Below, piece by piece: positions 1 to 64,000 of a DNA stretch of 64,000 nucleotides. Below the pieces are notes generated by a model. The model saw only the letters and a list, made by a program, of their open reading frames with translations. It had not been told where the DNA came from and ran no database searches. The position numbers and the translations under genes were made by a program. Origin of the DNA: Escherichia phage vB_EcoM_LNA2. The stretch lies in the sequence record MZ311865.1. One strand, written 5' to 3'. Numbering within the stretch: position 1 is the stretch's first letter; the number at the start of each line of letters is the position of its first letter.

Positions 1-2277
1 ACACTTACTACTAAATTAATGGGCCTTCGTAATGATGGCGCAATGGTATTACGTCGTTCGCTTGCTATTGGCACAATTACCACTGACGAAAATACTAATA
101 ACTATGGCTCTCCTACTCCAATGGGAGAAAGATATATTGCTTTGGGCGATGCTGCCACTGGTTTAAAATACATTAAGCAGGGTGTTTATGATTTAGTAGG
201 TAATTGGAATTCTGTTGCTTCTATTACTCCAGATAGTTTCCGTAGTACTCGTAAAGGTATATTTGGCCGTTCCGAGGACCAAGGTGGAACATGGATAATG
301 CCGGGAACCAATGCTGCTCTCTTGTCTGTTCAAACACAAGCTGATAATAACAATGCTGGAGACGGACAAACTCATATCGGGTACAACGCTGGCGGTAAAA
401 TGAACCACTATTTCCGCGGTACTGGTCAGATGAATATCAATACCCAACAAGGTATGAAAATTAACCCGGGTATTTTGAAACTGGTAACTGGCGGTGAAAG
501 TATTAGCTTTAATGCCGCAACTGGAAGTATTAATTCTACATTAGCTTTTCGTCTTAATAAAGGCATAATTATTGATGGACCTGATAATCAGGGATTCCAG
601 TTTAACGCCCCGACGGCTGCAGATGGTACTAGAAGTATATACTGGAACAGTGGTACTCGCGCAGGTCAAAACAAAATCCCTGTTACAGTTAAAGTGTGGG
701 GTAATTCATTTAACGCATCTGGCGATCGTTCTCGTGAAACGGTTTTTGAAGTAGCTGATGGGCAAGGTTACCATTTTTATTCTCAACGCGTAGCTCCTGC
801 TCCTGGTTCTACCGTCGGACCTATTCAATTTCGAGTTAATGGTGGTTTATTAACTTCAGGTAGTATTGTTACTTCTGGTTCTATTACAACTGAATCTTCT
901 TTAAGTGTTAATAATGGCATGTCAGTAAACGGACAAGCTAAATTCGGTGGAACAGCTGATGCATTAAGAATTTGGAATGCTGAATACGGCGCAATTTTCC
1001 GTCGTTCAGAAGCATCATTATATATTATCCCGACTCCTAAAGATGCTGGAGAATCAGGCGGTATAAGTAATCTTAGACCATTGATAATAGAACTGAACAC
1101 TGGCACAGTTAAAATGTCGCATGATGTTCATTTAGGAGATTCTGGATCTGGTACAGGATTATTACAAGTAAGTAATAGTCTTAAAACTATTAAAATGATA
1201 TGTCCAGTAACTATTACTGAACGTAATGCAGCGCTTACTCTAGATTCTCCTTCATCTTCTTCTGCTAATTATTTACAGGGTTCTAAAGCTGGAACTAGAA
1301 CGTGGTATGTTGGTCTTGGTGGCTCTGGAAATGATTTATCACTTTATAGTCAATCTTATGGACACGGTCTTGTTATAAGCGATAATTTCGTGGCAATCAG
1401 TAAACCTCTTAAAGTTGGAAATGCTCAATTCGGTACTGATGGTAACATTACTGGTGGTTCTGGTAATTTTGCTAACTTGAATACCACAATAAATAACCTT
1501 AAGACGGATATTGTGTCGAGTTACCCAATTGGTGCTCCGATTCCTTGGCCTACTGATACACCTCCTGAAGGTTATGCCATAATGGAAGGTCAAACATTTG
1601 ATGCTGGCTTGTATCCTAAGTTAGCTGCGGTGTATCCTTCCGGCACTCTGCCTGATATGCGTGGTCAAACTATCAAGGGTAAACCATCTGGGCGTGCTGT
1701 ATTAAGTACAGAAGCGGACGGCGTTAAGTCACATAGCCATAGTGCAAGTGCATCAAGCACAGATTTGGGTACTAAAACTACGTCAAGCTTTGATTATGGT
1801 ACTAAGACGACAAGTAGCTTCGACTATGGTACTAAGACCAGTAATACCACTGGTAACCATAACCATACCGTGAGTGGTAATACTGGTTCCGCTGGTGCGC
1901 ACCAACACGCGCGTTCAGGTCCTCAGGTACAAGGCGGCATACCCACTAGCGTATTCTATGATGGATACAATAGTGCTGGTCCAAACGGCAACGCTAAATT
2001 CACTGCAACCGTGAGCGGTGCTACTGCATCGTCGAATATGGCCAAAACTTCTTCAGACGGCGCCCACACCCATAGTTGGTCAGGAACTACTAGCGCTACT
2101 GGTAACCATGCTCATACTGTGGGTATTGGTGCTCATACCCATTCGGTAGGTATTGGTGCCCACTCTCATTCGGTAGCGATTGGTTCTCATGGCCATACTA
2201 TCACTGTAAATAGTACAGGTAATACAGAAAACACGGTTAAAAACGTTGCTTTTAACTATATCGTTCGTTTAGCATAA
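1..2277 (+). CDS. 37: Long tail fibre distal subunit gp37, C-terminal ~750 aa (5' end outside window)
   Basis: ORF open from nt 1; Gly/Ser/Thr-rich fibre sequence, C-terminal His-x-His boxes, ends ...NYIVRLA as I recall for T4 gp37; followed by gp38 and t. Confidence 0.9.
1771..1842 (+). repeat. Tandem 30-bp in-frame repeat in gene 37 ([10 protein letters not shown] x2.4)
   Basis: [26 protein letters not shown] with synonymous differences between copies. Confidence 0.8.
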
Positions 2278-2283
2278 GGAGAA

Positions 2284-2302
2284 GGGACTTCGGTCCCTTT
2301 TT
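2284..2302 (+). terminator. GGGAC-UUCG-GUCCC hairpin plus U5 between gene 37 stop and gene 38 start
   Basis: Perfect 5-bp stem, UUCG tetraloop, T-run; sits between the AAGGAG SD and the gene 38 ATG. Confidence 0.55.
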
Positions 2303-2307
2303 ATAAC

Positions 2308-2859
2308 ATGAAACTCTATCATTATTATTTTGACACTAAAGAATTTTACAAAGAAGAAAATTATAAACCATTAAAAGGCGTAGGATTTCCGGCTCATTCG
2401 ACACCAAAAAAACCTTTAGACCCTAAAGAAGGCTATGCTGTTATATTTGATGAACGCGAACAAGAATGGGTATATGTTGAAGACCATCGCGGAAAAACAG
2501 TATGGACTTATGATAAGCAAAAAATTGTTATTGACACCCCAGGTGCTCTTCAAAATGTTACTACAGAAGAACCTGGTGAATTTGACATTTGGACCGGTGA
2601 CGGGTGGAAGGAAGATGAAGCATATAAACGCGTAGTTCAACGTGATAAGAAAATTCATGAACTCTATAAATTATTCAGTGTTTTAAGTTCTCTTATTGAC
2701 GCAGAGGTTGCTAATAGAGAAGAAAAACGAAAATTTAAAGAGCTCAAAAAATTCTTTGCTCTTTTAGAAAAACATGAACATCTTGGCGGCGAATTCCCTA
2801 AATTCCCTGACCTTGAAAACAAATCTATTATCAAAGCGATTATAAATATCTTTAAGTAA
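2308..2859 (+). CDS. 38: Tail fibre assembly chaperone gp38 (T4 type)
   Basis: 183 aa, MKLYHYYFDTKEFYKEENYKP... very close to recalled T4 gp38; position after 37. Confidence 0.9.
   Translation: MKLYHYYFDTKEFYKEENYKPLKGVGFPAHSTPKKPLDPKEGYAVIFDEREQEWVYVEDHRGKTVWTYDKQKIVIDTPGALQNVTTEEPGEFDIWTGDGWKEDEAYKRVVQRDKKIHELYKLFSVLSSLIDAEVANREEKRKFKELKKFFALLEKHEHLGGEFPKFPDLENKSIIKAIINIFK
2841..2848 (+). promoter_or_regulatory. T4-type late promoter TATAAATA upstream of holin t
   Basis: Exact TATAAATA about 20 nt upstream of the t start, inside the 3' end of gene 38. Confidence 0.55.
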
Positions 2860-2868
2860 GGAGGTATT

Positions 2869-3528
2869 ATGGCAACACCAAAAGTGTCATTTTCGCCTAG
2901 TGATATTCTATTTGGGTTGCTAGATCGTATTTTCAAAGATAACGCTACTGGAAAGGTTTTAATGTCCCGAGTAGCGGTAATTATTCTTTTGTTCCTAATG
3001 GCACTAATATGGTACAAAGGAAGTATTTTGCTGGATTATTATGTAAGAGCTAAGTATGATACTTATACTGAAATAATCCAAAAAGAACGAGCTTTACGTT
3101 TTGAATCTGCGGCTCTAGAACAACTGCAAATAGTTCATATCTCATCTGGTGCAGATTTTAGTGCTGTGTATTCTTTCAGACCTAAAAACTTAAATTATTT
3201 TGTCGACCTTATAGCTTATGAAGGCAAACTACCTAGCACAATTTCTGAAAAGTCCCTTGGTGGATTCCCGGTGGATAAAACGGCCAATGAATATATAATT
3301 CATTTAAGTGGCCGTCATTTCTCGTCTAAATCAGAATTTGCATTTTTGCCTACAAAATCTAAGACTGCCGAACTTTCTTATATGTATAGTTGTCCATACT
3401 TTAATTTGGATAACATCTATGCTGGAACTGTGACGATGTATTGGTATAAGGGGAATAATATACTTGAGGAAGATCGCTTAGCGGCTATATGCAACCAAGC
3501 GGTCCGAATACTAGGAAGGGCTAAATAA
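2869..3528 (+). CDS. t: Holin T
   Basis: 219 aa, N-terminal TM segment, close to recalled T4 holin; SD GGAGG upstream. Confidence 0.9.
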   Translation: MATPKVSFSPSDILFGLLDRIFKDNATGKVLMSRVAVIILLFLMALIWYKGSILLDYYVRAKYDTYTEIIQKERALRFESAALEQLQIVHISSGADFSAVYSFRPKNLNYFVDLIAYEGKLPSTISEKSLGGFPVDKTANEYIIHLSGRHFSSKSEFAFLPTKSKTAELSYMYSCPYFNLDNIYAGTVTMYWYKGNNILEEDRLAAICNQAVRILGRAK

Positions 3529-3801
3529 TTAGTTGTTAGAATACATCGCTAAATGACGATAAATATTTTCAAAACCTTCATTGAATTCACTAATCAGTGT
3601 TTTCTTTTCTTCGGCAGTTAAATTTGTAATTAGTTTTCTGAACGAATTCTGATTTAGCTGCCGACCATCTTTTTTAATTCCAATCTCATTCAAGAATCCG
3701 ATGAAACTTGCTCGGTCTTCAACAATATCTTCCCTAGAGAATTTAATCAAAATAGAAGCAATAGTAATAATTTCACGTACGATTTCAATGTCTTTATTCA
3801 T
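3529..3801 (-). CDS. asiA: Anti-sigma70 AsiA
   Basis: 90 aa MNKDIEIVREIITIASILIKFSREDIVE... matches recalled T4 AsiA; convergent with t. Confidence 0.9.
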   Translation of the reverse strand: MNKDIEIVREIITIASILIKFSREDIVEDRASFIGFLNEIGIKKDGRQLNQNSFRKLITNLTAEEKKTLISEFNEGFENIYRHLAMYSNN

Positions 3802-3835
3802 AACGTTTTATTCATTCCACTTAATTGATAGGAGT

Positions 3836-3865
3836 ATAGTACCATTATCAGTGTTGATTGTAAAC
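3836..3865 (-). promoter_or_regulatory. Early promoter (GTTTAC-18-TACTAT) upstream of asiA
   Basis: Minus-strand sigma70-like T4 early promoter. Confidence 0.5.
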
Positions 3866-4009
3866 GGCTTTTTCTACGCTTTTAACGTAATCGGTATAGT
3901 CTTCCTGTTCGTACGAGTGTAAGACCAAGAATTGAACTAATAGTTCATTATAGACTAAAGCCTCACGCTCACGTTCGGCCTCTACTACGTTCTGAAGATT
4001 ATGACTCAT
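3848..4009 (-). CDS. Hypothetical early protein (53 aa from internal ATG with SD)
   Basis: ORF track 3848..4063; ATG at 4009 preceded by AAGGA; asiA-motA interval (T4 arn region). Confidence 0.35.
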   Translation of the reverse strand: MSHNLQNVVEAEREREALVYNELLVQFLVLHSYEQEDYTDYVKSVEKAVYNQH

Positions 4010-4298
4010 ATTGTTCCTTATAACTATCAATGTAGTCCTGTATGTCAAAGAATGACATTTCATATTCTAGGACATTAAGAGCCCGTTCTTCAGTATAGTC
4101 AGAACCAAAGACGATAGTGATTTCACCAGGATTCATGTGATTGAAATCGACACTAAAAGGAATACGAGAACAGACTTCATCTTCCATATCTACGATAACA
4201 CTACGACACACTTCTCGGTTAACCTGATAAAGCTCTGCAAGTTCTTCACAATGAATAACAAGTTCAGTGGCAGGATTTTCTTTGATTTTAGTAAGCAT
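3999..4298 (-). CDS. Hypothetical acidic early protein
   Basis: ORF track 3999..4385; likely start ATG 4298 with AGGG-type SD. Confidence 0.4.
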   Translation of the reverse strand: MLTKIKENPATELVIHCEELAELYQVNREVCRSVIVDMEDEVCSRIPFSVDFNHMNPGEITIVFGSDYTEERALNVLEYEMSFFDIQDYIDSYKEQYES

Positions 4299-4381
4299 AG
4301 TCTTTACCCTTATGTTTTTGTTTACGTTTAGATTGAAGTTCTGATTTCTTTTTGTCCTTATGGACGGAAGCCTTATTGAAA

Positions 4382-4600
4382 TCATGTTTTGCTACAAGAT
4401 TGTTCATAATGATTTATAACCTCGTTTAAACATTTGTCTGTGAAAGAAAACTTTTTAGCCACAGAACATTCTATAATGTGCTCTTTCAAATCTTTAGAGT
4501 CAGTATATCCCATCTCAGTAATAAAGTGACGAATTAAAGCTTTATTCTTATCATTAACAGAATTAAAATAATCTGCTTTAGAATCAATTATTCTCATCAT
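4382..4600 (-). CDS. Hypothetical protein, 72 aa
   Basis: ORF track; ATG-ATG start with AAGGA SD. Confidence 0.4.
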   Translation of the reverse strand: MMRIIDSKADYFNSVNDKNKALIRHFITEMGYTDSKDLKEHIIECSVAKKFSFTDKCLNEVINHYEQSCSKT

Positions 4601-4865
4601 CTAATTTCCTTAATTGATATTGCAATGAGCTAATAATTTCTTCGTTCATTTTAATATACATGTCGCGCAAGAAAGGTTTTAACCCATCACGAATAATTGC
4701 TAACGTATCACCTTTACATAAATTAACCAAATAAGGATGGTCTAAAGCCTCCCAACCAGGCTGATTAGCATACATACCATAATTTTCTTCCATCATAGCA
4801 TTCAGGCGTTTGATATGATTAATGTGGGCTTCAATAGCATCAATCTGGAGTTGTTTAAGATTCAT
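4584..4865 (-). CDS. Hypothetical protein, 93 aa
   Basis: ORF track; start overlaps stop of upstream gene (coupled). Confidence 0.45.
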   Translation of the reverse strand: MNLKQLQIDAIEAHINHIKRLNAMMEENYGMYANQPGWEALDHPYLVNLCKGDTLAIIRDGLKPFLRDMYIKMNEEIISSLQYQLRKLDDENN

Positions 4866-5326
4866 TAGTAAAGGTCCTCAGAGTAAAGTTCTTTTTCATT
4901 ACCACCACGTTCAATACGTACTTGTCCAGCGTAAGTTGCAATAATCATTGCTTCTTCACGTGTCCAATAATTACTATATTGGTCAATAAACCCTTGGTCA
5001 TCATCACAAACTTGTTGAGTAACTAATTGAGGTTTAACTACATCTAAAACTTCTGCCATATCTTTAGAATAATGACGAGCACCTGGAATAATAAGAGTTC
5101 GTCCATCTTTTAATTTAAAACGGTTGGCTGCACAGACAATTCGTCGTTGATACTTTTGGTTTTCATCCCAATACAAAGTCTGCCAACAGATTTCAGGAAC
5201 TTCATCTAAAACATTTTGTTCTGTATATTCACCACCGTAAGAAGCTAATTTAGCAGCCAAACTTTCCGGAGTCTCACGAGATAAAGCTTTATCTAACAGA
5301 GCTAAACGTTCTTTAAAAGTTTTCAT
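4865..5326 (-). CDS. Hypothetical protein, 153 aa
   Basis: ORF track; ATGA overlap with upstream ORF. Confidence 0.5.
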
Positions 5327-5652
5327 TTAAACCATCCTTTAATACGTTGCCACAAAGTTTTCTGCTGAGCTTTGTTAACACCAATCGAACGAATAACCGG
5401 TTGTGACTGCTGATATTCTTTATAATCTTCTTTATAGATTTCGTAAGCTGCATCAACAAATGAACTGATCGCTGCCATGTAGTTTTTACGAAGGCCAAAT
5501 GGCGCGTCATTATTTTCACGAATAACCGTATATTGGCCTGCTTTAATCTTTACAATTGTCCCTAAATAAGCCCCGTGGTACCAAATATCCCATCCTTCCT
5601 GAGTAGGTTCTGCACATTTACGAAGTTCGTTAATAATATTCAGCTTATTCAT
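5323..5652 (-). CDS. Hypothetical protein, ~109 aa
   Basis: ORF track 5323..5673; ATG at 5652 has GAGGAA SD. Confidence 0.5.
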
Positions 5653-5662
5653 TATGTATTCC

Positions 5663-6295
5663 TCACAGTACATTAGTTACAAGGGTAATGATTTCTTTGG
5701 ACACATTAGGGAAGTCAATGTAAGTATATTTACCACCGATCTTAATCTTAACATCATTTTCAAGAGAAGTAAACAGCTTTGATTCAGTTTCTGACATGTT
5801 GTATGCAAAGATTCTAAGAGCGCCATCTCGACGAATTTCAATTTGGCGAATGCCTAGAACTCGTTTAGCGAATCGAACTTCTAAGTTACTACGGTTTTCA
5901 CCAATTTCTTTAACTTCAACTTTATCTTTAATATTTTCAAAAACAAAGTTTGCTAATTCATGCATTTCAGGAGTAACTCCACGTGCTTTTCTAGTGTTAC
6001 GTTTCTGAAGAAGTTCTGGAGCATTTTCTTTGGCAAAGAGGTCTGCAGCTTTTTGGATAATATCCATTGCTTCGCCTGTTGCTACAAGTCCATCACCGGA
6101 TTTTTCGACTAAACCTTTCTTAATCAATACACCAATGTTAGAGTTAACAACTGATGCATTGTATTCCGCTTCCAGAGCTTCACGGACATTGGCAGCAGTG
6201 GTGAAGTTGTTCTTAATGATATAAACCATTATTGCAGCAGTTTTTTCATTCAGAGCGTTTTCAGAAGCTTTGATGATGTAAGTAACTTTAGACAT
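5663..6295 (-). CDS. motA: Middle-transcription activator MotA
   Basis: 210 aa, MSKVTYIIKAS...GVLIKKGLVEKSGDGL... matches recalled T4 MotA; early promoter upstream. Confidence 0.85.
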   Translation of the reverse strand: MSKVTYIIKASENALNEKTAAIMVYIIKNNFTTAANVREALEAEYNASVVNSNIGVLIKKGLVEKSGDGLVATGEAMDIIQKAADLFAKENAPELLQKRNTRKARGVTPEMHELANFVFENIKDKVEVKEIGENRSNLEVRFAKRVLGIRQIEIRRDGALRIFAYNMSETESKLFTSLENDVKIKIGGKYTYIDFPNVSKEIITLVTNVL

Positions 6296-6352
6296 TTTAT
6301 TTCTCCAAATTAGTATTTGTTTTGATAGGTCTATAATATCATGTTTGAAGCA
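6286..6352 (-). repeat. Direct repeat copy 1 (motA promoter/leader/start)
   Basis: About 65 bp near-identical to 6606-6673. Confidence 0.8.
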
Positions 6353-6361
6353 AAAGTAAAC
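6333..6361 (-). promoter_or_regulatory. Early promoter (GTTTAC-17-TATTAT) upstream of motA
   Basis: Part of duplicated ~65-bp leader. Confidence 0.6.
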
Positions 6362-6399
6362 TTTATTTTGGGCTCTTTTTCCAAAAGCCCTGGTAAAAT

Positions 6400-6615
6400 T
6401 TACAAACTCATTTCTTTAATAAGGCCAATAAGTTTTGCCTTTTTAGAACGAAGCTTTTCTAAACGATGTCCATTTGAACCGCGAACCACTAAAGAATTGA
6501 TTTCAACTTCTAAGAAATTTAATTCTTCAACAAGTGCTTTACGGGGAGCATTCATACCAGGTTTAACTTTACCAAAACGAGTAGTTGTGTTTTGGGTTAA
6601 TTTCATTTTAGACAT
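6400..6615 (-). CDS. Hypothetical basic protein, 71 aa
   Basis: ORF track; own promoter and leader duplicated from motA (starts MSK like motA). Confidence 0.5.
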   Translation of the reverse strand: MSKMKLTQNTTTRFGKVKPGMNAPRKALVEELNFLEVEINSLVVRGSNGHRLEKLRSKKAKLIGLIKEMSL

Positions 6616-6673
6616 TTTATTTCTCCAATTTGGTTGTTTTGTTTTGATAGGTCTATAATATCATGTTTGAAGC
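6606..6673 (-). repeat. Direct repeat copy 2 (motA promoter/leader/start duplicated)
   Basis: About 65 bp near-identical to 6286-6352 with small indels. Confidence 0.8.
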
Positions 6674-6683
6674 ACATGTAAAC
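6655..6683 (-). promoter_or_regulatory. Early promoter (GTTTAC-17-TATTAT), duplicate of motA promoter
   Basis: Drives ORF 6400..6615. Confidence 0.6.
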
Positions 6684-6708
6684 TGTTTTGTGAGAAAAAT
6701 GCACAAAA

Positions 6709-6724
6709 GGGAGCCGAAGCTCCC
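6709..6724 (-). terminator. Intrinsic terminator after gene 52
   Basis: GGGAGC-UUCG-GCUCCC followed by U-rich tract on the transcript. Confidence 0.6.
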
Positions 6725-6800
6725 TAATCATGTTTGTCCAACCAATACAGCCAAATCACTAGTGCAGCTATTGCACCGAGAAATCCTAAGGCTAGGGCAC

Positions 6801-8126
6801 TCAAAGTGCCTCCAAGTCTTTAGTGTACTCTGTCACAACATCGGTAGACTTCCAATACTCATTTTCTTCTTTCTTAGCTTTAGCTTCTTCGGCTAGTTTA
6901 CGTGCTTCATCGGAAGTGATATGGAAGATGTTAAGACCTACCAGTTTATCGACATGTTCTTTATACATTTCTATTTGTGCTAGCTCTTCAGTCAAAGCTT
7001 TACGAGTCTTGCCCTGAATCACAATTTCACCGTTGATAACTTTTTTGATGAAGTGTGCCTTAGCAAAAGCCAGTTTAAATGCTTTTTCAGATTCAAGGAT
7101 TTTGTTGTCAATACGTTTCTGAACGTAAGTCTTACGGACTTCAACAAAATCTTTGATTAAGTCCACTACGTTATCGTAGACAGCTAATTTACCCTTTTCA
7201 TTAATCACTGTGATGTTTTGTGAACGACGTTCGATGAGACTAAAATCTTTCATGATTTTTTCATGACGTAGCTCTTCATCATCAGGAAGCGAGTACTCTT
7301 TACGGAACTTCACCTTAAACCCAAAGCCGTGTTCACCACAATCATCTTCCCATGAGATTAGACCTTTGTCTTCCAACGGGTCAAGAACCTTACTCACATA
7401 CGTTTCACGGTCGAATTTATATGGGATTTCAGTTATCTGCATTTGAGTGCGAGATGTGAACTTATACGTTCCGTGAATCTCATAACGCCCATCAACTTCA
7501 TGTACTTCACCACGGAATTCCGGGAATTCAACTTTTGGCTTAGTGACATTTTTACCTTGAAGAGCTTGTAATACAGCCTTTTTTACCGATTTAAAACTAT
7601 GAGGCAGAATATTTGTTGCGTAACCGGTTGCAATACCAGAGACGCCATTCAAAAGAACTGTCGGAATAATAGGAAGATAGAATTTTGGTGGAATGTGTTC
7701 TTTATCTTCATGAGCTGGAGCATATTCAGTATCTTTATATACGTTATAGAAATTTTTACTTACACGAGCAAAAATATAACGAGATGCTGCAGCTTTTTGG
7801 ACTGTTCTAGAACCAAAGTTGCCTTGGCCATCTAACAGTGGATAGTTGTTGTTCCATGTGTTAGCCATCAATGCACCTGCATCTTGTGCAGAAGATTCAC
7901 CATGGTGATAACCTAAATCTGCAACACCGCCTGCAATTGACGCAAGTTTATGAAATTTTTCTTTATTACCACGAGCCAAATCTAACGCACGATGGACCAC
8001 AAAACGTTGAACCGGCTTAAATCCATCAATCATGTTTGGGATTGCACGGTTTTCAACGGTGTACATCGCATATGCTAAGGCTTCGTTATCAATAATACTT
8101 TTTAGATTACGAGAATTCAATTGCAT
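6801..8126 (-). CDS. 52: DNA topoisomerase II medium subunit gp52
   Basis: 441 aa, MQLNSRNLKSIIDNEALAYAMYTVENRAIPNMIDGFKPVQRF... GyrA-like; T4 synteny. Confidence 0.9.
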   Translation of the reverse strand: MQLNSRNLKSIIDNEALAYAMYTVENRAIPNMIDGFKPVQRFVVHRALDLARGNKEKFHKLASIAGGVADLGYHHGESSAQDAGALMANTWNNNYPLLDGQGNFGSRTVQKAAASRYIFARVSKNFYNVYKDTEYAPAHEDKEHIPPKFYLPIIPTVLLNGVSGIATGYATNILPHSFKSVKKAVLQALQGKNVTKPKVEFPEFRGEVHEVDGRYEIHGTYKFTSRTQMQITEIPYKFDRETYVSKVLDPLEDKGLISWEDDCGEHGFGFKVKFRKEYSLPDDEELRHEKIMKDFSLIERRSQNITVINEKGKLAVYDNVVDLIKDFVEVRKTYVQKRIDNKILESEKAFKLAFAKAHFIKKVINGEIVIQGKTRKALTEELAQIEMYKEHVDKLVGLNIFHITSDEARKLAEEAKAKKEENEYWKSTDVVTEYTKDLEAL

Positions 8127-8130
8127 ATTT

Positions 8131-8271
8131 TCACCATATTAATGAACGAATATCCATTATAACATCTGAAATGAAAAGCACTACTTGGATTAGTCCAAAC
8201 ATCACACCGTAGTACAGAACCGTAAGCAACAACAAGAGCCCGAAGGCTCCTGCTAAAATTTTCTTAATCAT
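8131..8271 (-). CDS. Small hydrophobic protein, 46 aa (not in ORF track)
   Basis: Hand translation MIKKILAGAFGLLLLLTVLYYGVMFGLIQVVLFISDVIMDIRSLIW; start overlaps upstream stop (TAATG); position of T4 ac/52.1-type small genes. Confidence 0.4.
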   Translation of the reverse strand: MIKKILAGAFGLLLLLTVLYYGVMFGLIQVVLFISDVIMDIRSLIW

Positions 8272-8417
8272 TACTCGCCTTTTAACACGTTAAGAAGAGC
8301 TAAGACCGCTAAGGTACCTTGTGATACGGCCTGTTGAAATACTGTTGTTTCGCCTGTAACTAAAGTGCTAACGAATAAAAATGTCCAACACAGCAATGCA
8401 ATAATCCATGCTATCAT
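8271..8417 (-). CDS. Small hydrophobic protein, 48 aa (not in ORF track)
   Basis: Hand translation MIAWIIALLCWTFLFVSTLVTGETTVFQQAVSQGTLAVLALLNVLKGE. Confidence 0.4.
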   Translation of the reverse strand: MIAWIIALLCWTFLFVSTLVTGETTVFQQAVSQGTLAVLALLNVLKGE

Positions 8418-8469
8418 TTTAATTACCTCAAAAATAAATTAAAGGCCCAACTTAATAGGCCTGTATAAA

Positions 8470-8916
8470 TTAGTAACTCTGCAGAATGAATTTGAAATTA
8501 TCTGCCAGAAGACGGTTCATTTCAGTGAGTGTTTGATATTCTGATGTATGGTTGCGAGTGAATGCCAGAGCCAATTGACCTTTACCATAACCAGTGGTCA
8601 GTGGTTTCATGTTCTTAGCTGCAACAAAGATTACATCATATTCAATATTGTTAGTGCCCATGGTACGGGCTAGTTGTGAACGGCCTTGACGAATGTGAGA
8701 AAGAATTGCATCCAACCCTTGTTTAGAACGTTGACGTCCTACAAAGAATCGTGCTGCTACTTGTCGCCAATCAGATGAACCTTTAACGAAGAAGTAAAAA
8801 CCTTCACGAGAACGAAACTCTTTAGAAACTTCAGAACCGTATTCGCCATTACGAACTACTGCAACAACTTCACCGCCAACTGCCAGAAGGTCTTTACGAG
8901 TTAAATATTTGGACAT
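8470..8916 (-). CDS. ndd: Nucleoid disruption protein Ndd-like
   Basis: 148 aa; position between 52 and rIIB; C-terminal ...[30 protein letters not shown] resembles my recollection of T4 Ndd. Confidence 0.55.
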
Positions 8917-8960
8917 GCTAATTTCCTCAATTGATTAATGTTTTTGTAATCCATGAGAGC

Positions 8961-8990
8961 ATTATACTCTGCTCTCAAGAGTTTGTACAA
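8961..8990 (-). promoter_or_regulatory. Early promoter (TTGTAC-18-TATAAT) upstream of ndd-like gene
   Basis: 34-bp core identical to the copy at 53686-53719. Confidence 0.5.
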
Positions 8991-8992
8991 TT

Positions 8993-9193
8993 TTATTCGG
9001 CTATATCAGAACGTTCAAAAAGCTCTTCAACAGTTAAACATTCAGTGTCATCTTCAATAAAGAATCGAGTCCAACACGTTGGGGCGATACAGTTATGAGT
9101 TTGTCCGGCTATAGAAGCTACACGAATAAGCTGCTGGCCATTGTTCAGGACAAATTTTTCACCAATTTCAACATCTTTAAAAAGCTTAGCCAT
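8993..9193 (-). CDS. Hypothetical protein, 66 aa
   Basis: ORF track; GAGGAA SD; own early promoter. Confidence 0.45.
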   Translation of the reverse strand: MAKLFKDVEIGEKFVLNNGQQLIRVASIAGQTHNCIAPTCWTRFFIEDDTECLTVEELFERSDIAE

Positions 9194-9221
9194 TTTGTGT
9201 TCCTCATGTTTCAGTAGGACT

Positions 9222-9251
9222 ACTATACCATAATCCTACCTTGTTGTAAAC
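9222..9251 (-). promoter_or_regulatory. Early promoter (GTTTAC-18-TATAGT)
   Basis: Upstream of ORF 8993..9193. Confidence 0.55.
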
Positions 9252-9443
9252 AATTAAATTACATTAAAATATGTTAAAGCCAACCATGTTCCAGTGAACG
9301 AACATGCAATGTAAAAACCCGTATCACAAATTGTTCTTAGTACAATAAGAAGTGCAATTTTCATAAGTACCTCAACACAATTGAAAATATTATACAAATC
9401 ATTGGGATACTAAGCAACCATATTCCTATCCACATTTTAGAGC

Positions 9444-9707
9444 TCATATCTCAACTTCCGCGAGTTCCATATATCCTTTGTTGATAACCTCTTTAAGGTC
9501 TTTAGAAAGAATAACACTAAAATGGTCGTTCATATGTCCATTAACTAAACGAGTTATTTCTGCTTCAGATGACATATAAGGCACGTCTGAGTCCCAATGA
9601 GATAGACCCAAATGGGTATAAATCATCCCTTCGTCATCTGCAGTGTTGTACATTGAAACAAATTCGCCTGTTACTTTATGTTTTGCGTAGAAAAATTTAA
9701 ATTTCAT
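9444..9707 (-). CDS. Hypothetical protein, 87 aa
   Basis: ORF track; GAGGA SD; own early promoter. Confidence 0.5.
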   Translation of the reverse strand: MKFKFFYAKHKVTGEFVSMYNTADDEGMIYTHLGLSHWDSDVPYMSSEAEITRLVNGHMNDHFSVILSKDLKEVINKGYMELAEVEI

Positions 9708-9733
9708 GATGTTATCCTCTTTTAGATAGGACT

Positions 9734-9763
9734 ACTATATCATAGTCCTACTTAGTTGTAAAC
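9734..9763 (-). promoter_or_regulatory. Early promoter (GTTTAC-18-TATAGT)
   Basis: Upstream of ORF 9444..9707. Confidence 0.55.
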
Positions 9764-9775
9764 ACTTTTATGAAA

Positions 9776-10333
9776 TTAAAGATGAAGATACCACCCGTTG
9801 TAGTTGCTCTTGCGGACGATTTTCTTTAGGTCTTCATGGTCTCCCACGAACTTTATAGAATAAGAGAAGACGTCAGGTGAGGTTTCTTTGACATCTAATA
9901 TAATAATGCAATCTGCGACTCGATGGTTCAAGAAGGGCCCTATATTGATTCCATTACCACCCGGATAATCACCACTGTATCCTGTGGTAACTGAAATCCA
10001 TTTAGAATCTATCTGGTGTGTCTTGACTTCTACACGAATTCCACAATACTTGGGATGGGCTAACACGTCCCACGCATACGTGTACGGGTCTTCTACGTCT
10101 TCAATACCTTTATTAACATATCCGTCTAGCCAATTTGCTACCACATACTCTGCAAAGACCGCAACCTTACAACGTCGAACTACATCTTCTTTGTTTTGGT
10201 CAGGATTTTGGCTCAGGGAATACCGAGCAGTGTCAGCAATCTTCACCTTCATTTCACTAGTCAAAAACTCATTCGACAGGATAAATGTCGGAAGATTCTT
10301 CAGTCTCAACAGTCCCAAGTTCGTCTTTACCAT
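9776..10333 (-). CDS. DenB-position protein (endonuclease IV-like by location), ~185 aa
   Basis: ORF track 9776..10396; ATG 10333 has SD; adjacent to rIIB as T4 denB; no catalytic motif recognised. Confidence 0.4.
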   Translation of the reverse strand: MVKTNLGLLRLKNLPTFILSNEFLTSEMKVKIADTARYSLSQNPDQNKEDVVRRCKVAVFAEYVVANWLDGYVNKGIEDVEDPYTYAWDVLAHPKYCGIRVEVKTHQIDSKWISVTTGYSGDYPGGNGINIGPFLNHRVADCIIILDVKETSPDVFSYSIKFVGDHEDLKKIVRKSNYNGWYLHL

Positions 10334-10556
10334 AGATACCTCTGATGTGTAGTTCGCCAAAATAAATGCGGTCACCTTCTTCAAGATATTCAGCATCTAC
10401 CGGTGGGATTTCAATAACAACTTCGTCGCATTCTAACCAGCCGTAGTGTGCATCACCAGGATGTTTTACCAATTTAGCACAATAAACTGATTTACACTTA
10501 TGATGACCACGAAGATTAGCAATTTTGGATTCTGATACGTCAAATGGATGAATCAT
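10269..10556 (-). CDS. Hypothetical protein, 95 aa
   Basis: ORF track; overlaps 5' end of downstream ORF; follows rIIB terminator. Confidence 0.35.
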   Translation of the reverse strand: MIHPFDVSESKIANLRGHHKCKSVYCAKLVKHPGDAHYGWLECDEVVIEIPPVDAEYLEEGDRIYFGELHIRGIYGKDELGTVETEESSDIYPVE

Positions 10557-10576
10557 AATTACCCCTAAAGAAAAAA

Positions 10577-10592
10577 GGGGACCGAAGTCCCC
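10577..10592 (-). terminator. Intrinsic terminator after rIIB
   Basis: GGGGAC-UUCG-GUCCCC plus U6. Confidence 0.65.
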
Positions 10593-10597
10593 AATTA

Positions 10598-11545
10598 TTA
10601 TTCTGCAAATAATTCAGTAACGTCTGAAATTACTTCATAACGACAAGTACGCATCTTAGCATCGCCATAGTCAACTGGGATAGATACAACATCACGTGGA
10701 TGAACTTTAACCTTCACAACTTTATCTGAGCTTGAACCAAAGTGGCGAATATAAGATTTAGCACAAACGTGGAGACCGCGAGAACAGGTTTGAGTATCAT
10801 CGTCGTTAACTCGAGTACGAGGCATTGAAACAACTTTACCTGGGGAGTTATCAAACGTACCACTATAGCAGTCTAAATAGTCCTTACGAACTACTTTCCA
10901 CGCATAGAAATGACCATCTTCAGTGATTTCAATATCGTTTGCAACCAAGAAGTCGAATAAACGTTGTACAGCTTTTTCGCTTGGGTTTTCTAACAGGTTT
11001 TCAAGGAATGGCAGATAGAATTTAAAGTCTTCACCTTTTTCCATGGAATCAATAATACGGTTAACCAGCCCTGAACGAATCTCTATACCTTGATAAAATA
11101 AACTACCACCTTCAATAACAACATTACCGTCAACAAACTTACTAATAGCTTTCTTGATGTTAATAAGTTCGACAGCTTTACTAAGGTTTCCTGCGACCAA
11201 ATTAGCTTTAATTTCTTCAAAATTTGCATGACTTGATGGAGTCGCATTGTATGCTACGCGTCCTTCAATAATTGAAATAAATTTAGATGACGCGTTCCAT
11301 ATGATTTCAGGACGATGTCCGCCGATAATAGGTTCATCATTTTCTGGAACTTCTTCGATTACATAAGAGGCATCGTTTGCTTCAGGGACAACGCCTTCTG
11401 CTTTAAAATTCTTAACAATCTTACGAAGAGTATCTGTTGAAATGTCGAAGTAATCGGCAATTTCTTTACGAGTCCATTTGCCTGATTCAACCAGGCCATA
11501 AGCTTCTAACTGTTCTTCTTGGGACAAGCATTTGATATTGTACAT
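10598..11545 (-). CDS. rIIB: Rapid-lysis protein rIIB
   Basis: 315 aa, MYNIKCL...; C-terminal half matches recalled T4 rIIB (DDDTQTCSRGLHVC...). Confidence 0.9.
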   Translation of the reverse strand: MYNIKCLSQEEQLEAYGLVESGKWTRKEIADYFDISTDTLRKIVKNFKAEGVVPEANDASYVIEEVPENDEPIIGGHRPEIIWNASSKFISIIEGRVAYNATPSSHANFEEIKANLVAGNLSKAVELINIKKAISKFVDGNVVIEGGSLFYQGIEIRSGLVNRIIDSMEKGEDFKFYLPFLENLLENPSEKAVQRLFDFLVANDIEITEDGHFYAWKVVRKDYLDCYSGTFDNSPGKVVSMPRTRVNDDDTQTCSRGLHVCAKSYIRHFGSSSDKVVKVKVHPRDVVSIPVDYGDAKMRTCRYEVISDVTELFAE

Positions 11546-11554
11546 AATGTTTCC

Positions 11555-13768
11555 TTATTTGGCCGCTTCCACGGCCTTCATGAATTTAACGATTTGAGCG
11601 ACCTGTTCTTTAGAAAGAGTACCACGTCGTCCCATGTATTCTGACACAATATGATAATTGGTTTCAAATTCAATAACCATTTTATCATCATTATCGTAAG
11701 CATTATCTTTAAGCTTATCGAAAATTTTAGCACACAATTCTAACTTCTTATTCAGATCTCTGTTAGTAGCACCCGAGAATCGATTCCAACCCCAACGATT
11801 ATTTACTGTTGAAAGTTTTGCAAAATCTTTACTGATTTCTTTGTTCTTAGAGCTAAAATACTTACTAAGGAAGTTAAGCTCTTCATTACGAGTAATATGA
11901 TTCAAATAAGGCTGTGCTCTACGACTTGGTGATACATACTCATCATAATCCACTTTATCAATTAGCGTAATATAGTCGTTAATTGATTTTTCGAACAAGC
12001 ATTCTACTTCACCAAGTTTACGAACTTTCTTAGCAATCTGTGGACGAACTACAGTGAACTCTTTAATACCTGACAAATCAGCAATACGGGTCAAGAAATT
12101 GGAGTCATAGTTCAACCAACCTTTATCTGCGTCAAGACATTCAGCATTAGAACGATTACGAACTATAGCATAACCTTGGATTTCATCAGCTTCACTCGCT
12201 GGAATAAAGAGATCTTCTAATACCCAAACATCGTTTTCATTCTTAAAGAACCGATGAGCACTTGGAGATTTAGGACGAGGCTCATTAGTTCGTTTCCTGA
12301 CTTCAATCCATGGTTTAACGATTTGTAAAAGCTCTGAAGTCTTGTACATGTTAATGCTATCGCCATCAAAGATAACTTTAAGGCGTTCCAGAAGTTTCAT
12401 TGCATCTTCGTCTGTAGGGTCAACGAATAGTACGCTTTTACCAAAACCGCGTGGAACTTTACCGGTTAATTTAACCTCGTCTTTAGACATTTCAATTGAA
12501 TTAAGAGCTCGCATTAATGGAACGCGTCCCTTAACGTCGTCAATAACAATTTCAACGTTTTTAATGTTAATGCCAATCAGACTGTTAATTGAAATGGTTG
12601 CCGTTGAGCTACCGCTTTCACGAATACGACGAAGACGAGGGGATTCAACGATATCGTATACGACACCAAGATTACACCACTCAGGCCCCATTTTAAAACG
12701 TTTGTACAACTCAGAATAAGTTAGTTGTTCTTTAGAGTATTTCAGTGATTCAATATTAGACCCGGCCTTTTCCATGTATTTACGAGCGGTATAGCCAAGA
12801 GAATCAATTTCACGGAACACATGACGTGGGTATTTACAATCAATCCATTTCTTAGAATCTTCAGCAAATAATTTTGCATCGATTTCTGCAACACGTTTAT
12901 GGATATTTGCTACTGTACGTTTATCAAATGACAATGCTTCACGAGACGGGGCTACATCTAGTTCACCCATAGGGAATTTAATATAAGCTGTAGTGCATCG
13001 CGTCATCATCCATGTTTGTTCTTTAATAACACTTCCGATTGGATATACAATACCACCATAAACAGCCATGATATTACCACGTTCACCCCATGGAGCTTCC
13101 TTGGCCAAATATACATCGTCAAATTCTGGGAAGTATTTGATATCTTTAACACCGCGAACTTCTGCAATATCACCTAGAGGACGCATAACATATGCAATTT
13201 CAGATGCGAACTTTTCAAAATCTTCTGGGTTAACCGGTACAACTACTTCTACACCCGTACGGTCATCAGGGCCCATCTTATCTACAAAGGTTGGCTTAAT
13301 CTGTGGACCACTGTCATCTTGGTAGATTACGTAACCACGAACTTCACCATTGTGATAAGACGTAAGGTTAAACGTATCAGTATATGCTAGCGGAGCTTTA
13401 GAGCCGAGTCCGAATCCACCAATGAAATCGTTACTCGATGTTTTAGTTGAAGCAAAATATGAGTTATAGATTCCTGGCTCTTCGTCATTACCTCGAATGG
13501 TGAAATCACTCATACCAGGACCAAAGTCTCGAACTACAAAACGTGGGTCTAAACGACCTGGAGCCTGAACAATAAACTTATCAGTGCAACCGTTAAGAAT
13601 TTGTCCATCGATACAGTTTGTAATTAATTCACGTACACAAGCCAATTCTTTGTTTGTATAAAGGTCATTAGACAAAATCTTATAAACTTTGCTATTGCCT
13701 TGAATAGTAAATGCTGTGCTCTTACCGCCTGAACCAATAATCGTTTCTTTAGCCGTTTCAATAATCAT
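11555..13768 (-). CDS. rIIA: Rapid-lysis protein rIIA
   Basis: 737 aa, N-terminus MIIETAKETIIGSGGKS...LYTNK...RELITN..D GHKL-ATPase-like as in T4 rIIA. Confidence 0.9.
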   Translation of the reverse strand: MIIETAKETIIGSGGKSTAFTIQGNSKVYKILSNDLYTNKELACVRELITNCIDGQILNGCTDKFIVQAPGRLDPRFVVRDFGPGMSDFTIRGNDEEPGIYNSYFASTKTSSNDFIGGFGLGSKAPLAYTDTFNLTSYHNGEVRGYVIYQDDSGPQIKPTFVDKMGPDDRTGVEVVVPVNPEDFEKFASEIAYVMRPLGDIAEVRGVKDIKYFPEFDDVYLAKEAPWGERGNIMAVYGGIVYPIGSVIKEQTWMMTRCTTAYIKFPMGELDVAPSREALSFDKRTVANIHKRVAEIDAKLFAEDSKKWIDCKYPRHVFREIDSLGYTARKYMEKAGSNIESLKYSKEQLTYSELYKRFKMGPEWCNLGVVYDIVESPRLRRIRESGSSTATISINSLIGINIKNVEIVIDDVKGRVPLMRALNSIEMSKDEVKLTGKVPRGFGKSVLFVDPTDEDAMKLLERLKVIFDGDSINMYKTSELLQIVKPWIEVRKRTNEPRPKSPSAHRFFKNENDVWVLEDLFIPASEADEIQGYAIVRNRSNAECLDADKGWLNYDSNFLTRIADLSGIKEFTVVRPQIAKKVRKLGEVECLFEKSINDYITLIDKVDYDEYVSPSRRAQPYLNHITRNEELNFLSKYFSSKNKEISKDFAKLSTVNNRWGWNRFSGATNRDLNKKLELCAKIFDKLKDNAYDNDDKMVIEFETNYHIVSEYMGRRGTLSKEQVAQIVKFMKAVEAAK

Positions 13769-13780
13769 ATTTTTCTCTCA

Positions 13781-13981
13781 TCACAAGTTACGTTTAAAAA
13801 TTTCTGCCACTTCGAGAAGTTCTTCTTTAGTAGCTGTATCGGTTTGTATTTTATATCGAATTTCTTTAAAGCGTTCTTTAAAGGACTCTGCTGACTCGAT
13901 ATCAAAAAATCTTTGGATAAGCCGGAATTCCCGGAGCACTGCTTTATCAAAAAGTTCCAAGTCCACGTTATATGTTCTCAT
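13781..13981 (-). CDS. Hypothetical protein, 66 aa (rIIA.1 position)
   Basis: ORF track; immediately upstream of rIIA. Confidence 0.5.
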   Translation of the reverse strand: MRTYNVDLELFDKAVLREFRLIQRFFDIESAESFKERFKEIRYKIQTDTATKEELLEVAEIFKRNL

Positions 13982-14005
13982 AATATTCTCTTCAGTAGAT
14001 TCCTA

Positions 14006-14057
14006 GGGCACTATTACTAAAGACCATATAATCTATCATCTTATGTGTAATAGTGCC
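14006..14057 (-). repeat. Imperfect 11-bp inverted repeat with 30-nt loop between GT gene and rIIA.1
   Basis: GGCACTATTAC ... GTAATAGTGCC; loop contains TATAAT-like sequence. Confidence 0.5.
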
Positions 14058-14073
14058 TCAGGCTATTCAGGAT

Positions 14074-15174
14074 TTACGCTGTGAAGATTTTATCCCACAT
14101 CGCAACAACTGCATCTCGATTATACTTCTTCCATACTGCTTCAGCACGTTTAACTCGAGCTTCGTATGTGTCAGTGAATTCTAATACAGCTTTTGTGTAA
14201 AGCGCAACTACTTCTTTCTTAGGAGTAGAGGAATCAATTTCTACACGCACAGTATCTGGGTCGTATTCGAATGTCGCATGAGGATAATCCTTAAAAACTA
14301 ACTGGATTACAGGGACACCTTTAGAGATGGCTTCAATAGAACTATTCTCTACCGTACCTGTGTCAGGACACGTATTAATAAGTGCTTTAGCTGTTTTAAG
14401 ACGTTCCATAATTTCACTGTGTGGAGCATCAATAATAACAGGATATTTAGCCGGTGGCGCCCATTTACTAGGACAGTATCCTACACCATTTTCGCCTAGT
14501 GCTTTAATCGCTTCAAGAGCAACATCAGTACGACGCATTTTAGTGTCATAACGTTGTGCACTAATAATCAGATCCGTCGCCGGAAGAACTTCTGGCTTTT
14601 CAGTCAAACAAATAACCGGATAATCTTCGGCTTCAAACAACGGATTTGCTCGCCAATAATCATAATCAATTTTGTCAGTCAGACCTGAAGTCATATAACA
14701 ATATTTGCGTTCAAATTCACGGAAGGCTTTAGTAGGAGCATAGCTCTTCCCACCATTCTTATGAATTTGAATAGTCTGGTCCCAAATTTGAACAATGCCA
14801 CGAGATACTGGTTCAAATGGTGTTGCCATAAAATTCTTATGAACTTTAGAGAGACCTGCGTCTTTAATTGCCTGAACGGTTAGTTTAGTCGGTTCCATAG
14901 TAACAACAAAATCGTATTCATGGATGCCGGCTAGTTCAACAATCTTACGAGCCATAGTATAACTCATACCTAGACTGAATTTTGTCAGATGACCAACAGG
15001 ATGATGATTAACTTTCCAATCACCAAATGTGTCATTATCAAAACCGATATAATCAATATCAGCACCGATGGACACAAGATATTTCAACACGTTCAAATGA
15101 ACCGCTTCAAGACCACCTTGTACACGTTCTGGGTTAAATGGGACTGCACGAGATGGGATAAACATAACTTTCAT
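14074..15174 (-). CDS. Glycosyltransferase-like protein (GT-B type motif), candidate DNA sugar transferase
   Basis: 366 aa; C-terminal ...DTGTVENSSIEAISKGVPVIQL... resembles GT-B E..EA..G.PVI motif; sits where T4 has gene 60/mobA. Confidence 0.55.
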   Translation of the reverse strand: MKVMFIPSRAVPFNPERVQGGLEAVHLNVLKYLVSIGADIDYIGFDNDTFGDWKVNHHPVGHLTKFSLGMSYTMARKIVELAGIHEYDFVVTMEPTKLTVQAIKDAGLSKVHKNFMATPFEPVSRGIVQIWDQTIQIHKNGGKSYAPTKAFREFERKYCYMTSGLTDKIDYDYWRANPLFEAEDYPVICLTEKPEVLPATDLIISAQRYDTKMRRTDVALEAIKALGENGVGYCPSKWAPPAKYPVIIDAPHSEIMERLKTAKALINTCPDTGTVENSSIEAISKGVPVIQLVFKDYPHATFEYDPDTVRVEIDSSTPKKEVVALYTKAVLEFTDTYEARVKRAEAVWKKYNRDAVVAMWDKIFTA

Positions 15175-15200
15175 AATTAAGCCTTATTAAAATTAAAATG

Positions 15201-15218
15201 AAGCTCCCGAAGGAGCTT
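15201..15218 (-). terminator. Hairpin terminator immediately after gene 39
   Basis: AAGCUCC-UUCG-GGAGCUU overlapping stop codon; U-rich tail. Confidence 0.5.
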
Positions 15219-17034
15219 AGGACATCCATTCTTTACGAAGTTCTGAATCATCACCCATCAACATTTCAAAGAGTTCTTTCCAATTTTCAGGAAGTTTAAC
15301 TACGTCGTACACAGGGTTCTGAATCATTTCACGATATTCTGACTTTTCAAGGGAGCCTAATCCCTTGATGTATCGAATACTGTGCTTAGGCAGTGTATCT
15401 TTAACTTCTTCGTACTCAGCCACAGTATAAAACCATTTTTGAGTTTTGCCAATTTGTGCAATAATTACAGGCGTTTTAACAAAGCGAATACGTCCTTGTT
15501 CAAACAATTCAGGCCAATTACTAAAGAAAGCAAGCAAAGCCGGATAGATACTTCCAAGACCGTCATGATCGGCATCGGTCATAATTGCAATATTACGATA
15601 GTTCGTATTCTCTGCCTTTTCACCAAGAATAAGACCCGTGATAGCACAGATATCAAAGAGCTCTTTGTTCTTCATCATATCAGCATATGACATACCCCAG
15701 CTATTCATCACCTTACCACGTAATGGGAATCCACCGTGTAGTTCACGGTCACGAACATCAATGAGATAACCAATTGCCGAATCACCTTCTGTTAAGAACA
15801 ATGTCGTATCTGCATCTTTACCGCATTGGTTAGCTTTAATATGCTTATGAACCTTAGCTTTAGTTGCCTTTTTAGCTGCTTTAGTTTCTGCAGCCTTTTC
15901 TGCTGCCAATTTACGAGCTAATGCTGCTTCAACAATAGGCATAATCAAGGCTTCGTTTTTAAGAAGTGCCTGAGCAATTTTCTTAGCATCTAATTGGATA
16001 TGATTACGAATATCACCATACGTTGACGTTAAACGTTCTTTAGTCTGAGAATCAAAACGCATGTTGCTCATGTCTCTAATAAACATCAACATTGTGAGAC
16101 ATTCTTTAACACGAGCTTTAGTGACTTCAATACCCTTATATTTCTTTTTAATACCAGGCAAAAGATGTTCGCAGATATCATCCATTACACATTCAACATG
16201 ATGACCACCATTTTTAGTATGGATGTTATTCACGTAAGTTAAATGACGGAAGCCATCTGGTGATGTTGTGAATGCCATAGAGACTCTATCGTTTTCTTGA
16301 ATGATGTTATCTTCGCCAAATTGTTTAGCAAATCGTTTAAAATTACCATCAACCTTTTTACCATTAAATGTGAACTTGATATCAGGATAAACGACTGCCA
16401 ATGTTTGAAGTCGGTCTAAAGTAATATCTAAATAAATTTGAGATAAATTATGCTCTTCAAATGAAGAGAAATCAGGAGTGAAGATTACTTTAGTGCCTTT
16501 ACCTTTAGATTTCTTAGAAGACCATGATTTGTTTTCCATTCCGTTTGAACAGTTAACAGTGATTTCATTTTCGCCATCTGACGTGATGCCTGTAAACAAC
16601 GTAGAGAAGATATTAGTTAAACTACTCCCGACGCCGTTCATACCACCAGTCTTGCGTTCAGAGTCATCACCAAAGTTACCACCAGCCTTTGGAATAGTCC
16701 AGGCTGCTACAGGCCCAGGAATTTGTTCACCTGTTTGGTCGGTAACTAAACCTTGAGGAATACCACGTCCGTTATCTTCCACTGAGACTTGATTATTTTT
16801 AATTTGCACATCGATTTTATTTGCAAACTTAAATGATGTACGAATAGCTTCATCAACCGAGTTGTCAATAATCTCATCGATTAATTTAACCAGACCAGGA
16901 ACATATTCAACTTGTTGATATTTGCCAAACAAAAAACGCTCATGTGCTTCTTTAGCAGAAGAACCAATATACATACCACTACGTTTCTTAATATGTTCTA
17001 CATCTGACAATACCTTAATTTCATTTTTAATCAT
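15217..17034 (-). CDS. 39: DNA topoisomerase II large (ATPase) subunit, contiguous 39+60 equivalent
   Basis: 605 aa; GHKL ATPase motifs (IIDNSVDEA, GLHG-type region); no split or bypass. Confidence 0.9.
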   Translation of the reverse strand: MIKNEIKVLSDVEHIKKRSGMYIGSSAKEAHERFLFGKYQQVEYVPGLVKLIDEIIDNSVDEAIRTSFKFANKIDVQIKNNQVSVEDNGRGIPQGLVTDQTGEQIPGPVAAWTIPKAGGNFGDDSERKTGGMNGVGSSLTNIFSTLFTGITSDGENEITVNCSNGMENKSWSSKKSKGKGTKVIFTPDFSSFEEHNLSQIYLDITLDRLQTLAVVYPDIKFTFNGKKVDGNFKRFAKQFGEDNIIQENDRVSMAFTTSPDGFRHLTYVNNIHTKNGGHHVECVMDDICEHLLPGIKKKYKGIEVTKARVKECLTMLMFIRDMSNMRFDSQTKERLTSTYGDIRNHIQLDAKKIAQALLKNEALIMPIVEAALARKLAAEKAAETKAAKKATKAKVHKHIKANQCGKDADTTLFLTEGDSAIGYLIDVRDRELHGGFPLRGKVMNSWGMSYADMMKNKELFDICAITGLILGEKAENTNYRNIAIMTDADHDGLGSIYPALLAFFSNWPELFEQGRIRFVKTPVIIAQIGKTQKWFYTVAEYEEVKDTLPKHSIRYIKGLGSLEKSEYREMIQNPVYDVVKLPENWKELFEMLMGDDSELRKEWMS

Positions 17035-17085
17035 GTTGTCTCCTCGTTATGAAGGTATTCTATCATCCGAAATCTAAAGCAAAAA

Positions 17086-17097
17086 GGGCCGAAGCCC
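17086..17097 (-). terminator. Intrinsic terminator after ORF 17098..17541
   Basis: GGGC-UUCG-GCCC plus UUUUUGCUUU. Confidence 0.55.
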
Positions 17098-17541
17098 TTA
17101 TTTAAATTTAATTTTCTGAAGTGCATCAATTGCAGCTAAACGCCCTTGTTCACTTTTAACTGTAATGACCACATCGCCTGATACGATCACCGAACCATCA
17201 ACAAATTCTATAGAGCCTTTTTTGAAATCGACAGCTGTATCTGGTTCCGGAACTTCTTCAAAGAATTTAAATTCTGCACCATAAATCAGAATATCACCTT
17301 GCATACTAATGATTGTACGTCTAGGTCCATCGGTTTCAGCGGCAATCATTGAAACACCATAACCAATCATCTCTTCTACAATAAAATCTCTTGATAATAA
17401 AACTGTATGCAGAGTAGTGTTAAGACGTTTACCAGTTGTATTAAGAATTCTCAAGAAATTATCTTCTTGACCTTTGATAATACGATATTTCTTACCAACT
17501 TCAAAACCTTTAAAACCTTTAAAAGCCGTATTAAAAGCCAT
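17098..17541 (-). CDS. Hypothetical protein, 147 aa
   Basis: ORF track; followed by UUCG terminator. Confidence 0.5.
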   Translation of the reverse strand: MAFNTAFKGFKGFEVGKKYRIIKGQEDNFLRILNTTGKRLNTTLHTVLLSRDFIVEEMIGYGVSMIAAETDGPRRTIISMQGDILIYGAEFKFFEEVPEPDTAVDFKKGSIEFVDGSVIVSGDVVITVKSEQGRLAAIDALQKIKFK

Positions 17542-17543
17542 AA

Positions 17544-17723
17544 TTAACCCTTCTTAAGTAAGTCGTAAAAACCACCGTTCACATGTTTAGGAGCAGAAAC
17601 CCGACGAGTAGACAGACGATGACATTCAGGGCAAACATCGTTTTCTCGTTCAGAAATCCTTTTAATTTTTTCATATTCATGACCACAATCTTCAGATTGA
17701 CATTTATAGTCGTATAACGGCAT
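17544..17723 (-). CDS. FmdB-like zinc-ribbon protein, 59 aa (not in ORF track)
   Basis: Hand translation [59 protein letters not shown]; C-x4-C ... C-x2-C. Confidence 0.5.
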   Translation of the reverse strand: MPLYDYKCQSEDCGHEYEKIKRISERENDVCPECHRLSTRRVSAPKHVNGGFYDLLKKG

Positions 17724-18136
17724 TATTGTTCCTTAAAGTGAGCTTTCAACATTTGATACAAAGACCATGCCTGGTCGTTATTTTCGATAGTAATCGTCAT
17801 CACCGGAAATTCAGACAATTCATCAAGTTCACCAGAATCTTGCTCTTCAGACTCTTGATACGGATTTCCAACTTCGTCAAAGAACTCTGCTTCATTCGTG
17901 GAGAGCCAGATAAAGTTTTCATCAAGGATGTCACCGCCTGTTGCGTATCCAACCATGCCAGTAGATGTCACAATTTTAGTAGGACGACCAAGATGGTCAA
18001 CATCTAATATTTTAAATGGTTCCATGCCAAGACGTCGTGCGTAAATCCCATTATCAGTGTGGTCTTTAATAAACTCTTCTTGGGCACGTTTATCTTTAAA
18101 TTGGTACCATGAGTTAACGCGGAATTTATTAGCCAT
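17723..18136 (-). CDS. Hypothetical acidic protein, ~137 aa
   Basis: ORF track 17723..18154 (TTG); ATG at 18136 with AAGGAA SD. Confidence 0.5.
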
Positions 18137-18363
18137 TAGTAAGTTTCCTTCCAATAAGTTGTACCATTTTCAGTGATTTCACGGAAGATACCATAGATAG
18201 GCATTTCGTCACCGAGTTTTTCGTAAACGTAAACCACTTCAGTGTAGCATAAAAATTCAGTCCAGTTTTTCTGTACAACAACTAAATCAGGATTAAACAG
18301 AACATCTTCAAACTCATCGATGTTTGAATCAGTAGTTACGTTTTTAATGATTTGACGTTTCAT
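18136..18363 (-). CDS. Hypothetical protein, ~75 aa
   Basis: ORF track 18136..18408; ATG 18363 with GAGGAG SD; the 18408 ATG lies inside the promoter. Confidence 0.45.
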
Positions 18364-18391
18364 AATATTCTCCTCTTGTTTTGATAGGTCT

Positions 18392-18421
18392 ATAGTATCA
18401 TAGACCATAGTTGTTGTACAT
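18392..18421 (-). promoter_or_regulatory. Early-like promoter (ATGTAC-18-TACTAT)
   Basis: Upstream of ORF 18136..18363; -10 within GGTCTAT/ATAGACC palindrome. Confidence 0.45.
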
Positions 18422-18945
18422 CATTTTAGCAAAATAAAATCAACTTGTTCTGCCAATGAACGTCTGAACATTAATTGACAACTTCCGAGGATGAAATCAG
18501 GTGCTTCATAGACCGCGATGTAGTATCCTTTAGCTTTCAAGAGTTCAACATCCACCTGGTCATCAAACCATGCATAAACCGCGTCAACACTTTCAAATCC
18601 AAAATAGAACTCTTGAGCCCAATCTTCGCTCAATTCAAATGTGTGCTCAATTCTATAGTATCTTAAGATATTTTGTTCAAGGAGTTTGTCTTCATTTACT
18701 GTAGGACGATTAGGGACATTATAGTTGTCGCCATGATGGTAGAAGTTACCTGAGAGTATTCCATGCTTATCAAGGAACTCCCATGTTTCTTCAGAGTTGT
18801 CGGTGCCCGACCAACCGTATGGCGAACGAGGTTCTTTATTCCAAGAGGTTTCCCAAATTCTGACGGCTTTACCGTCTTCAATAGCAATTCCTGGTAATGA
18901 TTCACGTTGAGTACAAAAACTACGTTCTACGCGGTAAACTAACAT
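18421..18945 (-). CDS. Hypothetical protein, 174 aa
   Basis: ORF track; GAGGAG SD inside a 12-bp inverted repeat. Confidence 0.5.
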   Translation of the reverse strand: MLVYRVERSFCTQRESLPGIAIEDGKAVRIWETSWNKEPRSPYGWSGTDNSEETWEFLDKHGILSGNFYHHGDNYNVPNRPTVNEDKLLEQNILRYYRIEHTFELSEDWAQEFYFGFESVDAVYAWFDDQVDVELLKAKGYYIAVYEAPDFILGSCQLMFRRSLAEQVDFILLK

Positions 18946-18950
18946 ATTAT

Positions 18951-18993
18951 TCTCCTCTGGTTGATATGGTTATAATATCAAAACCAGAGGAGA
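18951..18993 (-). repeat. 12-bp perfect inverted repeat enclosing promoter -10 (PeSL-like stem-loop)
   Basis: TCTCCTCTGGTT ... AACCAGAGGAGA; stem contains SD of ORF 18421..18945. Confidence 0.7.
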
Positions 18994-19000
18994 AGTAAAC
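18972..19000 (-). promoter_or_regulatory. Early promoter (GTTTAC-17-TATTAT) inside stem-loop
   Basis: Upstream of ORF 18421..18945; -10 in loop of a 12-bp inverted repeat. Confidence 0.55.
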
Positions 19001-19004
19001 AACT

Positions 19005-19424
19005 TTATGCAAAAGATGCTGGACAATATTTTTTGATTTGGAACTCAGGAACTACCATGAACTGTCCAGCAAAAACAATGTTATAAAGCTTGACTCCATC
19101 TTCAACCCATTGGTCACTGATGAACCCAGCGACTTGATTCGTTGTCCACGGTGTTCCATCTGTCGCAGAGGCAATGGTGAACTTGTGGTCTTTTACAACT
19201 AAAACCGATCTGCACAGTTTCCATTTGAACGCTTTTTCTTCCGGTTCAATGAATTGGCTTTTAACGTAACCAATGTTACCATCGGCGTCACGAACTTTAA
19301 CTTCGTTACGTCCAAAAACAGGATCACTCACATAAAGAACTTCAACCAACTTCCCGGCAACTTTAGAGCGAGAAGCATCCGATACGTGTACATAATCACC
19401 AATAGAGAGATTTGCAATATTCAT
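19005..19424 (-). CDS. Paralog A of a three-gene family (KOW-like N-term + conserved C-terminal domain)
   Basis: 139 aa; shares IGDYVHVSDASRSKVAGKLVEV and GFISDQWVEDGVKLYNIVF.G.F.VVPE with the next ORF. Confidence 0.55.
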   Translation of the reverse strand: MNIANLSIGDYVHVSDASRSKVAGKLVEVLYVSDPVFGRNEVKVRDADGNIGYVKSQFIEPEEKAFKWKLCRSVLVVKDHKFTIASATDGTPWTTNQVAGFISDQWVEDGVKLYNIVFAGQFMVVPEFQIKKYCPASFA

Positions 19425-19433
19425 AATAATTCC

Positions 19434-19931
19434 TTAAGCTTTACGAGGAGACACATAGCGAGTGATTTCAGATTCTTCAACAACTCGGAAGTCACCTAAG
19501 AATACAATATTGTATAGCTTTTTACCATCTTCAACCCATTGGTCGCTGATGAAGCCGCACATAGTATCAGTTTTGCTTGGATAACCGTATTCGTCGATGT
19601 AATCAAATTCTTTATCGGTTATAAATTCAACGCCTTTGCAAAGGGCCCATTTGAACTGTGTAGTAGGCTCAACGATATCGCTTGAAGCAAAGTGTGCAGG
19701 TGCAACTTCTTCGCTTGAAGCAAATTGGACTCGTATATGTTTTTCCAGGAATTTAGGACTTACGTAAGCATACTGGGCATCTTGTCCGCCAAAACTGGGG
19801 ATGATTCGAACTTTAACTTCTTTAACACGTCCCATGCCGTTAGTACGAAGCCCTGCTACTTCAACCAGACGACCTGCAGCTTTAGAACGAGAAGCAGGAG
19901 ATACACGAAGGATTTCACCAATAGTAATCAT
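19434..19931 (-). CDS. Paralog B of the same family
   Basis: ORF track 19434..19994; ATG 19931 (MITIGEILRVSPASRSKAAGRLVEV...) with SD; own promoter. Confidence 0.55.
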   Translation of the reverse strand: MITIGEILRVSPASRSKAAGRLVEVAGLRTNGMGRVKEVKVRIIPSFGGQDAQYAYVSPKFLEKHIRVQFASSEEVAPAHFASSDIVEPTTQFKWALCKGVEFITDKEFDYIDEYGYPSKTDTMCGFISDQWVEDGKKLYNIVFLGDFRVVEESEITRYVSPRKA

Positions 19932-19961
19932 ATTTTTTCTCTCTTTGTTTAAGTTGAATTC

Positions 19962-19991
19962 ATTATACTCCATCCATCCTTGGATGTAAAA
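19962..19991 (-). promoter_or_regulatory. Early promoter cassette (TTTTAC-18-TATAAT)
   Basis: TATACTCCA.CCATCCTTGG.TGTAAA family; upstream of paralog B. Confidence 0.5.
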
Positions 19992-19993
19992 CA

Positions 19994-20488
19994 TTAATTA
20001 AGAATATTAACTACTGCACTACGTGGAACAACACTAAAATCACCAGCATGAACAACGTTAATAAGTTCAACACCATCTTCAATCCACTGGTCAGTTACCC
20101 ATCCACTCACTGGACCTGCGAACGGACGTCGAATTGAAACGGCTTTACACAACAAATCAGTAGGCTCAATAGGCTTAATCAGAGTACCGTACATACAAGC
20201 GATGTCCATATCAAAGTGGAGACCATCTTTAACAGGTGCTTCTTCAATCAAGAGTTCAAAGTCGGTGCTCGGAAGGGCAGTAGTAGAAATTGTACCGTAT
20301 GAATTTTTAATTTCTAAGAATAACCAAGGGCCTTCAACTTGTTTGATGAAGTTAACAATAGTGAAACTATTACCTTGAGTGGCACCTAAAATTTCACAAA
20401 ACTTTTCATAAGCTCGCACTGAAGCACCGTACCAATTGATTTGTTTTTCGTCTTTCAGGATGTAAGTAGCCGTAGTATTGATATTCAT
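19994..20488 (-). CDS. Paralog C (shares C-terminal domain only)
   Basis: 164 aa; C-terminal GWVTDQWIEDGVELINVVHAGDFSVVP; own promoter. Confidence 0.55.
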   Translation of the reverse strand: MNINTTATYILKDEKQINWYGASVRAYEKFCEILGATQGNSFTIVNFIKQVEGPWLFLEIKNSYGTISTTALPSTDFELLIEEAPVKDGLHFDMDIACMYGTLIKPIEPTDLLCKAVSIRRPFAGPVSGWVTDQWIEDGVELINVVHAGDFSVVPRSAVVNILN

Positions 20489-20519
20489 AATGTTTTTCCT
20501 GTTTGGTTAAGATAGAAAG

Positions 20520-20549
20520 ATTATACTCCAACCATCCTTGGTTGTAAAC
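20520..20549 (-). promoter_or_regulatory. Early promoter cassette (GTTTAC-18-TATAAT)
   Basis: Same family; upstream of paralog C. Confidence 0.6.
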
Positions 20550-20554
20550 TGCTT

Positions 20555-21232
20555 TTATCGCTGTTTTACACTTAACGGGTCAGGATTCTCAGGGACATCT
20601 TCAAGGCCAAGCGCATAACGCTGAGCATATTTTAACATCAAAATATCTTTAGCACAATCATGAATACTATCATGGGCAACGAATCCTTTTAGCGTACCCA
20701 TCGGTAATGGACACATACTTAATCCTCGTGTCAACGAGTAAGCTTCGATTGCTGTACGAATATCACGTTGAGCCCAGAATTTAACCGGTTCTAATTTATC
20801 AGTATCAATATCTGGTTCAAGAACACCTTCATCACGATAGAGGTCACGAATCAAATCGACCAAGATTGGGAAGTCAAAGCTCATACCACGGCACCACATC
20901 TGTGATTTCCATTGGTCAACTTTATTAGCTCGACAATAATCTAAAAAGATTTTAATGCCTTCAAGCGTAGTGACATCGTCTTCAGACGGAGCCAAGTTTT
21001 TACGCGCTTCAGCAGATTGTTCTTTCCACCATTTCATAGTGGATTTAGCGAAAACTCGCTTCCCTTTCTGAGAAGCTAAATTAAATTTAATTCGCTTACC
21101 TCGTTGAACAAGGTCTTCAAATGATTCAACAACTTCTGGGTCGGAATTATATGCAATAACCGCAAGGTCAATAACAGCCGCTTTTGATGTATTGCCGAAT
21201 GTTTCAAAATCTATAATAACATCAGTGCTCAT
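20555..21232 (-). CDS. dexA: Exonuclease A (DnaQ-like 3'-5' exonuclease)
   Basis: 225 aa; IDFETFG exo motif; T4 synteny next to dda. Confidence 0.85.
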   Translation of the reverse strand: MSTDVIIDFETFGNTSKAAVIDLAVIAYNSDPEVVESFEDLVQRGKRIKFNLASQKGKRVFAKSTMKWWKEQSAEARKNLAPSEDDVTTLEGIKIFLDYCRANKVDQWKSQMWCRGMSFDFPILVDLIRDLYRDEGVLEPDIDTDKLEPVKFWAQRDIRTAIEAYSLTRGLSMCPLPMGTLKGFVAHDSIHDCAKDILMLKYAQRYALGLEDVPENPDPLSVKQR

Positions 21233-21241
21233 AATTTTCTC

Positions 21242-22555
21242 TCAAATAAAATGGACGTCAAACCGGCCACGAGTTGTGCCGACATACAATAACTGTTTAG
21301 CTAATTCTGAATCGGCATAATGGATACACGGTGTATAAACAAAGGCCGTGTCAACAGACATACCCTGAGCCTTATGGAAGGTTGATACTGGTAGTGCCTT
21401 CACCTTAGTGAACATACGTTTAGCATCCCAGAATTCGCTCCATGGAGCTTTACCACCTTTATTCCAGAATTTGTATGTTTCTGCTGTCTTAGCCAAAAAC
21501 AAATTGAATTTATAAAGCTCTTCTTCAGAAGAAATAACCTTTATATCTTCACGGATGTATTCTTCATCATCCCCATATGTTTCTACTGTAAGATTCCAGT
21601 ATCGTATCATATATTCGCCTGAAACACCACGTGCTTTAACGAATGTAGACGTTTCTACAGCATCTCGAATACGAACGAATTGCCCATTATTGAAAAGCAT
21701 TTCGGTCATATTTTTACCGTCTAGCTTATATGTCTTAGTAAATGGCTCTTGTAGAACAATGACTTCGTCTTTAATAAATGGTTTTTCTGTTTCAAGAAGT
21801 TTTCGGCGAATAATTGAATTTAACTTGTCCACCGACTTATTTGTGAATGCCATCATTCGATTTTCGAAAAGGTCTTCAGGAGTTTTAACGACGTTAAAAT
21901 AGTTCATCATATACGATTTAAGGTCTGTATATCCATGAACACCGTGTCCATCAACTACTTTATCGTAAATCCATTTGCCATTACGAATATCAGTCGCAAC
22001 ATCAATAATTGGTGCATTACTACGTTTAACTTCTGTAAGGTTGCATTGCACGAAGTCTTTGTGAGTGAAGAAAGGACTTAGATACGCAGTTGATTCGCCT
22101 GGGTCTACCGGTCGAATTTGACATCGGTCGCCGATTCCAATTACTGTGCACCATTTAGGGATACTAGCTAACATTATTTTAAACAGAGAACGGTCGCACA
22201 TTGACGCTTCATCAAATAACAGTACACGACACAAGGCTAAGTCGGGAACCTTTTTCTGTTCAAACAATACGTTTTCTTCGTATGTAGTTGGGTTGATTTT
22301 AAGAATGCTATGAATAGTCGATGCTTCTTGACCTGCAAGTTTGCTTAGAACCTTTTTAGCAGCATGTGTAGGGGCTGCTAAAATAATACCTGATTCTCCA
22401 GAAGAAATAAGGGCTTCAACGATGAATCTAGTAAGGGTTGTTTTACCTGTACCAGCAGGTCCATTAATAGTTACATGATGTTTCTTTTCTTTAATAGCTT
22501 CCATAACAACGTTGAAGGCGTTTTTCTGGCCTTCAGTCAAATCATCAAATGTCAT
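21242..22555 (-). CDS. dda: Dda DNA helicase (SF1)
   Basis: 437 aa; MTFDDLTEGQKNAF...GPAGTGKTT Walker A; close to recalled T4 Dda. Confidence 0.9.
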   Translation of the reverse strand: MTFDDLTEGQKNAFNVVMEAIKEKKHHVTINGPAGTGKTTLTRFIVEALISSGESGIILAAPTHAAKKVLSKLAGQEASTIHSILKINPTTYEENVLFEQKKVPDLALCRVLLFDEASMCDRSLFKIMLASIPKWCTVIGIGDRCQIRPVDPGESTAYLSPFFTHKDFVQCNLTEVKRSNAPIIDVATDIRNGKWIYDKVVDGHGVHGYTDLKSYMMNYFNVVKTPEDLFENRMMAFTNKSVDKLNSIIRRKLLETEKPFIKDEVIVLQEPFTKTYKLDGKNMTEMLFNNGQFVRIRDAVETSTFVKARGVSGEYMIRYWNLTVETYGDDEEYIREDIKVISSEEELYKFNLFLAKTAETYKFWNKGGKAPWSEFWDAKRMFTKVKALPVSTFHKAQGMSVDTAFVYTPCIHYADSELAKQLLYVGTTRGRFDVHFI

Positions 22556-22863
22556 CGTAAAGTCCCTGCAATTGGAATACTAACAATACGGCCTGTATCC
22601 AGGATTCGTTGATACAATTTTTGCGTCTCCGCATCTAGTTTAATGTGTTTCATTTCAAGCTTATTAAACCAGAATTTACGCGGAGTTTCGACCATTCTTA
22701 GAACTCCCATTTTTAAATCTGTTTTATACTGTGTTTTCAAAGTATCGAAAACTTTATCTGCAATATCCTTTCTAAAAAATACTGCAGGACGATGCTCATC
22801 AAGTGGAACCGGGACAGTAAATCCTTCCATATCTCGATAAACTATTGCATATACATAAACCAT
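22552..22863 (-). CDS. Hypothetical protein, 103 aa (dda.1 position)
   Basis: ORF track; ATGA overlap with dda. Confidence 0.5.
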   Translation of the reverse strand: MVYVYAIVYRDMEGFTVPVPLDEHRPAVFFRKDIADKVFDTLKTQYKTDLKMGVLRMVETPRKFWFNKLEMKHIKLDAETQKLYQRILDTGRIVSIPIAGTLR

Positions 22864-22865
22864 AA

Positions 22866-23612
22866 TTAACCTTTAATCAGTTGGAATAATGATGCGCTAA
22901 GTGGTAAGCCACGTTTCAATTTTAATTTACCAATGAAACCGATCTTTTCAAAACGTTGCAGACCTTGGATAACTTTATCATATGTATCGAAAAGCGATTC
23001 AGCGTCAGTTAATTTAGTTTTAGTTTTCCAGTCAGAGCCTTTAAGAAGAACGTTGAGTTTAGTAAGTTCACGGCCTTCTGCTTGATGTGAGCCATTAATG
23101 CGTGCTTTCAAAGCAACAATTCTAAGTTTAGATTCGTTAGATAAAGGTTGATTTTTCATCATGTTCGCCATATGCTTAACACGATTTTCACGTTTTGCTC
23201 GGATTTTTAAAATAGTACCATAAACCTTTTTAATTTGGGCCCATTTCTTCTCGTCGAGATTAAGTTTCTCTACTTTACTGGCAGAAGGATTAGCGATACG
23301 TCTTGCAATGGCATCACGTTTCTCAATAAGCTCTTCTAATGTTAAATCAGAACGAGCCGTGTTATATTTTTTCTTAACTGGGATAACATTACCTTTAATG
23401 TAGCCTATATCATTATTAAAACGTTCTAAGGATAATTTCTCACCTTCAACAGAGTTATTGAAAGATTCACCTGAGTAAGCGCAGACCTTTTGATCAAGAA
23501 TGTTTTTAAGGTAATTAAAGTCTAAGTTAAAATCCTTAGAGCGCCTCTTCGCAGAAGCTCTGGTGTGGTCAAGACGACGATTGATTTTGTTAATTTTATT
23601 ATTAGATAACAT
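22866..23612 (-). CDS. srd: Srd-position protein (putative sigma-decoy), 248 aa
   Basis: Size and position between dda.1 and modA as in T4; basic, coiled-coil rich. Confidence 0.55.
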   Translation of the reverse strand: MLSNNKINKINRRLDHTRASAKRRSKDFNLDFNYLKNILDQKVCAYSGESFNNSVEGEKLSLERFNNDIGYIKGNVIPVKKKYNTARSDLTLEELIEKRDAIARRIANPSASKVEKLNLDEKKWAQIKKVYGTILKIRAKRENRVKHMANMMKNQPLSNESKLRIVALKARINGSHQAEGRELTKLNVLLKGSDWKTKTKLTDAESLFDTYDKVIQGLQRFEKIGFIGKLKLKRGLPLSASLFQLIKG

Positions 23613-23661
23613 AATATTTTCCTCTGTCTTACGGACGTTAGGTCATTTAGCTGATGGGTCT

Positions 23662-23690
23662 ATAATATCATGCCCTCAGGTAGTGTACAC
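23662..23690 (-). promoter_or_regulatory. Early-like promoter (GTGTAC-17-TATTAT) upstream of srd
   Basis: Minus strand, about 50 nt upstream of srd ATG. Confidence 0.45.
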
Positions 23691-23764
23691 TCCTTTTTCG
23701 TAAAATGCTTTAATTTTTTATGTGTTATAATGGTTCTGAGTTCCATCCGGTTATTCCAATCCAG

Positions 23765-24373
23765 TCAGTAACCGACAATAGACAGATTCCAGATTGTATA
23801 ACGTCCATCTTGAATAATAGAATCTACACGCAGTGTAGTCCCTATAGGGAGCATAAATTCACATTCGTCAGATATAAGCCTAGCATTAGACCGTCTTGTC
23901 GCTTCAGGGAAAGCTCCATTGAACTCACAAGATGGCGCAGCCAGAATCATGTTAAGCATATGTTCACGGAAGTTGAAAGCAAATGGCGCATCTTTGATGC
24001 AGAACATATTAAATGTTCCGTAAAAATTATACGAAGCAAAGTTACGTGCTACACCGAACACTGGGCTGAAGCTCATTACTCTGTCAAATTTAATAATACT
24101 ACCAATGCCTTTATCATCAAGTGTGGCCATAGTTTTCTTAGAGATTCCACGATACATTGTCTCAGGAACAGAAGATGTCCAATTTCTACGAACGATTGAA
24201 CTTAACTCCTGTTGAATACAGTCTGGCTTGTTTTCCATACACTGCCAAAGGATGCTTTGTTCATTATCGTTGAATTGACTATCAATTTCATACTGCAATT
24301 CATCTTGATATTCAGGGTTTTGAGCACGTCGAACCATTTCTTCAATTTCACACTCGTTATACGGCATAAACAT
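23765..24373 (-). CDS. modA: ADP-ribosyltransferase ModA-like
   Basis: 202 aa; YRG ... SFS ... ECEFM (R-S-E type ART motifs); paralog of next gene. Confidence 0.7.
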   Translation of the reverse strand: MFMPYNECEIEEMVRRAQNPEYQDELQYEIDSQFNDNEQSILWQCMENKPDCIQQELSSIVRRNWTSSVPETMYRGISKKTMATLDDKGIGSIIKFDRVMSFSPVFGVARNFASYNFYGTFNMFCIKDAPFAFNFREHMLNMILAAPSCEFNGAFPEATRRSNARLISDECEFMLPIGTTLRVDSIIQDGRYTIWNLSIVGY

Positions 24374-24401
24374 TTAGGTTTCTCCTGTGGTTGATAAAGG
24401 T

Positions 24402-24431
24402 ATAGTATCATCATCGGAAGAGTTTGTACAC
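24402..24431 (-). promoter_or_regulatory. Early-like promoter (GTGTAC-18-TACTAT) upstream of modA
   Basis: Minus strand. Confidence 0.45.
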
Positions 24432-25012
24432 TAAAAATTCAACATTTTCAAATGAATGATTTTGTATAATCGAGATAAAGGGTCATATTCTAAGTCTTCA
24501 ATTTCCACAATCTCAAATCTAGAGATACCTGAGACCATGTACTCTTGTTCAGATTCAATCATATCTAGGATGTCAACACGCGTTTCTTCCATAACATGCT
24601 TAGGGTTCTTTCCGGCGAGTACAATGTTAACCATGTTTTGGTAGTAATCAAAAATGAATGGAGCATTCCTGAGACTAAGAATAGTGTACGTCTGATATTC
24701 CCATCTCCCAGAGAATTGACGAGCTGTACTGAAATCAGTTGTGAATGATGTTACTCGTCCAGGAGACCAATAGCATCCAACAGAAAGAAGTGAAAGACGT
24801 TCTACTTCTTCTGGAGTTACACCACGGTAGAGTTCTACTGGTACTGTAGAAGTCATATGCTTACGAACAAGATGGTCTAATTCATAGTGGAAATCCGGGT
24901 CTTCCTTAGAATCGGTGCAAGCCCAGAGAATGTTTTGTTCTTGGCGGGTGAATTTGCTATCAATCAGATTTGTTAGGTATTCACGTTCTTGAAGTTCAGA
25001 TTGACATGTCAT
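24431..25012 (-). CDS. modB: ADP-ribosyltransferase ModB-like
   Basis: 193 aa; LYRG ... SFT ... EQEYM; paralog of modA. Confidence 0.7.
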   Translation of the reverse strand: MTCQSELQEREYLTNLIDSKFTRQEQNILWACTDSKEDPDFHYELDHLVRKHMTSTVPVELYRGVTPEEVERLSLLSVGCYWSPGRVTSFTTDFSTARQFSGRWEYQTYTILSLRNAPFIFDYYQNMVNIVLAGKNPKHVMEETRVDILDMIESEQEYMVSGISRFEIVEIEDLEYDPLSRLYKIIHLKMLNF

Positions 25013-25039
25013 GATAGACCTCCATTTAAAGATAAGCCT

Positions 25040-25068
25040 ATCATAACACGAGAGGAGGGAATGTAAAC
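25040..25068 (-). promoter_or_regulatory. Early promoter (GTTTAC-17-TATGAT) upstream of modB
   Basis: Minus strand. Confidence 0.5.
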
Positions 25069-25228
25069 TACTTTTTAAGCTTTCCTACTAAAGGTCCGTC
25101 AGGTCCAGGTTGTTCTAACATGAATAAGGATGCTTTAAAAAGCAATGTCAACCCTTTCACCATTCGATACCATGTCTCAAAGTCTTTTTCCTTGATTTCT
25201 AGTAAGAATTTCTCTTTAAATTTCTCTT

Positions 25229-25408
25229 TCATTTCCAAGGACTCCATGGTGGAGGGTCGTCATAATAAGAGGCAAGGTCTTTCAGGGCTTCAACAGGTAA
25301 ACTAAAGCCGTGACGTTGTATAATACTATCTAGTTCATCAACAAGTTCACTACGATGCACTTTAGGAGCCTCAACTTCAGGCTCATCAAACATACTCATC
25401 AAGTCCAT
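25229..25408 (-). CDS. Hypothetical acidic protein, ~59 aa
   Basis: ORF track 25229..25417 (GTG); ATG 25408 directly after upstream stop. Confidence 0.4.
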   Translation of the reverse strand: MDLMSMFDEPEVEAPKVHRSELVDELDSIIQRHGFSLPVEALKDLASYYDDPPPWSPWK

Positions 25409-25409
25409 A

Positions 25410-25874
25410 TTATTCACCGAGATAAAAACTAGCAGGTTCAGAGAATGTTTCTAGCGCTACACCTTTTGTCTTAAAAAATTTCCAAATAGCCCGTTGCAAA
25501 TGGATTAAATCCGCTAATGATGTGATAAAGTATTTTTTGGCAAAATACTTATGGTCTCGCTTTTCAAACAAGTCTAAACGCTTTTCTGGATTCACATAAA
25601 CTGCATTTTCCGTAGATTCATAACCTAAGTCCTTTATGCCTTCTTCAAGACTAAACGGAGAATTTTTAGAACGAGTAATAGCTCCAACTCGCTCTACACG
25701 AATTTTGTAACCTTTAGGAATCTGCAATTTACAGAATTCTTCTACGATATATTGCGGATTATTTAGACTTTTGTTAATGAGAATAGCTATTTCTAGTGGA
25801 GTCTTATCTTCTACTGGTATATGTTTAAACGACTTGGCTTCAAGCAAATACATTTTAAATAACATAACATCCAT
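25410..25874 (-). CDS. Hypothetical protein, 154 aa
   Basis: ORF track. Confidence 0.5.
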   Translation of the reverse strand: MDVMLFKMYLLEAKSFKHIPVEDKTPLEIAILINKSLNNPQYIVEEFCKLQIPKGYKIRVERVGAITRSKNSPFSLEEGIKDLGYESTENAVYVNPEKRLDLFEKRDHKYFAKKYFITSLADLIHLQRAIWKFFKTKGVALETFSEPASFYLGE

Positions 25875-26053
25875 TATAATTTCCTCGATGGTTCACCCAT
25901 ATAAAGTTTTACAATACGTTCGCCTTCATCTTCGATGAGCTTCTCTTCGTGTTTCTGGAATTCTTTAGCCATATTCTCTTCAAGAACATCCAGCCAATCT
26001 TCTGGACCGACACCATCGTCCCAGCTTTTAAACCATTTTACTATTCTGTTCAT
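25874..26053 (-). CDS. Hypothetical protein, ~59 aa
   Basis: ORF track 25874..26080 (TTG); ATG 26053 with GGGAG SD. Confidence 0.4.
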   Translation of the reverse strand: MNRIVKWFKSWDDGVGPEDWLDVLEENMAKEFQKHEEKLIEDEGERIVKLYMGEPSRKL

Positions 26054-26250
26054 TCGCAGCTCCCTGAGCTTGAACCACAATCAGAATAACTTGACCCAGA
26101 ATCACCAGGCCAAGACGATACGTATGAATGATTATAATCGGAAGAGCTTGAAGCATTAACCTGTTTTGTTTTTGGACGAACAACTTCTTCCATCATTCCG
26201 TCACCGATATATTCCCAACTTTTTTCGTGTGTATCAGGAATAGGCATCAT
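26050..26250 (-). CDS. Hypothetical Ser-rich protein, ~66 aa
   Basis: ORF track 26050..26373 overlaps the next ORF; shortened to ATG 26250; ATGA-coupled to downstream gene. Confidence 0.3.
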   Translation of the reverse strand: MMPIPDTHEKSWEYIGDGMMEEVVRPKTKQVNASSSSDYNHSYVSSWPGDSGSSYSDCGSSSGSCE

Positions 26251-26263
26251 ACCTTCGCCTGGA

Positions 26264-26491
26264 TTAACAGCAAACAACTTCTTCAGCATCGTAAGCATTA
26301 ATTGTTCCTCGAACAAAACGAACACCGCCATCGTCCCAACGGATTTCGGCGTTAAATTTGACGTCTTCACCATCCATCATGAATGAGTGTACGACTACAT
26401 CATCATAGTATCCAAGACCATACTTCAATGAAACTTCTTGAGCAATCAAAGCACCTAATGTGTTATTAGGTTTAATCCAACGATTTAACAT
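26264..26491 (-). CDS. Hypothetical protein, 75 aa
   Basis: ORF track; GAGGAG SD. Confidence 0.45.
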   Translation of the reverse strand: MLNRWIKPNNTLGALIAQEVSLKYGLGYYDDVVVHSFMMDGEDVKFNAEIRWDDGGVRFVRGTINAYDAEEVVCC

Positions 26492-26569
26492 ATTGTTCTC
26501 CTCTTAAGTAAGTAAGAATATCTTAACACAGTTTTTAGTGGTTGTAAACTGTAGAAACAAAAAAAAAAA

Positions 26570-26587
26570 GGAATCCCGAAGGATTCC
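26570..26587 (-). terminator. Intrinsic terminator after soc
   Basis: GGAAUCC-UUCG-GGAUUCC plus U11. Confidence 0.7.
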
Positions 26588-26595
26588 TTGAATTA

Positions 26596-26832
26596 TTAAC
26601 CAGCTACTGGTGTAGGCGTAAACATTGCGGCGTTCTTAGTTTTCCAATCAGATGCATCAGAAACTACAGTAGAATATGCTGCCTTTTCTGACGGAAAGAT
26701 TTGGTAATGAGAATCCGCAATCCGATGTTCGTTTGAATAAATCTCAAACGGCACAGAAACTTCCATACCTTTAACTTCTTTACCTTCACCAGCAGGATGC
26801 GTAAAGGTTTTGATGTTTACATAACCACCCAT
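26596..26832 (-). CDS. soc: Small outer capsid protein Soc
   Basis: 78 aa; GYVNIKTF...HYQIFPSEKAAYSTV... matches recalled T4 Soc; late promoter TATAAATA upstream. Confidence 0.85.
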   Translation of the reverse strand: MGGYVNIKTFTHPAGEGKEVKGMEVSVPFEIYSNEHRIADSHYQIFPSEKAAYSTVVSDASDWKTKNAAMFTPTPVAG

Positions 26833-26863
26833 AATTAACTCCTTTGTTGTTTAATTACAGGTG

Positions 26864-26871
26864 TATTTATA
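26864..26871 (-). promoter_or_regulatory. T4-type late promoter TATAAATA upstream of soc
   Basis: Minus-strand TATAAATA about 30 nt upstream of soc ATG. Confidence 0.55.
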
Positions 26872-26878
26872 TCAGTAA

Positions 26879-27400
26879 TCAGTAACCATTATCCTGGCGT
26901 TCAAAGTTGTGTTGGTTTTTCAAGTAGTAAAGTTTAAAGATTTCTTCAGCGGAAAGACCAAGACCTTGGAACATATTCAGAACAAAGTGCAGAATATCAA
27001 TCATCTCGAATTTAATTTCGAGCTGGTCTTCAGGAGACAGTTCATCGATACGACGATTTCGATATTCAGCATGTTGAGCTTTCCAAGGCTTCCATACAGA
27101 GCTAGCGGCTTTTTCACCATTGCTCATACCACCAAGTGAAGTCAACAGTTCACGGAATTCATCATCAATATAATCTTTCTGATTACGCAGCCAATCAACA
27201 ACATCGCCAGCAGTGGCCAATTCGTCAGGATGTTTGTTATGTTCAGGCTTATCATTTGCCAGACGAACCTGTAAAGATTTCTGCATATCAAGCATTACCT
27301 GCAGAGGGTCTTTATCTTCATGAATCAGAGCATTAAAATAAGCTTCTTCTGCTTTATCAACACCAGAAATAAGTTGTGAACATTCGTTAAAGTGCGCCAT
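26879..27400 (-). CDS. 56: dCTP pyrophosphatase gp56 (MazG-like)
   Basis: ORF track 26879..27415; ATG 27400 gives MAHFNEC... matching recalled T4 gp56. Confidence 0.85.
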   Translation of the reverse strand: MAHFNECSQLISGVDKAEEAYFNALIHEDKDPLQVMLDMQKSLQVRLANDKPEHNKHPDELATAGDVVDWLRNQKDYIDDEFRELLTSLGGMSNGEKAASSVWKPWKAQHAEYRNRRIDELSPEDQLEIKFEMIDILHFVLNMFQGLGLSAEEIFKLYYLKNQHNFERQDNGY

Positions 27401-27490
27401 TATTTTTCCTTTCAATTCAGTATAAGAGAGTTTAATTCTAACATTAATTTTATAAAGCGTAATAAATAATAAGGTAACTAAGGAGATATT

Positions 27491-27688
27491 ATGTTTAAAC
27501 TTCCATCGTTAATCAACGCTATTAAAGGCAATAAAAAGAAAACTGCTATCGCTGCAATAGTTGTAGGTGGCATTATTTCATGGAACTTCGGGATTGCGCC
27601 ATTGTTAGTTGCCCATGGTGTTATGGTTCCTTCTGTTCCATTGGATACTGTAGTTGATTTGGCCTTTGCTATTATAGGGCTTGTTTAA
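27491..27688 (+). CDS. Small membrane protein, 65 aa (isolated + strand gene)
   Basis: ORF track; strong SD AAGGAG 7 nt upstream; hydrophobic; convergent with gene 61. Confidence 0.45.
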   Translation: MFKLPSLINAIKGNKKKTAIAAIVVGGIISWNFGIAPLLVAHGVMVPSVPLDTVVDLAFAIIGLV

Positions 27689-28707
27689 ATCTTAGAATAA
27701 TGAGATAATCTCATTTTAGCATGCAACCCACTTGAAATATTCTGTTTCATATATTCTAAAATTTCTTGTGGTGTTGCATTTTCTTTCATTACCATATCAT
27801 TCACATCCTTTGATCTCCACGGAGCTCGGTCCCAGAACATGACACGTTCGCCTGCATCAACTAATCGCTTCATGCGAGCTATAGTATCCGGATGCCTAGG
27901 TTCATTATCCATCACCCATACCCGACGTTCTTTAAATGGTACCACATCTAAATCTATTGAGCCGCCTGTAATAGCTATTGCATTGGGTATGAATAAACTA
28001 TCAATAGGGCCTTCCATTACCCAGACGTCTCCTTCCTTAACACGTTCAACACCATAAATTTTTGTTGCAGACTCAAATGCTTTAATAGTGATATATTTCT
28101 GAGGAGCATCTTTACGAAGTGCACGTCCTTGGAATGACTCAGCCTTCCCGTCTTTATTAAAAATAGGAATCACTAAACGTGGTTCGGGAATCTCTTTCTT
28201 ATACGTACCAGGTTGAATCTTGTTGACCAATTTAGGCCATTCTAATGTGAACCATAATCTGTTCCATGATTCTTTAGGAATGCATCGAGACTTAACATAT
28301 TTCACAATAGGATGCTCTTCAGGCAGCTTGTCCAGACGAGAACAAGACGGCAAAGAATTTATAGTCTTTTTCTCCGGTTCTGGTTTATGTTCAGGAACCT
28401 TTTCAATCTTTGGTTCCATTCTAGCTTTTTCTTTACGAACTTCCATTAGATATTCGCGGTAAAGCTCTTCATCATACTCTTTTAAGTATCCGGAAATTGT
28501 ATTGTGGTATTGGCAGTTATAGCAATGTACATTACCAGGAGTACCGCCATAATACCATCCACGAGCTTTCATTGCATCTGTCTGGGAGTCGCCACAAACT
28601 GGACAACGAAATGTTAATTTAAATGTGCTTGAATTATTGATTTGTCTAAAACGAGGTAGGTGAGAAAACGCACGATAAGCAAATTCATTATCTATCCATT
28701 CAGCCAT
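27685..28707 (-). CDS. 61: DNA primase gp61
   Basis: 340 aa; zinc-ribbon CPVCGDS...CYNCQ and TOPRIM-like region. Confidence 0.9.
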   Translation of the reverse strand: MAEWIDNEFAYRAFSHLPRFRQINNSSTFKLTFRCPVCGDSQTDAMKARGWYYGGTPGNVHCYNCQYHNTISGYLKEYDEELYREYLMEVRKEKARMEPKIEKVPEHKPEPEKKTINSLPSCSRLDKLPEEHPIVKYVKSRCIPKESWNRLWFTLEWPKLVNKIQPGTYKKEIPEPRLVIPIFNKDGKAESFQGRALRKDAPQKYITIKAFESATKIYGVERVKEGDVWVMEGPIDSLFIPNAIAITGGSIDLDVVPFKERRVWVMDNEPRHPDTIARMKRLVDAGERVMFWDRAPWRSKDVNDMVMKENATPQEILEYMKQNISSGLHAKMRLSHYSKI

Positions 28708-28746
28708 AGTATTCTCCAGAGGCCTTAAATTAATAAGGCCATCATA

Positions 28747-29214
28747 TCACAACTTATTAATATTTACTTTAATTCGCTTTCTTTTCTTGGAAGGAATTTG
28801 TTCTGGACCTTTATTTACGACTGCACCTGTAGTTGTTCCTGATGCAACAGCTTGAGGACTACCGCCTGAATCACCAGCAACCATATCCTCAAATAAAGGG
28901 AGTTCTTTAAATATTTCTTTCTGTTGTTCTTCCGTAATGTTATAGCGTGAAGCTACAGCACTCCAGGCAGACATCATTGAGGCCATTCCATTAAGACCTG
29001 GAACAGTGCTCATCATTCGCTTCATTGAACGAACTGAAGCATGAAAAGGTGTATAAGCCGCTTTCTCTTCGGGAGTAGAAGGACGTTTAAGAACACTTCC
29101 ACGTTCATCGATGATTTTGGCTTCGTATGCTTTCCATTCGGTAAAAGGTTTTTGCATTAGCCGAATAAACTTATATGCATAAACAGAATCTATTGCAGTG
29201 TTAATAATACCCAT
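28747..29214 (-). CDS. Hypothetical protein, ~155 aa
   Basis: ORF track 28747..29241 (TTG); ATG 29214 with AGGAGG SD. Confidence 0.5.
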   Translation of the reverse strand: MGIINTAIDSVYAYKFIRLMQKPFTEWKAYEAKIIDERGSVLKRPSTPEEKAAYTPFHASVRSMKRMMSTVPGLNGMASMMSAWSAVASRYNITEEQQKEIFKELPLFEDMVAGDSGGSPQAVASGTTTGAVVNKGPEQIPSKKRKRIKVNINKL

Positions 29215-29233
29215 AGGTACCTCCTGAGTATAT

Positions 29234-29431
29234 TTAATCAATTACAAAGATTGCTTTGTCACCATTTATATCTGTGACTTCATACGTAGTGCCTTCATAC
29301 TGTGGAATATTCCAAATTACACCATCATTAGCTTTTACGCTAATATGGCATTGGTGTTTTGAAACAACTTCATAATCTTCAAAACTTGTAAAAACACTAA
29401 TTTTAGAACCAGTGCAAATTGCAGTAGTCAT
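29234..29431 (-). CDS. Hypothetical protein, 65 aa
   Basis: ORF track; GAGGT SD. Confidence 0.45.
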   Translation of the reverse strand: MTTAICTGSKISVFTSFEDYEVVSKHQCHISVKANDGVIWNIPQYEGTTYEVTDINGDKAIFVID

Positions 29432-29432
29432 T

Positions 29433-30083
29433 TTAACCTCGATTCATAAATGCATTAAATATTTGGTCATCAACAGAAATTTCTAATTCGACTTCAATTG
29501 TTTCAGCCTTTTCTTCAGGTGGTAATTCGTATCCACACACTACAATTTTTTCATCGATATCAAAATATACAGAAGCAATACGATTAATGTTACTTTCAGT
29601 TAAGTCTAAATCAACATCAACATCTTTTTGACCTACACTTAAAGGATAACTAATACGGGTTATTTTATTATCTTTAACAAAGAGTCCACCGACATACTCT
29701 GTACTACGTTTGAAGTTTACACGTTTCCGAAATGAAAGATATGATGCATCTTTACCGTGAGCTCGGCTCATAGGACATAATGAATAGCTAGAATAAGAGA
29801 TGTCAAATCCTACACCTTCAATATGAGCCAACGCGTCATGATTAAACCAATTATAATCATATGCCAAATCCATTATATTGTAATATGTGAAAGGCACCGG
29901 ATTAACATCATACGTTGTACCTTTAAAATCTGCCCAGGCAACGATTTCGTTATCTTTAACAATTACAAAAATTACACCAATATGGTATCCGTTATTATTT
30001 TCGTTAGGCGTTATATTATAACATTGTGCATTAGGAAATTTACCATATTTAAATGGCGCATTTTTGTGCATATAATAAATCAT
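29433..30083 (-). CDS. Hypothetical protein, ~216 aa
   Basis: ORF track 29433..30092 (GTG); ATG 30083. Confidence 0.5.
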   Translation of the reverse strand: MIYYMHKNAPFKYGKFPNAQCYNITPNENNNGYHIGVIFVIVKDNEIVAWADFKGTTYDVNPVPFTYYNIMDLAYDYNWFNHDALAHIEGVGFDISYSSYSLCPMSRAHGKDASYLSFRKRVNFKRSTEYVGGLFVKDNKITRISYPLSVGQKDVDVDLDLTESNINRIASVYFDIDEKIVVCGYELPPEEKAETIEVELEISVDDQIFNAFMNRG

Positions 30084-30084
30084 A

Positions 30085-30378
30085 TTATTCACCTGTGATT
30101 TCGGTTACGATATCTTTGTTATCGAAATTAGGGTCACAATACAAAACATAATTGTACTGCATGATACCACCAGACTTAAGTTGTTCAACAACTTTATTAA
30201 CCATATTAGGACGGTCTCGTTTAGTGATGTTCATGATATCAGAGAAGATTTGTTGTTCAACATCTTCTTGATTTGCAGTCATTGACCACTCACAGAGGTC
30301 TTTATCATAACCTGCTGTAACTGGAGCCGGTGCACATGATACTGCAAGTAAGATTGCTGCCAATGATAACTTTTTCAT
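30085..30378 (-). CDS. sp: Spackle-like periplasmic protein (signal peptide)
   Basis: 97 aa; MKKLSLAAILLAVSCAPAPVTAGYDKDLCEWSM... signal peptide; size and position as T4 sp. Confidence 0.65.
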   Translation of the reverse strand: MKKLSLAAILLAVSCAPAPVTAGYDKDLCEWSMTANQEDVEQQIFSDIMNITKRDRPNMVNKVVEQLKSGGIMQYNYVLYCDPNFDNKDIVTEITGE

Positions 30379-30407
30379 TTTAACTCCTTAGTTGATTTGA
30401 TAGGACT

Positions 30408-30437
30408 ACTATACTATAGTCCATCTATAATGTAAAC
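30408..30437 (-). promoter_or_regulatory. Early promoter (GTTTAC-18-TATAGT) upstream of sp
   Basis: Minus strand. Confidence 0.55.
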
Positions 30438-30441
30438 AAGT

Positions 30442-30690
30442 TTATTCTTTTTCGCGAATAATAATTACTTGTTGAGGCTGCTGAGCAGATTTCTTTTCGG
30501 CAACGATAGACCAAATTAAAGTTCCAATCCAACCAATCATCGTCCAGTTAAAGAGTAAAGATACAAAGAAGATTGCTGTTGTGCTTTTTGTGCCACGAAT
30601 AAGTGCGATTACCCAAGGCAACATGTAAATGATGATTGAACCAATACCTGCGATTAAAACTGCTACTGAACTAGCTACGAATAATTCCAT
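30442..30690 (-). CDS. Two-TM inner-membrane protein, possibly superinfection-immunity-like
   Basis: 82 aa; ...YMLPWVIALIRGTKSTTAIFFVSLLFNWTMIGWIGTLIWSIV...; own early promoter. Confidence 0.5.
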   Translation of the reverse strand: MELFVASSVAVLIAGIGSIIIYMLPWVIALIRGTKSTTAIFFVSLLFNWTMIGWIGTLIWSIVAEKKSAQQPQQVIIIREKE

Positions 30691-30718
30691 GTTAATTTCC
30701 TCTTGATTTGTTATGTTT

Positions 30719-30748
30719 ATAATATCTTGTTTTAACTTTGGTGTAAAC
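30719..30748 (-). promoter_or_regulatory. Early promoter (GTTTAC-18-TATTAT)
   Basis: Upstream of membrane protein 30442..30690. Confidence 0.55.
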
Positions 30749-30751
30749 CAA

Positions 30752-31120
30752 TTAATTAAATTTGTTTAAACGTTCAATACACTGGACGTAGTTATTTGCG
30801 ATTTGTTTCTGGGTAGGCTCTTTACCAGTTGTTTCAACATAGCGAATGAATGCGATTTCAGTAGCCTGTAGACAATGTTCTTTAACGCGTTGTTCTTTTG
30901 ACAATGCTACAGTATCAGAGTCACGATAACGTTGAGCATGGGCATCAGCTTGAATCATTCGATTACCTACAGTAACCGGGTCTTCCACTTCAACTTTAGG
31001 TTGGTCGTACTGTTTAACATTCGGATTGTAAATCAGTTGGCCAACGTTATTAGGGATAAAGCCATGGGCACCACATCCGGTTAATCCAAATACCATTGTT
31101 AAAGCGATTAATTTTTTCAT
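30752..31120 (-). CDS. Lipoprotein (lipobox LTGC)
   Basis: 122 aa; MKKLIALTMVFGLTGCGAHG signal peptide with lipobox; own promoter. Confidence 0.55.
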   Translation of the reverse strand: MKKLIALTMVFGLTGCGAHGFIPNNVGQLIYNPNVKQYDQPKVEVEDPVTVGNRMIQADAHAQRYRDSDTVALSKEQRVKEHCLQATEIAFIRYVETTGKEPTQKQIANNYVQCIERLNKFN

Positions 31121-31148
31121 TTTAATTTCCTCTGTAGTTGATAGAAAG

Positions 31149-31178
31149 ATAGTAACATAGTATGTGGTGCTTGTAAAC
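31149..31178 (-). promoter_or_regulatory. Early promoter (GTTTAC-18-TACTAT)
   Basis: Upstream of lipoprotein gene. Confidence 0.5.
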
Positions 31179-31191
31179 AGTTATTTTAAAA

Positions 31192-31380
31192 TTATCGAAA
31201 ATCTGCTTCGAAAACTTTCTCGTCATTAACAAATGCTTTAACTAATGCGTTGTTCACTTCAGCAAGTTGTACCGTAACCCACTCGATTTCTTCGCGATCA
31301 CCTGATAACATGATATCTTTAGTGAACATCTCACCGCTTTTAAACCAACCGATAAAAGTAACTTTAGTTAATTTGCTCAT
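31192..31380 (-). CDS. Dmd-position small protein, ~62 aa
   Basis: ORF track 31192..31401; ATG 31380 with GAGGAA SD; ATGA-coupled. Confidence 0.4.
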   Translation of the reverse strand: MSKLTKVTFIGWFKSGEMFTKDIMLSGDREEIEWVTVQLAEVNNALVKAFVNDEKVFEADFR

Positions 31381-31694
31381 ATTTCCTCGCAAAATGCCCA
31401 TTCAGCGTGATAAACTGTAGCACCTTTAGTATCATTCATTTGAACTACGTCTACCGGAGAAATTACTCGATAGAGACGTGGTTCACCTCCATAAGAGCGT
31501 GCTGCTCGTCCTGCATAAATCTTTGCTAAACCGATATCTTCAGTAAAGAATACACGATCCAAGTTTTTCTTACGTCCAGTTTCAGACAGAACTCCTGTTT
31601 CCTCAGGAGGACAAAGCATGTTTTCGATGTTAGCTGAACTACTTGAACCGTGATAAAAAATCTTAAATTCTGCTTTACAATCGATGGTTTTCAT
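31377..31694 (-). CDS. Hypothetical protein, 105 aa
   Basis: ORF track; own early promoter. Confidence 0.5.
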   Translation of the reverse strand: MKTIDCKAEFKIFYHGSSSSANIENMLCPPEETGVLSETGRKKNLDRVFFTEDIGLAKIYAGRAARSYGGEPRLYRVISPVDVVQMNDTKGATVYHAEWAFCEEI

Positions 31695-31720
31695 TTTGTT
31701 CTCCAGTAGTTGATAGGTCT

Positions 31721-31749
31721 ATAATAACACAACTACTGGAGAAGTAAAC
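31721..31749 (-). promoter_or_regulatory. Early promoter (GTTTAC-17-TATTAT)
   Basis: Upstream of ORF 31377..31694; TTGATAGGTCTATAATA motif. Confidence 0.55.
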
Positions 31750-32124
31750 TTAAAAACGTAATTTAGATATATCTGCGTTGATTTCGGTTTGGTTTGCGTC
31801 GTATGCAATTAAACGAACAGCTTTAGATGGATCATTCAATGCATAGAAATGATGGAACATTGCTCGAACGATATCACCATTTACGAGTTCTACCTGGATA
31901 GGAGAACCTTTTTCGAGTTGGAAATGTTCATAGGCTTTGATGGTTCGCAGATAATCAAGTTTTTGATTTCCGGCTCCAACAATTTGTACGATACGTTTGC
32001 CCATGTTTTCCATACGAGATACAATAGTTTTAGGAGCAAGAATAACGTAGGTTGCCAGCGGAGAAACTACTTCAACAGTGGTGTTTTCGGTGATTGCAGT
32101 AAAAATTGCTTGAGACATATTCAT
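31750..32124 (-). CDS. Hypothetical protein, 124 aa
   Basis: ORF track; own early promoter. Confidence 0.5.
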   Translation of the reverse strand: MNMSQAIFTAITENTTVEVVSPLATYVILAPKTIVSRMENMGKRIVQIVGAGNQKLDYLRTIKAYEHFQLEKGSPIQVELVNGDIVRAMFHHFYALNDPSKAVRLIAYDANQTEINADISKLRF

Positions 32125-32153
32125 AATGTTTTCCTCTTGGTTTGTGTAAGTAC

Positions 32154-32183
32154 ATCATATCATGCCTAGAGGAAGATGTAAAC
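32154..32183 (-). promoter_or_regulatory. Early promoter (GTTTAC-18-TATGAT)
   Basis: Upstream of ORF 31750..32124; adjacent to gene 41 terminator. Confidence 0.5.
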
Positions 32184-32190
32184 CCCGAAA

Positions 32191-32206
32191 GGAGACCGAA
32201 GTCTCC
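32191..32206 (-). terminator. Hairpin after gene 41 (terminator-like, strand ambiguous)
   Basis: GGAGAC-UUCG-GUCUCC; the T-run is stronger on the + strand side. Confidence 0.4.
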
Positions 32207-32212
32207 TTTTTG

Positions 32213-33655
32213 TTAAAATTTTAACTCATTGGCTAAGCTATCTAGGTCAGCACGTGTTGCTTTGGCTTTACCTACGCGTTCCGTACGATTCACCTCTGCC
32301 TGACGCATCTGAGCACCTGCGTTTTCATTTACTGTGTTAGGTGTGTTCATGCCTTCTTGCTCAATCTCAACCCATTTCTGGTTGCCTTTACGTACACCCA
32401 TCAGGAATTTATTCCACTTATTCTTATCACCATATCGTGATTTGATTTGTTTGATAAGTTGTTGTTCAGCTTGTGCAAGTTCTTCGGTTTCAATTACGGC
32501 CAACATGAAATCTGCTGTTGCTGGTAAACCTGCTGATTCTGCAATATCGCTCATGTTCATATCCGAAGCATCCCATGCTGCACGTCCTACTTGAGCTGCA
32601 GTCCATAGAACTGTTTCAGATTCTACTGCTAATGCACGAAGTTCTTCTGCGATAGCTTTAACTAATGTGTAGCTATTTTCAGTGTAAACTCTGATACGAC
32701 AAGACCCACAAATACCTAAGTAATCAACCATGATTACAGATGGCACAAAGTTCTTCTTGAGTTTCAATTCATTAAGCAATGCACGGAATGTATTAGCATT
32801 AGCTCCGCCAGTAGGATACTGTTTAACTACTAAACGTCCTAATGTGGATTTTGAACGCCATTTTTCCATCTTGGCTTTATATTCAGCATAAGATACGTTA
32901 CCATCATCAATATCATCGAGTGATACATCAAGCATGTTTGCATCTATACGCTTAGCACAAACTTCTTCGGCCATTTCCATGGAAATATAAAGAACATTAT
33001 GACCTGTTTGAAGATAATCTGCAGCAAGTGAACAAAGGCCTAAAGATTTACCAACGTTAACACCAGCCATTAAAACATTCAGCGTACCGGTTTCAGCACC
33101 ACCTTTAGTGATTTTATTCAGAATGTTTAATTTGAACGGGACCTTACGTGCTTTATTTAGATAAGAAAGCCAGCGTGCTTCATAGTCTTCCATCCAGTCA
33201 TGTCCAACATAACTATCAAACGAAATTGAAAGTGCTTGACGCATAATATCAGGAATAGCTCCTACGTCAGGCATTTTCTTGTTACGTTGTTCTGGAGGTA
33301 GTTCAGCATTAGACTGAATCTCAATGATTTTGGACGTAGCGTTATACATCGCTTTTTGCTGGACATATTTCTCAGTTTCTTTAACCAACCATTCGTGGTC
33401 TTCAGGAGTATCAGCCAATTTTTCAATTAGGTCTGAAGTTCCTTTATATTCAGCTTCAGTTAAAGAACTGTTATCTAAAGCCACCTTTAATGCATTGATA
33501 GACGGCATTGCATTATATTCGTTAACGTGGCTCTTTATAATTTTAAAGACATTTTTTGCCGGTCCACGCTCAAAATACTCAGAATCCATATAAGGCCAGA
33601 CCTTAGAAAAATAAGCCTGGTCATATACTAGATGAGACAAAATAATTTCTACCAC
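32213..33655 (-). CDS. 41: Replicative DNA helicase gp41 (DnaB family)
   Basis: 480 aa; Walker A GVNVGKS; very close to recalled T4 gp41; GTG start with AAGGAG SD. Confidence 0.9.
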   Translation of the reverse strand: MVEIILSHLVYDQAYFSKVWPYMDSEYFERGPAKNVFKIIKSHVNEYNAMPSINALKVALDNSSLTEAEYKGTSDLIEKLADTPEDHEWLVKETEKYVQQKAMYNATSKIIEIQSNAELPPEQRNKKMPDVGAIPDIMRQALSISFDSYVGHDWMEDYEARWLSYLNKARKVPFKLNILNKITKGGAETGTLNVLMAGVNVGKSLGLCSLAADYLQTGHNVLYISMEMAEEVCAKRIDANMLDVSLDDIDDGNVSYAEYKAKMEKWRSKSTLGRLVVKQYPTGGANANTFRALLNELKLKKNFVPSVIMVDYLGICGSCRIRVYTENSYTLVKAIAEELRALAVESETVLWTAAQVGRAAWDASDMNMSDIAESAGLPATADFMLAVIETEELAQAEQQLIKQIKSRYGDKNKWNKFLMGVRKGNQKWVEIEQEGMNTPNTVNENAGAQMRQAEVNRTERVGKAKATRADLDSLANELKF

Positions 33656-33664
33656 GATAACTCC

Positions 33665-34024
33665 TTAAAAGAATTTAAATTTTTTCTTGGTCCGTTCATT
33701 AAAAGCTTGTTGTACTTGCATTGTAATACATTTTTCAACATGCGGTGCAAGTTCTGCTTTTCTGTCCTGGTCAAGAACTGCAAAGTCCATTACGATTTTA
33801 CCATCAACCCAGTCTAGTTTTGTAATATAGACTATATGATGAGAACCATCTTCAAGTGTAATCAGAATCTCTTGAATGACATTTTCCATTGCTGAACGGA
33901 TAATTTTAAGAGATTCATTAAACACTCGTTCTTTGCGAATGTCTTCCCCTTCCGAAGAAGGGGATTCATCAACGATTTCTAGATTTAAATCATCGAGATT
34001 ATTCATCGAAATCTTCCATTTCAT
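33665..34024 (-). CDS. Gene 40-position protein, ~119 aa
   Basis: ORF track 33665..34027; overlaps uvsX 3' end; position between uvsX and 41. Confidence 0.45.
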   Translation of the reverse strand: MKWKISMNNLDDLNLEIVDESPSSEGEDIRKERVFNESLKIIRSAMENVIQEILITLEDGSHHIVYITKLDWVDGKIVMDFAVLDQDRKAELAPHVEKCITMQVQQAFNERTKKKFKFF

Positions 34025-35171
34025 CAAGGTCGTTTTCTATATCTGCTGCAGACGGAGCATCAGAAGTTTTAACCGGAACTTTAGTTGTTGCTTTGCAATT
34101 AATAAGGTCATTAACAGCGTCATCAACTTCTTTAATAGAAGAGATAGCACCTAGTTTATATTTAGTTTCAATTGCATCTCGGAAAGGTTTGTGTTTAAAC
34201 AAAGGTCCCCAGAATTCTACACAATCAGTAGCTTTAGCACGCCATGATTTTTCTTCACGAATCATTTCGCCAGTTTCTTCGTCAAGGAATTCACGAGCAT
34301 ACCAACCAGCTTTAGGCTTAACTACAAAACCAATTTCAGTTGCCATTTCTAACAAGCCACTGAATGGGTCGATACCACCATCAAAATTAACAGTGATTGG
34401 GAAAGTAGATTTTTCTTTAACGGTGCGAGATTTTTCCGCTTTCAACGTGAAGTCATAACCGGTCAATTCTGTACCTTCTTTAACCTGACGTTTAGAGATA
34501 AAAAATACCGTGTTGGCAGAATAAAGAATACCTGTACCACCACCCATAATCTCTTTAGGATACAATCCGCCGATTTCCATTGCTGTATGGTTGATTGCAA
34601 CACATGGAATATCTTTAATAGTCAGATAAGGAGTCACAATGCGGAACAGAGATTTAAGTGCCTTAGCACGAGACATATCACCTACAACTTTCTCGTTCAA
34701 TGCATCTTCAGTTTCTTTCTTAGATGCAGTATTACCGATTGAATCGATAAAGATAATAACTTTATCACCGCGTTCAATCGCGTCAAGCTGATTAGTCATA
34801 TCAACTTTAAGTTGTTCGACAGATTGAATCGGAGTATGAACTACACGGTCTAAATCAACACCCATTGAACGAAAATAAGATTCTGAAGCACCAAATTCAG
34901 AATCATAGAACAAACAAATTGCATCTTTATATTTCTTCATATATGCTGCAACCATGGTCAGCCCAAACAACGTTTTAAAGTGTTTAGAAGGAGCAGCAAA
35001 AATAGTTAAGCCTGATTGCAACCCGGCATTCAGTGCACCACCTAATGCAATATTCAACATCGGAATACGAGTAGGGACTTCATCACGATTATTAAACAGC
35101 TTAGACTTAGTCAAGTCTGCAGTCATTTTAGAAGTAGAAGCTTTAATCAGACGAGATTTTAAATCAGACAT
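33999..35171 (-). CDS. uvsX: Recombinase UvsX (RecA family)
   Basis: 390 aa; MSDLKSRLIKASTSK...; Walker A-type region; close to recalled T4 UvsX. Confidence 0.9.
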   Translation of the reverse strand: MSDLKSRLIKASTSKMTADLTKSKLFNNRDEVPTRIPMLNIALGGALNAGLQSGLTIFAAPSKHFKTLFGLTMVAAYMKKYKDAICLFYDSEFGASESYFRSMGVDLDRVVHTPIQSVEQLKVDMTNQLDAIERGDKVIIFIDSIGNTASKKETEDALNEKVVGDMSRAKALKSLFRIVTPYLTIKDIPCVAINHTAMEIGGLYPKEIMGGGTGILYSANTVFFISKRQVKEGTELTGYDFTLKAEKSRTVKEKSTFPITVNFDGGIDPFSGLLEMATEIGFVVKPKAGWYAREFLDEETGEMIREEKSWRAKATDCVEFWGPLFKHKPFRDAIETKYKLGAISSIKEVDDAVNDLINCKATTKVPVKTSDAPSAADIENDLDEMEDFDE

Positions 35172-35270
35172 TGTATTTTTCCATAGGCATCATTATATTT
35201 TACTCATGTTTAAAAGATAAGACGATTATATAATAAGGGTTATACAGCATTTAAAACTTTAAACAGGCTC

Positions 35271-35819
35271 TTAACGAGCCCATTTGATAATTTCTGTAAT
35301 CAAATTATTACGTTCGCTTGCATTAAATCCTATAACTTTGTTAGCACCATCATGATTAAGTAATTGATACGTTTGGATTTCGTTATGAATTGCAAACTCT
35401 TCAAAATATGAAATGACTGTATTAAAACCAAATGAAGACAAAGTAATAAGGTCGTCTTCAAAACTTTCAGTCATTTCGTTACGTGTTAAAATAATTGTGA
35501 ACACATCATGGTTTTGGCAAAGACGAACATAGTCCTGTTCATAAACGTCAAGAACCGAGTCCGCATCTTGTCGAATACGTCCGTAAACCCAGTTACTAAT
35601 ATATCCACGGTCTAATAGATAAATCTTAGTAGGGTCTAAATAATTCAACATCGTTTCGAAACAGCCAACTTCATTTCGAGACTTAACATCGAAACGTCCA
35701 TCAACTGTTCGTTTAGGGAAATCAATCTTTACATATCTTTCACTAATTTCCATTATGTCATTAATGAAAGTTGTTTTACCAGCATTATCTGGGCCATCTA
35801 CTAAAATAATTTTAGCCAT
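35271..35819 (-). CDS. P-loop kinase (nucleotide/nucleoside kinase-like)
   Basis: 182 aa; Walker A VDGPDNAGKTT; LLDRGYIS resembles dNK-type motif. Confidence 0.6.
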   Translation of the reverse strand: MAKIILVDGPDNAGKTTFINDIMEISERYVKIDFPKRTVDGRFDVKSRNEVGCFETMLNYLDPTKIYLLDRGYISNWVYGRIRQDADSVLDVYEQDYVRLCQNHDVFTIILTRNEMTESFEDDLITLSSFGFNTVISYFEEFAIHNEIQTYQLLNHDGANKVIGFNASERNNLITEIIKWAR

Positions 35820-35820
35820 T

Positions 35821-36720
35821 TTATTCCTCGATTACGACATCTTCATATTTAGGTATATTATACGGTGAAGAAATTAAAGCGTTAAAGTAGATGAACTCAC
35901 CAAGACCTGGATGGAATACTTCTTCAGGATTTTCGAAATATTGAATTTTCGGACGTCCTTTAAGAATTTGATAGTACTCAGTTTTAGTTGGTTTAAAAAT
36001 TCGAATCAACGCTTCTTCAGGATACTTATTTCTGTCGAAGCTATTATTTGGATCGGTTATATAAAGCGGTTGACCTAATTGAATTGCGCATTCAACAACT
36101 TGTTCAAAACGATAGCATGGGTCACTAATTCGAAATGGATGAAAAATACCATCTAGATGAATAGGAGCCAAATCACCTACAAGACGCTGCATGATGGAAG
36201 GACGTATAACTTTCTGCGTTACGATAATCTTATTACCATCTGCACCAGCGTTAACCAGCACTTCTTTTTGACGTTCATTCAACACAGTAGTTTGAAGTGA
36301 ACGATTAACCGACAACATATCGGTTTTTAAGAATTCGTCAATATAAAAACGTGGTTTATTAGGGTCTGCAGTGATATTGAAATTGAATTCCGCATCAAAA
36401 GCGCCGTCATATCCAGTGATATCTGTGATTAGAAAATCACAGTCATAATAAGCAATTAATGAATCAACCACAAATTCATTTTCAGACCAGAAATATTTAC
36501 GAGTGTTATACGCGTTATCTTTATACCATAATGGAACAAACTTAAATTCTGGAAAAAGACGTTCGCATTCTTTAATATCAGATGCATTACGTGGATATGT
36601 AATCACATCACCCGGATTAGCACGGTGCAAATGAAGTTGGAAGTTGCCATCCTTAAGGATAGCATACTGTCCAGTTTCATAAGACCGCATACTCAAGATA
36701 GGTACGCGGAAAATAGCCAT
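35821..36720 (-). CDS. Hypothetical protein, 299 aa (occupies T4 beta-gt position)
   Basis: ORF track; no recognised motif; TAATG-coupled to TS-like gene. Confidence 0.5.
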   Translation of the reverse strand: MAIFRVPILSMRSYETGQYAILKDGNFQLHLHRANPGDVITYPRNASDIKECERLFPEFKFVPLWYKDNAYNTRKYFWSENEFVVDSLIAYYDCDFLITDITGYDGAFDAEFNFNITADPNKPRFYIDEFLKTDMLSVNRSLQTTVLNERQKEVLVNAGADGNKIIVTQKVIRPSIMQRLVGDLAPIHLDGIFHPFRISDPCYRFEQVVECAIQLGQPLYITDPNNSFDRNKYPEEALIRIFKPTKTEYYQILKGRPKIQYFENPEEVFHPGLGEFIYFNALISSPYNIPKYEDVVIEE

Positions 36721-37436
36721 TAGTCAAGGAATCCTTTAACATAATCAAAATCACGTTCAAACACATGGGCACTTACCATGGTATGAGTATAATCACCAAC
36801 TTCTACACCACATTCTTTAGCGATATAATGAAGTAATTTTCCTTGGAGATAAAAATCCAACTGCATAACAACAGCACAGTTCTGAGAACGCATATGACAG
36901 TGGGTATAAAGCTTACCATCACGAATATAATAAGTCACTGAGTCAGTACATGGATATTCAAGTGTTTCGTCCGAATCAAGCAAAGCCTGATCAGAACTTT
37001 CTAGAATTTGGAACACAACTCTTCGAGAGTTAGGCTTCTCTTTAAGTTCTTTTAGAAGAGCTGGTAATTGGGCCGCAATGCGAGGACCATAGAAAGTGTT
37101 GAAGTTCGCCGGCAAAACATCTGATTTTGGTTTAGAAATAAATTTAGCGACATTAGGATATGCCTTAAACGCTTCTTCTGCGTTGGTACCACCAGAAATC
37201 ATAAACTTCCAGAAGTCTTCGGCATATTCATAAGAGATGCGGTTAATACGTGGGTCGGTCATTTTGAATGATGATGGAGTGTCAACAACTACTGTCATAG
37301 ACCCAATTTCATTACAACGTCCAATACGAGAATCAGTTACGAATTCCGGGTTTTCTAAAATTTCACGATTGACAGCTTTAAATGCGGATTGAAAATCTGC
37401 GGCTTTAATATATTTCATTGTGTTATGTTTTCCCAT
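36720..37436 (-). CDS. Thymidylate-synthase-family pyrimidine hydroxymethylase-like enzyme (gene 42 position, divergent)
   Basis: 238 aa; NSRRVVFQ, YPCTDSVTYY and MRSQN resemble recalled T4 gp42 DSRRGIMIY, FMCTNTVQY, MRSND, but overall divergent. Confidence 0.65.
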   Translation of the reverse strand: MGKHNTMKYIKAADFQSAFKAVNREILENPEFVTDSRIGRCNEIGSMTVVVDTPSSFKMTDPRINRISYEYAEDFWKFMISGGTNAEEAFKAYPNVAKFISKPKSDVLPANFNTFYGPRIAAQLPALLKELKEKPNSRRVVFQILESSDQALLDSDETLEYPCTDSVTYYIRDGKLYTHCHMRSQNCAVVMQLDFYLQGKLLHYIAKECGVEVGDYTHTMVSAHVFERDFDYVKGFLD

Positions 37437-37714
37437 GTTTACCTCAATACAATTTATTATATACTCAATTCATAAAGCTTATTTGAATTTCTTAGCGATG
37501 TTGATATAACGTAAAGCTTCAGCATCGATATTTCCAAGAACACTATGAAGAAATGCATCAGCGTAGTATTACAGTTGAACAGGTTCTTTAATCACTTTAG
37601 CCGCTTTAGTTTCAAACAGGCCCATCAGGGCCTTTTTAAGAATTTGTTCGTTAGTGTTCAGTTTCGTAGTCAAAATCTCTTCATTAAGTTGGTGGTTAAA
37701 AGTTTTTCTAGAAA

Positions 37715-38875
37715 TCATTCCGGGTACCTCAAAGCGTCATCAGAGTTAGTTATATCAATAATAGATATAGAGTTTTCTGATAACCCATTTTTAGATAACT
37801 GACGTTTATAATATCTTTCACAATATGTACACGTTGACCCACAGATTTCATTAGCACAATCGAAATCTGGATGTCTGAACCACCTTTTTTCTAAAAAGCC
37901 ATCTAACAAAGAGGTTTCAATATTTACTGTATGTGAAAACTCAGTTTCGTTTTCAAGAGTGAAAATAGTCTCTAAAGGCTTCCACAGTTCTAACAAATTA
38001 CCTTCAAACTTTTCAGAAGCGTATGCTTCAAGAACTTTCAAAATGTAGTCTGTGCTACCTGTACGTCCTGAAACTTTGAATTGAGTGATACCAATATCAT
38101 TATAAAGTTTCAAATCTTGAGGACGAACAAAACGAGTTCTCAACCAGTTAAATGGGTCTGTATCACGAGCTTTAATACAGTGCTGCATAGGATATCCGTT
38201 TAAGGATTTAGCATCATCAGCTGTAACATCAGTACTATGGAAAATATAGCAAGAGTCACGATAGCTACAATGTGTTGTATACCCTTTACCAGCATTAGAA
38301 CAGAACTCATTTACAAGAACTTCAAATATTATATTGTTCTTATTACAAAACTCTGCTGCACGCTTCAGGAAAGAAACTGAACGGTTCTTATGAATTCCAC
38401 AGCAGACCTTTTTGATATTATATTGGTCGTGCAAGTATTTGATTTGAGTTACAGCATCGACATGTAGAATTGTTGAAACTTCAATCTCAATGTCTTTATT
38501 GACTTCACGAACAATTTCCATAACAACAGGGTTAGCGATAGTAATACGCCATACGCCTATTGACCAAAGATACTGAACATAATCCTGAATAGCTTTCTTC
38601 TTCCACTCAACTAGTTCTCTTTTTGAACCAGGATTTATCGTGTTGAGTGTATAGTTAAAGCAAATACCTAATTCGTTACAACGTTTAACGTAATCTTCTA
38701 ACATCTTTTTGTCAACGTCAGGAAGCCTAAAATCAGGTCTGGCTGCTACAAAAGCCATTTCTCTTGTAGAGCCGTATACTTCGTTTATCAAGCTATTAGG
38801 ATAAGTTTTATTGAGCTCTACGATTTTATCAAGAAGAGCTAAATCAAAATTCGTTCCGATTTTAAAAGTATTCAT
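37715..38875 (-). CDS. Hypothetical enzyme with C-terminal Cys cluster, 386 aa
   Basis: ORF track; DCANEICGSTCTYCE cluster; no confident family. Confidence 0.5.
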   Translation of the reverse strand: MNTFKIGTNFDLALLDKIVELNKTYPNSLINEVYGSTREMAFVAARPDFRLPDVDKKMLEDYVKRCNELGICFNYTLNTINPGSKRELVEWKKKAIQDYVQYLWSIGVWRITIANPVVMEIVREVNKDIEIEVSTILHVDAVTQIKYLHDQYNIKKVCCGIHKNRSVSFLKRAAEFCNKNNIIFEVLVNEFCSNAGKGYTTHCSYRDSCYIFHSTDVTADDAKSLNGYPMQHCIKARDTDPFNWLRTRFVRPQDLKLYNDIGITQFKVSGRTGSTDYILKVLEAYASEKFEGNLLELWKPLETIFTLENETEFSHTVNIETSLLDGFLEKRWFRHPDFDCANEICGSTCTYCERYYKRQLSKNGLSENSISIIDITNSDDALRYPE

Positions 38876-38933
38876 TTTTTTGCATCTCGCGTTAATTGAT
38901 GCGATGGTTTTTTTGCAGGTCTTACTTAAATTA

Positions 38934-39335
38934 TTATAGATTCGGTTTATACGATTTAAATGTTTCGAATTCGCCTTTATTCATAAGAGCTTTGAATTCG
39001 TCAGGACGCATAGCTTTGTCGTCGATAATCCAATCATATACTGGTTTATGTGTTAGCAAATTATGGTACTTCAAGCCAATGTTTGCCAAGTTCTGAATCA
39101 GACTTGGGAGAATGTCAATTGCTATACGACCAGGACCTACTGACTTCATACCGCGAGCAGTGTAAAGCGTTATGGTATGCCCTGCATCATACAGAGCATT
39201 AATGGCAGACACCATTTCGGTGTCTGGTTTGAAGTTCACGTAATCACGATTGTTATTCCATTCCGTGATGCAATCATCGACATCAAAACAAAGATTAAGC
39301 ATGTTTTCTACACGGTGCATTAGATTCGTTCCCAT
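38934..39335 (-). CDS. HAD-superfamily phosphatase (KdsC/GmhB-like small phosphatase)
   Basis: 133 aa; motif I FDVDDCIT, motif II LYTAR, later K and IIDD. Confidence 0.6.
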   Translation of the reverse strand: MGTNLMHRVENMLNLCFDVDDCITEWNNNRDYVNFKPDTEMVSAINALYDAGHTITLYTARGMKSVGPGRIAIDILPSLIQNLANIGLKYHNLLTHKPVYDWIIDDKAMRPDEFKALMNKGEFETFKSYKPNL

Positions 39336-41005
39336 TGATGAGTGATATCGCCACCGATTGGACGATAGGAAACACCAGTTTCTTTATCAGTTAGTACCCA
39401 TTTACCAGGATTTTTTGTAATCAGAGTAGCCGTTACAGGTTCTGCTACGTCATAACTAATAGAGCCGTCTTGAAGTACACGGCCCATATTACGTAATTGC
39501 TTAGTCAGAAGTTCCATACCTTTATAATATGCGGCTACCGCTTTAAGTGGATTATTCTTGAAATAACCACCTAATGCAATCCAGATAATTGCTACAGCCA
39601 AATGATGATACTCGTTAAACGAACTCATCTTTCCATATTTGTAAACTAGTGGATTGATGTTAATAGTCACATTACAAGTTGTTTCGTCAATAGTAAACTG
39701 TCCCCAGGTCGGATTAGCGTTGAATTCATCATAACCTGAAACAGCATAAAGCACTTTAGCTTCATCGTACAATTTTGGCCCGTAAATCTTGGTTTCACCA
39801 AAATATCCACGAGGGTCGATAAACTTGACTTCGCCGTTATCAGTAATCATAGTATTACTGAAGTTCGGGTCGCCGTGAATAACAGAGTACTGTCCCTGAG
39901 AACGGTTATGATAACGAATAAGGTGTTCTAAAGCTTGTTTCAGCATTGGCTTCAGACGTCCAATCTTAGTGTAGTTCACATGTGTGATTTTACCAAATGA
40001 ATCAATCAATGGTTGAATGCTTTCACAACGATCAATAACTTTCGTATAGAATTCTTTAGTGAAATCACGACGAACAGTTTCAGGACTTACAAAATAAGTG
40101 TCTGTGCTGAATTTCAGTGCATCTAAAATTGCACCAACAATTTGTGGACGAGCAAGACTTGATTTGGATTTAATATATTCAAATGCCGGCTTACCTTTAA
40201 TGCGTTCCATTTCAAAGTTATTTTCATTAACAGAAACTAACTGAGGGACTGAATCTGATTTCACTTTAAGATACCATGAAATCTCATCTTTCTGAAGAGC
40301 TCGACCCTGTTCGGTTAATGCGAATTTAGTTACAGTTTCTTCACCAATTTCAACTGCATTAAAACTACGATTAAGTTCACGAACTTCATGAGCTTTTTCA
40401 AGTTTAGGCATATCACCTAAATCAATTAGATTCATAAGCTCTGATTTATTGAATGTGCTGCCGTAAAGGAATTCTACGAAATCACGTCCTTTGCAGTATT
40501 CATGAATTTCCTCATCAGTAGAACCCATATAGAATTCCCAGTCTTTGAACTGATAAATTCCTACAACATTACCACCTGTTGAACCTACGTTAGTGATATT
40601 TTCACCGTCGAAATTATATCGACATTCGTCACCCTTAACATAGATTGCGTTAACATTCCAAGACCATGAACCAAAATCGGGAATAATATCACACCAGTTA
40701 ACAATTACGTTATGGCCGTCTAAATCTTTGTGTAATTTAGCAAGAGCATAAGCAGAACCATACGCTTCATCAACTGTACGAATAGTCACATTGAACTCTT
40801 CTTGCTCACAATAAGCTCGAACAGTTTCAGCAAATTTTGAATGAACTACTACAATAATTTCATCTGCGCCAAGGTCAGAATAAATTGTATACAAATTGCT
40901 CAGAATAGTGTCTTGTTTATAGTTAACAAGCACCTTAGGAATATGATGCGTTATTGGATACAAACGAGTTGCTAATCCAGCACCAAGAATAACAGCTTTT
41001 TTCAT
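39320..41005 (-). CDS. Bifunctional sugar-1-phosphate nucleotidyltransferase / APH-type sugar kinase
   Basis: 561 aa; N-term KAVILGAGLATRL (G-x-G-T-R nucleotidyltransferase signature); C-term VIHGDPNFSNTMI...KFIDP (APH/choline-kinase catalytic motif). Confidence 0.65.
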   Translation of the reverse strand: MKKAVILGAGLATRLYPITHHIPKVLVNYKQDTILSNLYTIYSDLGADEIIVVVHSKFAETVRAYCEQEEFNVTIRTVDEAYGSAYALAKLHKDLDGHNVIVNWCDIIPDFGSWSWNVNAIYVKGDECRYNFDGENITNVGSTGGNVVGIYQFKDWEFYMGSTDEEIHEYCKGRDFVEFLYGSTFNKSELMNLIDLGDMPKLEKAHEVRELNRSFNAVEIGEETVTKFALTEQGRALQKDEISWYLKVKSDSVPQLVSVNENNFEMERIKGKPAFEYIKSKSSLARPQIVGAILDALKFSTDTYFVSPETVRRDFTKEFYTKVIDRCESIQPLIDSFGKITHVNYTKIGRLKPMLKQALEHLIRYHNRSQGQYSVIHGDPNFSNTMITDNGEVKFIDPRGYFGETKIYGPKLYDEAKVLYAVSGYDEFNANPTWGQFTIDETTCNVTININPLVYKYGKMSSFNEYHHLAVAIIWIALGGYFKNNPLKAVAAYYKGMELLTKQLRNMGRVLQDGSISYDVAEPVTATLITKNPGKWVLTDKETGVSYRPIGGDITHQWERI

Positions 41006-41033
41006 GTTGTGGTCCTCATTGGTAAGTAGGTGT

Positions 41034-41058
41034 ATTGTACACTATTCTAGTTAAAGCA
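41034..41058 (-). promoter_or_regulatory. Middle-promoter-like element (MotA box TGCTTTA, 12-nt spacer, TACAAT)
   Basis: Minus-strand AATGCTTTAA-N12-TACAAT about 30 nt upstream of the nucleotidyltransferase/kinase gene. Confidence 0.45.
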
Positions 41059-41190
41059 TTCATACTTTGCTTGTAGTCCAATCATAATCCATCCAATTAC
41101 AAGTGTTGGAATCATTACTGGAGCCGTTAAGCTCCAGTAGATAGTCATGGCAAGCATCAATAGTAAAAGTCCTATTGTTATTGCTTTCAT
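41047..41190 (-). CDS. Small hydrophobic protein, 47 aa (not in ORF track)
   Basis: Hand translation MKAITIGLLLLMLAMTIYWSLTAPVMIPTLVIGWIMIGLQAKYECFN; ATGA overlap with SIS gene. Confidence 0.35.
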   Translation of the reverse strand: MKAITIGLLLLMLAMTIYWSLTAPVMIPTLVIGWIMIGLQAKYECFN

Positions 41191-41822
41191 TGTTCGCCTC
41201 GTAACATGGCACCTAGTGCACCGCCTGGATGGAACTTAAGGAAGTCATTAGAGGTAAATCCACGTTCAGACGAAAGGTTGATAGCAAACGTATCGATAAG
41301 CGCTAACAACAATGTAGTGGACATAGTCGGAGCCAGAGAATTCTCATCAACCTCTACCGCGATGCCTGTACAGAAAGAGTAATCAAAAAGGGCTTCATTT
41401 TCTTGTGGAATGTCTGGGTTACAATGCAACAGAATCTGTTTGACGTTCGGTCGAATCATTTTAAGATGCTTAGCCACGCCTATCATTTCTTCAGTTTTAC
41501 CAGAACGACTAATATGAATCAACACATCATTAGGCGCAATGAATCCTGCATCACCGTGAGAATAATGCCCAGTGTTCAAGTACATACTCGGGATACCGAG
41601 TGAAGCAAATGTCTCAGAAGCTTTAGTTGCAATATTAGCATTCTTACCAACACCTGTAATAATTACTCGGCTTTCATAATTACTAAGTCCCGGGCGTCGA
41701 AGAGTTTCTAGAATAGCATTATAACGAGCAGGGTTTTGACTAATTACTTTGGCCATAGCGGCCAAAGAAGAAGCTTGTTTTATGATTGCGTCAATAGCGA
41801 TAGTAATAGGAGTAGTTTTCAT
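41187..41822 (-). CDS. SIS-domain sugar-phosphate isomerase, KdsD/GutQ arabinose-5-phosphate isomerase-like (no CBS domains)
   Basis: 211 aa; GVGKN...TFASLGIPS...HGD.G...ISRSGKTEE...LAPTMSTT...FHPGGALG parallels E. coli KdsD SIS domain as I recall it. Confidence 0.65.
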   Translation of the reverse strand: MKTTPITIAIDAIIKQASSLAAMAKVISQNPARYNAILETLRRPGLSNYESRVIITGVGKNANIATKASETFASLGIPSMYLNTGHYSHGDAGFIAPNDVLIHISRSGKTEEMIGVAKHLKMIRPNVKQILLHCNPDIPQENEALFDYSFCTGIAVEVDENSLAPTMSTTLLLALIDTFAINLSSERGFTSNDFLKFHPGGALGAMLRGEQ

Positions 41823-41862
41823 ATTTCTCTCATTTAATTAGTTTACCGTCCATGGCATTATA

Positions 41863-44574
41863 TCAAAAATCGAACATATCGAACAGAGATGCTTTCTTCT
41901 CGTAATCGAGTTTCGCTGCTGATGTGAATCCTTCAAGTGGTTTAATAAATGTCTTCTCAAGGAGAACAGTGTAGTCCATCCAATGAAGTACATCGTCTTT
42001 AATTAAATCTGTGATTTCAGTACCAGAAGGCCATGCGATACATTTATCACCGAATGGGTTTCCTTCACGTAAAGGCAGAACATATACTTTTTCACCTTCT
42101 ACAACTTGTGGTGCATCGATATTACCTTTGATAGCCCGGTTATACGTCAGAATTCCACGAATATGGAACGGGCATTTAGGACCAGGGAATCCACCGACGT
42201 CATATTTAGCAATGTTATTCGCAGAAGATACCGACGCGATGCTAATATAATTCAATTGACGGAATTCTTTTTCAAACTCTTTAAAATATTCTTGTAATGA
42301 TTCTTCACCTTCTTGAAGCATACGACGAATACATTCTTTAAGAGCTTTCTGTACTGCTTTAGGAGTCGAAGATTTCTGAGTCTCTAGACCCATGATTTTG
42401 AGTTTAGGCTCAGCGTAACGAGTACCTTCCATATCCCACACGTTTAATGCATAACGTTTCTTACCAGTCCAAAATCCGCCAATACCTTTAGAACCGAGTG
42501 GAGGCCCAGCGATAGCTTCTCGGTCCATGAACATTAAGTGTTGTTTATTGTTCATGTATTCACACATTTCACGGAAACCTCTATCAATAGCAGGTTCCAT
42601 ACGTTCATGTGCAAACTTATCTAAGAAGTCTACCCAATGGTTGGTATCACGGAATTTAGATTCACCAACCTTATCAATAATTTTATCTGCAGATACGTAA
42701 ATGGAGTCTGTATCACCATATAGAACGAAAGCTTCACCTTCTGTACCACAAACTTCATTCAGATATTCATTAACTTTACGTTCAATCCACTGTAAAGCCA
42801 TTTGCCCGAATGTTGTGATTGCAGTAGCATTACGCAAATCATAATAACGGAACCAAACGTTTCCAAGTGCACCATAAAGCGAGTTGATGAGCAATTTACG
42901 GTTAATCTGTGCAGTCATACCTGCAACTTCAGTACGTTGAGCTCTAAACAACATTTCATTAAGAGATTTAGCAGACAACTTTTTAATCTTTTCTTTAATC
43001 TCGTCAGTGAAGTCGAAACGATAATCAACATCTAATGGTTCGTCAACAGAAAGATTAGGATTATGCAATGCCTCTTTAATTATTTCACCATTACGTTGAG
43101 CTGCAAGCATGTAACCTTTATGTTCTTTACGTTGATTAAAGACCTTAGTGATTTCAGTTGGAACTACACCATCACGGTCTTTATAATACATCATGCCGTT
43201 AGGAGAACAACTGTACACATCAGAAGGACGTTCAGCAACAGCGTTAATATAATCATGCAATGGAGCTACTTTAAACGTTCCTGCTATTGTTTCTGGGCTA
43301 ATATTCACTTGGCGAATGATGCTTGGATACAGAGATGTAAGGTCGAAACTCATTACATATTTGTATCGATTTGGAATAGGTTCCTTAACAAAAGCGCCAG
43401 GATAAGGTTGAACCGGGTGAGAACGACCTTGTGGAATCACCTTGTTCTGCTCTTTAAGGCTATTAAAAATAATAGCATCCCATGTTTTAATTGGACTAAA
43501 CACAGATTGAATCTGTATCTTAGCATAATAACCCATGTCCAAACTCAAGTTGATGAACTGACGCTTAGCATCAATTTGCAATACACGATACACGTCGATA
43601 ATGTTATAAGAAATATATCGTTGGTGATTGCTTTCACGAAGCTTAGAAATAGGGCCGTCATATTTCAGTTTACCAACGTTCAATTCAAATTCTGAAATGT
43701 AATCCAGAGAATACGACGGTTGATTGGTAAAAGAGAATTTTTTGTAAAGGTCAATGTAATCAAGAACAGAGATACCGAACAATGTAATGATTTCACGAGA
43801 ACCATACATGTTTTCGATAACTTTAACACGAGTTTTACGATGTGGTGATAAACGTTTCGCAGTAGATTCGCCAAAAATATTCTTGATTCGGTTATACACA
43901 TATGGAATATCAAATGACTCAACGTTCCATCCAGTCAAAATGACAGGAGTTTTCTGTTGCCAGAAGTTGAGATATTCCATCAACAATTCTTTTTCGTTAT
44001 CGAACGGCATATAAATGATTTTATCGATAATTTCAGATGGAACTTCATCACCACCTTGTTCTTGAAGTTTAGCAGCGATTTCAATAGACCATTCTTCTAC
44101 ATTACCGTATGGAGAATTCAATAGATCAAATACGTAGAACCTGTCGTCAATTGAGTCATAATGGGTGATAGCATCAATCGGATGTTTTGCTTGTGACGGC
44201 TCAGGGAACCCATCTGGAGATGTTACTTCGATGTCGAAGTTAGCCACACGAATTTTTGTATGGTCGTATTTGATTTCATAGTTATAAGTGTCAGACAAAT
44301 ACGCCAATTTGAAATCGTCCATGCCAAGTGCTTCAAGTCCGATATCTTCCATGCGTTTAATCCATTGGGAGGCATCACGCATATTAGCGAACAACTTACG
44401 AGTACACGGCTTACCGTAGATATCGAAATATTTCGTAGCCTGACTTTCCGGACAATGAGCAAACAGTGATGGTTTATATTCTACTTCACGAGTACGTTCA
44501 CGGCCATTAGAATCGATGTAACGTTCAAAAATTGAATCACCAATCTGTTCAACCGTTAAGTAAAATTCTTTCAT
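41863..44574 (-). CDS. 43: DNA polymerase gp43 (family B)
   Basis: 903 aa; exo motifs FDIE; pol motifs DxxSLYPS and YGDTDS. Confidence 0.95.
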   Translation of the reverse strand: MKEFYLTVEQIGDSIFERYIDSNGRERTREVEYKPSLFAHCPESQATKYFDIYGKPCTRKLFANMRDASQWIKRMEDIGLEALGMDDFKLAYLSDTYNYEIKYDHTKIRVANFDIEVTSPDGFPEPSQAKHPIDAITHYDSIDDRFYVFDLLNSPYGNVEEWSIEIAAKLQEQGGDEVPSEIIDKIIYMPFDNEKELLMEYLNFWQQKTPVILTGWNVESFDIPYVYNRIKNIFGESTAKRLSPHRKTRVKVIENMYGSREIITLFGISVLDYIDLYKKFSFTNQPSYSLDYISEFELNVGKLKYDGPISKLRESNHQRYISYNIIDVYRVLQIDAKRQFINLSLDMGYYAKIQIQSVFSPIKTWDAIIFNSLKEQNKVIPQGRSHPVQPYPGAFVKEPIPNRYKYVMSFDLTSLYPSIIRQVNISPETIAGTFKVAPLHDYINAVAERPSDVYSCSPNGMMYYKDRDGVVPTEITKVFNQRKEHKGYMLAAQRNGEIIKEALHNPNLSVDEPLDVDYRFDFTDEIKEKIKKLSAKSLNEMLFRAQRTEVAGMTAQINRKLLINSLYGALGNVWFRYYDLRNATAITTFGQMALQWIERKVNEYLNEVCGTEGEAFVLYGDTDSIYVSADKIIDKVGESKFRDTNHWVDFLDKFAHERMEPAIDRGFREMCEYMNNKQHLMFMDREAIAGPPLGSKGIGGFWTGKKRYALNVWDMEGTRYAEPKLKIMGLETQKSSTPKAVQKALKECIRRMLQEGEESLQEYFKEFEKEFRQLNYISIASVSSANNIAKYDVGGFPGPKCPFHIRGILTYNRAIKGNIDAPQVVEGEKVYVLPLREGNPFGDKCIAWPSGTEITDLIKDDVLHWMDYTVLLEKTFIKPLEGFTSAAKLDYEKKASLFDMFDF

Positions 44575-44586
44575 TTAATTTCCTTT

Positions 44587-44602
44587 AGACGAGTTATTGT
44601 CT
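44587..44602 (-). promoter_or_regulatory. Gene 43 translational operator hairpin (loop AAUAACUC)
   Basis: mRNA AGAC-AAUAACUC-GUCU just 5' of the gene 43 SD; loop matches the T4 gp43 operator loop as I recall it. Confidence 0.55.
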
Positions 44603-44635
44603 TTTGTTTGTTGATGAACTTATTATACTCCAAAT

Positions 44636-44649
44636 GGGACCGAAGTCCC
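44636..44649 (-). terminator. UUCG-tetraloop hairpin after regA (terminator or stabilising element)
   Basis: GGGAC-UUCG-GUCCC 6 nt after regA stop; weak U-tract. Confidence 0.4.
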
Positions 44650-44655
44650 ATTGCT

Positions 44656-45024
44656 TTAATTACCAATTGTATATTTTGCTTTCAAAGTCCAGTCATCTTT
44701 CTGTTTAAAAGAGATGACACGGAAGTTATTAGTCAGGCCAAACAGATCTTCACGAGCAGAGTCTTCAATAACAATCAAGCCCCAGTCTTCAAGCAACTGA
44801 GCAATCGAATCACGTCGCTGATAGTCTTCACCATCAATATCAACCTGCCGTCCATCCATACGCAACATTTCTTTAAAGTGGACGATGTAGTATTTACCTT
44901 GCTTTTGGAGGATATGACAGGACTGATAAAGGACTTTATCCTTGTTATTAGCGATGCCCATACGGGTCAGAGTCTCTTTGACTTTCAGAAAATCTTCGGG
45001 GTTCTTCAATTTAATTTCGATCAT
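44656..45024 (-). CDS. regA: Translational repressor RegA
   Basis: ORF track 44656..45033; from MIEIKLKNPEDFLKVKETLTRMGIANNKDKVLYQSCHILQK... matches recalled T4 RegA. Confidence 0.85.
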   Translation of the reverse strand: MIEIKLKNPEDFLKVKETLTRMGIANNKDKVLYQSCHILQKQGKYYIVHFKEMLRMDGRQVDIDGEDYQRRDSIAQLLEDWGLIVIEDSAREDLFGLTNNFRVISFKQKDDWTLKAKYTIGN

Positions 45025-45026
45025 TT

Positions 45027-45590
45027 TTACCATTCCAATGCTAATTTTTTAAATTGTTTTTGTTCTTTCACATTTTTTGTAACTTCTTTGAGAAACTCAT
45101 CAGTGACCATGGCCTTCAGTTCTTTAAGGACTATTGGCAACTTGTTATTTTTTTCAAGGAGCCGCTTATACTCGGTAGCATCATTCATGTTGATTGTGTA
45201 ATGTTTCATCAACAGTTTGATAACTAGTAACTCTGAAGTGTCTTCGACTAGTTTAGCCCATTTAGAGAATCGACGACCACGCGGAATTGCCGCCATCATA
45301 TAGTTGAAGTGCGCTTCATCACTTAATTCAGAACCGACTAAGTTCATCATGTAAACAGCTGGCATACATTCTGGGAACTGGGATAATGAGTTCTCAACCA
45401 TAAATTTTGAATAGTCGACCTGAGCAATTGACATAGATTTCTTTTCATTAATAGCATTAATGATTTTAAAAAATTCATTCTCAGGTTTTTCTTTAAACAT
45501 ATCAGCACATTTTTGAATCGCATCAGCGTCATTAGACTTCCATGCAATTTGGTGCTCGTTAAGCTGGACGTCATCATCAAATAAGTTCAT
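45027..45590 (-). CDS. 62: Clamp loader small subunit gp62
   Basis: 187 aa; T4 synteny 45-44-62-regA-43. Confidence 0.85.
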
Positions 45591-45591
45591 A

Positions 45592-46554
45592 TTATTTCCA
45601 AGTCAGTTCGCAGGTCAGTTGAAGAAGCATATACATAACATGTAATTCAATATTACTTGCTAATCCATGAAACTTATTATTTTCGCCTGCAATTTCATAA
45701 AGCGAAATAATACTTTTACCAGGTGCAACTTGGTCATAACATTCTGAAACTAATTTATCGATGAACCATGAATAATCTGCGGCATATTTTGGAGCTAATG
45801 CACGAAGCTGTTTGATATCTTTATTTTTCATTGCTTCTATGACATCATCTACTGTGCCACGATCATTGGTCACAATCGACAAAATACCTGCGTCAAGAAC
45901 ACCTTTAGACGAGTACTGGTCTAATTGACCAATTGTACGACGAAAGTCCGGGAAGTTCTTTTTAACCAGAGCTGCAACAACTTTCATATCAGCGATTTCG
46001 ATATTTTCGTTCTTACAGATTTCAACCATACGATGAATCATTTTCTTCATCATCGAGATTTTATCTTCTTCGGTTGGACGTCCGAATTCGATAACTCGAC
46101 AACGACTACGTAATGGTTCAATAATTCCATCGATGTTGTTAGCAGTAATAATAATAGAACAGTTACTAGAGAATTCTTCCATGAATGTACGAAGGTGCCG
46201 TTGTGATTCGGCGAGGCCACTACGGTCAAATTCATCAATAACAATAACTTTAGGCTTGCCTTCCATTGAGACTGAACGAGCGAATGCAGTTAACGGACCA
46301 CGTACAAAATCAATTTTACAATCAGAACCGTTGACGAACATCATTTCAGCGTTGATATCGTTACATAATGCTTTTGCTACGGTTGTTTTACCGGTACCAG
46401 GAGATGGAGAGTGCAAAATAATATGAGGAAGTTTTCCTTTAGATACTAAAGACTTGAATGTTTCATGGTCATACGCAGGCAGAATACATTCGTCAATGGA
46501 AGAAGGACGATATTTCTGTTCTAGAATGTGCTCTTTGGAATTGATAGTAATCAT
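45592..46554 (-). CDS. 44: Clamp loader large subunit gp44 (AAA+)
   Basis: 320 aa; Walker [11 protein letters not shown]; close to recalled T4 gp44. Confidence 0.9.
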
Positions 46555-46629
46555 GTAATTTTCCTCATTATCATTAAACTGGAGGATTTCTCCTCCATAA
46601 TCGTATCACAATAAACGTAAAGCTTTGAC

Positions 46630-47316
46630 TTAGAAGTCGTGAGTAGAATCGGCTTCCATCGCAATAACATAACTTACTTGAGAGCTTTCAAACTTAGCTG
46701 CAACTTTATCACCAGCTCCCCACAACATTACTTTATAGTTACCTGGCTGGATTTTCATATTAGCCATATTGATTACGAAGTTAAAGTTGTTAGAACCATC
46801 ATAATCGGTAAGAGTCAAAGAATACTTAGGACGAGTTAGTCCAGAATCTTCAACTTTATTGTAGCCATTGATAACAATTTTACCATCTTTATTTGTAATA
46901 GCAATTGTATCAATCTGAAGACCACGTGAAACTCGAAGCAATTGTTGAAGGTCTTCGGCTTTAATTTCAGTAATCACAGAAGCCACTGGGAATTGAATTG
47001 GCTTATTAGGAAAAACAATGGTGCTCTTGTCGGCAGCAGGCCAATAAACTGTAGAACGTGTATCTGCAATTTTAATATTGCCATCAGTATGCATTGAAAT
47101 TTCGGCATCATCAGACACTAGACTCAAAATGCTTAAGAAGCTATTCAAATCATAAAGTGCTACGTCAAAATCAATTTCATCAGAGATATTTGCTTCCGCA
47201 TAAGTGGTGCCATTAACTGCACGAGTCATAATAAATTTACCTTGACTCAGCAGAATACCGGAGTTAATAGAGGCAAAGTTTTTCAGAATAGCGATAGTAT
47301 CTTTAGACAGTTTCAT
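46630..47316 (-). CDS. 45: Sliding clamp gp45
   Basis: ORF track 46630..47331 starts at TTG; ATG 47316 (MKLSKDTIAILKNFASINSG...) with AAGGAA SD; 228 aa as T4. Confidence 0.9.
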   Translation of the reverse strand: MKLSKDTIAILKNFASINSGILLSQGKFIMTRAVNGTTYAEANISDEIDFDVALYDLNSFLSILSLVSDDAEISMHTDGNIKIADTRSTVYWPAADKSTIVFPNKPIQFPVASVITEIKAEDLQQLLRVSRGLQIDTIAITNKDGKIVINGYNKVEDSGLTRPKYSLTLTDYDGSNNFNFVINMANMKIQPGNYKVMLWGAGDKVAAKFESSQVSYVIAMEADSTHDF

Positions 47317-47358
47317 TTTATTTCCTTTCAAGACAATTCAAAGTTTATAACAAATTTA

Positions 47359-47775
47359 TTATGCAGCAACCATCTGCTTTTTAATAGCTTCAGGCAGTGA
47401 TTCAATATATTCTGGAATTTTGGAAGCAACAATTTCGCCAGCTGCAATTAGTTGTTCGTCGGCATCAACACAATAGAAATCTTCCAGACGCTCAGAACCG
47501 TCTTTATCAAGAACGATTTTTCCGCCGGCTTCAATAGAATCTTTATAGTGCTTACGCATCAGATGAATCCACATATCAGATACATCGTTATCAATAAAAC
47601 CATAAATCATAAAACGAGTTTCTTGTGGCAAAGATTGGAGTTTTTTAGCACTTGCGTCATCACAATGCAGGACCCATGCTTTACGAACACGATTATGGTT
47701 ATGTGGGTTAGCGTCAGTACGGATAGAAGTAACTTTCAGATCAGCAGCAGTGAAACCTTTAGCAGTAGTAAACAT
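47359..47775 (-). CDS. Hypothetical protein, 138 aa (rpbA/45.x position)
   Basis: ORF track; between 45 and 46. Confidence 0.45.
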   Translation of the reverse strand: MFTTAKGFTAADLKVTSIRTDANPHNHNRVRKAWVLHCDDASAKKLQSLPQETRFMIYGFIDNDVSDMWIHLMRKHYKDSIEAGGKIVLDKDGSERLEDFYCVDADEQLIAAGEIVASKIPEYIESLPEAIKKQMVAA

Positions 47776-47787
47776 ATTATTTCTCTC

Positions 47788-47988
47788 TTATTCGTAGAAG
47801 TCGGTAACTGTCCATGCGGAATTGCGATTAGACATTATTTTATTATACTCATCTTTAAAAGCAGATTTGAGCATTTGTTCAGTAACAATATGTTCTTCAC
47901 CTGAAAACGTATTGGTCAAAACATATTTTTTAATTTCAGGGACAACGAGAAGATGTTGACCGGTTGAATACTCCATGTTGTTCTCCAT
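47788..47988 (-). CDS. Hypothetical protein, 66 aa
   Basis: ORF track. Confidence 0.45.
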   Translation of the reverse strand: MENNMEYSTGQHLLVVPEIKKYVLTNTFSGEEHIVTEQMLKSAFKDEYNKIMSNRNSAWTVTDFYE

Positions 47989-48030
47989 TTAATTTGATGT
48001 GGTCATTATAACCACATCATGTTAAAGCGT

Positions 48031-49719
48031 TTATGAAACAGTCATTACCGTAAATCGTCCAACTTTGCTCATCTGAAGATGTTGTCCATACCGTTGAGGG
48101 TCATGGTCTCGATGAGAGATAATGAACACATTAGTATTTTGTAAACTTCCAAGAATGGTATCTATAGCCTTAACAGCCTCAGAATCGACAGCACCATCAA
48201 AAACCTCATCAAGAATCAGAGTGTTGATTTTAACACCAGAGACCTTTTCAGCAATATCTCGCCATGTAAACAACAATGCGATATCGATACGTGCCTTTTC
48301 ACCTTGACTAAATGAAGCATAGCTAAAATCTTCACGACCACGTGATTTTATAGATTCATTGAATTCTTCGTCAATAGAAAACACGTAATCAGCTTCCATG
48401 ATTTTAAGATAATGATTAATCTGCTTGTTGAACAGAGGCACATATTTTTTAATGATAGCACCTTTAATACCAGAATCTTTTAACATATCTGTGATAATAC
48501 CACGATGGTATTTTTCAAGAACGATATCCGATTTTGTTTTAATGATTTTATCAAGTTCTTTTTGAAGCAAAGCTATCTCATCAGCATGGTCGATAAATTC
48601 CGCCGAGGCTTGTTCTATTGCAGCTTTAACTTTCTTAGCTTTATCAATAGTGGCAATCATTGCTTGTTTCTTGGTACGAATATCAGATGCAAGGTCCTGT
48701 TTAGTCTTAACATTAGCTCTATATTCGTCCACTAGGACACTCAGATTATCTCTGTGATAGGTAAGTTGCTCGAATGAGTGATTACATTCATGAAGCTTAT
48801 CGGTAATCTTAGAGACAATAGGATCGCCCTGATGCAACTGTGATGCACAAGTAGGACATGTACCGCCATCATGATACATCTTAATAACTTTGTTATATGA
48901 GTCAATTTTAGATTTAATCAAGAATGCTTCTTGTCCTATCTTGTTGAATGCCTCAGTAGGGTCTTCATCAAGAACGATATTAAGTAGTCGCTCATTAGCT
49001 TCTTCGATTTCTGCTTTTAATGAACGAGCTTCTTTGGCTAGGTCGTCATACATATTCTGTAGACGCGCTACATTATCACCAGATAATTTCTTTTGACGTT
49101 CGATATTCTCGTTATAAATCTTAATTTGTTGGATAATACCATCTTTCTTGGCATCGAGAACTTGTCCCTGGGAATTAAGTTCTCGAACTTGAGACTTATT
49201 GATTTTATCCATTTCAGCGAGTGTGCCGACTTCTAAAAGGTCTTCGACAAGTTTTCTACGAGCAGGGGTGCTAAGAGCCATGAAAGGGGTATACCCTGCC
49301 GTCCCAAGCACAACGATCTGTTTAAAAGACGCGTATGACATTCCGATGCTACGTTCAAATTCTTCTTGGAAGTCACGACTGCTGGCAGATTCATCAAGAC
49401 GAACACCGTCAACGGAGATTTCGAAAATATTGGGCTTTTGGCCACGTTTAATGAAGTATTTTTTATCATCGAATTCCATCCAAAGCTCAACTAAGAGCTC
49501 TTTCTTGTTCGTGCTATTAATGATTTGTCCTTTCTTAACATCACGAAATGGTTTACCGAAAAGTCCGAAAGTAATGGCTTCTAACATCGTAGATTTACCA
49601 CCGCCATTTTTACCAGTGATTAATGTCTTTTGGACTTTATCTAATTGGATATCAATAGGATTCCCACCTACCGACATGATGTTTTGATAACGAACACGAT
49701 TTAATTTAAATGATTTCAT
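48031..49719 (-). CDS. 46: Recombination nuclease subunit gp46 (SbcC/Rad50-like ATPase)
   Basis: 562 aa; Walker A GKNGGGKST, coiled-coil middle, C-terminal signature/Walker B region. Confidence 0.9.
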   Translation of the reverse strand: MKSFKLNRVRYQNIMSVGGNPIDIQLDKVQKTLITGKNGGGKSTMLEAITFGLFGKPFRDVKKGQIINSTNKKELLVELWMEFDDKKYFIKRGQKPNIFEISVDGVRLDESASSRDFQEEFERSIGMSYASFKQIVVLGTAGYTPFMALSTPARRKLVEDLLEVGTLAEMDKINKSQVRELNSQGQVLDAKKDGIIQQIKIYNENIERQKKLSGDNVARLQNMYDDLAKEARSLKAEIEEANERLLNIVLDEDPTEAFNKIGQEAFLIKSKIDSYNKVIKMYHDGGTCPTCASQLHQGDPIVSKITDKLHECNHSFEQLTYHRDNLSVLVDEYRANVKTKQDLASDIRTKKQAMIATIDKAKKVKAAIEQASAEFIDHADEIALLQKELDKIIKTKSDIVLEKYHRGIITDMLKDSGIKGAIIKKYVPLFNKQINHYLKIMEADYVFSIDEEFNESIKSRGREDFSYASFSQGEKARIDIALLFTWRDIAEKVSGVKINTLILDEVFDGAVDSEAVKAIDTILGSLQNTNVFIISHRDHDPQRYGQHLQMSKVGRFTVMTVS

Positions 49720-49955
49720 ATGTATTCTCTTCGAATGAAGTCCTCTACATATTTTAACATGTCATCTCTATCAGCAAAATACTCATCTAGTTCTGCATAC
49801 ATAACAACACCTGGTGCGTACTCGCAGGTAACATACATTGTTCCAAAGAAACGAGGAGTTGATTCCTCGTAATTCTCAGTCCATTCAACGATACCAATAT
49901 AACCATCACCAATACTAAATTCATGACGATGGATTTCATAATCAGTCTTCGTCAT
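49716..49955 (-). CDS. Hypothetical protein, ~79 aa
   Basis: ORF track 49716..49970 (TTG); ATG 49955 with GAGGAT SD. Confidence 0.45.
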   Translation of the reverse strand: MTKTDYEIHRHEFSIGDGYIGIVEWTENYEESTPRFFGTMYVTCEYAPGVVMYAELDEYFADRDDMLKYVEDFIRREYI

Positions 49956-50199
49956 TATACGCATCCTCAATACACGCTTCAGCCATTTTAAGAATAGATC
50001 CAGGAGTATCGTTGTCCATTATATTAAAGCTAAATTCAATAGCCCAGTCGGTGCAGACATGAACTGCTTTAACTTCATTGCCTTCAACGCGTAATGGCTC
50101 AATCCAATACTTGATAGTGTTCTCGAATCCATCATCATCTTTAACGTCCATTTCAACTTCAAGCCCGAGCCCAGCATTATTAAATTCATCTAAAGTCAT
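49942..50199 (-). CDS. Hypothetical acidic protein, 85 aa
   Basis: ORF track; ATGA-coupled to gene 47. Confidence 0.45.
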   Translation of the reverse strand: MTLDEFNNAGLGLEVEMDVKDDDGFENTIKYWIEPLRVEGNEVKAVHVCTDWAIEFSFNIMDNDTPGSILKMAEACIEDAYNDED

Positions 50200-51215
50200 T
50201 GTGTTGCCTCAATATAAAGTTCGTTGGAATATTTGACCAGCGCTTCTCTGTCTTCGTCTGAGATATCTGGAATCGCGTCAATATATTCTTTAATGATATC
50301 TTGAAGTGATTTAATCTCGATTTCCTGGTCGTCATCAGATTCAACACTGTTATCAACTTTAGAAACCATACGAAGAGAGTGAACTACTTTTTCAAGTTCA
50401 GATTCAAACTTAGTCAACTCTGAATCAATTTCTGATACTATAACACGTACGGCTAGATTAGTATAATCAGAATAATTGATTTTGCCTTTAAACGGATAAG
50501 TGATTCGTCTATGCCATGTTGTTTCATTAGGAATAAATTCCATACGTTCAACATCAGTGTCAAATACCCAGAATCCGCGCGGGTCATTCTCATCACCTGC
50601 AGTAAGGGTCCATGGTGTCCCAATATATTTGACGTTAGCAGCTTCAGAGATTGTGTGGAAGTGGCCAGACCAGACTTGTTTATAGGTCTTTAAGAAATCA
50701 GGTTCAAGCCCATGAGACTTCATTCCTTTATAGAAATAAAAGCCGTTCAGTTCCCAGTGACCAACACAATACGCAGCAGAAGAAGTCTTGATGTGCTCTA
50801 AGATTTCACCTGTATTTTCTTCACACATCCATGGAACGATATCAATCAGACATCCGTCAAAATCTACAGTAGTTGGATGCTCGTAAATAGTAAAGTTTTC
50901 AAATTGAGTCAACAATTCAGAAACAGTGTTAGGTGTTATTGTATTCTTAAACGCCATGTCATGGTTTCCTATCGTGACATGAACGTGAATGCCTGCTTTA
51001 GAAATCATATCAACGATTTCACGATTGAATTCCATTGTACGATGTGTTATTGCTTTACGGACGTCAAACCAATCACCGTACTGAATCCAAGTTTTAATCC
51101 CGTGTTTCTTAGAGTATTCAATTGCTTGTCGAATACCATCACGTTGAATATCTTGAACCCATGGGTCGTCTTGTTTGACTCCGATATGGAAGTCGCCTAA
51201 GTGCAAAATTTTCAT
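50196..51215 (-). CDS. 47: Recombination nuclease subunit gp47 (SbcD/Mre11-like)
   Basis: 339 aa; MKILHLGDFHIG... phosphoesterase motifs (GNHD, GHWE). Confidence 0.9.
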   Translation of the reverse strand: MKILHLGDFHIGVKQDDPWVQDIQRDGIRQAIEYSKKHGIKTWIQYGDWFDVRKAITHRTMEFNREIVDMISKAGIHVHVTIGNHDMAFKNTITPNTVSELLTQFENFTIYEHPTTVDFDGCLIDIVPWMCEENTGEILEHIKTSSAAYCVGHWELNGFYFYKGMKSHGLEPDFLKTYKQVWSGHFHTISEAANVKYIGTPWTLTAGDENDPRGFWVFDTDVERMEFIPNETTWHRRITYPFKGKINYSDYTNLAVRVIVSEIDSELTKFESELEKVVHSLRMVSKVDNSVESDDDQEIEIKSLQDIIKEYIDAIPDISDEDREALVKYSNELYIEATQ

Positions 51216-51267
51216 ATTATTTCCTCATTAGTTAATTCATTTTATCATCCGTTTATAAAGCAAAAAA

Positions 51268-51287
51268 AGGAACTCCGAAGAGTTCCT
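51268..51287 (-). terminator. Intrinsic terminator upstream of gene 47
   Basis: AGGAACU-CUUCGG-AGUUCCU plus U7. Confidence 0.55.
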
Positions 51288-51459
51288 ATCCACATAGTAC
51301 ACCGTACAGAGGCTCATTTGAACTTTTAAATCGAATGGGCTTGTACGTAATAGTTCCTTCGGCTTTAGCTTTATCATAAGACTCTTTAAAACGTCTCATT
51401 CTTTCTGCTTTGCCTTTACGGATTTTATCAAAATTTTCAGAAGTCAGGATGTTCGTCAT
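51286..51459 (-). CDS. Possible small basic protein, 58 aa (not in ORF track)
   Basis: Hand translation MTNILTSENFDKIRKGKAERMRRFKESYDKAKAEGTITYKPIRFKSSNEPLYGVLCG; GAGGTG SD. Confidence 0.3.
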   Translation of the reverse strand: MTNILTSENFDKIRKGKAERMRRFKESYDKAKAEGTITYKPIRFKSSNEPLYGVLCG

Positions 51460-51498
51460 GCATAAGCACCTCTCAGAAAATGCCTAAACCGATTTCTC

Positions 51499-51705
51499 TC
51501 ATCGTTTCCACCATTTCTTAACTTGAAATGAATCGACCCACACGAGTTGTTTTGGGTCTGCCTTTACAATAGGCGGACAAATTTCTGTAATAGAACCGTC
51601 GTGATATTCCTTTTCAGAAATTTTAACACAAAGAGGACCTCCCAATTTAAGGGTGAACCCTGCGTTCAGCTTCAGACGTTTAAACTTTGTTTGAACTAGC
51701 GCCAT
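51499..51705 (-). CDS. Hypothetical protein, ~68 aa
   Basis: ORF track 51499..51720 (TTG); ATG 51705 with GAGGA SD. Confidence 0.4.
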   Translation of the reverse strand: MALVQTKFKRLKLNAGFTLKLGGPLCVKISEKEYHDGSITEICPPIVKADPKQLVWVDSFQVKKWWKR

Positions 51706-52003
51706 TAATGATGTCCTCAATAGCCTGACGAGTAGTAACCCACTGGATTTTAATTAACTTGTCATTATACGGTTGTCGTAGAATATCCCGAGATTTCTTA
51801 ATAGCATATTCGTAAGCTTCGAAGTTGTTTTGAATTGCTGCTTCTTGAGCATGAGCATAAAGACGGTTTAGTTCAAAACGATTCTTTTTAAGAATCTTTT
51901 CGGATTTTTTACGTGCTTCAGCTTCATTTTTCTTTTGGATTTCTTGTAGCATTTTAGCTACTGCATCTTCTGCTTCTTTATTTTCAATAATCTCGGTAGT
52001 CAT
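51680..52003 (-). CDS. Hypothetical protein, 107 aa
   Basis: ORF track. Confidence 0.45.
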   Translation of the reverse strand: MTTEIIENKEAEDAVAKMLQEIQKKNEAEARKKSEKILKKNRFELNRLYAHAQEAAIQNNFEAYEYAIKKSRDILRQPYNDKLIKIQWVTTRQAIEDIINGASSNKV

Positions 52004-52004
52004 A

Positions 52005-52214
52005 TTATCTCATTAAATTAAAATAAAAACGTCCATCCTCTTCAATACAGAACTCATATTCAACTGGAGTCCCGTTTATCGAAAATGACACGTCATGTGG
52101 GTTCAAAGGGTCGATGTCAAAATTAATTTTAAATTCACGACCCAACAGTTTTACCAAATAAGGGATTGCTTCGTCAAAAGGTTCTTCTAAGTAGTTAGAG
52201 ATGTCAATTGTCAT
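52005..52214 (-). CDS. Hypothetical protein, ~69 aa
   Basis: ORF track 52005..52298 overlaps gp55; shortened to an internal ATG. Confidence 0.35.
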
Positions 52215-52761
52215 CCTCATATAAAAAATCCAAACTAGGCGAATCGCTAACAACTTCCTTCTTTTCAGCCCCAGGAGCTTTATAAGCGGATTCTTCATAA
52301 TGCGTCATTTTATCGTAGATGTCTTGAATAAACGTTTCATCTACCAACGCTACCATATCATCGTCATGACTGTCGTAGACATTATGAACGAAGTAACTAT
52401 ATTTCTTTGCAACTTCCTTACGTTCTTTTTTGATACGTTGGACAAAAGCATTAAAACAAGCTCGAGTTATGTATGCATGTGGGTTATTGTACTTAGTTTC
52501 GTCGAAATTATGAAGTCCCTTAATAGAGGCTTCAATCCCATCTGCAATCATCTCCTGCTTCCAAGACTGGGTATATCCTGAAAAGTTGAAACGTTTGGAC
52601 AGGCCTTCGGCGATAAGCATAATTGCTAAACCGATGGTATCATTCTGACGAATAATTTTGTTTGGGTCTTTATTATTTAAGAGCTCCTTTTTCCACTCGA
52701 TTATAGCGGCGAGAAGCTCTTTATTATTCACATAGTTATTTTTAGGTTTTTGTTCAGTCAT
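52204..52761 (-). CDS. 55: Late-transcription sigma factor gp55
   Basis: 185 aa; ...[45 protein letters not shown]... matches recalled T4 gp55. Confidence 0.9.
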
Positions 52762-52833
52762 AAGTACCTCTTAGCTCAATTCATAGGTCTATTATATCAT
52801 AATATTTAGAGACCTATCTTAAAGCACGAGATA

Positions 52834-53103
52834 CTATCGGAGCAAACAATAAGCCTGAAACACTTTTTCCATTAAACGTTTGAACTCATGGATATCGATA
52901 TAAAGCTCAGTAAGACCGGCATTATAAAGAAAATCTAAAAAGTTCTCATGTGTTTCGTTATAGTCGCCTTCGTTTAATTTAGATACATGAGTTTCCCAAA
53001 AACCAACACCTTTAACGAATGGAAAATACGTGACTTTCATATATTCGTCAACATAAAATTCGCCCAGCTTTTCTTCAGTTATACTGATTCGAGTTAATTT
53101 CAT
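52834..53103 (-). CDS. Hypothetical protein, 89 aa
   Basis: ORF track. Confidence 0.45.
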   Translation of the reverse strand: MKLTRISITEEKLGEFYVDEYMKVTYFPFVKGVGFWETHVSKLNEGDYNETHENFLDFLYNAGLTELYIDIHEFKRLMEKVFQAYCLLR

Positions 53104-53327
53104 TCTAGTTCCTTTGCTGCTTCAAGAGCATCATCCAACGAATCAAATTGGTCAACGAAATCGATATTCAACGCATCGTCAGCCGTAGCATATAGCCACC
53201 ATTGTTTGAATTCATATTCTAGGATAAATCCAAGCCCTTCAATCTGAGAAAGACCTAGGCTATTTGTACCAACTTCGTAACCAGCTAGACGCAGGTCATT
53301 AATCAAAGATTCTGTTAATACGCTCAT
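53100..53327 (-). CDS. Hypothetical acidic protein, 75 aa
   Basis: ORF track; ATGA coupling. Confidence 0.45.
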   Translation of the reverse strand: MSVLTESLINDLRLAGYEVGTNSLGLSQIEGLGFILEYEFKQWWLYATADDALNIDFVDQFDSLDDALEAAKELE

Positions 53328-53656
53328 TTTACCGCCTTAACAATTTTCAGGTCAACGAATTTTTTCTTACGTTGATTTTTCATACGACGGATAGTCTTTT
53401 CAGAGATTTCATGTTTCTGATAAGCTTTAGATTCAACACCAAATGCAGCAACATCAAATTCAGAAAGAATATATTGTACTAGAATTTCACGAATAGAATT
53501 ACGTCCAATTTTCTGGTCGTGTTTTTGCATGATTTCATAAAGACGGAATTCCCACGCGTCAAGAACTTGAGGAGTAACAATATTGCCGGATTCCAGAAGA
53601 GCAACAACTTTATCGAAAGCGAAAGAATTAACTACATTTTTGATTTTAGTAGACAT
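53324..53656 (-). CDS. Hypothetical protein, ~110 aa
   Basis: ORF track 53324..53695; ATG 53656 with GAGGA SD; the 53695 ATG lies in the promoter -10. Confidence 0.45.
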   Translation of the reverse strand: MSTKIKNVVNSFAFDKVVALLESGNIVTPQVLDAWEFRLYEIMQKHDQKIGRNSIREILVQYILSEFDVAAFGVESKAYQKHEISEKTIRRMKNQRKKKFVDLKIVKAVK

Positions 53657-53693
53657 ATTATTTTCCTCGGTTATTTTATTATCCAATGAGAGC

Positions 53694-53723
53694 ATTATAC
53701 TCTGCTCTCAAGAGTTTGTGCAT
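53694..53723 (-). promoter_or_regulatory. Early-like promoter (ATGCAC-18-TATAAT), repeat copy
   Basis: 34-bp core identical to 8953-8986. Confidence 0.45.
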
Positions 53724-53962
53724 TATTCCGTGATAAGATAATGTAAATAGTTTGCTTGACGAACACTGATATCAACACCCATATCAAAGATACCTTTATA
53801 GAACGGGTATTTGTTTTCAGTAGAATCTAGACTAAAAGCCTTTCCACCACAACTAACGGTAATAGCATCAGTTAAAGTGTCATATACAAACTTAATAGTT
53901 GAGCCATTCACTACGACTTCAAGACGTTTTTTCGATGTAATAACGTCTAATTCTTGTTCCAT
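53723..53962 (-). CDS. Hypothetical protein, 79 aa
   Basis: ORF track; GAGGAA SD. Confidence 0.45.
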   Translation of the reverse strand: MEQELDVITSKKRLEVVVNGSTIKFVYDTLTDAITVSCGGKAFSLDSTENKYPFYKGIFDMGVDISVRQANYLHYLITE

Positions 53963-53982
53963 GATATTTTCCTCATTTTAAG

Positions 53983-54016
53983 ACGATAGGAAGATAATAA
54001 CATGACTTCCTATCGT
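53983..54016 (-). repeat. 11-bp inverted repeat hairpin between small early genes
   Basis: ACGATAGGAAG ... CTTCCTATCGT with 12-nt AT-rich loop. Confidence 0.6.
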
Positions 54017-54025
54017 TGTATATTA

Positions 54026-54226
54026 TTATCCGAACTTTTTAGCGCCTTTCCAACCTTCGTACATAGCTGCGCAAGTCAATAGCACGGCATGTTGGCATTC
54101 TTTGTATTTGTAAATCCAGAACCAGCGTAAGAAGTCTTCATCCTCAACGCCGTTGAGTTTCATATTGGCAAAGAATTCGGCACGTTCTTCACGAAGCTTT
54201 TGCGATAACATAGATTCAGGATTCAT
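54026..54226 (-). CDS. Hypothetical protein, ~66 aa
   Basis: ORF track 54026..54238 (GTG); ATG 54226 ATGA-coupled. Confidence 0.4.
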   Translation of the reverse strand: MNPESMLSQKLREERAEFFANMKLNGVEDEDFLRWFWIYKYKECQHAVLLTCAAMYEGWKGAKKFG

Positions 54227-54357
54227 TTTGTGTTCCACGCCCCATTTTCATCGATGAACTTAATCCAGTCATTTACAGACCATTTAGTTGTATCACCCTT
54301 TGGATTAACATTTAAAGTATATAATCCCTGCTTAAAAAGCATTCGTTTGATATTCAT
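54223..54357 (-). CDS. Hypothetical protein, ~44 aa
   Basis: ORF track 54223..54450 overlaps the next ORF; ATG 54357 with GAGGAA SD. Confidence 0.3.
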   Translation of the reverse strand: MNIKRMLFKQGLYTLNVNPKGDTTKWSVNDWIKFIDENGAWNTK

Positions 54358-54364
54358 AATTTCC

Positions 54365-54658
54365 TCAACTGTAACGATAACATTCGTTAGCTTTACGTTT
54401 GGCTTCAGTATGAGAAGTATTATAATCATACTCTTCTTTACTGTAAACATCTTTTTTCAACTTACGAACTTCTTTGCGGAGTTGTCGATTCATTTCATTC
54501 TTGACTTCAGAATCAACGCCTTTCATACGTTTCCATTTATCTGAGCGGAAAATGTTTTCAACCATGTCTTTGTGGCTAACACCGTCAGGAGCTTTACGCT
54601 TACCAAAATAGTCGTAATCGCGAACTTTCAAATCTTTACGACGATATGTTTTACCCAT
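54365..54658 (-). CDS. Hypothetical highly basic protein, ~97 aa
   Basis: ORF track 54365..54685 (TTG); ATG 54658 with SD. Confidence 0.4.
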   Translation of the reverse strand: MGKTYRRKDLKVRDYDYFGKRKAPDGVSHKDMVENIFRSDKWKRMKGVDSEVKNEMNRQLRKEVRKLKKDVYSKEEYDYNTSHTEAKRKANECYRYS

Positions 54659-54665
54659 AAGTACC

Positions 54666-54914
54666 TCAGAGGTTGATTGATACAACGCGTTTGATAAAAT
54701 TCACTTCACTTACTGAAAGGTCTTTAAGACCGATTGATTCTAAACGCTGAGTAAGCGTCAACATCGGGATATAATCCCAATGAGTTTTAGTTGCTTGATA
54801 AGTACGAACTCCATTAGCAATTTCAACGTTCAAATCGGAAATGGTAATGAATATCGGACGCTCGTCATTAACTTTAAGGGTTAGAACAACTTTCTTTGAA
54901 TCTAAACTAATCAT
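54666..54914 (-). CDS. Hypothetical protein, 82 aa
   Basis: ORF track. Confidence 0.45.
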   Translation of the reverse strand: MISLDSKKVVLTLKVNDERPIFITISDLNVEIANGVRTYQATKTHWDYIPMLTLTQRLESIGLKDLSVSEVNFIKRVVSINL

Positions 54915-55093
54915 GACTTAATTTCCTTCGCAATTGAACAGAAGATACCACGGTCACAAAGCATTTCACCAATTTCTGGATATTTGATTGAACGGTACCA
55001 AACATCCAGGCTTGAAACTCTGGTTATCTGTATGGCATTACCATTGACAGAATAGTACTGGTCAACCTTAATTTCTTTATCTTCAATTGTCAT
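54911..55093 (-). CDS. Hypothetical protein, ~60 aa
   Basis: ORF track 54911..55255; ATG 55093 with GAGGA SD; upstream part is leader with promoter and terminator. Confidence 0.4.
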   Translation of the reverse strand: MTIEDKEIKVDQYYSVNGNAIQITRVSSLDVWYRSIKYPEIGEMLCDRGIFCSIAKEIKS

Positions 55094-55242
55094 TTTATTT
55101 TCCTCTATAGTAGATGGTTTAATCTTAACACATCTATTGAGGATGTAAACTGTTTTATGAAAATATTTTTTGATTTGAGAGGGGCACAAGGAGATAGTGA
55201 AGTGAAGATTCCAATGGATTATATTAGAAATGAGATAAAGAA

Positions 55243-55261
55243 GACCAGGCGGCACCTGGTC
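55243..55261 (-). terminator. Intrinsic terminator after nrdH-like gene
   Basis: GACCAGG-UGCCG-CCUGGUC then U-rich tract. Confidence 0.5.
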
Positions 55262-55568
55262 AATCTTCTATGATATCAGAGTCATATCCTAATGAAATCA
55301 AGGTCTTTTTAAACTCTGCAATATTCTTTTGTTTCTTATCATTTAAAAATATGACAGGATAACGAATATTAAGTGAAGTGAATCCTGCACGTTTAGCAAG
55401 AGATACGATTAAAGGACGGTCATATTCAATCTTACCATTATTAGTGAGGACTTTATAAAATGTATAAGGGGCATTGAGCTCCTTTAAAAGTTTTGTAACA
55501 GTATAACATCCTGGACAACGTCCTACTTCTTCAGGGATGCCATAAATTTCAATCTTGTTGTGTTCCAC
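55260..55568 (-). CDS. Glutaredoxin/NrdH-like redoxin
   Basis: 102 aa; CPGC redox motif near N-terminus; upstream of nrdG/nrdD; GTG start with AAGGA SD. Confidence 0.5.
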   Translation of the reverse strand: MEHNKIEIYGIPEEVGRCPGCYTVTKLLKELNAPYTFYKVLTNNGKIEYDRPLIVSLAKRAGFTSLNIRYPVIFLNDKKQKNIAEFKKTLISLGYDSDIIED

Positions 55569-55570
55569 AA

Positions 55571-55783
55571 TTATTCCTTACCAAAAACAGAATTCAGTTT
55601 ATTAGTAATTTTGTCCAAACGTTCATTGAATTCGCTGGAGGATAATCCCTTTTCCGGAGAAATTAAACTAATCACGAAAAATACAACAGTAAAAGGAATA
55701 AGAAAAATAGCTCCAACTGCCATAAACAAAAATAACGTTACAGTTGTAAGAAAATCAGCTAAACCTTTACGAAATTTATACAT
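55571..55783 (-). CDS. Small membrane protein, 70 aa
   Basis: ORF track; hydrophobic core. Confidence 0.45.
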   Translation of the reverse strand: MYKFRKGLADFLTTVTLFLFMAVGAIFLIPFTVVFFVISLISPEKGLSSSEFNERLDKITNKLNSVFGKE

Positions 55784-55893
55784 ATTTACCCTTAATTAAC
55801 TAAGCATTGATAATCATTAAACTATATTGCGAATAAAATTCTGGACCAAAACGAAAAATCATATCATTTATAGTATCCATAATGTAATTCAAT

Positions 55894-56364
55894 TTAATCA
55901 TGTTTCCACACCCCATCGGTATTTGACCAAAGTCGCTGATTATCTGATCCTCGCCACAGCTTTTTAGTCGGAAGATTTTTCTCATACTTCCCATCAATAA
56001 TAACATCAACATATTTAAGCATTTCTAGTTGTTTAATATCTTCAAACTTATATCCTGTCCACAACCAAATGCTTTTATTGGGATAAAGATTTTTTACTGT
56101 TTGAGCAATGCGATGAATAACATCTCGGTTATCAGGATAGAGAGGGTCTCCTCCGGTTATAGTTAATCCTTCTATATAATCATTATTCAAACATTCAATC
56201 AATTGTTCTAGTGTCTCTCCAGTGAATGGAATACCATTTCTAGCATTCCATGTTGATTTATTATAACACCCTTCACATTTATGCAAACAACCTGTAACGA
56301 AAAGAACGACCCTGCAACCAGGGCCATTCACAAAATCGCAAGGATAAAATCTATCATAATTCAT
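55894..56364 (-). CDS. nrdG: Anaerobic ribonucleotide reductase activase NrdG (radical SAM)
   Basis: 156 aa; Cys-rich N-terminal CDFVNGPGC...C..C..C region. Confidence 0.9.
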   Translation of the reverse strand: MNYDRFYPCDFVNGPGCRVVLFVTGCLHKCEGCYNKSTWNARNGIPFTGETLEQLIECLNNDYIEGLTITGGDPLYPDNRDVIHRIAQTVKNLYPNKSIWLWTGYKFEDIKQLEMLKYVDVIIDGKYEKNLPTKKLWRGSDNQRLWSNTDGVWKHD

Positions 56365-58178
56365 TGGTGTTTAACCCTATGCATGATTTCTTTATTTTTA
56401 CCGAGATTAAATCCGCGTTCGTTCGGATTTCCCAAATAACCGCACGTTCTTCTTATTGTGTTCATCTTTTTAGGATCAGTTTCTCCACAAATAGAACAAA
56501 CAAATCCGTTTTCAGTAGGAGTCATTTCATGGGTACTTCCACACGTAAAACATTTATCTACTGGCATATTAACACCAAAATAATCTAAATGTTGTGCAGC
56601 ATAATCCCACACGGCCTCAAGACCTTTTAAGTTATTTTTCATATCAGGAAGTTCAACATAAGAAATGTGACCGCCGGTCGCTATGAAATGATATGGTGCT
56701 TCGCGAGAAATCTTTTCAAACGGAGTGATATTTTCTTCTACTGAAACGTGGAAACTGTTAGTATACCAGCCTTTATCGGTAACATCTTTTACACTTCCAT
56801 ATTTTTCGGTATCAAGTTTACAGAAGCGATAACAAAGGTTTTCAGCAGGAGTAGAATATAAACTAAAAGCAAATCCAGTTCTTTCAGACCACTGTTTAAG
56901 ATGAGCATTCATTTTAGTTAAAATTTCTTGCCCAATATCACGACCAACAAGAATATTCAATTCGTGAATACCAATGTATCCTAAGGACACTGAACTTCTA
57001 CCGTTTTTAAATAACTCAATTATATCGTCATCAGGTTTAAGACGAACCCCGAATGCACCTTCTTGGTAAAGAATAGGAGCAACAGTTGCTTTAACACCCT
57101 TTAAAGAACTAATTCTACACATCAAGGCTTCAAAACACAGATCCATTCGTTCATTAAATAGCTCAACAAATTTCTGTTCATTGAATTGTGTTCCAATATA
57201 AGAATCTAACGCAATACGAGGAAGATTCAGTGTTACAACACCAAGATTATTACGTCCATCAAGAATTTCATTTCCAGTCGAATCTTTCCATACACTCAAG
57301 AAACTACGACAACCCATTGGAGAAACAGGAATAGATGAACCAGTGATAGCTTTATTGTTCTTAACTGAAATAATATCAGGATACATTCTTTTGCTTGCAC
57401 ACTCTAGGGCAAGCTGCTTAATATCATAGTTCGGGTCGTCTTTATAAAGATTGACACCCTCTTCAATGAACATAACAAGTTTAGGGAAAATAGGAGTTAT
57501 TCCATCACGACCAAGGCCTTTAATGCGGTTTTTAAGAATTGCTTTCTGAATAATTCGTTCAGTCCAGTCAGTTCCAGTACCAAATGTAATTGTTACAAAA
57601 GGCGTTTGACCGTTTGAGCTAAAAAGAGTATTTACTTCATACTCATAAGCTTGAAATGCATCGTATACGTCTTTTTCTGTTTTAGATTGGGCATAATTCA
57701 ACGCATCAGCGATTTGCCATTTTTCTGCATCCTCAATATGTTTTGCATAGGTGCGTTTAACATAAGGAGAAAGTACTTTATCTACATTAGCAAAAGTCGT
57801 TCCGCCGTACTGATGTGAAGCAACCTGTGCGGTAATTTGTGCCATAATTGCAGTAGCAACACCAATCGATTTAGGCGTTTCAATTTGAGCATTACCTAGC
57901 TTAAACCCGTTTTCAAGCATTCCTTTTAAATCTACTAAACAGCAATTAGTAAATGGAAGAGCAGGGGAATAATCAATATCATGGAAATGGATAATTCCGC
58001 TTTCATGTGCTTTCATAATAAAAGACGGGACCATATTTTTGGCAATGTGCTTAGACACAATACCAGCCATAAGGTCCCGTTGAGTTGGAAAAACACGAGA
58101 ATCTTTATTAGCATTCTCGTTCAAAAGATCTTTATTAGTTTTATGAATTAATCCTTCAATTTCTTTTTCAATTTTCAT
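56361..58178 (-). CDS. nrdD: Anaerobic ribonucleotide reductase NrdD (glycyl radical enzyme), uninterrupted
   Basis: 605 aa; C-terminal glycyl radical motif RRTCGYLG and Zn-ribbon CxxC...CxxC. Confidence 0.9.
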   Translation of the reverse strand: MKIEKEIEGLIHKTNKDLLNENANKDSRVFPTQRDLMAGIVSKHIAKNMVPSFIMKAHESGIIHFHDIDYSPALPFTNCCLVDLKGMLENGFKLGNAQIETPKSIGVATAIMAQITAQVASHQYGGTTFANVDKVLSPYVKRTYAKHIEDAEKWQIADALNYAQSKTEKDVYDAFQAYEYEVNTLFSSNGQTPFVTITFGTGTDWTERIIQKAILKNRIKGLGRDGITPIFPKLVMFIEEGVNLYKDDPNYDIKQLALECASKRMYPDIISVKNNKAITGSSIPVSPMGCRSFLSVWKDSTGNEILDGRNNLGVVTLNLPRIALDSYIGTQFNEQKFVELFNERMDLCFEALMCRISSLKGVKATVAPILYQEGAFGVRLKPDDDIIELFKNGRSSVSLGYIGIHELNILVGRDIGQEILTKMNAHLKQWSERTGFAFSLYSTPAENLCYRFCKLDTEKYGSVKDVTDKGWYTNSFHVSVEENITPFEKISREAPYHFIATGGHISYVELPDMKNNLKGLEAVWDYAAQHLDYFGVNMPVDKCFTCGSTHEMTPTENGFVCSICGETDPKKMNTIRRTCGYLGNPNERGFNLGKNKEIMHRVKHQ

Positions 58179-58648
58179 TTTAAACTCTTTCTAAGCTGCT
58201 TTTTGAATGAAGCTATTAATTGTGTTTTGGTATCAGATTCATTATATTCAAATCCTCTTTGAAGCATCTCAGCCATCATTTCCTCTTTACCTAGTCTTGA
58301 GAACTCTTTAGTTTTGTCTGGAACAAAATTAGGATGGATATTATTATCAGAATAATCTTGTTTCAAATAAGCAAGAAGAGCTTCAAGCCATTCGAGGTAG
58401 TCGACATCACGTCCTTTAAGACCGGAGCGGTTGAACTTATGCTTCATTTGGCCTTCTGCTGCGTTGCACAGATTACAGAGTAATCCACGAACTCTACCGG
58501 CTTTTGGCCCGTTTAATTCGTGGTCGTGGTCAAGATGGTTACCTTGAACATCAGGGTCTAATTCACGGTGACAAATAGGACACTTACCGTTCTGTGCATA
58601 ATAAAATTTTTGTTTTTCTTCTTTATATTTTGCGCCTGATAATAACAT
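58175..58648 (-). CDS. 49: Endonuclease VII (Holliday junction resolvase) gp49
   Basis: 157 aa; CPICHRELDP...HLDHDHELNGPKAGRVRGLLCNLCN; close to recalled T4 EndoVII; late promoter upstream. Confidence 0.9.
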   Translation of the reverse strand: MLLSGAKYKEEKQKFYYAQNGKCPICHRELDPDVQGNHLDHDHELNGPKAGRVRGLLCNLCNAAEGQMKHKFNRSGLKGRDVDYLEWLEALLAYLKQDYSDNNIHPNFVPDKTKEFSRLGKEEMMAEMLQRGFEYNESDTKTQLIASFKKQLRKSLK

Positions 58649-58677
58649 GATAAACCCTTACCTTAAATAGATAAGGG

Positions 58678-58685
58678 TATTTATA
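58678..58685 (-). promoter_or_regulatory. T4-type late promoter TATAAATA upstream of gene 49
   Basis: Minus-strand TATAAATA 30 nt upstream of gene 49 ATG. Confidence 0.5.
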
Positions 58686-58687
58686 AT

Positions 58688-58867
58688 TTAGTAAACGTTA
58701 TAAAAGTCTCGATGAAAACGTTTATATTGACGAATCATTTTCTTAGTAGGACGTGTTACTGAAATAATTGAAGTAGTCATAGTCGGATTGTTTGGAGCAC
58801 CAGTCATAACAAATTTCCAGGATTTTTGTCCATTTTTTCTTTCACCATAAAATAATTCAGTTTTCAT
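58688..58867 (-). CDS. Possible small protein, 59 aa (not in ORF track)
   Basis: Hand translation MKTELFYGERKNGQKSWKFVMTGAPNNPTMTTSIISVTRPTKKMIRQYKRFHRDFYNVY. Confidence 0.3.
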   Translation of the reverse strand: MKTELFYGERKNGQKSWKFVMTGAPNNPTMTTSIISVTRPTKKMIRQYKRFHRDFYNVY

Positions 58868-58876
58868 AATAAACCT

Positions 58877-59290
58877 TTAACTTAAACGTCTTTCTAAATA
58901 TTCAATGTATTCCGCTGCGGCTTGCATCAGATTACCTTCATAACCGTCATTATTTTCTTGGGCGGCTAATTTAGCTAAAGCATAAGAAATACGTTCACCT
59001 TCGAATTCGCCAAGTCCACCATCACAAACTACTTGGTCAATTTCTTCGAGTTCATCTATTGAATGGGCTTCCCAGAAGCACCAAAGAGAAGTATCACGGT
59101 CATAGATGCAAAGTTTCTCACCTGTGTTCAACATCACTTCGATAATGCCATGGTCGCCATAACCATCTTCGGTAGTAGTACCAATTACCTTGATGATTGT
59201 TCCTTTCTTTAATTCAGGAAACTTGACTTGTAGTTCTTCATCTTCTTTAACAATCTTGAACCATTTACCGCGAGTTTCAGAAATATTCAT
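58877..59290 (-). CDS. Hypothetical protein, ~137 aa
   Basis: ORF track 58877..59308 (TTG); ATG 59290 with GGAG SD. Confidence 0.45.
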   Translation of the reverse strand: MNISETRGKWFKIVKEDEELQVKFPELKKGTIIKVIGTTTEDGYGDHGIIEVMLNTGEKLCIYDRDTSLWCFWEAHSIDELEEIDQVVCDGGLGEFEGERISYALAKLAAQENNDGYEGNLMQAAAEYIEYLERRLS

Positions 59291-59415
59291 AACCATACTC
59301 CATATCAATTAATTCATTTATTGAAGGTTCATCATAACACGTTTCTTCGTCGTTGTAAACTGTTTCGACGTCTGGCTCGACTGTCTCCCATCGAGCCGAA
59401 TACCACGGTTTAACC

Positions 59416-59580
59416 GCGGAGCTTATTGAGCTCTTCATAATCAATCCAGGATTCTAGCCCAGATGGCAAATCAGATTCAATTTCCCAAAGAAGCTCTTCA
59501 ATTTTCTGAAGACGATCCAATTCTTCAACAGGAATAGTAACCATTGATGGAGCTCTTGCTGCACTAATATCGTAAATCAT
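59416..59580 (-). CDS. Possible small acidic protein, 54 aa (not in ORF track)
   Basis: Hand translation MIYDISAARAPSMVTIPVEELDRLQKIEELLWEIESDLPSGLESWIDYEELNKLRG; an acidic open frame continues downstream in another frame. Confidence 0.3.
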
Positions 59581-59582
59581 AT

Positions 59583-59798
59583 TTACCCCAGTTTAACCAT
59601 GCAATCGCCGTATTTCCATTTAGAAATAGACTTTTCGCCATTAGAATAATAAACTTCGAGTTTAGCACGATTATTTTTAATTTGAATAACCTTGGCTGTC
59701 ATCAAAGTTCCATACCCATAGTAAACTGCAACTTCATCACCTACATATACCGCGTTTCCACGGTAGTCATGGATATAATCAGTTCCTTCAAGCATCAT
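59583..59798 (-). CDS. Hypothetical protein, 71 aa
   Basis: ORF track. Confidence 0.45.
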   Translation of the reverse strand: MMLEGTDYIHDYRGNAVYVGDEVAVYYGYGTLMTAKVIQIKNNRAKLEVYYSNGEKSISKWKYGDCMVKLG

Positions 59799-60058
59799 TT
59801 AAAATATTCTCGCAGTTGATCAAATCCACCAATGTGACTTCCGTCAGGAGCAAACACTTGAGGCATAGTCAATCCAACTTGTGATTCGCGTCCAAGCTTA
59901 ACAAGAAGCTCAGTAATTTTCTCATCGTCGAACACACCTTTTTCTGGCATAACATTAATGAATTCGAACGGCTGTTTCTTAACAGTCAGCAATCGTTTCG
60001 CATTATCACAATAAATGCATTTATGAATAGTAGAGTCATACCCGTACACTTTAAACAT
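59795..60058 (-). CDS. nrdC: Thioredoxin/glutaredoxin NrdC
   Basis: ORF track 59795..60076; ATG 60058 gives MFKVYGYDSTIHKCIYCDNAKRLL... matching recalled T4 NrdC. Confidence 0.85.
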   Translation of the reverse strand: MFKVYGYDSTIHKCIYCDNAKRLLTVKKQPFEFINVMPEKGVFDDEKITELLVKLGRESQVGLTMPQVFAPDGSHIGGFDQLREYFK

Positions 60059-60464
60059 TATTTTTCCTTTCATCAATTAAATATGCAATGCCAAATACAA
60101 TACATGTAATAAAACCTGTGATACAGATAGAAACCAACAACACTGTACCAAAGAACCAAATCAAGTTATCTTTAGTAGTTTGTTTGATATCCATCTCACG
60201 AATTTCTATAGCTATCGTATCACCTTTATTCAGAAGCGTATAAAACGATGGCGATACACGCCTGTCAAAAACTCGTCCTTGCTCATCTTTATAGACTGCA
60301 ATAAATTCTAATTTAGAATATTTTCCTGTAGATTGGCCTGAGATTAATTCCACTACCTCCACAGGAATTACTTTAGTTTCCATGTAAGTATTCTGGCTGT
60401 TCCAAATGAATGGAATAATAGCAAAAACTAAAGCTGTGATAAAACAACGAAGGCTATATCTCAT
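60051..60464 (-). CDS. Membrane protein, 137 aa
   Basis: ORF track; N- and C-terminal TM segments. Confidence 0.5.
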   Translation of the reverse strand: MRYSLRCFITALVFAIIPFIWNSQNTYMETKVIPVEVVELISGQSTGKYSKLEFIAVYKDEQGRVFDRRVSPSFYTLLNKGDTIAIEIREMDIKQTTKDNLIWFFGTVLLVSICITGFITCIVFGIAYLIDERKNNV

Positions 60465-60769
60465 TATAATGTTCTCTCAAATTTGTGGAAGCATTTACGG
60501 CATTTCAATTTCAAGTTATCAGTGGTCCAGTTAACCAGTTGGACTTGGATAGTTCCACATTCCGGACATGGATGTTTTGCTGCCGATTTGGCAGCATTTT
60601 CACGTCGTTCAACCATTTTCATTATTTCGTTCCATGCCGGAGGAACAAACTCTTCTTCACCGTGGATTTTATCTCGCTGAACAAATTCAATCTTTGAACT
60701 ATCGTCAATAAACTTAACCAAGCCATGATTAGTGCTCATACCAATATCCTCTAAAAGACGTAGTTTCAT
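60464..60769 (-). CDS. Zinc-ribbon protein, 101 aa
   Basis: ORF track; CPECG ... CRKC. Confidence 0.5.
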   Translation of the reverse strand: MKLRLLEDIGMSTNHGLVKFIDDSSKIEFVQRDKIHGEEEFVPPAWNEIMKMVERRENAAKSAAKHPCPECGTIQVQLVNWTTDNLKLKCRKCFHKFERTL

Positions 60770-61719
60770 TATAACACCTCAATGGCATTTCGTAAACCAT
60801 CCGCTTTCGCATTCAGAGCTTTTAACGATTTAGTTTGTTCTGCAATCTGGGCTTCGACTTCTTTCAGACGAGATTTGAGATATTCGCGTTCTTCTCTTAA
60901 GTTATCAACTTTTTCTGCTTTAGGCTCTTTAATAGGCTTAGGCTTATACTCGTTAGGGTTCTTCAACTTAATTTGAATGCGAGAACTGTATAACATTGAA
61001 CCATTATCTTCGGTTTCATCATACATTTCTACCACGTCCATGATTCTTAACATCATGCGAAGTTTATAAGACAGCGAACGAATGGTTTTATTGTGCTTCT
61101 TAATTTCTTCAGCTTTCATGGTGCCGAGATTACGTGAGTAATAATAAGGAACCTGAATATCAATTGATAATGATGCGGTACCATTACCGGTTGGTTTGAA
61201 CACTGCAGTAACCCAATCTTTAGCATGAACTGTATTTGTACGATCATCGCCGCCTGTGAATAATTTACGAGAATGTTTAAAAAGCATATTCACTTGGTTA
61301 TTGAATTCACAAGCAAATTTATCAACAAATTTAGTTTCAGGAATGGTAGATAACCAATCAGCCAAATGAGTCTTTTTAACATCGTTAATAATAGTAAATT
61401 CAACCAAATCGGTTTTAGATGTCACAGATTTAATAAAGCTCGGCTTCATAAAGTTTTTAATGTTATCGCGAGCTACAGTAGAAGATAATAAACGAGAACG
61501 TTTGAACCATTGAAGCAGTGTCCCTAATGAATGAGAATACGCATTCTGAGTATCTTTACAGATATGATTTTCTTGGCCTGTGTATGTACCAAAATCGCGA
61601 AGAATACCACTTACTACAACTCGGTGTGGAACATCAAATCCTAATGAACCAGAAGCACGTTGGGCATGAACGTTAGCGATAAGACCTGCAAAGTATTCAA
61701 TGTAATGTGAACGTGTCAT
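60769..61719 (-). CDS. Hypothetical protein with C-terminal coiled coil, 316 aa
   Basis: ORF track; heptad-like C-terminus; own promoter cassette. Confidence 0.5.
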   Translation of the reverse strand: MTRSHYIEYFAGLIANVHAQRASGSLGFDVPHRVVVSGILRDFGTYTGQENHICKDTQNAYSHSLGTLLQWFKRSRLLSSTVARDNIKNFMKPSFIKSVTSKTDLVEFTIINDVKKTHLADWLSTIPETKFVDKFACEFNNQVNMLFKHSRKLFTGGDDRTNTVHAKDWVTAVFKPTGNGTASLSIDIQVPYYYSRNLGTMKAEEIKKHNKTIRSLSYKLRMMLRIMDVVEMYDETEDNGSMLYSSRIQIKLKNPNEYKPKPIKEPKAEKVDNLREEREYLKSRLKEVEAQIAEQTKSLKALNAKADGLRNAIEVL

Positions 61720-61747
61720 AATATTTTCCTCTCGTTAAGATAGATTC

Positions 61748-61777
61748 ATTATACTCCAACCATCCTTGGTTGTAAAC
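61748..61777 (-). promoter_or_regulatory. Early promoter cassette (GTTTAC-18-TATAAT)
   Basis: Same family as 20520-20549; upstream of ORF 60769..61719. Confidence 0.6.
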
Positions 61778-61781
61778 TGAT

Positions 61782-62741
61782 TTATGATTTTAATGCATTC
61801 ATTGCGTTAAAAAGTTTAGAGTACTGTAACTGGAGATTCGTTACAACACTTTGAGCATCACGAAGCTTAGCTTGTGCTTTGTCAAGTTCAACAGACAGTT
61901 GGTCCATAGTGGCCTTGATTTGATTGTAATGGTAATCTTCGGCCGGAAGAAGGTCATTAGAAACATTTAGTTTTACTGCAGACAGTTTGCACACATTTGG
62001 CAAACCTTTAAACATTGATTTACCCGAAGTAGAATAAGCACTTAGGACTTCGGCCTGTTCAATTGGGGTCCCAGTAAGCGATGCTTCAAACAATGCATTT
62101 TCCTTTTTAAGATTTTGATAGTATTCAGAGTCTTTGTGCCACCATGGCGCAGGAACCTTTTTACCAATAGATACACGAGCCTGGATAGCGATATTGCCCT
62201 TATTCTTGATAGGGTCAATAATATTAAGCTCACGAGAATAAATCGCTTTAATCTGGTGGATATTATCGCCTAAAACTTCCAGTGCTTGGTGGAATACACG
62301 AGCAACGTTATCATTCTTAGGATTATATGTAAGAGTGAACTCGTTCTCACTGATAACCATGATTTCTAACTTATCGTAAGTATATTTCAAATGTTTCATG
62401 TTAATTGCTTGAGGACGAATACGAGAAGCAATGGCCATCAGATTGTTAAGGTTATTTCGGAACTGTTTAGCGAAATATTGTCCTTCACCGCCGATACAAA
62501 AATTACGAAGTTTCTGTTTGGCTAATAAACGGCTGAACTCACCATTTTTAATGAACTCTTTAACGGGTGTGTTAGTAATGCATTCAAATTGAGTAAACAT
62601 ACGAGAATTAATCCCATAATATGAACAGATTTCCTCAATCTCTTCAGGAGTCTTTACAGGCATACGGATAGGATTAGGTCCTGGGGTATATGCGTTCGAG
62701 GTAAATTCTTTGATAAGTTCTCTACGTGTAATAAAAGCCAT
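61782..62741 (-). CDS. Hypothetical protein with C-terminal coiled coil, 319 aa
   Basis: ORF track; own promoter cassette. Confidence 0.5.
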   Translation of the reverse strand: MAFITRRELIKEFTSNAYTPGPNPIRMPVKTPEEIEEICSYYGINSRMFTQFECITNTPVKEFIKNGEFSRLLAKQKLRNFCIGGEGQYFAKQFRNNLNNLMAIASRIRPQAINMKHLKYTYDKLEIMVISENEFTLTYNPKNDNVARVFHQALEVLGDNIHQIKAIYSRELNIIDPIKNKGNIAIQARVSIGKKVPAPWWHKDSEYYQNLKKENALFEASLTGTPIEQAEVLSAYSTSGKSMFKGLPNVCKLSAVKLNVSNDLLPAEDYHYNQIKATMDQLSVELDKAQAKLRDAQSVVTNLQLQYSKLFNAMNALKS

Positions 62742-62767
62742 TTTATATTCCTCATGTTGAAAAATTT

Positions 62768-62797
62768 ATTATACTCCAACCATCCCTGGTTGTACAT
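62768..62797 (-). promoter_or_regulatory. Early promoter cassette (ATGTAC-18-TATAAT)
   Basis: Same family; upstream of ORF 61782..62741. Confidence 0.5.
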
Positions 62798-63792
62798 CAT
62801 TCCTTAAGAAGTTTTACTACTTGAATAAGATTAGCTCGTTCCGTTTTATTTTTACCATTTAAGCCTGCTAATCGTGAGATTTCATCGTCAGTCTGTTGAA
62901 TAGTTACATTAAGTTCGTTAATCAAAGCTTCAAAGTATTTGATTTGCTCAGCATGTTTTGATTCAAATTTCTGAACCGGAATAACGTCTTGATTCAGTTC
63001 ATCAATAAGGTCTTTAAGAGCATCTTCTTGGTTGATATCATATTCAACTTCTTTTATTTCTTCAACGAGCTCGTCTTTATATCTAACGTCTTTTAGTCCT
63101 GGTGCTGGTCCTGAAATCTCTTCTTTAAGAGTACAAACATATCCAATACGGTATCCAATGCTGTCTCGCTTGATATCAACTTCGTCAATAAATCCACAAT
63201 GTTTAAGACCAGAGCCGATTAGGTCAAAATATCCTTGACGTCGTCCTTCAAACGTTACACGAACTACTAAGACAGTTTTACCTGCGACCTTTTGAAGCTC
63301 ACATTTATAAAAGTCTGTTGAACCTGAATAACGTGGATGAGTTTTAAAGTTCATCTGACGATCTAGGCCCATTTGTAAGCGTGCTGATACGGCCATAAAA
63401 CGTGTTTGATTCTCGTTAAGATGAGCAACAATCCATTTCAAAGGCATTTTACACTGTTCACGGCCGAACAAATCAGTACGTCCTAGATTACGCAGGATGT
63501 TGTTAGAGTTAATCATCGACAGAACGTTAAGTTTATTCAGCGCGCTGAAGATTCCATCGGCCATTGATTTTCCGTAACCTTTACACGCTTTAATAAGCGC
63601 TCGTGGTAGGTTAGTATAGATTTCAGACGGCATATGAAAATCAAATTTACTAGTCAGTAATTGATGAACTTGGATAGCAATTTGCTCATAATTAAGTGCT
63701 CTGCGATCATTATGGTCTTTAAACCACACTTTAATCTGTGAAGCACATAAACCGTTAATTTCATGTTTTACCGCATCAGATGTAATGCTCAT
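62797..63792 (-). CDS. Hypothetical protein with C-terminal coiled coil, 331 aa
   Basis: ORF track; degenerate copy of the promoter cassette upstream. Confidence 0.5.
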   Translation of the reverse strand: MSITSDAVKHEINGLCASQIKVWFKDHNDRRALNYEQIAIQVHQLLTSKFDFHMPSEIYTNLPRALIKACKGYGKSMADGIFSALNKLNVLSMINSNNILRNLGRTDLFGREQCKMPLKWIVAHLNENQTRFMAVSARLQMGLDRQMNFKTHPRYSGSTDFYKCELQKVAGKTVLVVRVTFEGRRQGYFDLIGSGLKHCGFIDEVDIKRDSIGYRIGYVCTLKEEISGPAPGLKDVRYKDELVEEIKEVEYDINQEDALKDLIDELNQDVIPVQKFESKHAEQIKYFEALINELNVTIQQTDDEISRLAGLNGKNKTERANLIQVVKLLKE

Positions 63793-63854
63793 AACTATTT
63801 CCTCAGATTGAATTGGAACTCAAAACCATTATAACCCGTCCTTGGGTAAAGCGT

Positions 63855-64000
63855 TTATGCGTGAACCGTCTTTAAACGTTCTTCAAATTTCCGAAGAGTA
63901 CTAATACGTTCTGCTTTCTGTTTTGTATAGTTTGCAATACGTTCTGAAGTGAGAGCGTATCGTTCATTTACTGTTTCTTTCATGAAGTCAGGGATTTCAC
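63855..64000 (-). CDS. 3' end of a gene continuing beyond the window (partial)
   Basis: Open minus-strand frame from window edge to stop near 63855 (...ERLKTVHA*). Confidence 0.35.
   Translation of the reverse strand, partial: EIPDFMKETVNERYALTSERIANYTKQKAERISTLRKFEERLKTVHA

Follow-up and report, generated by a model that had tools for sequence, protein, structure and literature searches.

The window analyzed here is a 64,000-nt stretch of Escherichia phage vB_EcoM_LNA2 (MZ311865.1), and all positions refer to it unless another genome is named. It represents a T4-like myovirus that belongs to the RB69 group (genus Mosigvirus). Over 4.5 kb around the element described below, it is 94-98.6% identical to Escherichia phages UGJNEcP1, vB_EcoM_G53, moskry and others. 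Every gene near the element is encoded by the minus strand and is transcribed toward lower coordinates. In the order of transcription, the genes are dda (21242-22555), dexA (20555-21232), three MotB-like paralogues (19005-20488), a motB.2-like gene (18421-18945), cef, goF and the topoisomerase gene 39. The MotB-like ORF just upstream of the element (19005-19424) matches the Pfam motB family (PF17613) and has its stop codon at 19007-19005. The ORF downstream of the element (phrog_1106, ATG at 18945-18943) encodes a putative protein of 174 aa, which is a homologue of T4 motB.2 with 33% identity. It contains no Pfam domain and its function is unassigned. Its N-terminus aligns with those of the homologues in T4, Dhakavirus IME341 and Kanagawavirus CIP9.

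The motB.2-like gene does not keep the same neighbors in different genera. In this phage it comes after the three MotB-like paralogues (18421-20488 with the gene itself) and abuts cef. In T4 (locus 6653-8161), IME341 and CIP9 it comes directly after dexA. The promoter-hairpin cassette in front of the gene stays attached to it despite this change of gene order.

Between the two ORFs we found a perfect inverted repeat of 13 bp, 100% complementary, at 18950-18962 (TTCTCCTCTGGTT) and 18982-18994 (AACCAGAGGAGAA), with 19 nt between the arms. The preliminary description had reported a perfect 12-bp stem at 18951-18993. The perfect pairing and the 19-nt spacing were confirmed, but the length was not, because the pairing extends one position further on each side. 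An RNA folding energy calculation, which had been suggested as a check, gave -24.9 kcal/mol for the minus-strand RNA, compared with -10.6 ± 2.6 kcal/mol for shuffled sequences (z = -5.5), and none of 200 dinucleotide shuffles folded as well. An inner 6-bp helix, UGAUAU/AUAUCA (18980-18975/18967-18962), cuts the loop to 7 nt. The window has two perfect inverted repeats of at least 13 bp with a loop of 3-40 nt, against an expectation of 0.025 per dinucleotide-shuffled window (200 shuffles). Both of them have the same architecture. The hairpin is thus a real structure and not a chance product. Rfam gave no family at gathering thresholds over the whole window, and on the hairpin itself only chance matches to microRNA and snoRNA families below threshold. 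We also noticed an 11-bp perfect inverted repeat with a 29-nt loop at 14007-14057. It lies upstream of a small ORF (13781-13981), between a gene 60/39-like ORF and rIIA, and has no convincing early-promoter match.

Read along the gene strand, the element is GTTTAC-TTCTCCTCTGGTT-TTGATATTATAACCATATC-AACCAGAGGAGAA-TAAT-ATG. An AT-rich stretch (19001-19030) that includes the stop codon of the MotB-like ORF lies upstream of the -35 hexamer. The -35 (GTTTAC or TTTACT, 18994-19000), located by a promoter scan, is immediately 5′ of the stem. The 5′ arm, UUCUCCUCUGGUU (18982-18994), resembles an anti-Shine-Dalgarno (anti-SD) sequence and fills the promoter spacer; it should be present only in RNA started upstream. 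An extended -10, TG-A-TATTAT (18972-18980; TG at 18980-18979 and TATTAT at 18977-18972), lies in the loop and partly in the inner helix, in agreement with the earlier placement of a -10 element in the 19-nt loop, and it belongs to the minus strand. From the promoter geometry, transcription is predicted to start at about A18965 (18964-18966), ~7 nt past the -10 and inside a TATCAA motif. The same motif trails the -10 in most early-promoter-like elements of the window. The 3′ arm, AACCAGAGGAGAA (18950-18962), starts 3 nt after this predicted start. As had been noticed from the sequence, it contains the SD GAGGAG (18957-18952) of ORF 18421-18945, whose ATG at 18945 comes 4 nt past the stem.

The scan read the promoter as TTTACT, a 16-nt spacer and TATTAT, with the TG present; the spacer is 17 nt if the -35 is taken as GTTTAC. 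The early-promoter consensus of T4/PST phages is TTTACW-N17-TAYWAT (Comeau et al. 2014, PMC4122927). We counted ~24 early-promoter-like elements with leaders of ~20 nt on the minus strand of the window, most of them with hairpins in or across the promoter. The annotation of Yersinia phage fPS-2 lists a predicted early promoter at the orthologous site. The earlier claim that the repeat encloses a promoter was therefore strengthened, by the consensus match with TGn, the similar elements, the fPS-2 annotation and the predicted +1 lying between the two arms. For T4, map position makes the early promoter P8.1 a lead as the promoter of motB.2. A plus-strand promoter built on the visible TATAAT was also considered and rejected. 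It has no usable -35 before it, all of the genes here are on the minus strand, and this TATAAT is a mirror image of the AT-rich core of the minus strand.

Two more early promoters lie upstream on the minus strand, at 19990 and 20548. A scan for terminator-like sites on the minus strand between 19000 and 20600 found none. Therefore, transcripts from both promoters should read into the element. A MotA-box search for upstream middle promoters gave candidates at 26157 and 17083 only (minus strand; TGCTT..A, 11-13 nt, TAnnnT). The candidate at 17083 precedes gene 39, where T4 has the known middle promoter P39.

We compared the predicted cost of opening the segment from SD to AUG in the two kinds of transcript. 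For the element studied here (18999), it was 13.2 kcal/mol in read-through RNA and 2.6 kcal/mol in RNA starting at the predicted +1. For two further elements of the window, described below, the corresponding values were 12.3 and 3.0 kcal/mol (31748) and 16.6 and 3.2 kcal/mol (25067). The mean predicted probability that the SD of the 18999 element is unpaired was 0.009 in read-through RNA. Comparatively, promoters with no hairpin, or with a hairpin that stops short of the SD, had opening-energy differences of ~3 kcal/mol or less. In the work of de Smit and van Duin on SD-occluding helices, a difference of ~10 kcal/mol reportedly corresponds to a drop in initiation of orders of magnitude.

Orthologous leaders were collected by tblastn against phage genomes, and the wider class of stems by a DNA-pattern scan of IMG/VR. 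A search of IMG/VR for the locus by protein returned only three near-identical loci. The SD-occluding hairpin was kept at the motB.2 orthologue leaders of four genera although it was built from different bases; the folds ranged from -19.5 to -24.6 kcal/mol, with the SD paired. In Dhakavirus (IME341), the stem is TTCTCCTCATG/CATGAGGAGAA (-19.5 kcal/mol), and its bases are CATG/CATG where Mosigvirus has TCTGGTT/AACCAGA. In Tequatrovirus (T4, AV122 and fPS-2), the stem is UCCUCGGU-AGUUGUGGU/ACCAUAGCU-ACUGAGGA (-23.7 kcal/mol). The T4 motB.2 stem has 17 pairs, three of them G.U, and its -10, TACTAT, is in the loop. Since a G.U pair would be lost in DNA or if the opposite strand were transcribed, the T4 stem points to RNA of the sense strand. 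In Kanagawavirus (CIP9), the -10 TATGAT is in the 5′ arm and GGAGG with the AUG in the 3′ arm (-21.8 kcal/mol). In the close relative G53, one C.A mismatch interrupts the stem, but the predicted fold still reaches -19.8 kcal/mol. As judged from these leaders, the layout is conserved across at least four genera, T4 itself included.

The IMG/VR scan used the pattern GTTTACWTCTCC-N30-37-GGAGAW, which fixes only the outer five pairs. It gave 94 distinct matches, 64 of which resembled promoters in having a correctly spaced -10 and, 2-9 nt past the SD, an ATG. Of these 64, 36 had at least five further Watson-Crick pairs, with 14 different pairs of 5-mers among them, whereas the 30 non-promoter matches had three extra pairs at most. 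In the loop-trimmed alignment, 82.8% of cells were paired (67.4 ± 1.4% after shuffling), and double changes were found in 113 cells (54 ± 5.7 in shuffles, with 0 of 500 reaching the observed value). The covariation score was 0.349, compared with 0.116 for shuffled alignments and 0.05-0.09 for slid-partner controls. In this class, pairing starts precisely at the SD core and continues inward, where the stems covary. A census of G.U against A.C pairs, which would separate sense RNA from antisense RNA or DNA, came to 2 against 1, too few informative internal mismatches to separate them, so that only the three G.U pairs of the T4 orthologue bear on this point. An unbiased set of 46 early-promoter-like elements was also taken from the window, from T4 (1-50 kb) and from moskry (60-85 kb). 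In this set, 28% of the elements formed a duplex of -12 kcal/mol or stronger between their own spacer and leader, compared with 7.8% of cross pairs (P = 0.017).

The layout recurs in the window. A second copy at 31693-31749 (minus strand) has GTTTAC, a 14-bp perfect stem (31743-31730/31712-31699) and TGn-TATTAT in the loop. The 3′ arm contains GGAG and is followed by ATG 31694 of ORF 31377-31694 (phrog_2110). The center of its stem (31699-31743) is AGTAG/CTACT, where the main element has TCTGG/CCAGA. Upstream of a ModB-like ADP-ribosyltransferase gene (24431-25012), a 19-pair hairpin on the minus strand (25005-25050) has its -10, TATGAT, in the 5′ arm and GGAGG with ATG 25012 in the loop and 3′ arm. 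T4 modB has an equivalent. By sequence, this hairpin follows the same logic in another geometry, in both LNA2 and T4. Weaker pairing between spacer and SD was predicted at two more sites on the minus strand. At 55101-55143, before ORF 54911-55093, the pairing is imperfect (CCUC..UAGAUG/CAUCUA..GAGG) and opening costs 6.8 against 1.3 kcal/mol. At 32131-32174, the spacer TTCCTCT pairs with AGAGGAA at the SD of ORF 31750-32124 (6.1 against 2.6 kcal/mol). More SD-occluding early-promoter hairpins were seen in moskry (60-85 kb; locus positions ~11214, 14759 and 7584), where they precede denV (endonuclease V), moskry_134 (which adjoins or equals regB) and moskry_124.

Other promoter hairpins of the window, placed around or before the -10 or in the spacer, leave the SD free (54016-53983, 18406-18387, 9762, 9250, 8989, 20544-20529 and 19986-19971). 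The one at 53983-54016 is an 11-bp perfect stem around the TGn-TATTAT of a TATACA-N17 promoter, and it stops before the SD (GAGGAA, ATG 53962). It is shaped like the main element without occluding the SD, which suggests that promoter hairpins have a role beyond translation. Since equally good hairpins leave the SD free, SD occlusion cannot be the sole reason for such hairpins. Some general role on read-through RNA must exist, for example attenuation, a 3′ barrier or shielding of AU-rich promoter sequence from RNases. The hairpins at 20529-20544 and 19971-19986, at the promoters of two tandem MotB-like paralogues, are confined to the spacer. They read CAACCA-AGGA-TGGTTG and CATCCA-AGGA-TGGATG, respectively, and differ by a compensatory change from A:T to T:A. 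The same spacer motif with an AGGA loop appears again at promoters near 62796 and 61776, at the right end of the window.

These hairpins bear on the first alternative, in which the element is a generic PeSL (promoter-early stem-loop). Many such cassettes occur in the variable early regions of T4-like phages. AT-rich sequence comes first in them, then an early promoter with a stem-loop inside or across it, and last the SD and start codon of the following ORF (Arbiol et al. 2010, PMC2839356; Comeau et al. 2014, PMC4122927). The stem-loop would act as RNA on transcripts from upstream, either by attenuation or termination or as a 3′ barrier that stabilizes the MotB-like cistron after processing, and its overlap with the SD would follow from the tight 60-nt space, in which the arms have nowhere to go but the spacer and the leader. 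Placed in the spacer or spanning the -35 and -10, stem-loops of this kind lower downstream lacZ expression to the same extent as rrnB T1 (PMC2839356, PMC4122927). Many promoter hairpins in the window and in T4 (e.g. that of dmd) miss the SD, and the complementarity of elements between their own spacer and leader is general and goes beyond pairing with the SD. However, the stem studied here is followed by AAUAAUAUG and not by a U tract, and the terminator scan is blank at this position. The covarying stems from IMG/VR also start at the SD core. A helix of -24 kcal/mol over the SD would in any case block the 30S subunit, which makes a translational effect hard to avoid. As a full account of the element, the generic role therefore seems possible but rather doubtful to us, and it would not exclude SD occlusion, because the two are not mutually exclusive.

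In the second alternative, the repeat works as DNA, either as a PeSL recombination module (for cassette shuffling or the formation of mini-circles) or as a cruciform site. Modular shuffling has been proposed for PeSLs (PMC2839356, PMC4122927). The motB.2-like gene is found by cef here and by dexA in T4, Dhakavirus and Kanagawavirus with the element carried along, and near-identical elements precede different genes in IMG/VR contigs. But recombination requires homology between elements and not complementarity within one, and the stems vary between elements yet stay complementary. The three G.U pairs of the T4 orthologue would be mismatches in DNA, and a 19-nt loop is unfavorable for cruciform extrusion. 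We consider this reading improbable. Least probable is a dyad-symmetric operator at which a phage or host DNA-binding protein represses the early promoter. It could draw on the perfect dyad symmetry around the -10 and on the neighboring genes for MotB-like DNA-binding proteins, and we rejected it because the half-site spacing varies from 30 to 37 nt and the arms vary (14 inner 5-mers) between orthologous and paralogous elements while staying complementary, which is the signature of base pairing and not of a sequence recognized by a protein. The recombination and operator readings both fit less well because complementarity, and not sequence, is conserved.

The reading we prefer, with a probability of roughly 0.55, is that of a composite early-region cassette, in which a strong early promoter of the sigma-70 type is interleaved with an SD-hiding RNA hairpin and the two act as a switch. 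RNA started at the element's own promoter (~18965) would have a 20-nt leader with the 3′ arm only, and its SD would be free for ribosomes. RNA from 19990, 20548 or further upstream would contain both arms and should fold at about -24 kcal/mol once the 3′ arm emerges. The folded read-through RNA would not bind the 30S subunit and would be translationally silent. Translation of the motB.2-like gene would then depend entirely on its own immediate-early promoter, and the cumulative read-through from early and middle promoters upstream would not contribute. In read-through RNA, the GGAG would also be hidden from the RNase RegB. The short transcript would be open, translated and later inactivated by RegB, which would give a brief pulse of early expression. 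The same hairpin probably serves, in addition, as a 3′-end structural barrier for the upstream cistron and as a recombination module of the PeSL type.

The preliminary description had raised a transcript-specific translational switch as a possibility, in which read-through transcripts hide the SD and promoter-initiated ones do not. This proposal was borne out in part. The opening energies, the compensatory change across genera, the covariation and the T4 precedent speak for it. The preliminary description had missed that the element belongs to the known PeSL class, with its proposed attenuator and recombination roles, and that sister hairpins of the window leave the SD free. The switch reading is plausible and well supported by sequence analysis alone. 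Some points count against it, the mismatch in G53 among them. Ribosomes terminating 11 nt upstream of the stem might open its outer pairs. If cleavage of nascent RNA by RegB, as considered by Durand et al., is general, ribosomes might likewise enter before the hairpin forms. The pairing of the SD could also be a by-product of fitting a hairpin into an intergenic space of 60 nt.

T4-type early regions contain chains of very strong promoters with few terminators, so that many overlapping transcripts carry each gene. It is only partly understood what sets the dosage and timing of single early genes. If the switch reading is true, it supplies a simple rule in cis, that only its own promoter feeds a gene's own ribosome-binding site. 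It would explain how toxic early functions are restricted to a brief pulse, and it would tie together PeSL cassettes, hairpins that sequester ribosome-binding sites (RBSs) and RegB, which have been described separately in T4. The element would also be a compact, portable part for synthetic biology, with promoter, insulator and RBS in ~60 nt. For annotators it carries a warning, since RNA-seq coverage of such genes would not predict protein output. It offers a sharp and easily tested hypothesis on how individual early genes are insulated from read-through. A wider proposal, which we put forward tentatively and at odds of only about one in three, is that ~10-25% of early promoters in T-even-type phages (Tequatrovirus, Mosigvirus, Dhakavirus and Kanagawavirus) form an unrecognized class. 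In this class, the spacer would have evolved into an anti-SD that silences the next gene except on its own transcript. Combined with RegB cutting at the exposed GGAG, such silencing would give a self-limiting immediate-early pulse for potentially toxic host-takeover genes (modB, motB.2 and ORFs in the denV neighborhood), with translation uncoupled from the read-through of tandem promoters.

Several known systems resemble the element. An intrinsic, Rho-independent terminator likewise forms a stable hairpin between genes, where the upstream cistron ends, but here AAUAAUAUG follows the stem in place of a U tract and the outer loop is long. We rejected this identity, as the tail AAUAAUAUGUUAG has no U tract and a consensus scan found no terminator at this site. 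Elsewhere in the window, a G+C-rich hairpin (GGAATCC-CGAA-GGATTCC, ~26560-26590) with a run of A on one side resembles a bidirectional terminator between two early transcription units.

RegB together with S1 follows the rule of a single-stranded GGAG plus seven A-rich nucleotides without C, 11 nt in total (Durand et al. 2006, PMC1702504). The sequence GGAG-AAUAAUA at 18955-18945 fits this rule and is predicted to be single-stranded only in promoter-initiated RNA, which makes it a candidate site; it differs from the known sites in that a stem would protect it in read-through RNA. A RegB homologue is annotated in Mosigvirus moskry, and regB lies outside the present window. In T4, RegB cuts just two GGAU sites in vivo, of which the motB.2 site is one, and the GGAG of modB is also cut in vivo, although modB RNA is structured and resistant in vitro (PMC1702504). 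Durand et al. suggested that RegB cuts modB RNA while it is nascent and still unfolded (PMC1702504). Transcripts starting inside the hairpin would also explain the cutting of motB.2 and modB in vivo. RegB requires single-stranded RNA and yet cuts these two messages; thus, the observation fits an unstructured promoter-proximal transcript.

The T4 genes e, soc, 49 and I-TevI provide the closest precedent for hiding an RBS. Their SD and/or AUG is buried in long transcripts, and an internal promoter gives short RNAs that can be translated; for gene e, the effect of the hairpin is ~100-fold (PMC3014915). The element shares with them an SD predicted to be paired in RNA from upstream and a promoter inside the structure, so that the proximal RNA has no 5′ arm. 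The difference is in the promoter, which is of the late gp55 type there (TATAAATA) and of the early sigma-70 type here. No TATAAATA motif was found on either strand of 18940-19010. The predicted timing is opposite. The e-type switch of T4 delays translation to late infection, whereas here it would be limited to the gene's own immediate-early transcript.

With PeSLs the likeness is general. The element is intergenic, lies in a variable early region, is repeated within each genome and travels with small non-essential ORFs. It has the PeSL layout (stop codon at 19007-19005, ATCTTTTGCATAAAGTT upstream of the -35, GAGGAG and ATG 18945), a stem-loop in the promoter (the 13-bp perfect stem with the 6-bp inner helix) and the expected repetition (~24 elements on the minus strand, with similar ones in moskry and T4). 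Five positions have been published for the stem-loop. It may lie upstream of the -35 or overlap it, fall within the spacer, overlap the -10, or directly precede the +1. In none of these five does the SD form the 3′ arm while the spacer supplies the 5′ arm, although an older description is possible. The stem-loops of T4/PST phages have been drawn just upstream of the promoter. The stems here are rich in AU and GA, not in polyG/polyC. The PeSL authors proposed attenuation of read-through and the shuffling of cassettes (PMC2839356, PMC4122927), that is, a terminator or attenuator and a recombination site, and not occlusion of translation. On all of its sequence-level features, the element is a PeSL-type early promoter cassette with a stem predicted to occlude the SD. 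What is new here is the combination of two known T4 themes, the PeSL cassette and the RBS-hiding hairpin.

What the first reader, a model, noticed from the sequence alone, without database searches (positions are those of the whole stretch)
19005..20488. Tandem three-gene paralog family between gene 39 and dexA
Paralogs A and B share an N-terminal KOW/Tudor-like motif (IGDYVHVSDASRSKVAGKLVEV) and all three share a C-terminal signature (G[FW][IV][ST]DQW[VI]EDG...[IV]V..G.F.VVP). B and C each have their own early promoter cassette. The locus corresponds to the T4 motB/cef interval, so these may be diversifying host-takeover or nucleic-acid-binding factors.
Basis: seen in the sequence. Interest (0 to 1): 0.5.

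Follow-up and report, generated by a model that had tools for sequence, protein, structure and literature searches.

The report
MotB-family early gene trio
The three neighbouring genes are the motB.1, motB and second-motB genes of an RB69-like T-even phage, a family of early DNA-coating host-takeover proteins that is already described, so the finding is correct but ordinary.

Summary
Three minus-strand genes lie directly downstream of dexA: C (19994-20488, 164 aa), B (19434-19931, 165 aa; the 186-aa ORF ending at 19994 runs through B's own promoter) and A (19005-19424, 139 aa). A and B are full-length paralogs (42% identity, E=4e-31). C shares only the C-terminal domain (BLASTP E about 1e-10; profile-profile 98.7%, E=4.5e-16). 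All three pass Pfam PF17613 (motB). B is the MotB ortholog, A is the second MotB copy known as RB69 ORF010c, and C is a full-length MotB.1.

Patterson-West et al. 2021 already describe this arrangement (two motB plus one motB.1 in RB69, shared C-terminal domain, KOW-like N-terminal domain). About 207 of 773 MotB-carrying phage records hold an A ortholog.

The likely function is nucleoid coating and H-NS remodelling, inferred from T4 MotB.

Verdict: already known, low interest.

The parts
20520..20548 (-). Early (sigma-70 type) promoter of gene C: TTTACA, 17 nt, TATAAT
   Evidence: 11/12 consensus match. An identical 29-nt cassette lies at 61748-61776, and there are 4 cassette copies in the window against 0 expected.
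19994..20488 (-). Gene C, 164 aa: full-length MotB.1-type protein. N-terminal alpha/beta barrel (about residues 1-85), disordered linker (87-106), MotB-type C-terminal barrel (about 109-164).
   Evidence: Pfam motB 36.8 bits over residues 88-159. phrog_2333 E=5e-81. 46% identity over 99% of the query to the 143-aa T4-like MotB.1 P0110, and 75% to RB68 'motB.1' P0103. AF2 pLDDT 78.6. dN/dS 0.096.
20168..20209 (-). Conserved short motif FDMDIACMYGTLIKP inside the disordered linker of C
   Evidence: pLDDT below 50 over residues 87-106. The same motif recurs in other MotB.1-type proteins with different N-terminal domains and in distant relatives. Its function is unknown.
19962..19990 (-). Early promoter of genes B and A, starting 4 nt after C's stop codon
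   Evidence: 11/12 consensus match. The cassette differs from the C promoter at 2 positions.
19434..19931 (-). Gene B, 165 aa: MotB ortholog. Basic KOW-like N-terminal barrel (residues 1-63, net +6), disordered acidic linker (66-89), C-terminal barrel (93-165, net -4).
19680..19712 (-). In-frame 33-nt (11-aa, EEVAPAHFASS) extra segment in B's linker
   Evidence: Among 9 compared loci it is present only in the window and in phage NHEP11; the others lack 11-14 residues here. Homolog lengths of 151/154/158/165 aa reflect this variable linker.
19431..19435 (-). Shine-Dalgarno-like AAGGA for gene A, overlapping B's TAA stop; 9 nt separate B's stop from A's ATG
   Evidence: Read from the sequence. 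The 9-nt B-A junction is the same in all 8 related loci with an A ortholog, from both Mosigvirus and Tequatrovirus.
19005..19424 (-). Gene A, 139 aa: second MotB copy (RB69 ORF010c type). Acidic KOW-like N-terminal barrel (net -2), almost no linker, mildly basic C-terminal barrel (net +2).
   Evidence: Pfam motB 82.2 bits. phrog_1671 E=5e-52. 42% identity to B. Orthologs at 80% identity or more in 207 phage records. Always 139 codons. dN/dS 0.125. Annotated 'similar to RB69ORF010c; similar to motB'.

Best explanation
Identity. The three genes are the MotB-family cluster of a Mosigvirus (RB69/HX01-like T-even phage): C is motB.1, B is motB, and A is a second motB copy.

Protein architecture. 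Each protein is built from small SH3-type beta-barrels. A and B have an N-terminal KOW-like barrel. C has a different barrel, the GoF/MotB.1 'LSm-like' type. All three end in the same 55-70-residue barrel, whose beta2-turn-beta3 hairpin carries the signature G-[FWY]-[IV]-[ST]-D-Q-W-[IV]-E-D-G.

Expression. The genes are transcribed right after infection by host sigma-70 RNA polymerase from two near-identical early promoters, one before C and one before B. A has no promoter of its own. It is read from the B transcript through its own Shine-Dalgarno site 9 nt after B's stop.

Function (inferred from T4 MotB). B most likely coats DNA without sequence preference through its basic N-terminal barrel. 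In doing so it would compact the nucleoid and alter or displace H-NS/StpA, which modestly raises burst size. A and C carry the same C-terminal barrel on an acidic or different N-terminal module. They most likely act in the same pathway, with the shared C-terminal barrel acting as a common partner-binding or self-association module and the N-terminal module setting what is bound.

What is shown and what is inferred. Shown here: homology, domain folds (predicted), promoters (consensus matches), purifying selection, and distribution. Inferred: DNA binding, the H-NS interplay, and any division of labour between A, B and C.
For: - Family membership: Pfam PF17613 above cut-off for all three, and PHROG 'MotB-like transcriptional regulator' or its MotB.1 sister family.
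- Public annotation: GenBank records 93-99% identical across the locus annotate the same genes as MotB-like.
- Synteny: T4 has dexA...motB.2/motB.1/motB...cef.
- Literature: PMC7827196 states that RB69 has two motB copies plus one motB.1, and that MotB and MotB.1 share the C-terminal domain and differ in the N-terminal domain.
- Experiments on T4 MotB: toxic when expressed, binds modified and unmodified DNA non-specifically, copurifies with H-NS/StpA, doubles burst size (PMC6070864), and overrides the H-NS footprint.
- Promoters.
- Coding status: dN/dS 0.10-0.23, with intact ORFs in 9 of 9 loci for A and B. C is intact in the 6 loci with a full-length C-type ortholog, absent in AV116 and replaced by other MotB.1 types in ime09 and RB7.
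- No MotA-box middle promoter lies on the coding strand inside the cluster.
Against: - Nothing in the window shows that A, B or C bind DNA.
- B (pI 6.2), A (pI 6.7) and C (pI 4.65) are much less basic than T4 MotB (pI 9.2), so non-specific DNA coating may not transfer to all of them.
- B is only 45% identical to T4 MotB.
- T4 motB.1 deletion has no phenotype and MotB.1 had little effect in an RNA reporter assay (PMC12152347).
- The promoters are consensus matches, not mapped transcription starts.
Confidence: 0.85

Rival explanations
1. The tandem motB pair (B and A) is a sub-functionalised two-component system. After duplication, B kept the basic DNA-binding N-terminal barrel and A kept the basic T4-like C-terminal barrel. 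The two proteins would work only together (for example as a hetero-oligomer), moving between phages as one cassette.
For: - Charge partition: T4 MotB has NTD +5 and CTD +2, B has NTD +6 and CTD -4, and A has NTD -2 and CTD +2.
- The B-A junction of 9 nt is invariant in all 8 related loci with an A ortholog, across two genera.
- Tequatroviruses ime09 and RB7 carry a Mosigvirus-type B (72-76% identity) and A (90%) although their dexA is only 67% identical and their motB.2 33-35%.
Against: - Single-gene chimeras exist: B-type or T4-type NTD fused to an A-type CTD, on 1 and 5 contigs. Most MotB-carrying phages (566 of 773 records) have one motB only, so the pair is not obligatory.
- Identity patterns differ between A and B against the same phage (NHEP11: B 98%, A 82%; ATK47: B 86%, A 89%), so the two genes recombine independently.
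- No interaction was tested.
Confidence: 0.2
2. The proteins are counter-defence or arms-race factors. Their real target would be a variable host protein or a nucleoid-based defence, rather than DNA in general. That would explain the hypervariability and horizontal exchange.
For: - Synonymous and non-synonymous divergence of A and B (dS 0.45 and 0.38) is about 5 times that of dexA and motB.2 (0.08 and 0.09) in the same genomes.
- N-terminal modules are shuffled onto the conserved C-terminal barrel in many combinations.
- The region is dispensable in T4 (PMC7827196).
- C contains a conserved disordered peptide motif, typical of a docking site.
Against: - dN/dS is well below 1 for all three.
- There are no hits to PADLOC defence models (that library does not cover anti-defence genes).
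- The loci compared were chosen by spread of A identity, which inflates A's divergence relative to a random sample.
- No host target is known apart from the H-NS/StpA copurification.
Confidence: 0.15
3. They are transcription or RNA-directed factors, as the old name 'modifier of transcription' and the KOW/LSm-like folds suggest. They would act on RNA polymerase or on mRNA rather than on the nucleoid.
Against: - A T4 motB knock-down leaves early and middle transcripts unchanged (PMC6070864 abstract).
- MotB.1 had only a small effect in the RNA reporter assay.
- There is no Pfam KOW hit at E up to 1.
Confidence: 0.1
4. A is a decaying duplicate (pseudogene) and the shared motifs are leftover similarity without function.
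For: A lacks the linker and its own promoter, and it is 26 residues shorter than B.
Against: - A is exactly 139 codons in all 9 loci, with dN/dS 0.125 at dS up to 0.86.
- Orthologs occur in 207 phage records in two genera.
- A has a good Shine-Dalgarno site and conserved spacing.
Confidence: 0.03

Closest known systems
Bacteriophage T4 MotB (Pfam PF17613; NP_049626)
   Same: B aligns over the full 162-residue profile and A over both domains. They share the KOW-like N-terminal motif (V-S-x2-S-R-S-K-x-A-G) and the C-terminal DQWVEDG..LYN[IV]VF signature. The chromosomal neighbourhood is the same, between dexA and cef. They are early genes.
   Different: B is only 45% and A 39% identical to T4 MotB. 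T4 MotB is basic (pI 9.2) while B and A are near neutral. T4 has one copy and the window has two in tandem. Linker length and sequence differ, and B carries an extra 11-residue segment. The position relative to motB.2 is permuted.
RB69 motB / ORF010c / motB.1 (ORF012c) cluster, as described by Patterson-West et al. 2021 (PMC7827196)
   Same: This is the same arrangement: two motB copies plus one motB.1 sharing the C-terminal domain. GenBank notes in ime09 and ATK47 name the A ortholog 'RB69ORF010c'. RB69 MotB (P0024) is 79% identical to B.
   Different: There are only allelic differences. B's linker is 165 aa here against 151 aa in RB69. The RB69 '29-aa peptide' of that paper has no counterpart here: only three [ST]DQW-containing frames exist in the window.
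T4 MotB.1 and the GoF/MotB.1/Frd.2 'LSm-like' family (Kim et al. 2025, PMC12152347)
   Same: C is 46% identical over 99% of its length to the 143-aa T4-like MotB.1 P0110. Its N-terminal domain model has a five-strand barrel with inserted helix, as described for MotB.1.
   Different: C is full length. The T4 reference MotB.1 (119 aa) is cut inside the C-terminal barrel by a frameshift. C has a 22-residue insertion carrying the DMDIACMYGTL motif that the 143-aa forms lack. BLASTP between C and the two goF-like proteins of the window is not significant, so relatedness of their N-terminal domains was not shown here.
Tandem Tudor / tandem KOW proteins (53BP1, UHRF1 TTD, Spt5 KOW6-7, NusG CTD)
   Same: The predicted fold matches: two SH3-type five-strand barrels in tandem, each with a 3-10 turn between strands 4 and 5.
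   Different: There is no detectable sequence homology (about 12-16% identity, no Pfam hit). Foldseek E-values are weak (1e-3 or higher). The barrels are joined by a long disordered linker instead of being packed. No aromatic cage or RNA-polymerase-binding surface was shown.

Membership tests
MotB family (Pfam PF17613) | Whole-protein score above the curated gathering cut-off (25 bits) | tested here: met
   A 82.2 bits, B 127 bits, C 36.8 bits.
MotB family (Pfam PF17613) | Full two-domain architecture: KOW-like N-terminal domain plus conserved C-terminal domain | tested here: met
   B matches profile positions 2-157 of 162. A matches both domains (2 stretches; phrog_1671 positions 2-166). C matches only profile positions 82-153, so it is a C-terminal-domain-only member of MotB.1 type.
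MotB family (Pfam PF17613) | Location in the dexA-cef early region of a T-even phage genome, transcribed from an early promoter | tested here: met
   Synteny with T4, HX01, ATK47, RB7 and others. There are 11/12 sigma-70 promoter matches before C and B. Transcription itself was not measured.
MotB family (Pfam PF17613) | Non-specific DNA binding, toxicity in E. coli, copurification with H-NS/StpA | not testable with these tools
   Known only for T4 MotB (PMC6070864, PMC7827196). The near-neutral or acidic pI of A, B and C makes direct transfer uncertain.
MotB.1 subfamily (phrog_2333; categories 2-4 of PMC7827196) | Non-KOW N-terminal domain plus C-terminal domain of the PTDLLCKAV...GWVTDQWIEDGVELLNVVHAG type | tested here: met
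   C: phrog_2333 E=5e-81. It aligns end to end with MotB.1 proteins of RB68 and T4-like phages.
KOW domain (Pfam PF00467) | Significant match to the KOW sequence profile | tested here: not met
Tudor / 'royal family' SH3-type barrels | Five-strand barrel fold similar to solved Tudor domains | tested here: met
Tudor / 'royal family' SH3-type barrels | Aromatic cage that reads methylated lysine or arginine | not tested
Conserved aromatics exist (F93, W95, W132, Y140, F144 in B) but their geometry was not examined.
OB-fold, cold-shock DNA-binding type (assignment of the MotB C-terminal domain in PMC7827196) | OB topology, and OB-fold proteins among the closest structural neighbours | tested here: not met
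LSm-like fold family GoF/MotB.1/Frd.2 (PMC12152347) | N-terminal bent five-strand antiparallel sheet related to GoF and Frd.2 | tested here: inconclusive

The most novel reading that the evidence does not exclude
The shared C-terminal barrel may be a common docking or oligomerisation module for one host nucleoid target such as H-NS/StpA, rather than a DNA-binding domain. It would be carried on interchangeable N-terminal 'reader' barrels (KOW-type for DNA, LSm-type for RNA or another ligand). In phages with the tandem pair, the ancestral MotB function would be split between a basic-NTD protein (B) and a basic-CTD protein (A) that act together. The cluster would then be a modular, recombining toolkit for remodelling bacterial chromatin, a viral analogue of tandem-Tudor chromatin readers.
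Probability: 0.15. Interest if true: 0.55.

Novelty: already known. Interest (0 to 1): 0.2.

Why it matters
MotB is one of the few phage proteins shown to bind DNA non-specifically and to override H-NS. Knowing that many T-even phages carry two or three family members matters for interpreting knock-outs, because redundancy may hide phenotypes. Three small points from this work could help that field:
1. The predicted C-terminal domain looks like an SH3/Tudor-type barrel rather than the OB fold proposed from HHpred.
2. The motB-motB' pair moves as a cassette between Mosigvirus and some Tequatrovirus phages and can collapse into single chimeric genes.
3. The T4 reference motB.1 is frameshift-truncated inside the conserved barrel. 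This may explain why T4 motB.1 mutants and the 119-aa protein show no activity.

None of this changes the basic classification.

Tried and rejected
- PDB sequence search with B: no hit at E up to 1, so no solved structure of the family is held.
- NCBIfam and PADLOC scans of A, B, C and D: no hits.
- Rfam scan of the whole window: nothing, so there is no known RNA element in or near the cluster.
- Tandem Repeats Finder: did not detect the 33-nt linker duplication in B. It is visible only by comparison with orthologs.
- MotA-box search: no middle promoter on the coding strand inside the cluster.
- BLASTP of C against the two goF-like proteins of the window: not significant, so the proposed relation between their N-terminal domains could not be confirmed by sequence.
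- The NAR 2021 MotB paper (Son et al., PMC8450097) is not held. It is known only from its title, cited in PMC13096335, and one sentence there.
- The 186-aa reading of B was considered and rejected (see the observation check).
- L002 (the T4 locus) was not exported to the scripting machine on its own. It later appeared in a multi-record file and was used.
- Profile search of 1.84 billion representative proteins: only 32 clusters at E up to 1e-3, all consistent with T-even-type MotB or MotB.1 proteins. No link to a cellular family was found.

Full report
**What is there.**
The window is from a Mosigvirus, an RB69/HX01-like T-even phage. The 2.2 kb around the finding is 93-99% identical to many GenBank phage records, and phage HX01 shows the same gene order. 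On the minus strand the order is:
- dda (21242-22555)
- dexA (20555-21232)
- C (19994-20488, 164 aa)
- B (19434-19931, 165 aa)
- A (19005-19424, 139 aa)
- a 174-aa MotB.2 ortholog (18421-18945; phrog_1106; 33% identical to T4 MotB.2)
- cef (18136-18408)
- a goF-like gene (17723-18154)
- a 39.2-like zinc ribbon (17544-17723)
- a second goF-like gene (17098-17541)
- gene 39 (15217-17034; assigned by size and synteny only, not searched against any family)

These assignments rest.

**Checking the observation.**
C matches A and B only in the last 30-36 residues by BLASTP (E=2e-11 and 4e-10). A profile-profile comparison of the C family with the MotB family extends this to 53 columns covering the whole C-terminal domain (probability 98.7%, E=4.5e-16). 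A six-frame scan finds the [ST]DQW core only in these three genes.

The two promoter cassettes are 11/12 matches to TTGACA-17-TATAAT. They share the spacer CCAAGGATGG(T/A)TGGAG. The same 29-nt cassette occurs four times in the window against none expected, so it is this phage's standard early promoter rather than a mark of the duplication.

One correction concerns B's start. The 186-aa ORF that begins at 19994 is translated through B's own -35 and -10 elements. Four observations place the start at 19931:
- the family profiles begin at its residue 22;
- the T4 MotB N-terminus aligns there;
- the -35/-10 hexamers lie inside the extension;
- the extension is closed by a stop close to the start in 3 of the 8 related loci with a B ortholog.

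**Identity.**
All three proteins pass the curated Pfam cut-off for PF17613 'motB' (A 82.2, B 127, C 36.8 bits against a cut-off of 25).
- B covers the whole profile and is the MotB ortholog (79% identical to RB69 MotB, 45% to T4 MotB).
- A covers both domains but lacks the linker. GenBank notes call its orthologs 'RB69ORF010c, similar to motB'.
- C belongs to phrog_2333 (E=5e-81). It aligns end to end with MotB.1 proteins (75% identity to RB68 'motB.1', 46% to T4-like 143-aa forms).

Patterson-West et al. 2021 (PMC7827196) already report three things. MotB and MotB.1 share a C-terminal domain and differ in the N-terminal domain. The genes probably arose by duplication. RB69 has two motB copies plus one motB.1. 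The finding is therefore a correct rediscovery.

Gene order differs from T4. T4 has dexA-motB.2-motB.1-motB-cef, whereas motB.2 lies downstream of the trio here.

**Structure.**
AlphaFold2 models of B and C have mean pLDDT 78.4 and 78.6, with confident domains and disordered linkers (B residues 66-89, C residues 87-106). Each domain of B, and the C-terminal domain of C, is a five-strand unit with a short 3-10 turn between strands 4 and 5, which is the SH3-type pattern.

Foldseek aligns the full length of B to tandem Tudor (53BP1, UHRF1, SGF29) and tandem KOW proteins. The E-values are weak (1.3e-3 or higher) and the rmsd is high, because the two barrels are oriented differently.

No OB-fold protein appears in any of these lists. 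The published HHpred assignment of the C-terminal domain to a cold-shock OB fold is therefore not reproduced. They do not hold at Pfam sequence level, since there is no KOW hit at E up to 1. Two caveats apply: the models are predictions, and no per-domain alignments were available.

**Expression and coding status.**
C and B each have an early promoter. A starts 9 nt after B's stop, with an AAGGA overlapping that stop codon. No MotA-box middle promoter lies on the coding strand within the cluster.

I compared eight related loci, six Mosigvirus and two Tequatrovirus. A is always 139 codons, and the 9-nt B-A junction is invariant. Nei-Gojobori estimates (ratio of mean dN to mean dS) are:

| Gene | dN/dS | Mean dS |
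|---|---|---|
| A | 0.125 | 0.45 |
| B | 0.227 | 0.38 |
| C | 0.096 | 0.21 |
| motB.2 | 0.042 | 0.09 |
| dexA | 0.040 | 0.08 |

**Evolutionary behaviour.**
In the same genomes, A and B are about five-fold more diverged than their flanks, as the dS values above show. The loci were picked across the range of A identity, which exaggerates the figure for A.

Divergence is patchy. There are identity troughs of 68-77% at 19701-19800 (end of B's N-terminal domain and linker, in four of six comparisons) and 75-77% at 19101-19200 (A's C-terminal domain, in all six).

A and B recombine independently. NHEP11 has B 98% and A 82% identical to the window, while ATK47 has B 86% and A 89%.

The Tequatroviruses ime09 and RB7 carry a Mosigvirus-type B (72-76% protein identity) and A (90%), although their dexA is 67% and their motB.2 33-35% identical. 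The B-A cassette is therefore exchanged between genera.

About 207 of 773 phage records with a MotB match have an A ortholog at 80% identity or more and two MotB places. The rest have one motB.

Single-gene chimeras also exist. They fuse a B-type or T4-type N-terminal domain to an A-type C-terminal domain, and are found on one and five metagenomic contigs in a one-motB locus. Phage AV116 lacks C altogether.

The family is small. A profile search of 1.84 billion representative proteins finds only 32 clusters at E up to 1e-3. Distant members combine a KOW-type N-terminal domain with a MotB.1-type C-terminal domain.

**Mechanism.**
What is shown for the family comes from T4 MotB:
- it is toxic when expressed;
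- it binds glucosylated and unmodified DNA without sequence preference;
- it copurifies with H-NS and StpA;
- it doubles burst size (PMC6070864);
- it dominates the H-NS footprint and derepresses part of the H-NS regulon (PMC7827196);
- it has been proposed to compact the nucleoid (Son et al. 2021, as cited in PMC13096335).

The best-supported reading is that B does the same early in infection. This is inference. B's N-terminal barrel is as basic as T4's (+6), but its C-terminal barrel is acidic (-4). A shows the reverse pattern (-2 and +2), and C is acidic throughout (pI 4.65). The conserved signature DQW[IV]EDG is itself acidic and lies in the beta2-turn-beta3 hairpin. I therefore think the shared barrel is more likely a partner-binding or self-association module than the DNA-binding surface. 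That was not tested.

**Verdict.**
The feature is a known, annotated and published gene family arrangement. The residual value lies in the minor points above and in the items noticed in passing.

Noticed in passing
L002 (T4 NC_000866.4) 2700-2830, minus strand: The T4 reference motB.1 (119 aa) ends at ...GWVTDQWI-GRWR*. The missing end of the conserved barrel (EDGVELLNVVHAGEYSVVPRSAVVAILN*) is encoded intact in the next reading frame. Otherwise identical 143-aa proteins exist on 256 contigs (P0110). T4's motB.1 therefore looks frameshift-truncated, or mis-sequenced. This may explain the lack of phenotype or activity reported for it.
   Followed up: partly
window 61748-61776 and 62768-62796 (minus); genes 60769-61719, 61782-62741, 62797-63792: The same 29-nt early promoter cassette as before C and B (one copy identical, one with 2 mismatches) precedes two genes of a row of three similarly sized (316-331 aa) adjacent genes. 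The middle one is Pfam DUF7235 (E=5e-122). This may be another tandem early-gene array; homology between the three was not tested.
   Followed up: partly
window 20168-20209 (minus), residues 94-107 of C: A conserved peptide, FDMDIACMYGTLIKP, sits in a predicted disordered linker. Variants (D[MF]D[IV]A[SC]MYGTL, DVxxMY) recur at the N-termini or linkers of MotB.1-type proteins with unrelated N-terminal domains, and in distant KOW-plus-MotB.1-CTD relatives. It looks like a docking motif for an unknown partner.
   Followed up: partly
L010 1373-1894; L011 3001-3492; L012; L013: Some metagenomic T-even loci have a single motB that is a chimera: a B-type or T4-type N-terminal domain joined to an A-type C-terminal domain. 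This is as expected from recombination between the tandem copies or between alleles.
   Followed up: partly
L007 (phage AV116) 1961-2027: This Mosigvirus has dexA followed directly by motB and the second motB. The motB.1-type gene C is absent, so C is dispensable in nature.
   Followed up: no
window 19680-19712 (minus): B carries an in-frame 11-residue segment (EEVAPAHFASS) in its disordered linker. It looks like a local duplication (FASS...FASS) and is shared only with phage NHEP11 among the loci compared. Linker length is the main length variable in MotB orthologs (151-165 aa).
   Followed up: partly
window 19992-19996 (minus): C's stop and the upstream in-frame ATG of the long B ORF overlap as TAATG. 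On read-through transcripts from C's promoter, an N-terminally extended 186-aa MotB could in principle be made. Many database entries annotate that long form (for example P0001, 68 member sequences).
   Followed up: partly
window 17098-17541 and 17723-18154 (minus): Two proteins flanking the 39.2-like zinc-ribbon gene both hit phrog_622 and goF PHROGs, so they form a second pair of distant paralogs in the same early region. The first also gives a weak hit to the N-terminal part of the MotB.1 PHROG (E=0.0015).
   Followed up: partly
window 17057-17081 (minus): A MotA-box-like middle promoter match (TGCTTTA, 12 nt, TAGAAT) lies just upstream of gene 39. The window has 15 such matches against 6 expected.
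   Followed up: no

Follow-up and report, generated by a model that had tools for sequence, protein, structure and literature searches.

Repeated putative early promoter cassettes in an RB69-like phage contain stem-loops and border genes that vary among relatives

Two families of near-identical repeats lie in a 64,000-nucleotide stretch of Escherichia phage vB_EcoM_LNA2 (MZ311865.1; referred to here as the window), and they are very probably sigma-70 early promoter cassettes of an RB69-like phage between which gene modules shuffle in the manner of promoter-early stem-loops (PeSLs). As a genome segment, the window corresponds to the early region of an RB69/HX01-like Mosigvirus, a T-even phage, with its genes on the minus strand. 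The pattern has already been described for T4-type phages, and the finding is real and largely known; what is new is junction-level evidence in Mosigvirus and the covariation of a stem around the -10 element.

A pattern match over the window with unit 1 (TTATACTCCAACCATCCTTGGTTGTAAAC, given as the plus strand) recovered four copies of this 29-nt unit, two exact (20521-20549 and 61749-61777) and two with 3 mismatches (19963-19991 and 62769-62797); matches were obtained in 0/100 dinucleotide shuffles. Unit 2 is an exact 34-mer that occurs twice, at 8953-8986 and 53686-53719, against a chance expectation of 0. The same two families were retrieved by an independent repeat search (as D2 and D10). 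Both recurrences had been reported in a preliminary description of this DNA, which gave the unit-2 intervals exactly and the unit-1 starts (19962, 20520, 61748, and 62768, kept here as names) 1 nt too low. The repeats themselves were quoted there on the plus strand, whereas it is the minus strand that is functional. Across phage records, unit 1 occurs in 176, at about 3 sites in each, and unit 2 in 409.

On the minus strand, unit 1 has the sequence GTTTACA-N17-TATAAT and comes close to a perfect T4-type sigma-70 early promoter; in both units, the -35 (TTTACA/TGTACA, T4-type), 17-nt spacer, and -10 (TATAAT) lie on this coding strand. A stop codon precedes every copy, and an SD and ATG follow it. 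Unit-1 copies start 0 to 6 nt past the stop codon (the stop-to--35 gap), the distance from -10 to ATG is 26 to 31 nt in unit 1 and 37 to 44 nt in unit 2, and the 25 nt upstream of the cassettes are 64 to 84% A+T. A strict scan of the window for T4-type promoters returned 19 minus-strand and 2 plus-strand sites, each upstream of an SD and ATG, and in an independent consensus scan the unit copies scored 10 to 11 out of 12, the best promoter-like sites of their regions. Among the RB69 early promoters predicted by Nolan, Petrov, Bertrand, Krisch, and Karam (2006; PMC1524935, Additional file 3), 19 of the 20 that could be mapped in the span fall on cassettes found here, including the four unit-1 copies and one unit-2 copy (Pe:8387, Pe:8947, Pe:51019, Pe:52042, and Pe:42515). 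Sigma-70 geometry, the stop and SD+ATG context, and RB69 orthology all point to the early-promoter identity first proposed for the units, which are predicted, from consensus and from orthology to other predictions, to be strong host-type early promoters. The cassette would then run from the stop codon through an A/T-rich stretch, the -35 (G)TTTACA, the 17-nt spacer, TATAAT, and a 26- to 44-nt leader to the SD and ATG. Host RNA polymerase would initiate about 7 nt past the -10 right after infection, and each small accessory gene would thus have its own transcription start. The unit copies are as follows.

19963-19991, minus strand: unit-1 copy 19962, TTTACA-N17-TATAAT, upstream of the motB homologue (ATG 19931); RB69 Pe:8387 orthologue; spacer palindrome is a compensated variant, CATCCA-AGGA-TGGATG
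20521-20549, minus strand: unit-1 copy 20520, GTTTACA-N17-TATAAT, between dexA and the ORF at 19994-20488; RB69 Pe:8947 orthologue; spacer palindrome CAACCA-AGGA-TGGTTG
61749-61777, minus strand: unit-1 copy 61748, upstream of nrdC.3 (60769-61719); RB69 Pe:51019 orthologue; spacer hairpin at 61757-61772
62769-62797, minus strand: unit-1 copy 62768, -35 TGTACA, upstream of nrdC.5 (61782-62741); RB69 Pe:52042 orthologue; hairpin differs in the loop only (GGGA)
8955-8989, minus strand: unit-2 copy, TGTACA-N17-TATAAT, upstream of ndd (8470-8916); 7-bp stem GAGAGCA/TGCTCTC (8955-8976) around -10, MFE z = -3.6
53688-53722, minus strand: unit-2 copy, TGCACA-N17-TATAAT, upstream of the gp55.2 homologue (ATG 53656); RB69 Pe:42515 orthologue; same 7-bp stem (53688-53709) around -10, MFE z = -3.2

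These cassette subfamilies have more sequence in common than promoter function needs. The unit-1 cores are identical at 25 to 29 of 29 nt and have the entire spacer in common, including a 6-bp palindrome, and the unit-2 copies have in common the spacer and the 7-bp stem that encloses the -10. Similarity extends about 14 to 20 nt downstream of the core between copies 20520 and 61748 and about 25 nt upstream of it between copies 19962 and 62768. Copy 20520 has its identical match in an unlinked copy, not in its neighbor 19962. Cassettes with common sequence precede unrelated genes up to 45 kb apart. Some 20 further early promoters of the window have spacers unrelated to those of the units.

The preliminary description had also proposed that the repeats are substrates for recombination that shuffles accessory genes. 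When flanking gene content was compared among related phages, an association with variable genes was found rather than its absence: relatives lack exactly the gene between two copies, with the crossover inside the repeat. Five gene-sized indels (AV110/ESCO47, NHEP36, and ESCO47) have both ends within promoter cassettes, and their junctions are chimeric, in-register promoters. The variable genes and the additional cassettes concerned are listed here.

61782-62741, minus strand: nrdC.5 homologue, variable, between copies 62768 and 61748; missing in AV110 and ESCO47
19994-20488, minus strand: motB.1-type gene (RB69 "motB.1," phrog_2333), variable, between copies 20520 and 19962; missing in NHEP36
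18972-18999, minus strand: early promoter cassette of another subfamily, within a 12-bp hairpin with the SD in its 3' arm, z = -6.2; RB69 Pe:7443 orthologue
31721-32182, minus strand: two promoter cassettes (31721-31748 and 32154-32182) flanking the ORF at 31750-32124, which is missing in ESCO47; RB69 Pe:20537 and Pe:20971 orthologues
53994-54022, minus strand: promoter cassette that, with the unit-2 copy at 53694, flanks the ORF at 53723-53962, missing in ESCO47; RB69 Pe:42816 orthologue
55122-55149, minus strand: promoter cassette at which ESCO47 has an extra 432-bp gene module; RB69 Pe:43945 orthologue

AV110 and ESCO47, which lack nrdC.5, carry a hybrid promoter at the junction; in AV110, copy 62768 contributes its -35 side and copy 61748 its spacer, -10, and leader. 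In NHEP36, which lacks the motB.1-type gene, the junction runs from the 3' end of dexA through the GTTTACA of copy 20520 directly into the spacer and leader of copy 19962. ESCO47 lacks 18999-19983 (983 bp), with its left end in cassette 18972 and its right end in unit-1 copy 19962, as well as 31729-32177 and 53719-54016, each of which ends in cassettes; its extra 432-bp module is itself flanked by promoter cassettes. The RB69 nrdC.3 promoter has the leader variant of the motB.1 copy (an exchange between unlinked copies), and the same cassette family stands before different genes in T4, Mosigvirus, and JS98-like phages. Overall, of 7 clean segments that the window has and a relative lacks, 5 have both ends in cassette cores, which make up 1.7% of the region (P ~ 5e-5 for at least 5 of 7 under a junction-based null; for 1 of the 5 events, a BLAST overlap was corrected by direct reading of the junction). 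The other two deletions lie off cassettes, as do several insertions, including homing-endonuclease genes. Some of this enrichment might come from selection and not from mechanism, since indels are tolerated only among dispensable genes, where early promoters are dense.

The repeats are probable substrates for such shuffling; recombination at them may have caused the gene differences, or they may only border the modules. Direct repeats flanking dispensable genes would allow short-homology recombination or template switching to delete the gene between them precisely, and a deletion between two cassettes would leave one hybrid, intact promoter; any single event may have been a deletion or an insertion. 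The reverse reaction would insert a module of promoter and gene, and the shuffling would be of the PeSL type seen in other T4-type phages. Crossovers are confined to 5 to 25 nt of common sequence, less than the ~50 bp quoted as the length at which homologous recombination in T4 is efficient (Arbiol et al. 2010, discussion; PMC2839356), and thus slippage or illegitimate recombination may be the route.

The likeness to PeSLs, noted early on, holds for both stems. The unit-1 stem-loop lies between -35 and -10 and the unit-2 stem-loop around -10, both among the most common positions given for PeSLs (Arbiol et al. 2010), in agreement with how PeSLs have been defined. Over 17 distinct unit-2 sequences from T4, Mosigvirus, and JS98-like phages, the stem is 99.2% paired, a level reached by 0/500 shuffles; 4 of its 7 pairs have changed on both sides, non-pairs occupy 1 of 119 cells, and G-U intermediates are tolerated. 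Unit 1 has a weak hairpin (-6.6 to -7.8 kcal/mol); its cassette MFE z-scores of -0.4 to -1.5 are not significant, and its stem is mismatched in one relative (ESCO47) and has its closing pair opened by T-to-C variants. Across cassettes, 11 of 25 have an MFE z below -2, and the hairpins keep a consistent position, around -10 or paired to the SD. Neither unit has a T-run after its hairpin or a terminator-like site call there, and thus the published PeSL "terminator" role is unsupported for units 1 and 2; the stem-loops would most likely serve attenuation or insulation against read-through from upstream cassettes.

The stem-loops might instead be unselected, with template switching inside the hairpin (quasi-palindrome correction) matching the arms and the promoters drifting in concert by occasional conversion. 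Templated correction of quasi-palindromes is reportedly a classic T4 mutational pathway, known from the rII system through Ripley and co-workers, and the compensated variants do occur as complete arm pairs with few intermediates. However, tolerance of G-U together with near absence of non-pairs is typical of RNA-level selection, and the low z-scores and consistent placement of the hairpins also speak against correction, making this account unlikely.

Somewhat less likely again is a purely functional account, in which the spacer palindrome is an operator for a phage or host regulator that co-controls some early promoters and the indel junctions are incidental. The unit-1 arms are near-invariant over about 30 contexts in Mosigvirus and JS98-like phages, with one arm change, A-T to T-A, that is matched; it also counts for an operator that how T4 shuts off its early promoters is incompletely understood (Uzan and Miller 2010). 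Against it, the unit-2 arms vary freely while pairing is kept, indicating structure rather than a sequence-specific operator, the roughly 20 other early promoters have unrelated spacers, and the chimeric junctions are left unexplained. T-even proteins are also not known to bind a promoter spacer. The review by Hinton (2010) does not contradict this.

Tandem duplication, in which each gene was copied along with its promoter, leaving a similarity that reflects ancestry and has no part in later rearrangement, is very improbable. The three genes at 19005-20488 are indeed paralogues with a MotB-type C-terminal domain (blastp E = 5e-30, 4e-9, and 2e-10; phrog_1671/2333; DNA repeat family D3), and two of them are preceded by copies 19962 and 20520. 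Yet the promoter cores far exceed the 41 to 62% identity, over part of their length, of the paralogous proteins; copy 20520 matches the unlinked copy 61748 rather than its neighbor; and the hybrid junctions in relatives imply later exchange. Duplication is already largely refuted at the nrdC and unit-2 loci, where nrdC.3, nrdC.5, and nrdC.6 are mutually dissimilar and belong to different PHROGs and ndd and gp55.2 are unrelated, although the cassettes are in common. We give almost no weight to convergence on an optimal promoter sequence, with neither shared origin nor exchange: T4 early promoters do have conserved positions beyond -35 and -10 (Hinton 2010; Nolan et al. 2006, PMC1524935), but 17/17 spacer identity plus a common leader (TCTATCTTAAC), or 25 common upstream nucleotides that extend into the ORF before, lies far outside any consensus, promoters of equal quality elsewhere in the window have spacers that differ along their whole length, and the extent of identity already contradicts this idea.

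One further site, upstream of nrdC.6, had been described as a degenerate unit-1 copy, which proved to be a misreading.

63828-63853, minus strand: GCTTTACCCAAGGACGGGTTATAAT, GCTTTA-N13-TATAAT

This sequence has CCAAGGAnGG and TATAAT in common with unit 1, but the region gave no unit-1 match at 3 or fewer mismatches. As a -35/-10 early promoter the site was ruled out by its spacing, TTTAC(C) being only 12 nt from the -10, and neither the Pe nor the Pm list for RB69 in Nolan et al. (2006) includes it. Judged against the published consensus, its geometry fits a MotA-box (middle) promoter.

The closest precedents are the PeSLs of RB49 and phi1 (Arbiol, Comeau, Kutateladze, Adamia, and Krisch 2010; PMC2839356), which have the same order of stop codon, A/T stretch, sigma-70 -35/-10, stem-loop, SD, and ATG, stems between -35 and -10 or overlapping -10, tandem repetition between small accessory ORFs, and crossovers of gene-sized indels inside the cassette. 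RB49 differs in having TTGACA and G/C-rich stems (GGGG...CCCC), compared with TTTACA/TGTACA, 6- to 7-bp stems, no T-run, and no terminator call here. One RB49 stem lowered the expression of a reporter placed after it to a degree similar to the rrnB T1 terminator (PMC2839356); mini-circles and promoter/terminator activity were measured in RB49, whereas our cassettes are known from sequence. The PeSLs of the T4/PST and KVP40/nt-1 pairs (Comeau, Arbiol, and Krisch 2014; PMC4122927) likewise resemble ours: the T-even-pair consensus TTTACW-N17-TAYWAT applies here, AGNA-loop-TCNT stems match the TAGGACTA/TAGTCCTA subfamily of the window at 9222, 9734, and 30408, and indels in hyperplastic regions are tied to PeSLs. 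"PmSL" variants on middle promoters also exist. That paper places the PST stems directly before the promoter, in contrast to those of units 1 and 2, which are inside it. RB69-like phages were outside that analysis. Nolan et al. (2006) noted that many RB69 early promoters precede novel ORFs, but gave single promoter predictions; hairpins or stem-loops have 0 occurrences there, and spacer-sharing subfamilies and recombination are not mentioned. No paper mentioning both PeSL and RB69 was found in the literature searched.

In T4 genes e, soc, and I-TevI, long transcripts have their ribosome-binding site paired, and a promoter within the hairpin gives transcripts in which that site is free. A related case is mobE (Uzan and Miller 2010). 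Cassettes 18972 and 31721 resemble those T4 genes in that the 5' arm follows the -35, the loop contains the -10, and the 3' arm holds the SD, but the known T4 cases have late or middle promoters. The likeness concerns these neighboring cassettes and not units 1 and 2, which do not pair with their SD. A T4 counterpart of unit 2 is the early promoter before motB (~7159-7199; GTTTACAAACTCTTG-GGACCA-GAGTATAAT-GGTCCC), which has an identical spacer and -10 and a stem around the -10 that is maintained by compensatory changes. This family precedes motB in T4 but ndd and gp55.2 here, where motB-type genes have unit-1 promoters; thus, promoter family and gene are not inherited together.

Pattern matching confirmed two families of repeats in the window, unit 1 (29 nt) and unit 2 (34 nt); an independent repeat search recovered both families, and neither unit was found in any shuffle of the sequence. 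The start coordinates of unit 1 in the preliminary description were 1 nt too low; we retain those values here only as names of the copies.

Copies of the two repeat units in the window
19963-19991, minus strand: unit-1 copy 19962, 3 mismatches to unit 1
20521-20549, minus strand: unit-1 copy 20520, 0 mismatches
61749-61777, minus strand: unit-1 copy 61748, 0 mismatches
62769-62797, minus strand: unit-1 copy 62768, 3 mismatches
8953-8986, minus strand: exact unit-2 copy, before ndd
53686-53719, minus strand: exact unit-2 copy 53694, before the gp55.2 homologue

A 4-kb probe around the first repeat matched RB69/HX01-type coliphages (genus Mosigvirus) at 96-99% identity. According to the annotation of HX01, RB69, ESCO47, and mobillu, the plus strand of the window carries 37-38-t, and past t lie minus-strand early and middle genes: asiA ... 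motA, 52, ndd, rIIB, rIIA, 39, and cef, then the motB cluster, dexA, dda, srd, modA/B ... 41, uvsX, 43, 45, 46, and 47, and finally 55, nrdD, 49, nrdC, and nrdC.2-nrdC.6. GC skew was negative throughout, consistent with coding on the minus strand, and Rfam returned no family at any place in the window. Divergence from ESCO47 and mobillu was greatest in positions 1-6600 (68-79% identity, or replacement), where genes 37 and 38 at the tail-fibre end and the region from asiA to motA lie; host-range and anti-defence modules would be expected to behave in this way.

Read on the minus strand, unit 1 is GTTTACA ACCAAGGATGGTTGGAG TATAAT, that is, a T4-type -35 element, a 17-nt spacer, and a perfect -10 element. 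The 17-nt spacer was present in all six unit copies, which scored 10-11 of 12 against the consensus and were the first-ranked sites of their regions in a generic consensus scan; a strict scan for T4-type architecture yielded 19 minus-strand and 2 plus-strand sites, each followed by a Shine-Dalgarno (SD) sequence and an ATG. In the unit copies, the -35 begins 0-6 nt past the stop codon of the upstream gene, the 25 nt upstream of it, where T4-type early promoters have an A-rich UP-like region around -40 to -44, are 64-84% A+T, and TG directly before the -10, the mark of a TGn extended -10, was found in none of the six; the distance from -10 to ATG is 26-31 nt for unit 1 and 37-44 nt for unit 2. 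The genes downstream are homologues of the T4 early genes motB, ndd, nrdC.x, and 55.2 (MotB was classed as an early protein in a transcriptome/proteome paper on T4), which gives the copies the position and orientation of T4-type early promoters, upstream of early genes on the early-gene strand.

Nolan et al. 2006 (PMC1524935) predicted 58 early promoters (Pe) in RB69. With RB69 coordinates mapped onto the window, Pe:8387, Pe:8947, Pe:51019, and Pe:52042 proved to be the four unit-1 copies and Pe:42515 the unit-2 copy 53694; overall, 19 of the 20 RB69 predictions that could be mapped in this span fell on cassettes (predicted early promoters in intergenic gaps) that we had called independently. 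The identification of the units as probable early promoters is thus well supported, both by sequence architecture and by this earlier prediction. As such they would fire straight after infection with no need for newly made phage protein, a prediction for which the support is orthology to the RB69 predictions and the early appearance of MotB in T4. The T4 GenBank record has no annotated promoter features. The 176 phage records with unit 1 belong to Mosigvirus and JS98/IME08-like phages and have it at about three places per genome; for unit 2 the count was 409, with Tequatrovirus also among them. A CTATC motif lies 4-9 nt past the -10, near the expected transcription start, in many cassettes (AGACCTATCA, CTTTCTATC, GAATCTATC), including those at 6333, 6655, 20520, 31149, 31721, 53994, and 61748. 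A mechanical 186-aa ORF at 19434-19994 (minus) passes through promoter copy 19962; translation almost certainly starts instead at the ATG at 19931, which is preceded by AGAGAGAAAAAAT, and a tiny extra ORF is annotated at this locus in some database records. Processing by RegB at the GGAG of the unit-1 spacer was considered and dropped because the motif is missing from unit 2.

The site near 63828, put forward earlier as a degenerate fifth copy of unit 1, could not be upheld as such: its spacing does not fit, and the search at ≤3 mismatches did not recover it. It lies upstream of nrdC.6 (63828-63853, minus), reads GCTTTA-N13-TATAAT, and has CCAAGGAnGG in common with unit 1. Its spacing rules out a -35/-10 promoter. 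The T4 middle-promoter pattern consists of a MotA box, 11-13 nt, and a -10 (Nolan et al. 2006, PMC1524935), and the geometry of the site suggests a MotA-dependent middle promoter; it may be a relative of PmSLs, the variants of promoter stem-loops on middle promoters, or a decayed early promoter. The site is absent from both the early and the middle promoter lists of Nolan et al. for RB69.

Similarity among the copies reaches beyond what a promoter consensus accounts for. Copies 20520 and 61748 are identical at 29 of 29 positions, and the identity runs on into the leader TCTATCTTAAC; the spacers of the approximately 25 other early-promoter cassettes of the window are unrelated. Paralogy of the three nrdC.x genes of ~320 aa as the origin of the repeats was ruled out, since nrdC.3, nrdC.5, and nrdC.6 showed no mutual similarity by blastp and belong to three different PHROGs; ndd and gp55.2 are likewise unrelated, and paralogy is limited to the motB trio. 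Given identity beyond the consensus and genes that are not paralogues, neither gene duplication nor convergence explains the repeats.

Several observations suggest exchange between copies. Copies 19962 and 62768 have 19 of 25 nt in common upstream of the -35 (19991-20015 versus 62797-62821, minus), a stretch that encodes the last ~8 codons of two unrelated upstream genes (..VVNILN* and ..VVKLLKE*), which suggests a past exchange with its boundary inside coding regions. In RB69 (50969-51019), the nrdC.3 promoter has the leader CTTTCTATC, as at the motB.1-locus copy, in place of the GAATCTATC found at 61735-61776 of the window; two promoter copies ~42 kb apart seem to have undergone ectopic conversion. 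One cassette family also stands before different genes in different genera and, together with the RB69 leader, suggests exchange between unlinked copies. The cassette types are arranged as A-gene-B at the motB locus and as B-gene-A at the nrdC locus.

The proposed association with variable gene content was borne out, as genes missing in AV110, ESCO47, and NHEP36 end at cassettes with hybrid promoters. nrdC.5 is absent from AV110 and ESCO47; the AV110 junction is copy 62768 on the -35 side (ATGTACA) and switches, inside the spacer common to both, to copy 61748, whose -10 and leader it has. In NHEP36, which lacks the motB.1-type gene, the dexA end with the GTTTACA of copy 20520 is followed at the junction by the spacer (CATCCA/TGGATG) and leader of copy 19962. 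When ESCO47, mobillu, and RB69 were aligned along the full window, three further clean segments proved to be missing from ESCO47, namely 18999..19983, 31729..32177, and 53719..54016, each with both ends in cassettes; unit 2 takes part in the last of these. ESCO47 also carries an extra 432-bp module at cassette 55122, itself with cassettes on both sides.

Of the seven clean deletions relative to the window, five have their ends in cassette cores, and these cores make up 1.7% of the region (P ~5e-5 for at least five of seven under a conservative junction-based null, with one event corrected by junction reading). The strict automatic count was 4 of 7; the fifth event (NHEP36) was masked by overlapping BLAST segments and confirmed at its junction. 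Two deletions lay away from cassettes (52839..53112 and 58684..58877), as did an insertion at 55563-55578 and the homing-endonuclease insertions. The latter include a 674-bp HNH homing-endonuclease gene beside gene 39 in HX01 (window 17034-17049) and an 812-bp insert beside gene 46 in ESCO47 (window 47968-48042); their location away from promoter cassettes points to a second, independent route of gene gain in the same region. Crossovers involved only 5-25 nt of common sequence, so that short-homology recombination or template switching, and not homologous recombination of the classical kind, could be the pathway. The promoter at 24395-24445 (minus), orthologous to RB69 Pe:12829, starts with TGTACAAACTCTT like unit 2 and then diverges, and by this sequence likeness is a third, partial unit-2 relative in the window, situated at the left boundary of 24440..25235 (including modB), where ESCO47 has 82 bp instead.

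Both units can form stem-loops. The predicted unit-1 stem, CAACCA-AGGA-TGGTTG (6 bp, 4-nt loop, -6.6 to -7.8 kcal/mol), covers the end of the -35 and the spacer; that of unit 2, GAGAGCA-GAGTATAA-TGCTCTC (7-8 bp, -12.6 kcal/mol), holds the -10 in its loop. Over 25 cassettes, the mean minimum free energy (MFE) z-score was -1.5, with values below -2 in 11. Unit 2 reached -3.2 and -3.6; unit 1 gave -0.4 to -1.5, which is not significant. For comparison across phages, an IMG/VR pattern of TTTACA-N12-TGGAGTATAAT was too loose, with mostly unrelated contigs among the matches listed, and tighter patterns were used. Searching for the unit-2 family as CAAACTCTTG-N6-GAGTATAAT gave 39 matches (17 distinct 41-mers) from T4, a T4-like phage, Mosigvirus genomes, and JS98-like genomes in IMG/VR, the T4 member being the promoter before motB. 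Among the 17 distinct 41-mers, 99.2% of cells in the 7-bp stem were paired, with both-side changes at four of the seven pairs; none of 500 shuffles and no slid register came near this value. The arms of unit 1, in ~30 contexts, were of only two types, with A-T or T-A at one pair, and were matched except in ESCO47; a T-to-C variant breaks the closing pair of the stem. With no support from folding energy, conservation of the unit-1 stem by compensation depends on that single pair, and the case is weak. The sequence lends no support to a terminator role in either unit: neither stem has a T-run after it, and nothing terminator-like was called at the units; the stems may attenuate upstream transcription by other means.

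Promoter-early stem-loops (PeSLs) have been described for RB49/phi1 (Arbiol et al. 2010, PMC2839356) and for T4/PST and KVP40/nt-1 (Comeau et al. 2014, PMC4122927), with a stem that lies mostly between the -35 and -10 or overlaps the -10 (Arbiol et al. 2010). The experimental marks of PeSLs are promoter strength, termination or attenuation of transcription from upstream by the stem-loop, and mini-circles excised in the course of infection, for which Arbiol et al. used inverse PCR on infected cells or virions. The likeness to PeSL cassettes noted in the preliminary description held for every sequence-level feature, the comparative one included. Like PeSLs, the window cassettes run from stop codon through an A/T-rich stretch, -35/-10, and SD to start codon; the stem lies in the spacer in unit 1 and around the -10 in unit 2; copies are concentrated in hyperplastic regions among small nonessential ORFs, the 27 cassettes clustering at 6-10, 18-26, 30-32, and 53-63 kb with none in the replication-gene block at 33-53 kb; and crossovers fall inside the cassette, five indels having both ends in cassettes and leaving hybrid promoters. 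We recognize the units as PeSL-type on these features; our literature search gave no paper that links PeSLs to RB69-type phages. The finding thus reveals no new kind of element: the units belong to a known kind, which had not been made explicit for this lineage before. What is added is modest, namely, hybrid junctions resolved to the nucleotide in natural isolates of Mosigvirus, together with quantified covariation of the stem enclosing the -10.

These data offer a nucleotide-resolution view, from natural isolates, of how RB69-like therapeutic and model coliphages gain and lose early accessory genes as promoter-plus-gene modules, with neighbours left undisturbed. Such a view is useful when the sequenced Mosigvirus genomes, which number in the hundreds, are compared for gene content; it helps to predict dispensable genes and indicates where engineered inserts should be safe. 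The stem that covaries around the -10 is also a mutable target for the function of the PeSL stem-loop, which the original papers left open. Compensation of the -10 stem across three T-even genera, together with in-register hybrid junctions, is compatible with an active system of cassette exchange. In it, a phage structure-specific enzyme (for example, endonuclease VII or gp46/47) would recognize a hairpin or cruciform extruded at the promoter, and promoter-plus-gene modules would be excised and inserted at defined points, somewhat like attC hairpins in integrons. Alternatively, the hairpin in read-through RNA might be a dedicated insulator that makes each module transcriptionally autonomous. 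We regard it as improbable that the promoter stem-loops are a selected structure-specific signal of this sort, whether for active exchange or for RNA insulation.

Other cassettes of the window have hairpins of different form. At 32183-32210 and 56304-56329 (minus), G+C-rich hairpins with T-runs (GGAGACTTCGGTCTCC-TTT and GAATGGCCCTGGTTGCAGGGTCGTTC-TTTT) abut the next -35; this is the classical terminator-plus-promoter form of PeSL, from which units 1 and 2 differ. At 18945-19000 and 31695-31750 (minus), early promoters lie inside 12-13 bp hairpins (MFE z = -6.2 and -4.5), with the 5' arm after the -35, the -10 in the loop, and the SD in the 3' arm. The 5' arm would be missing from transcripts that start at the internal promoter, and the SD would be paired in read-through transcripts. 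The 18945-19000 stem is kept in ESCO47 by compensatory changes from CTCTGG/CCAGAG to CTCTAG/CTAGAG.
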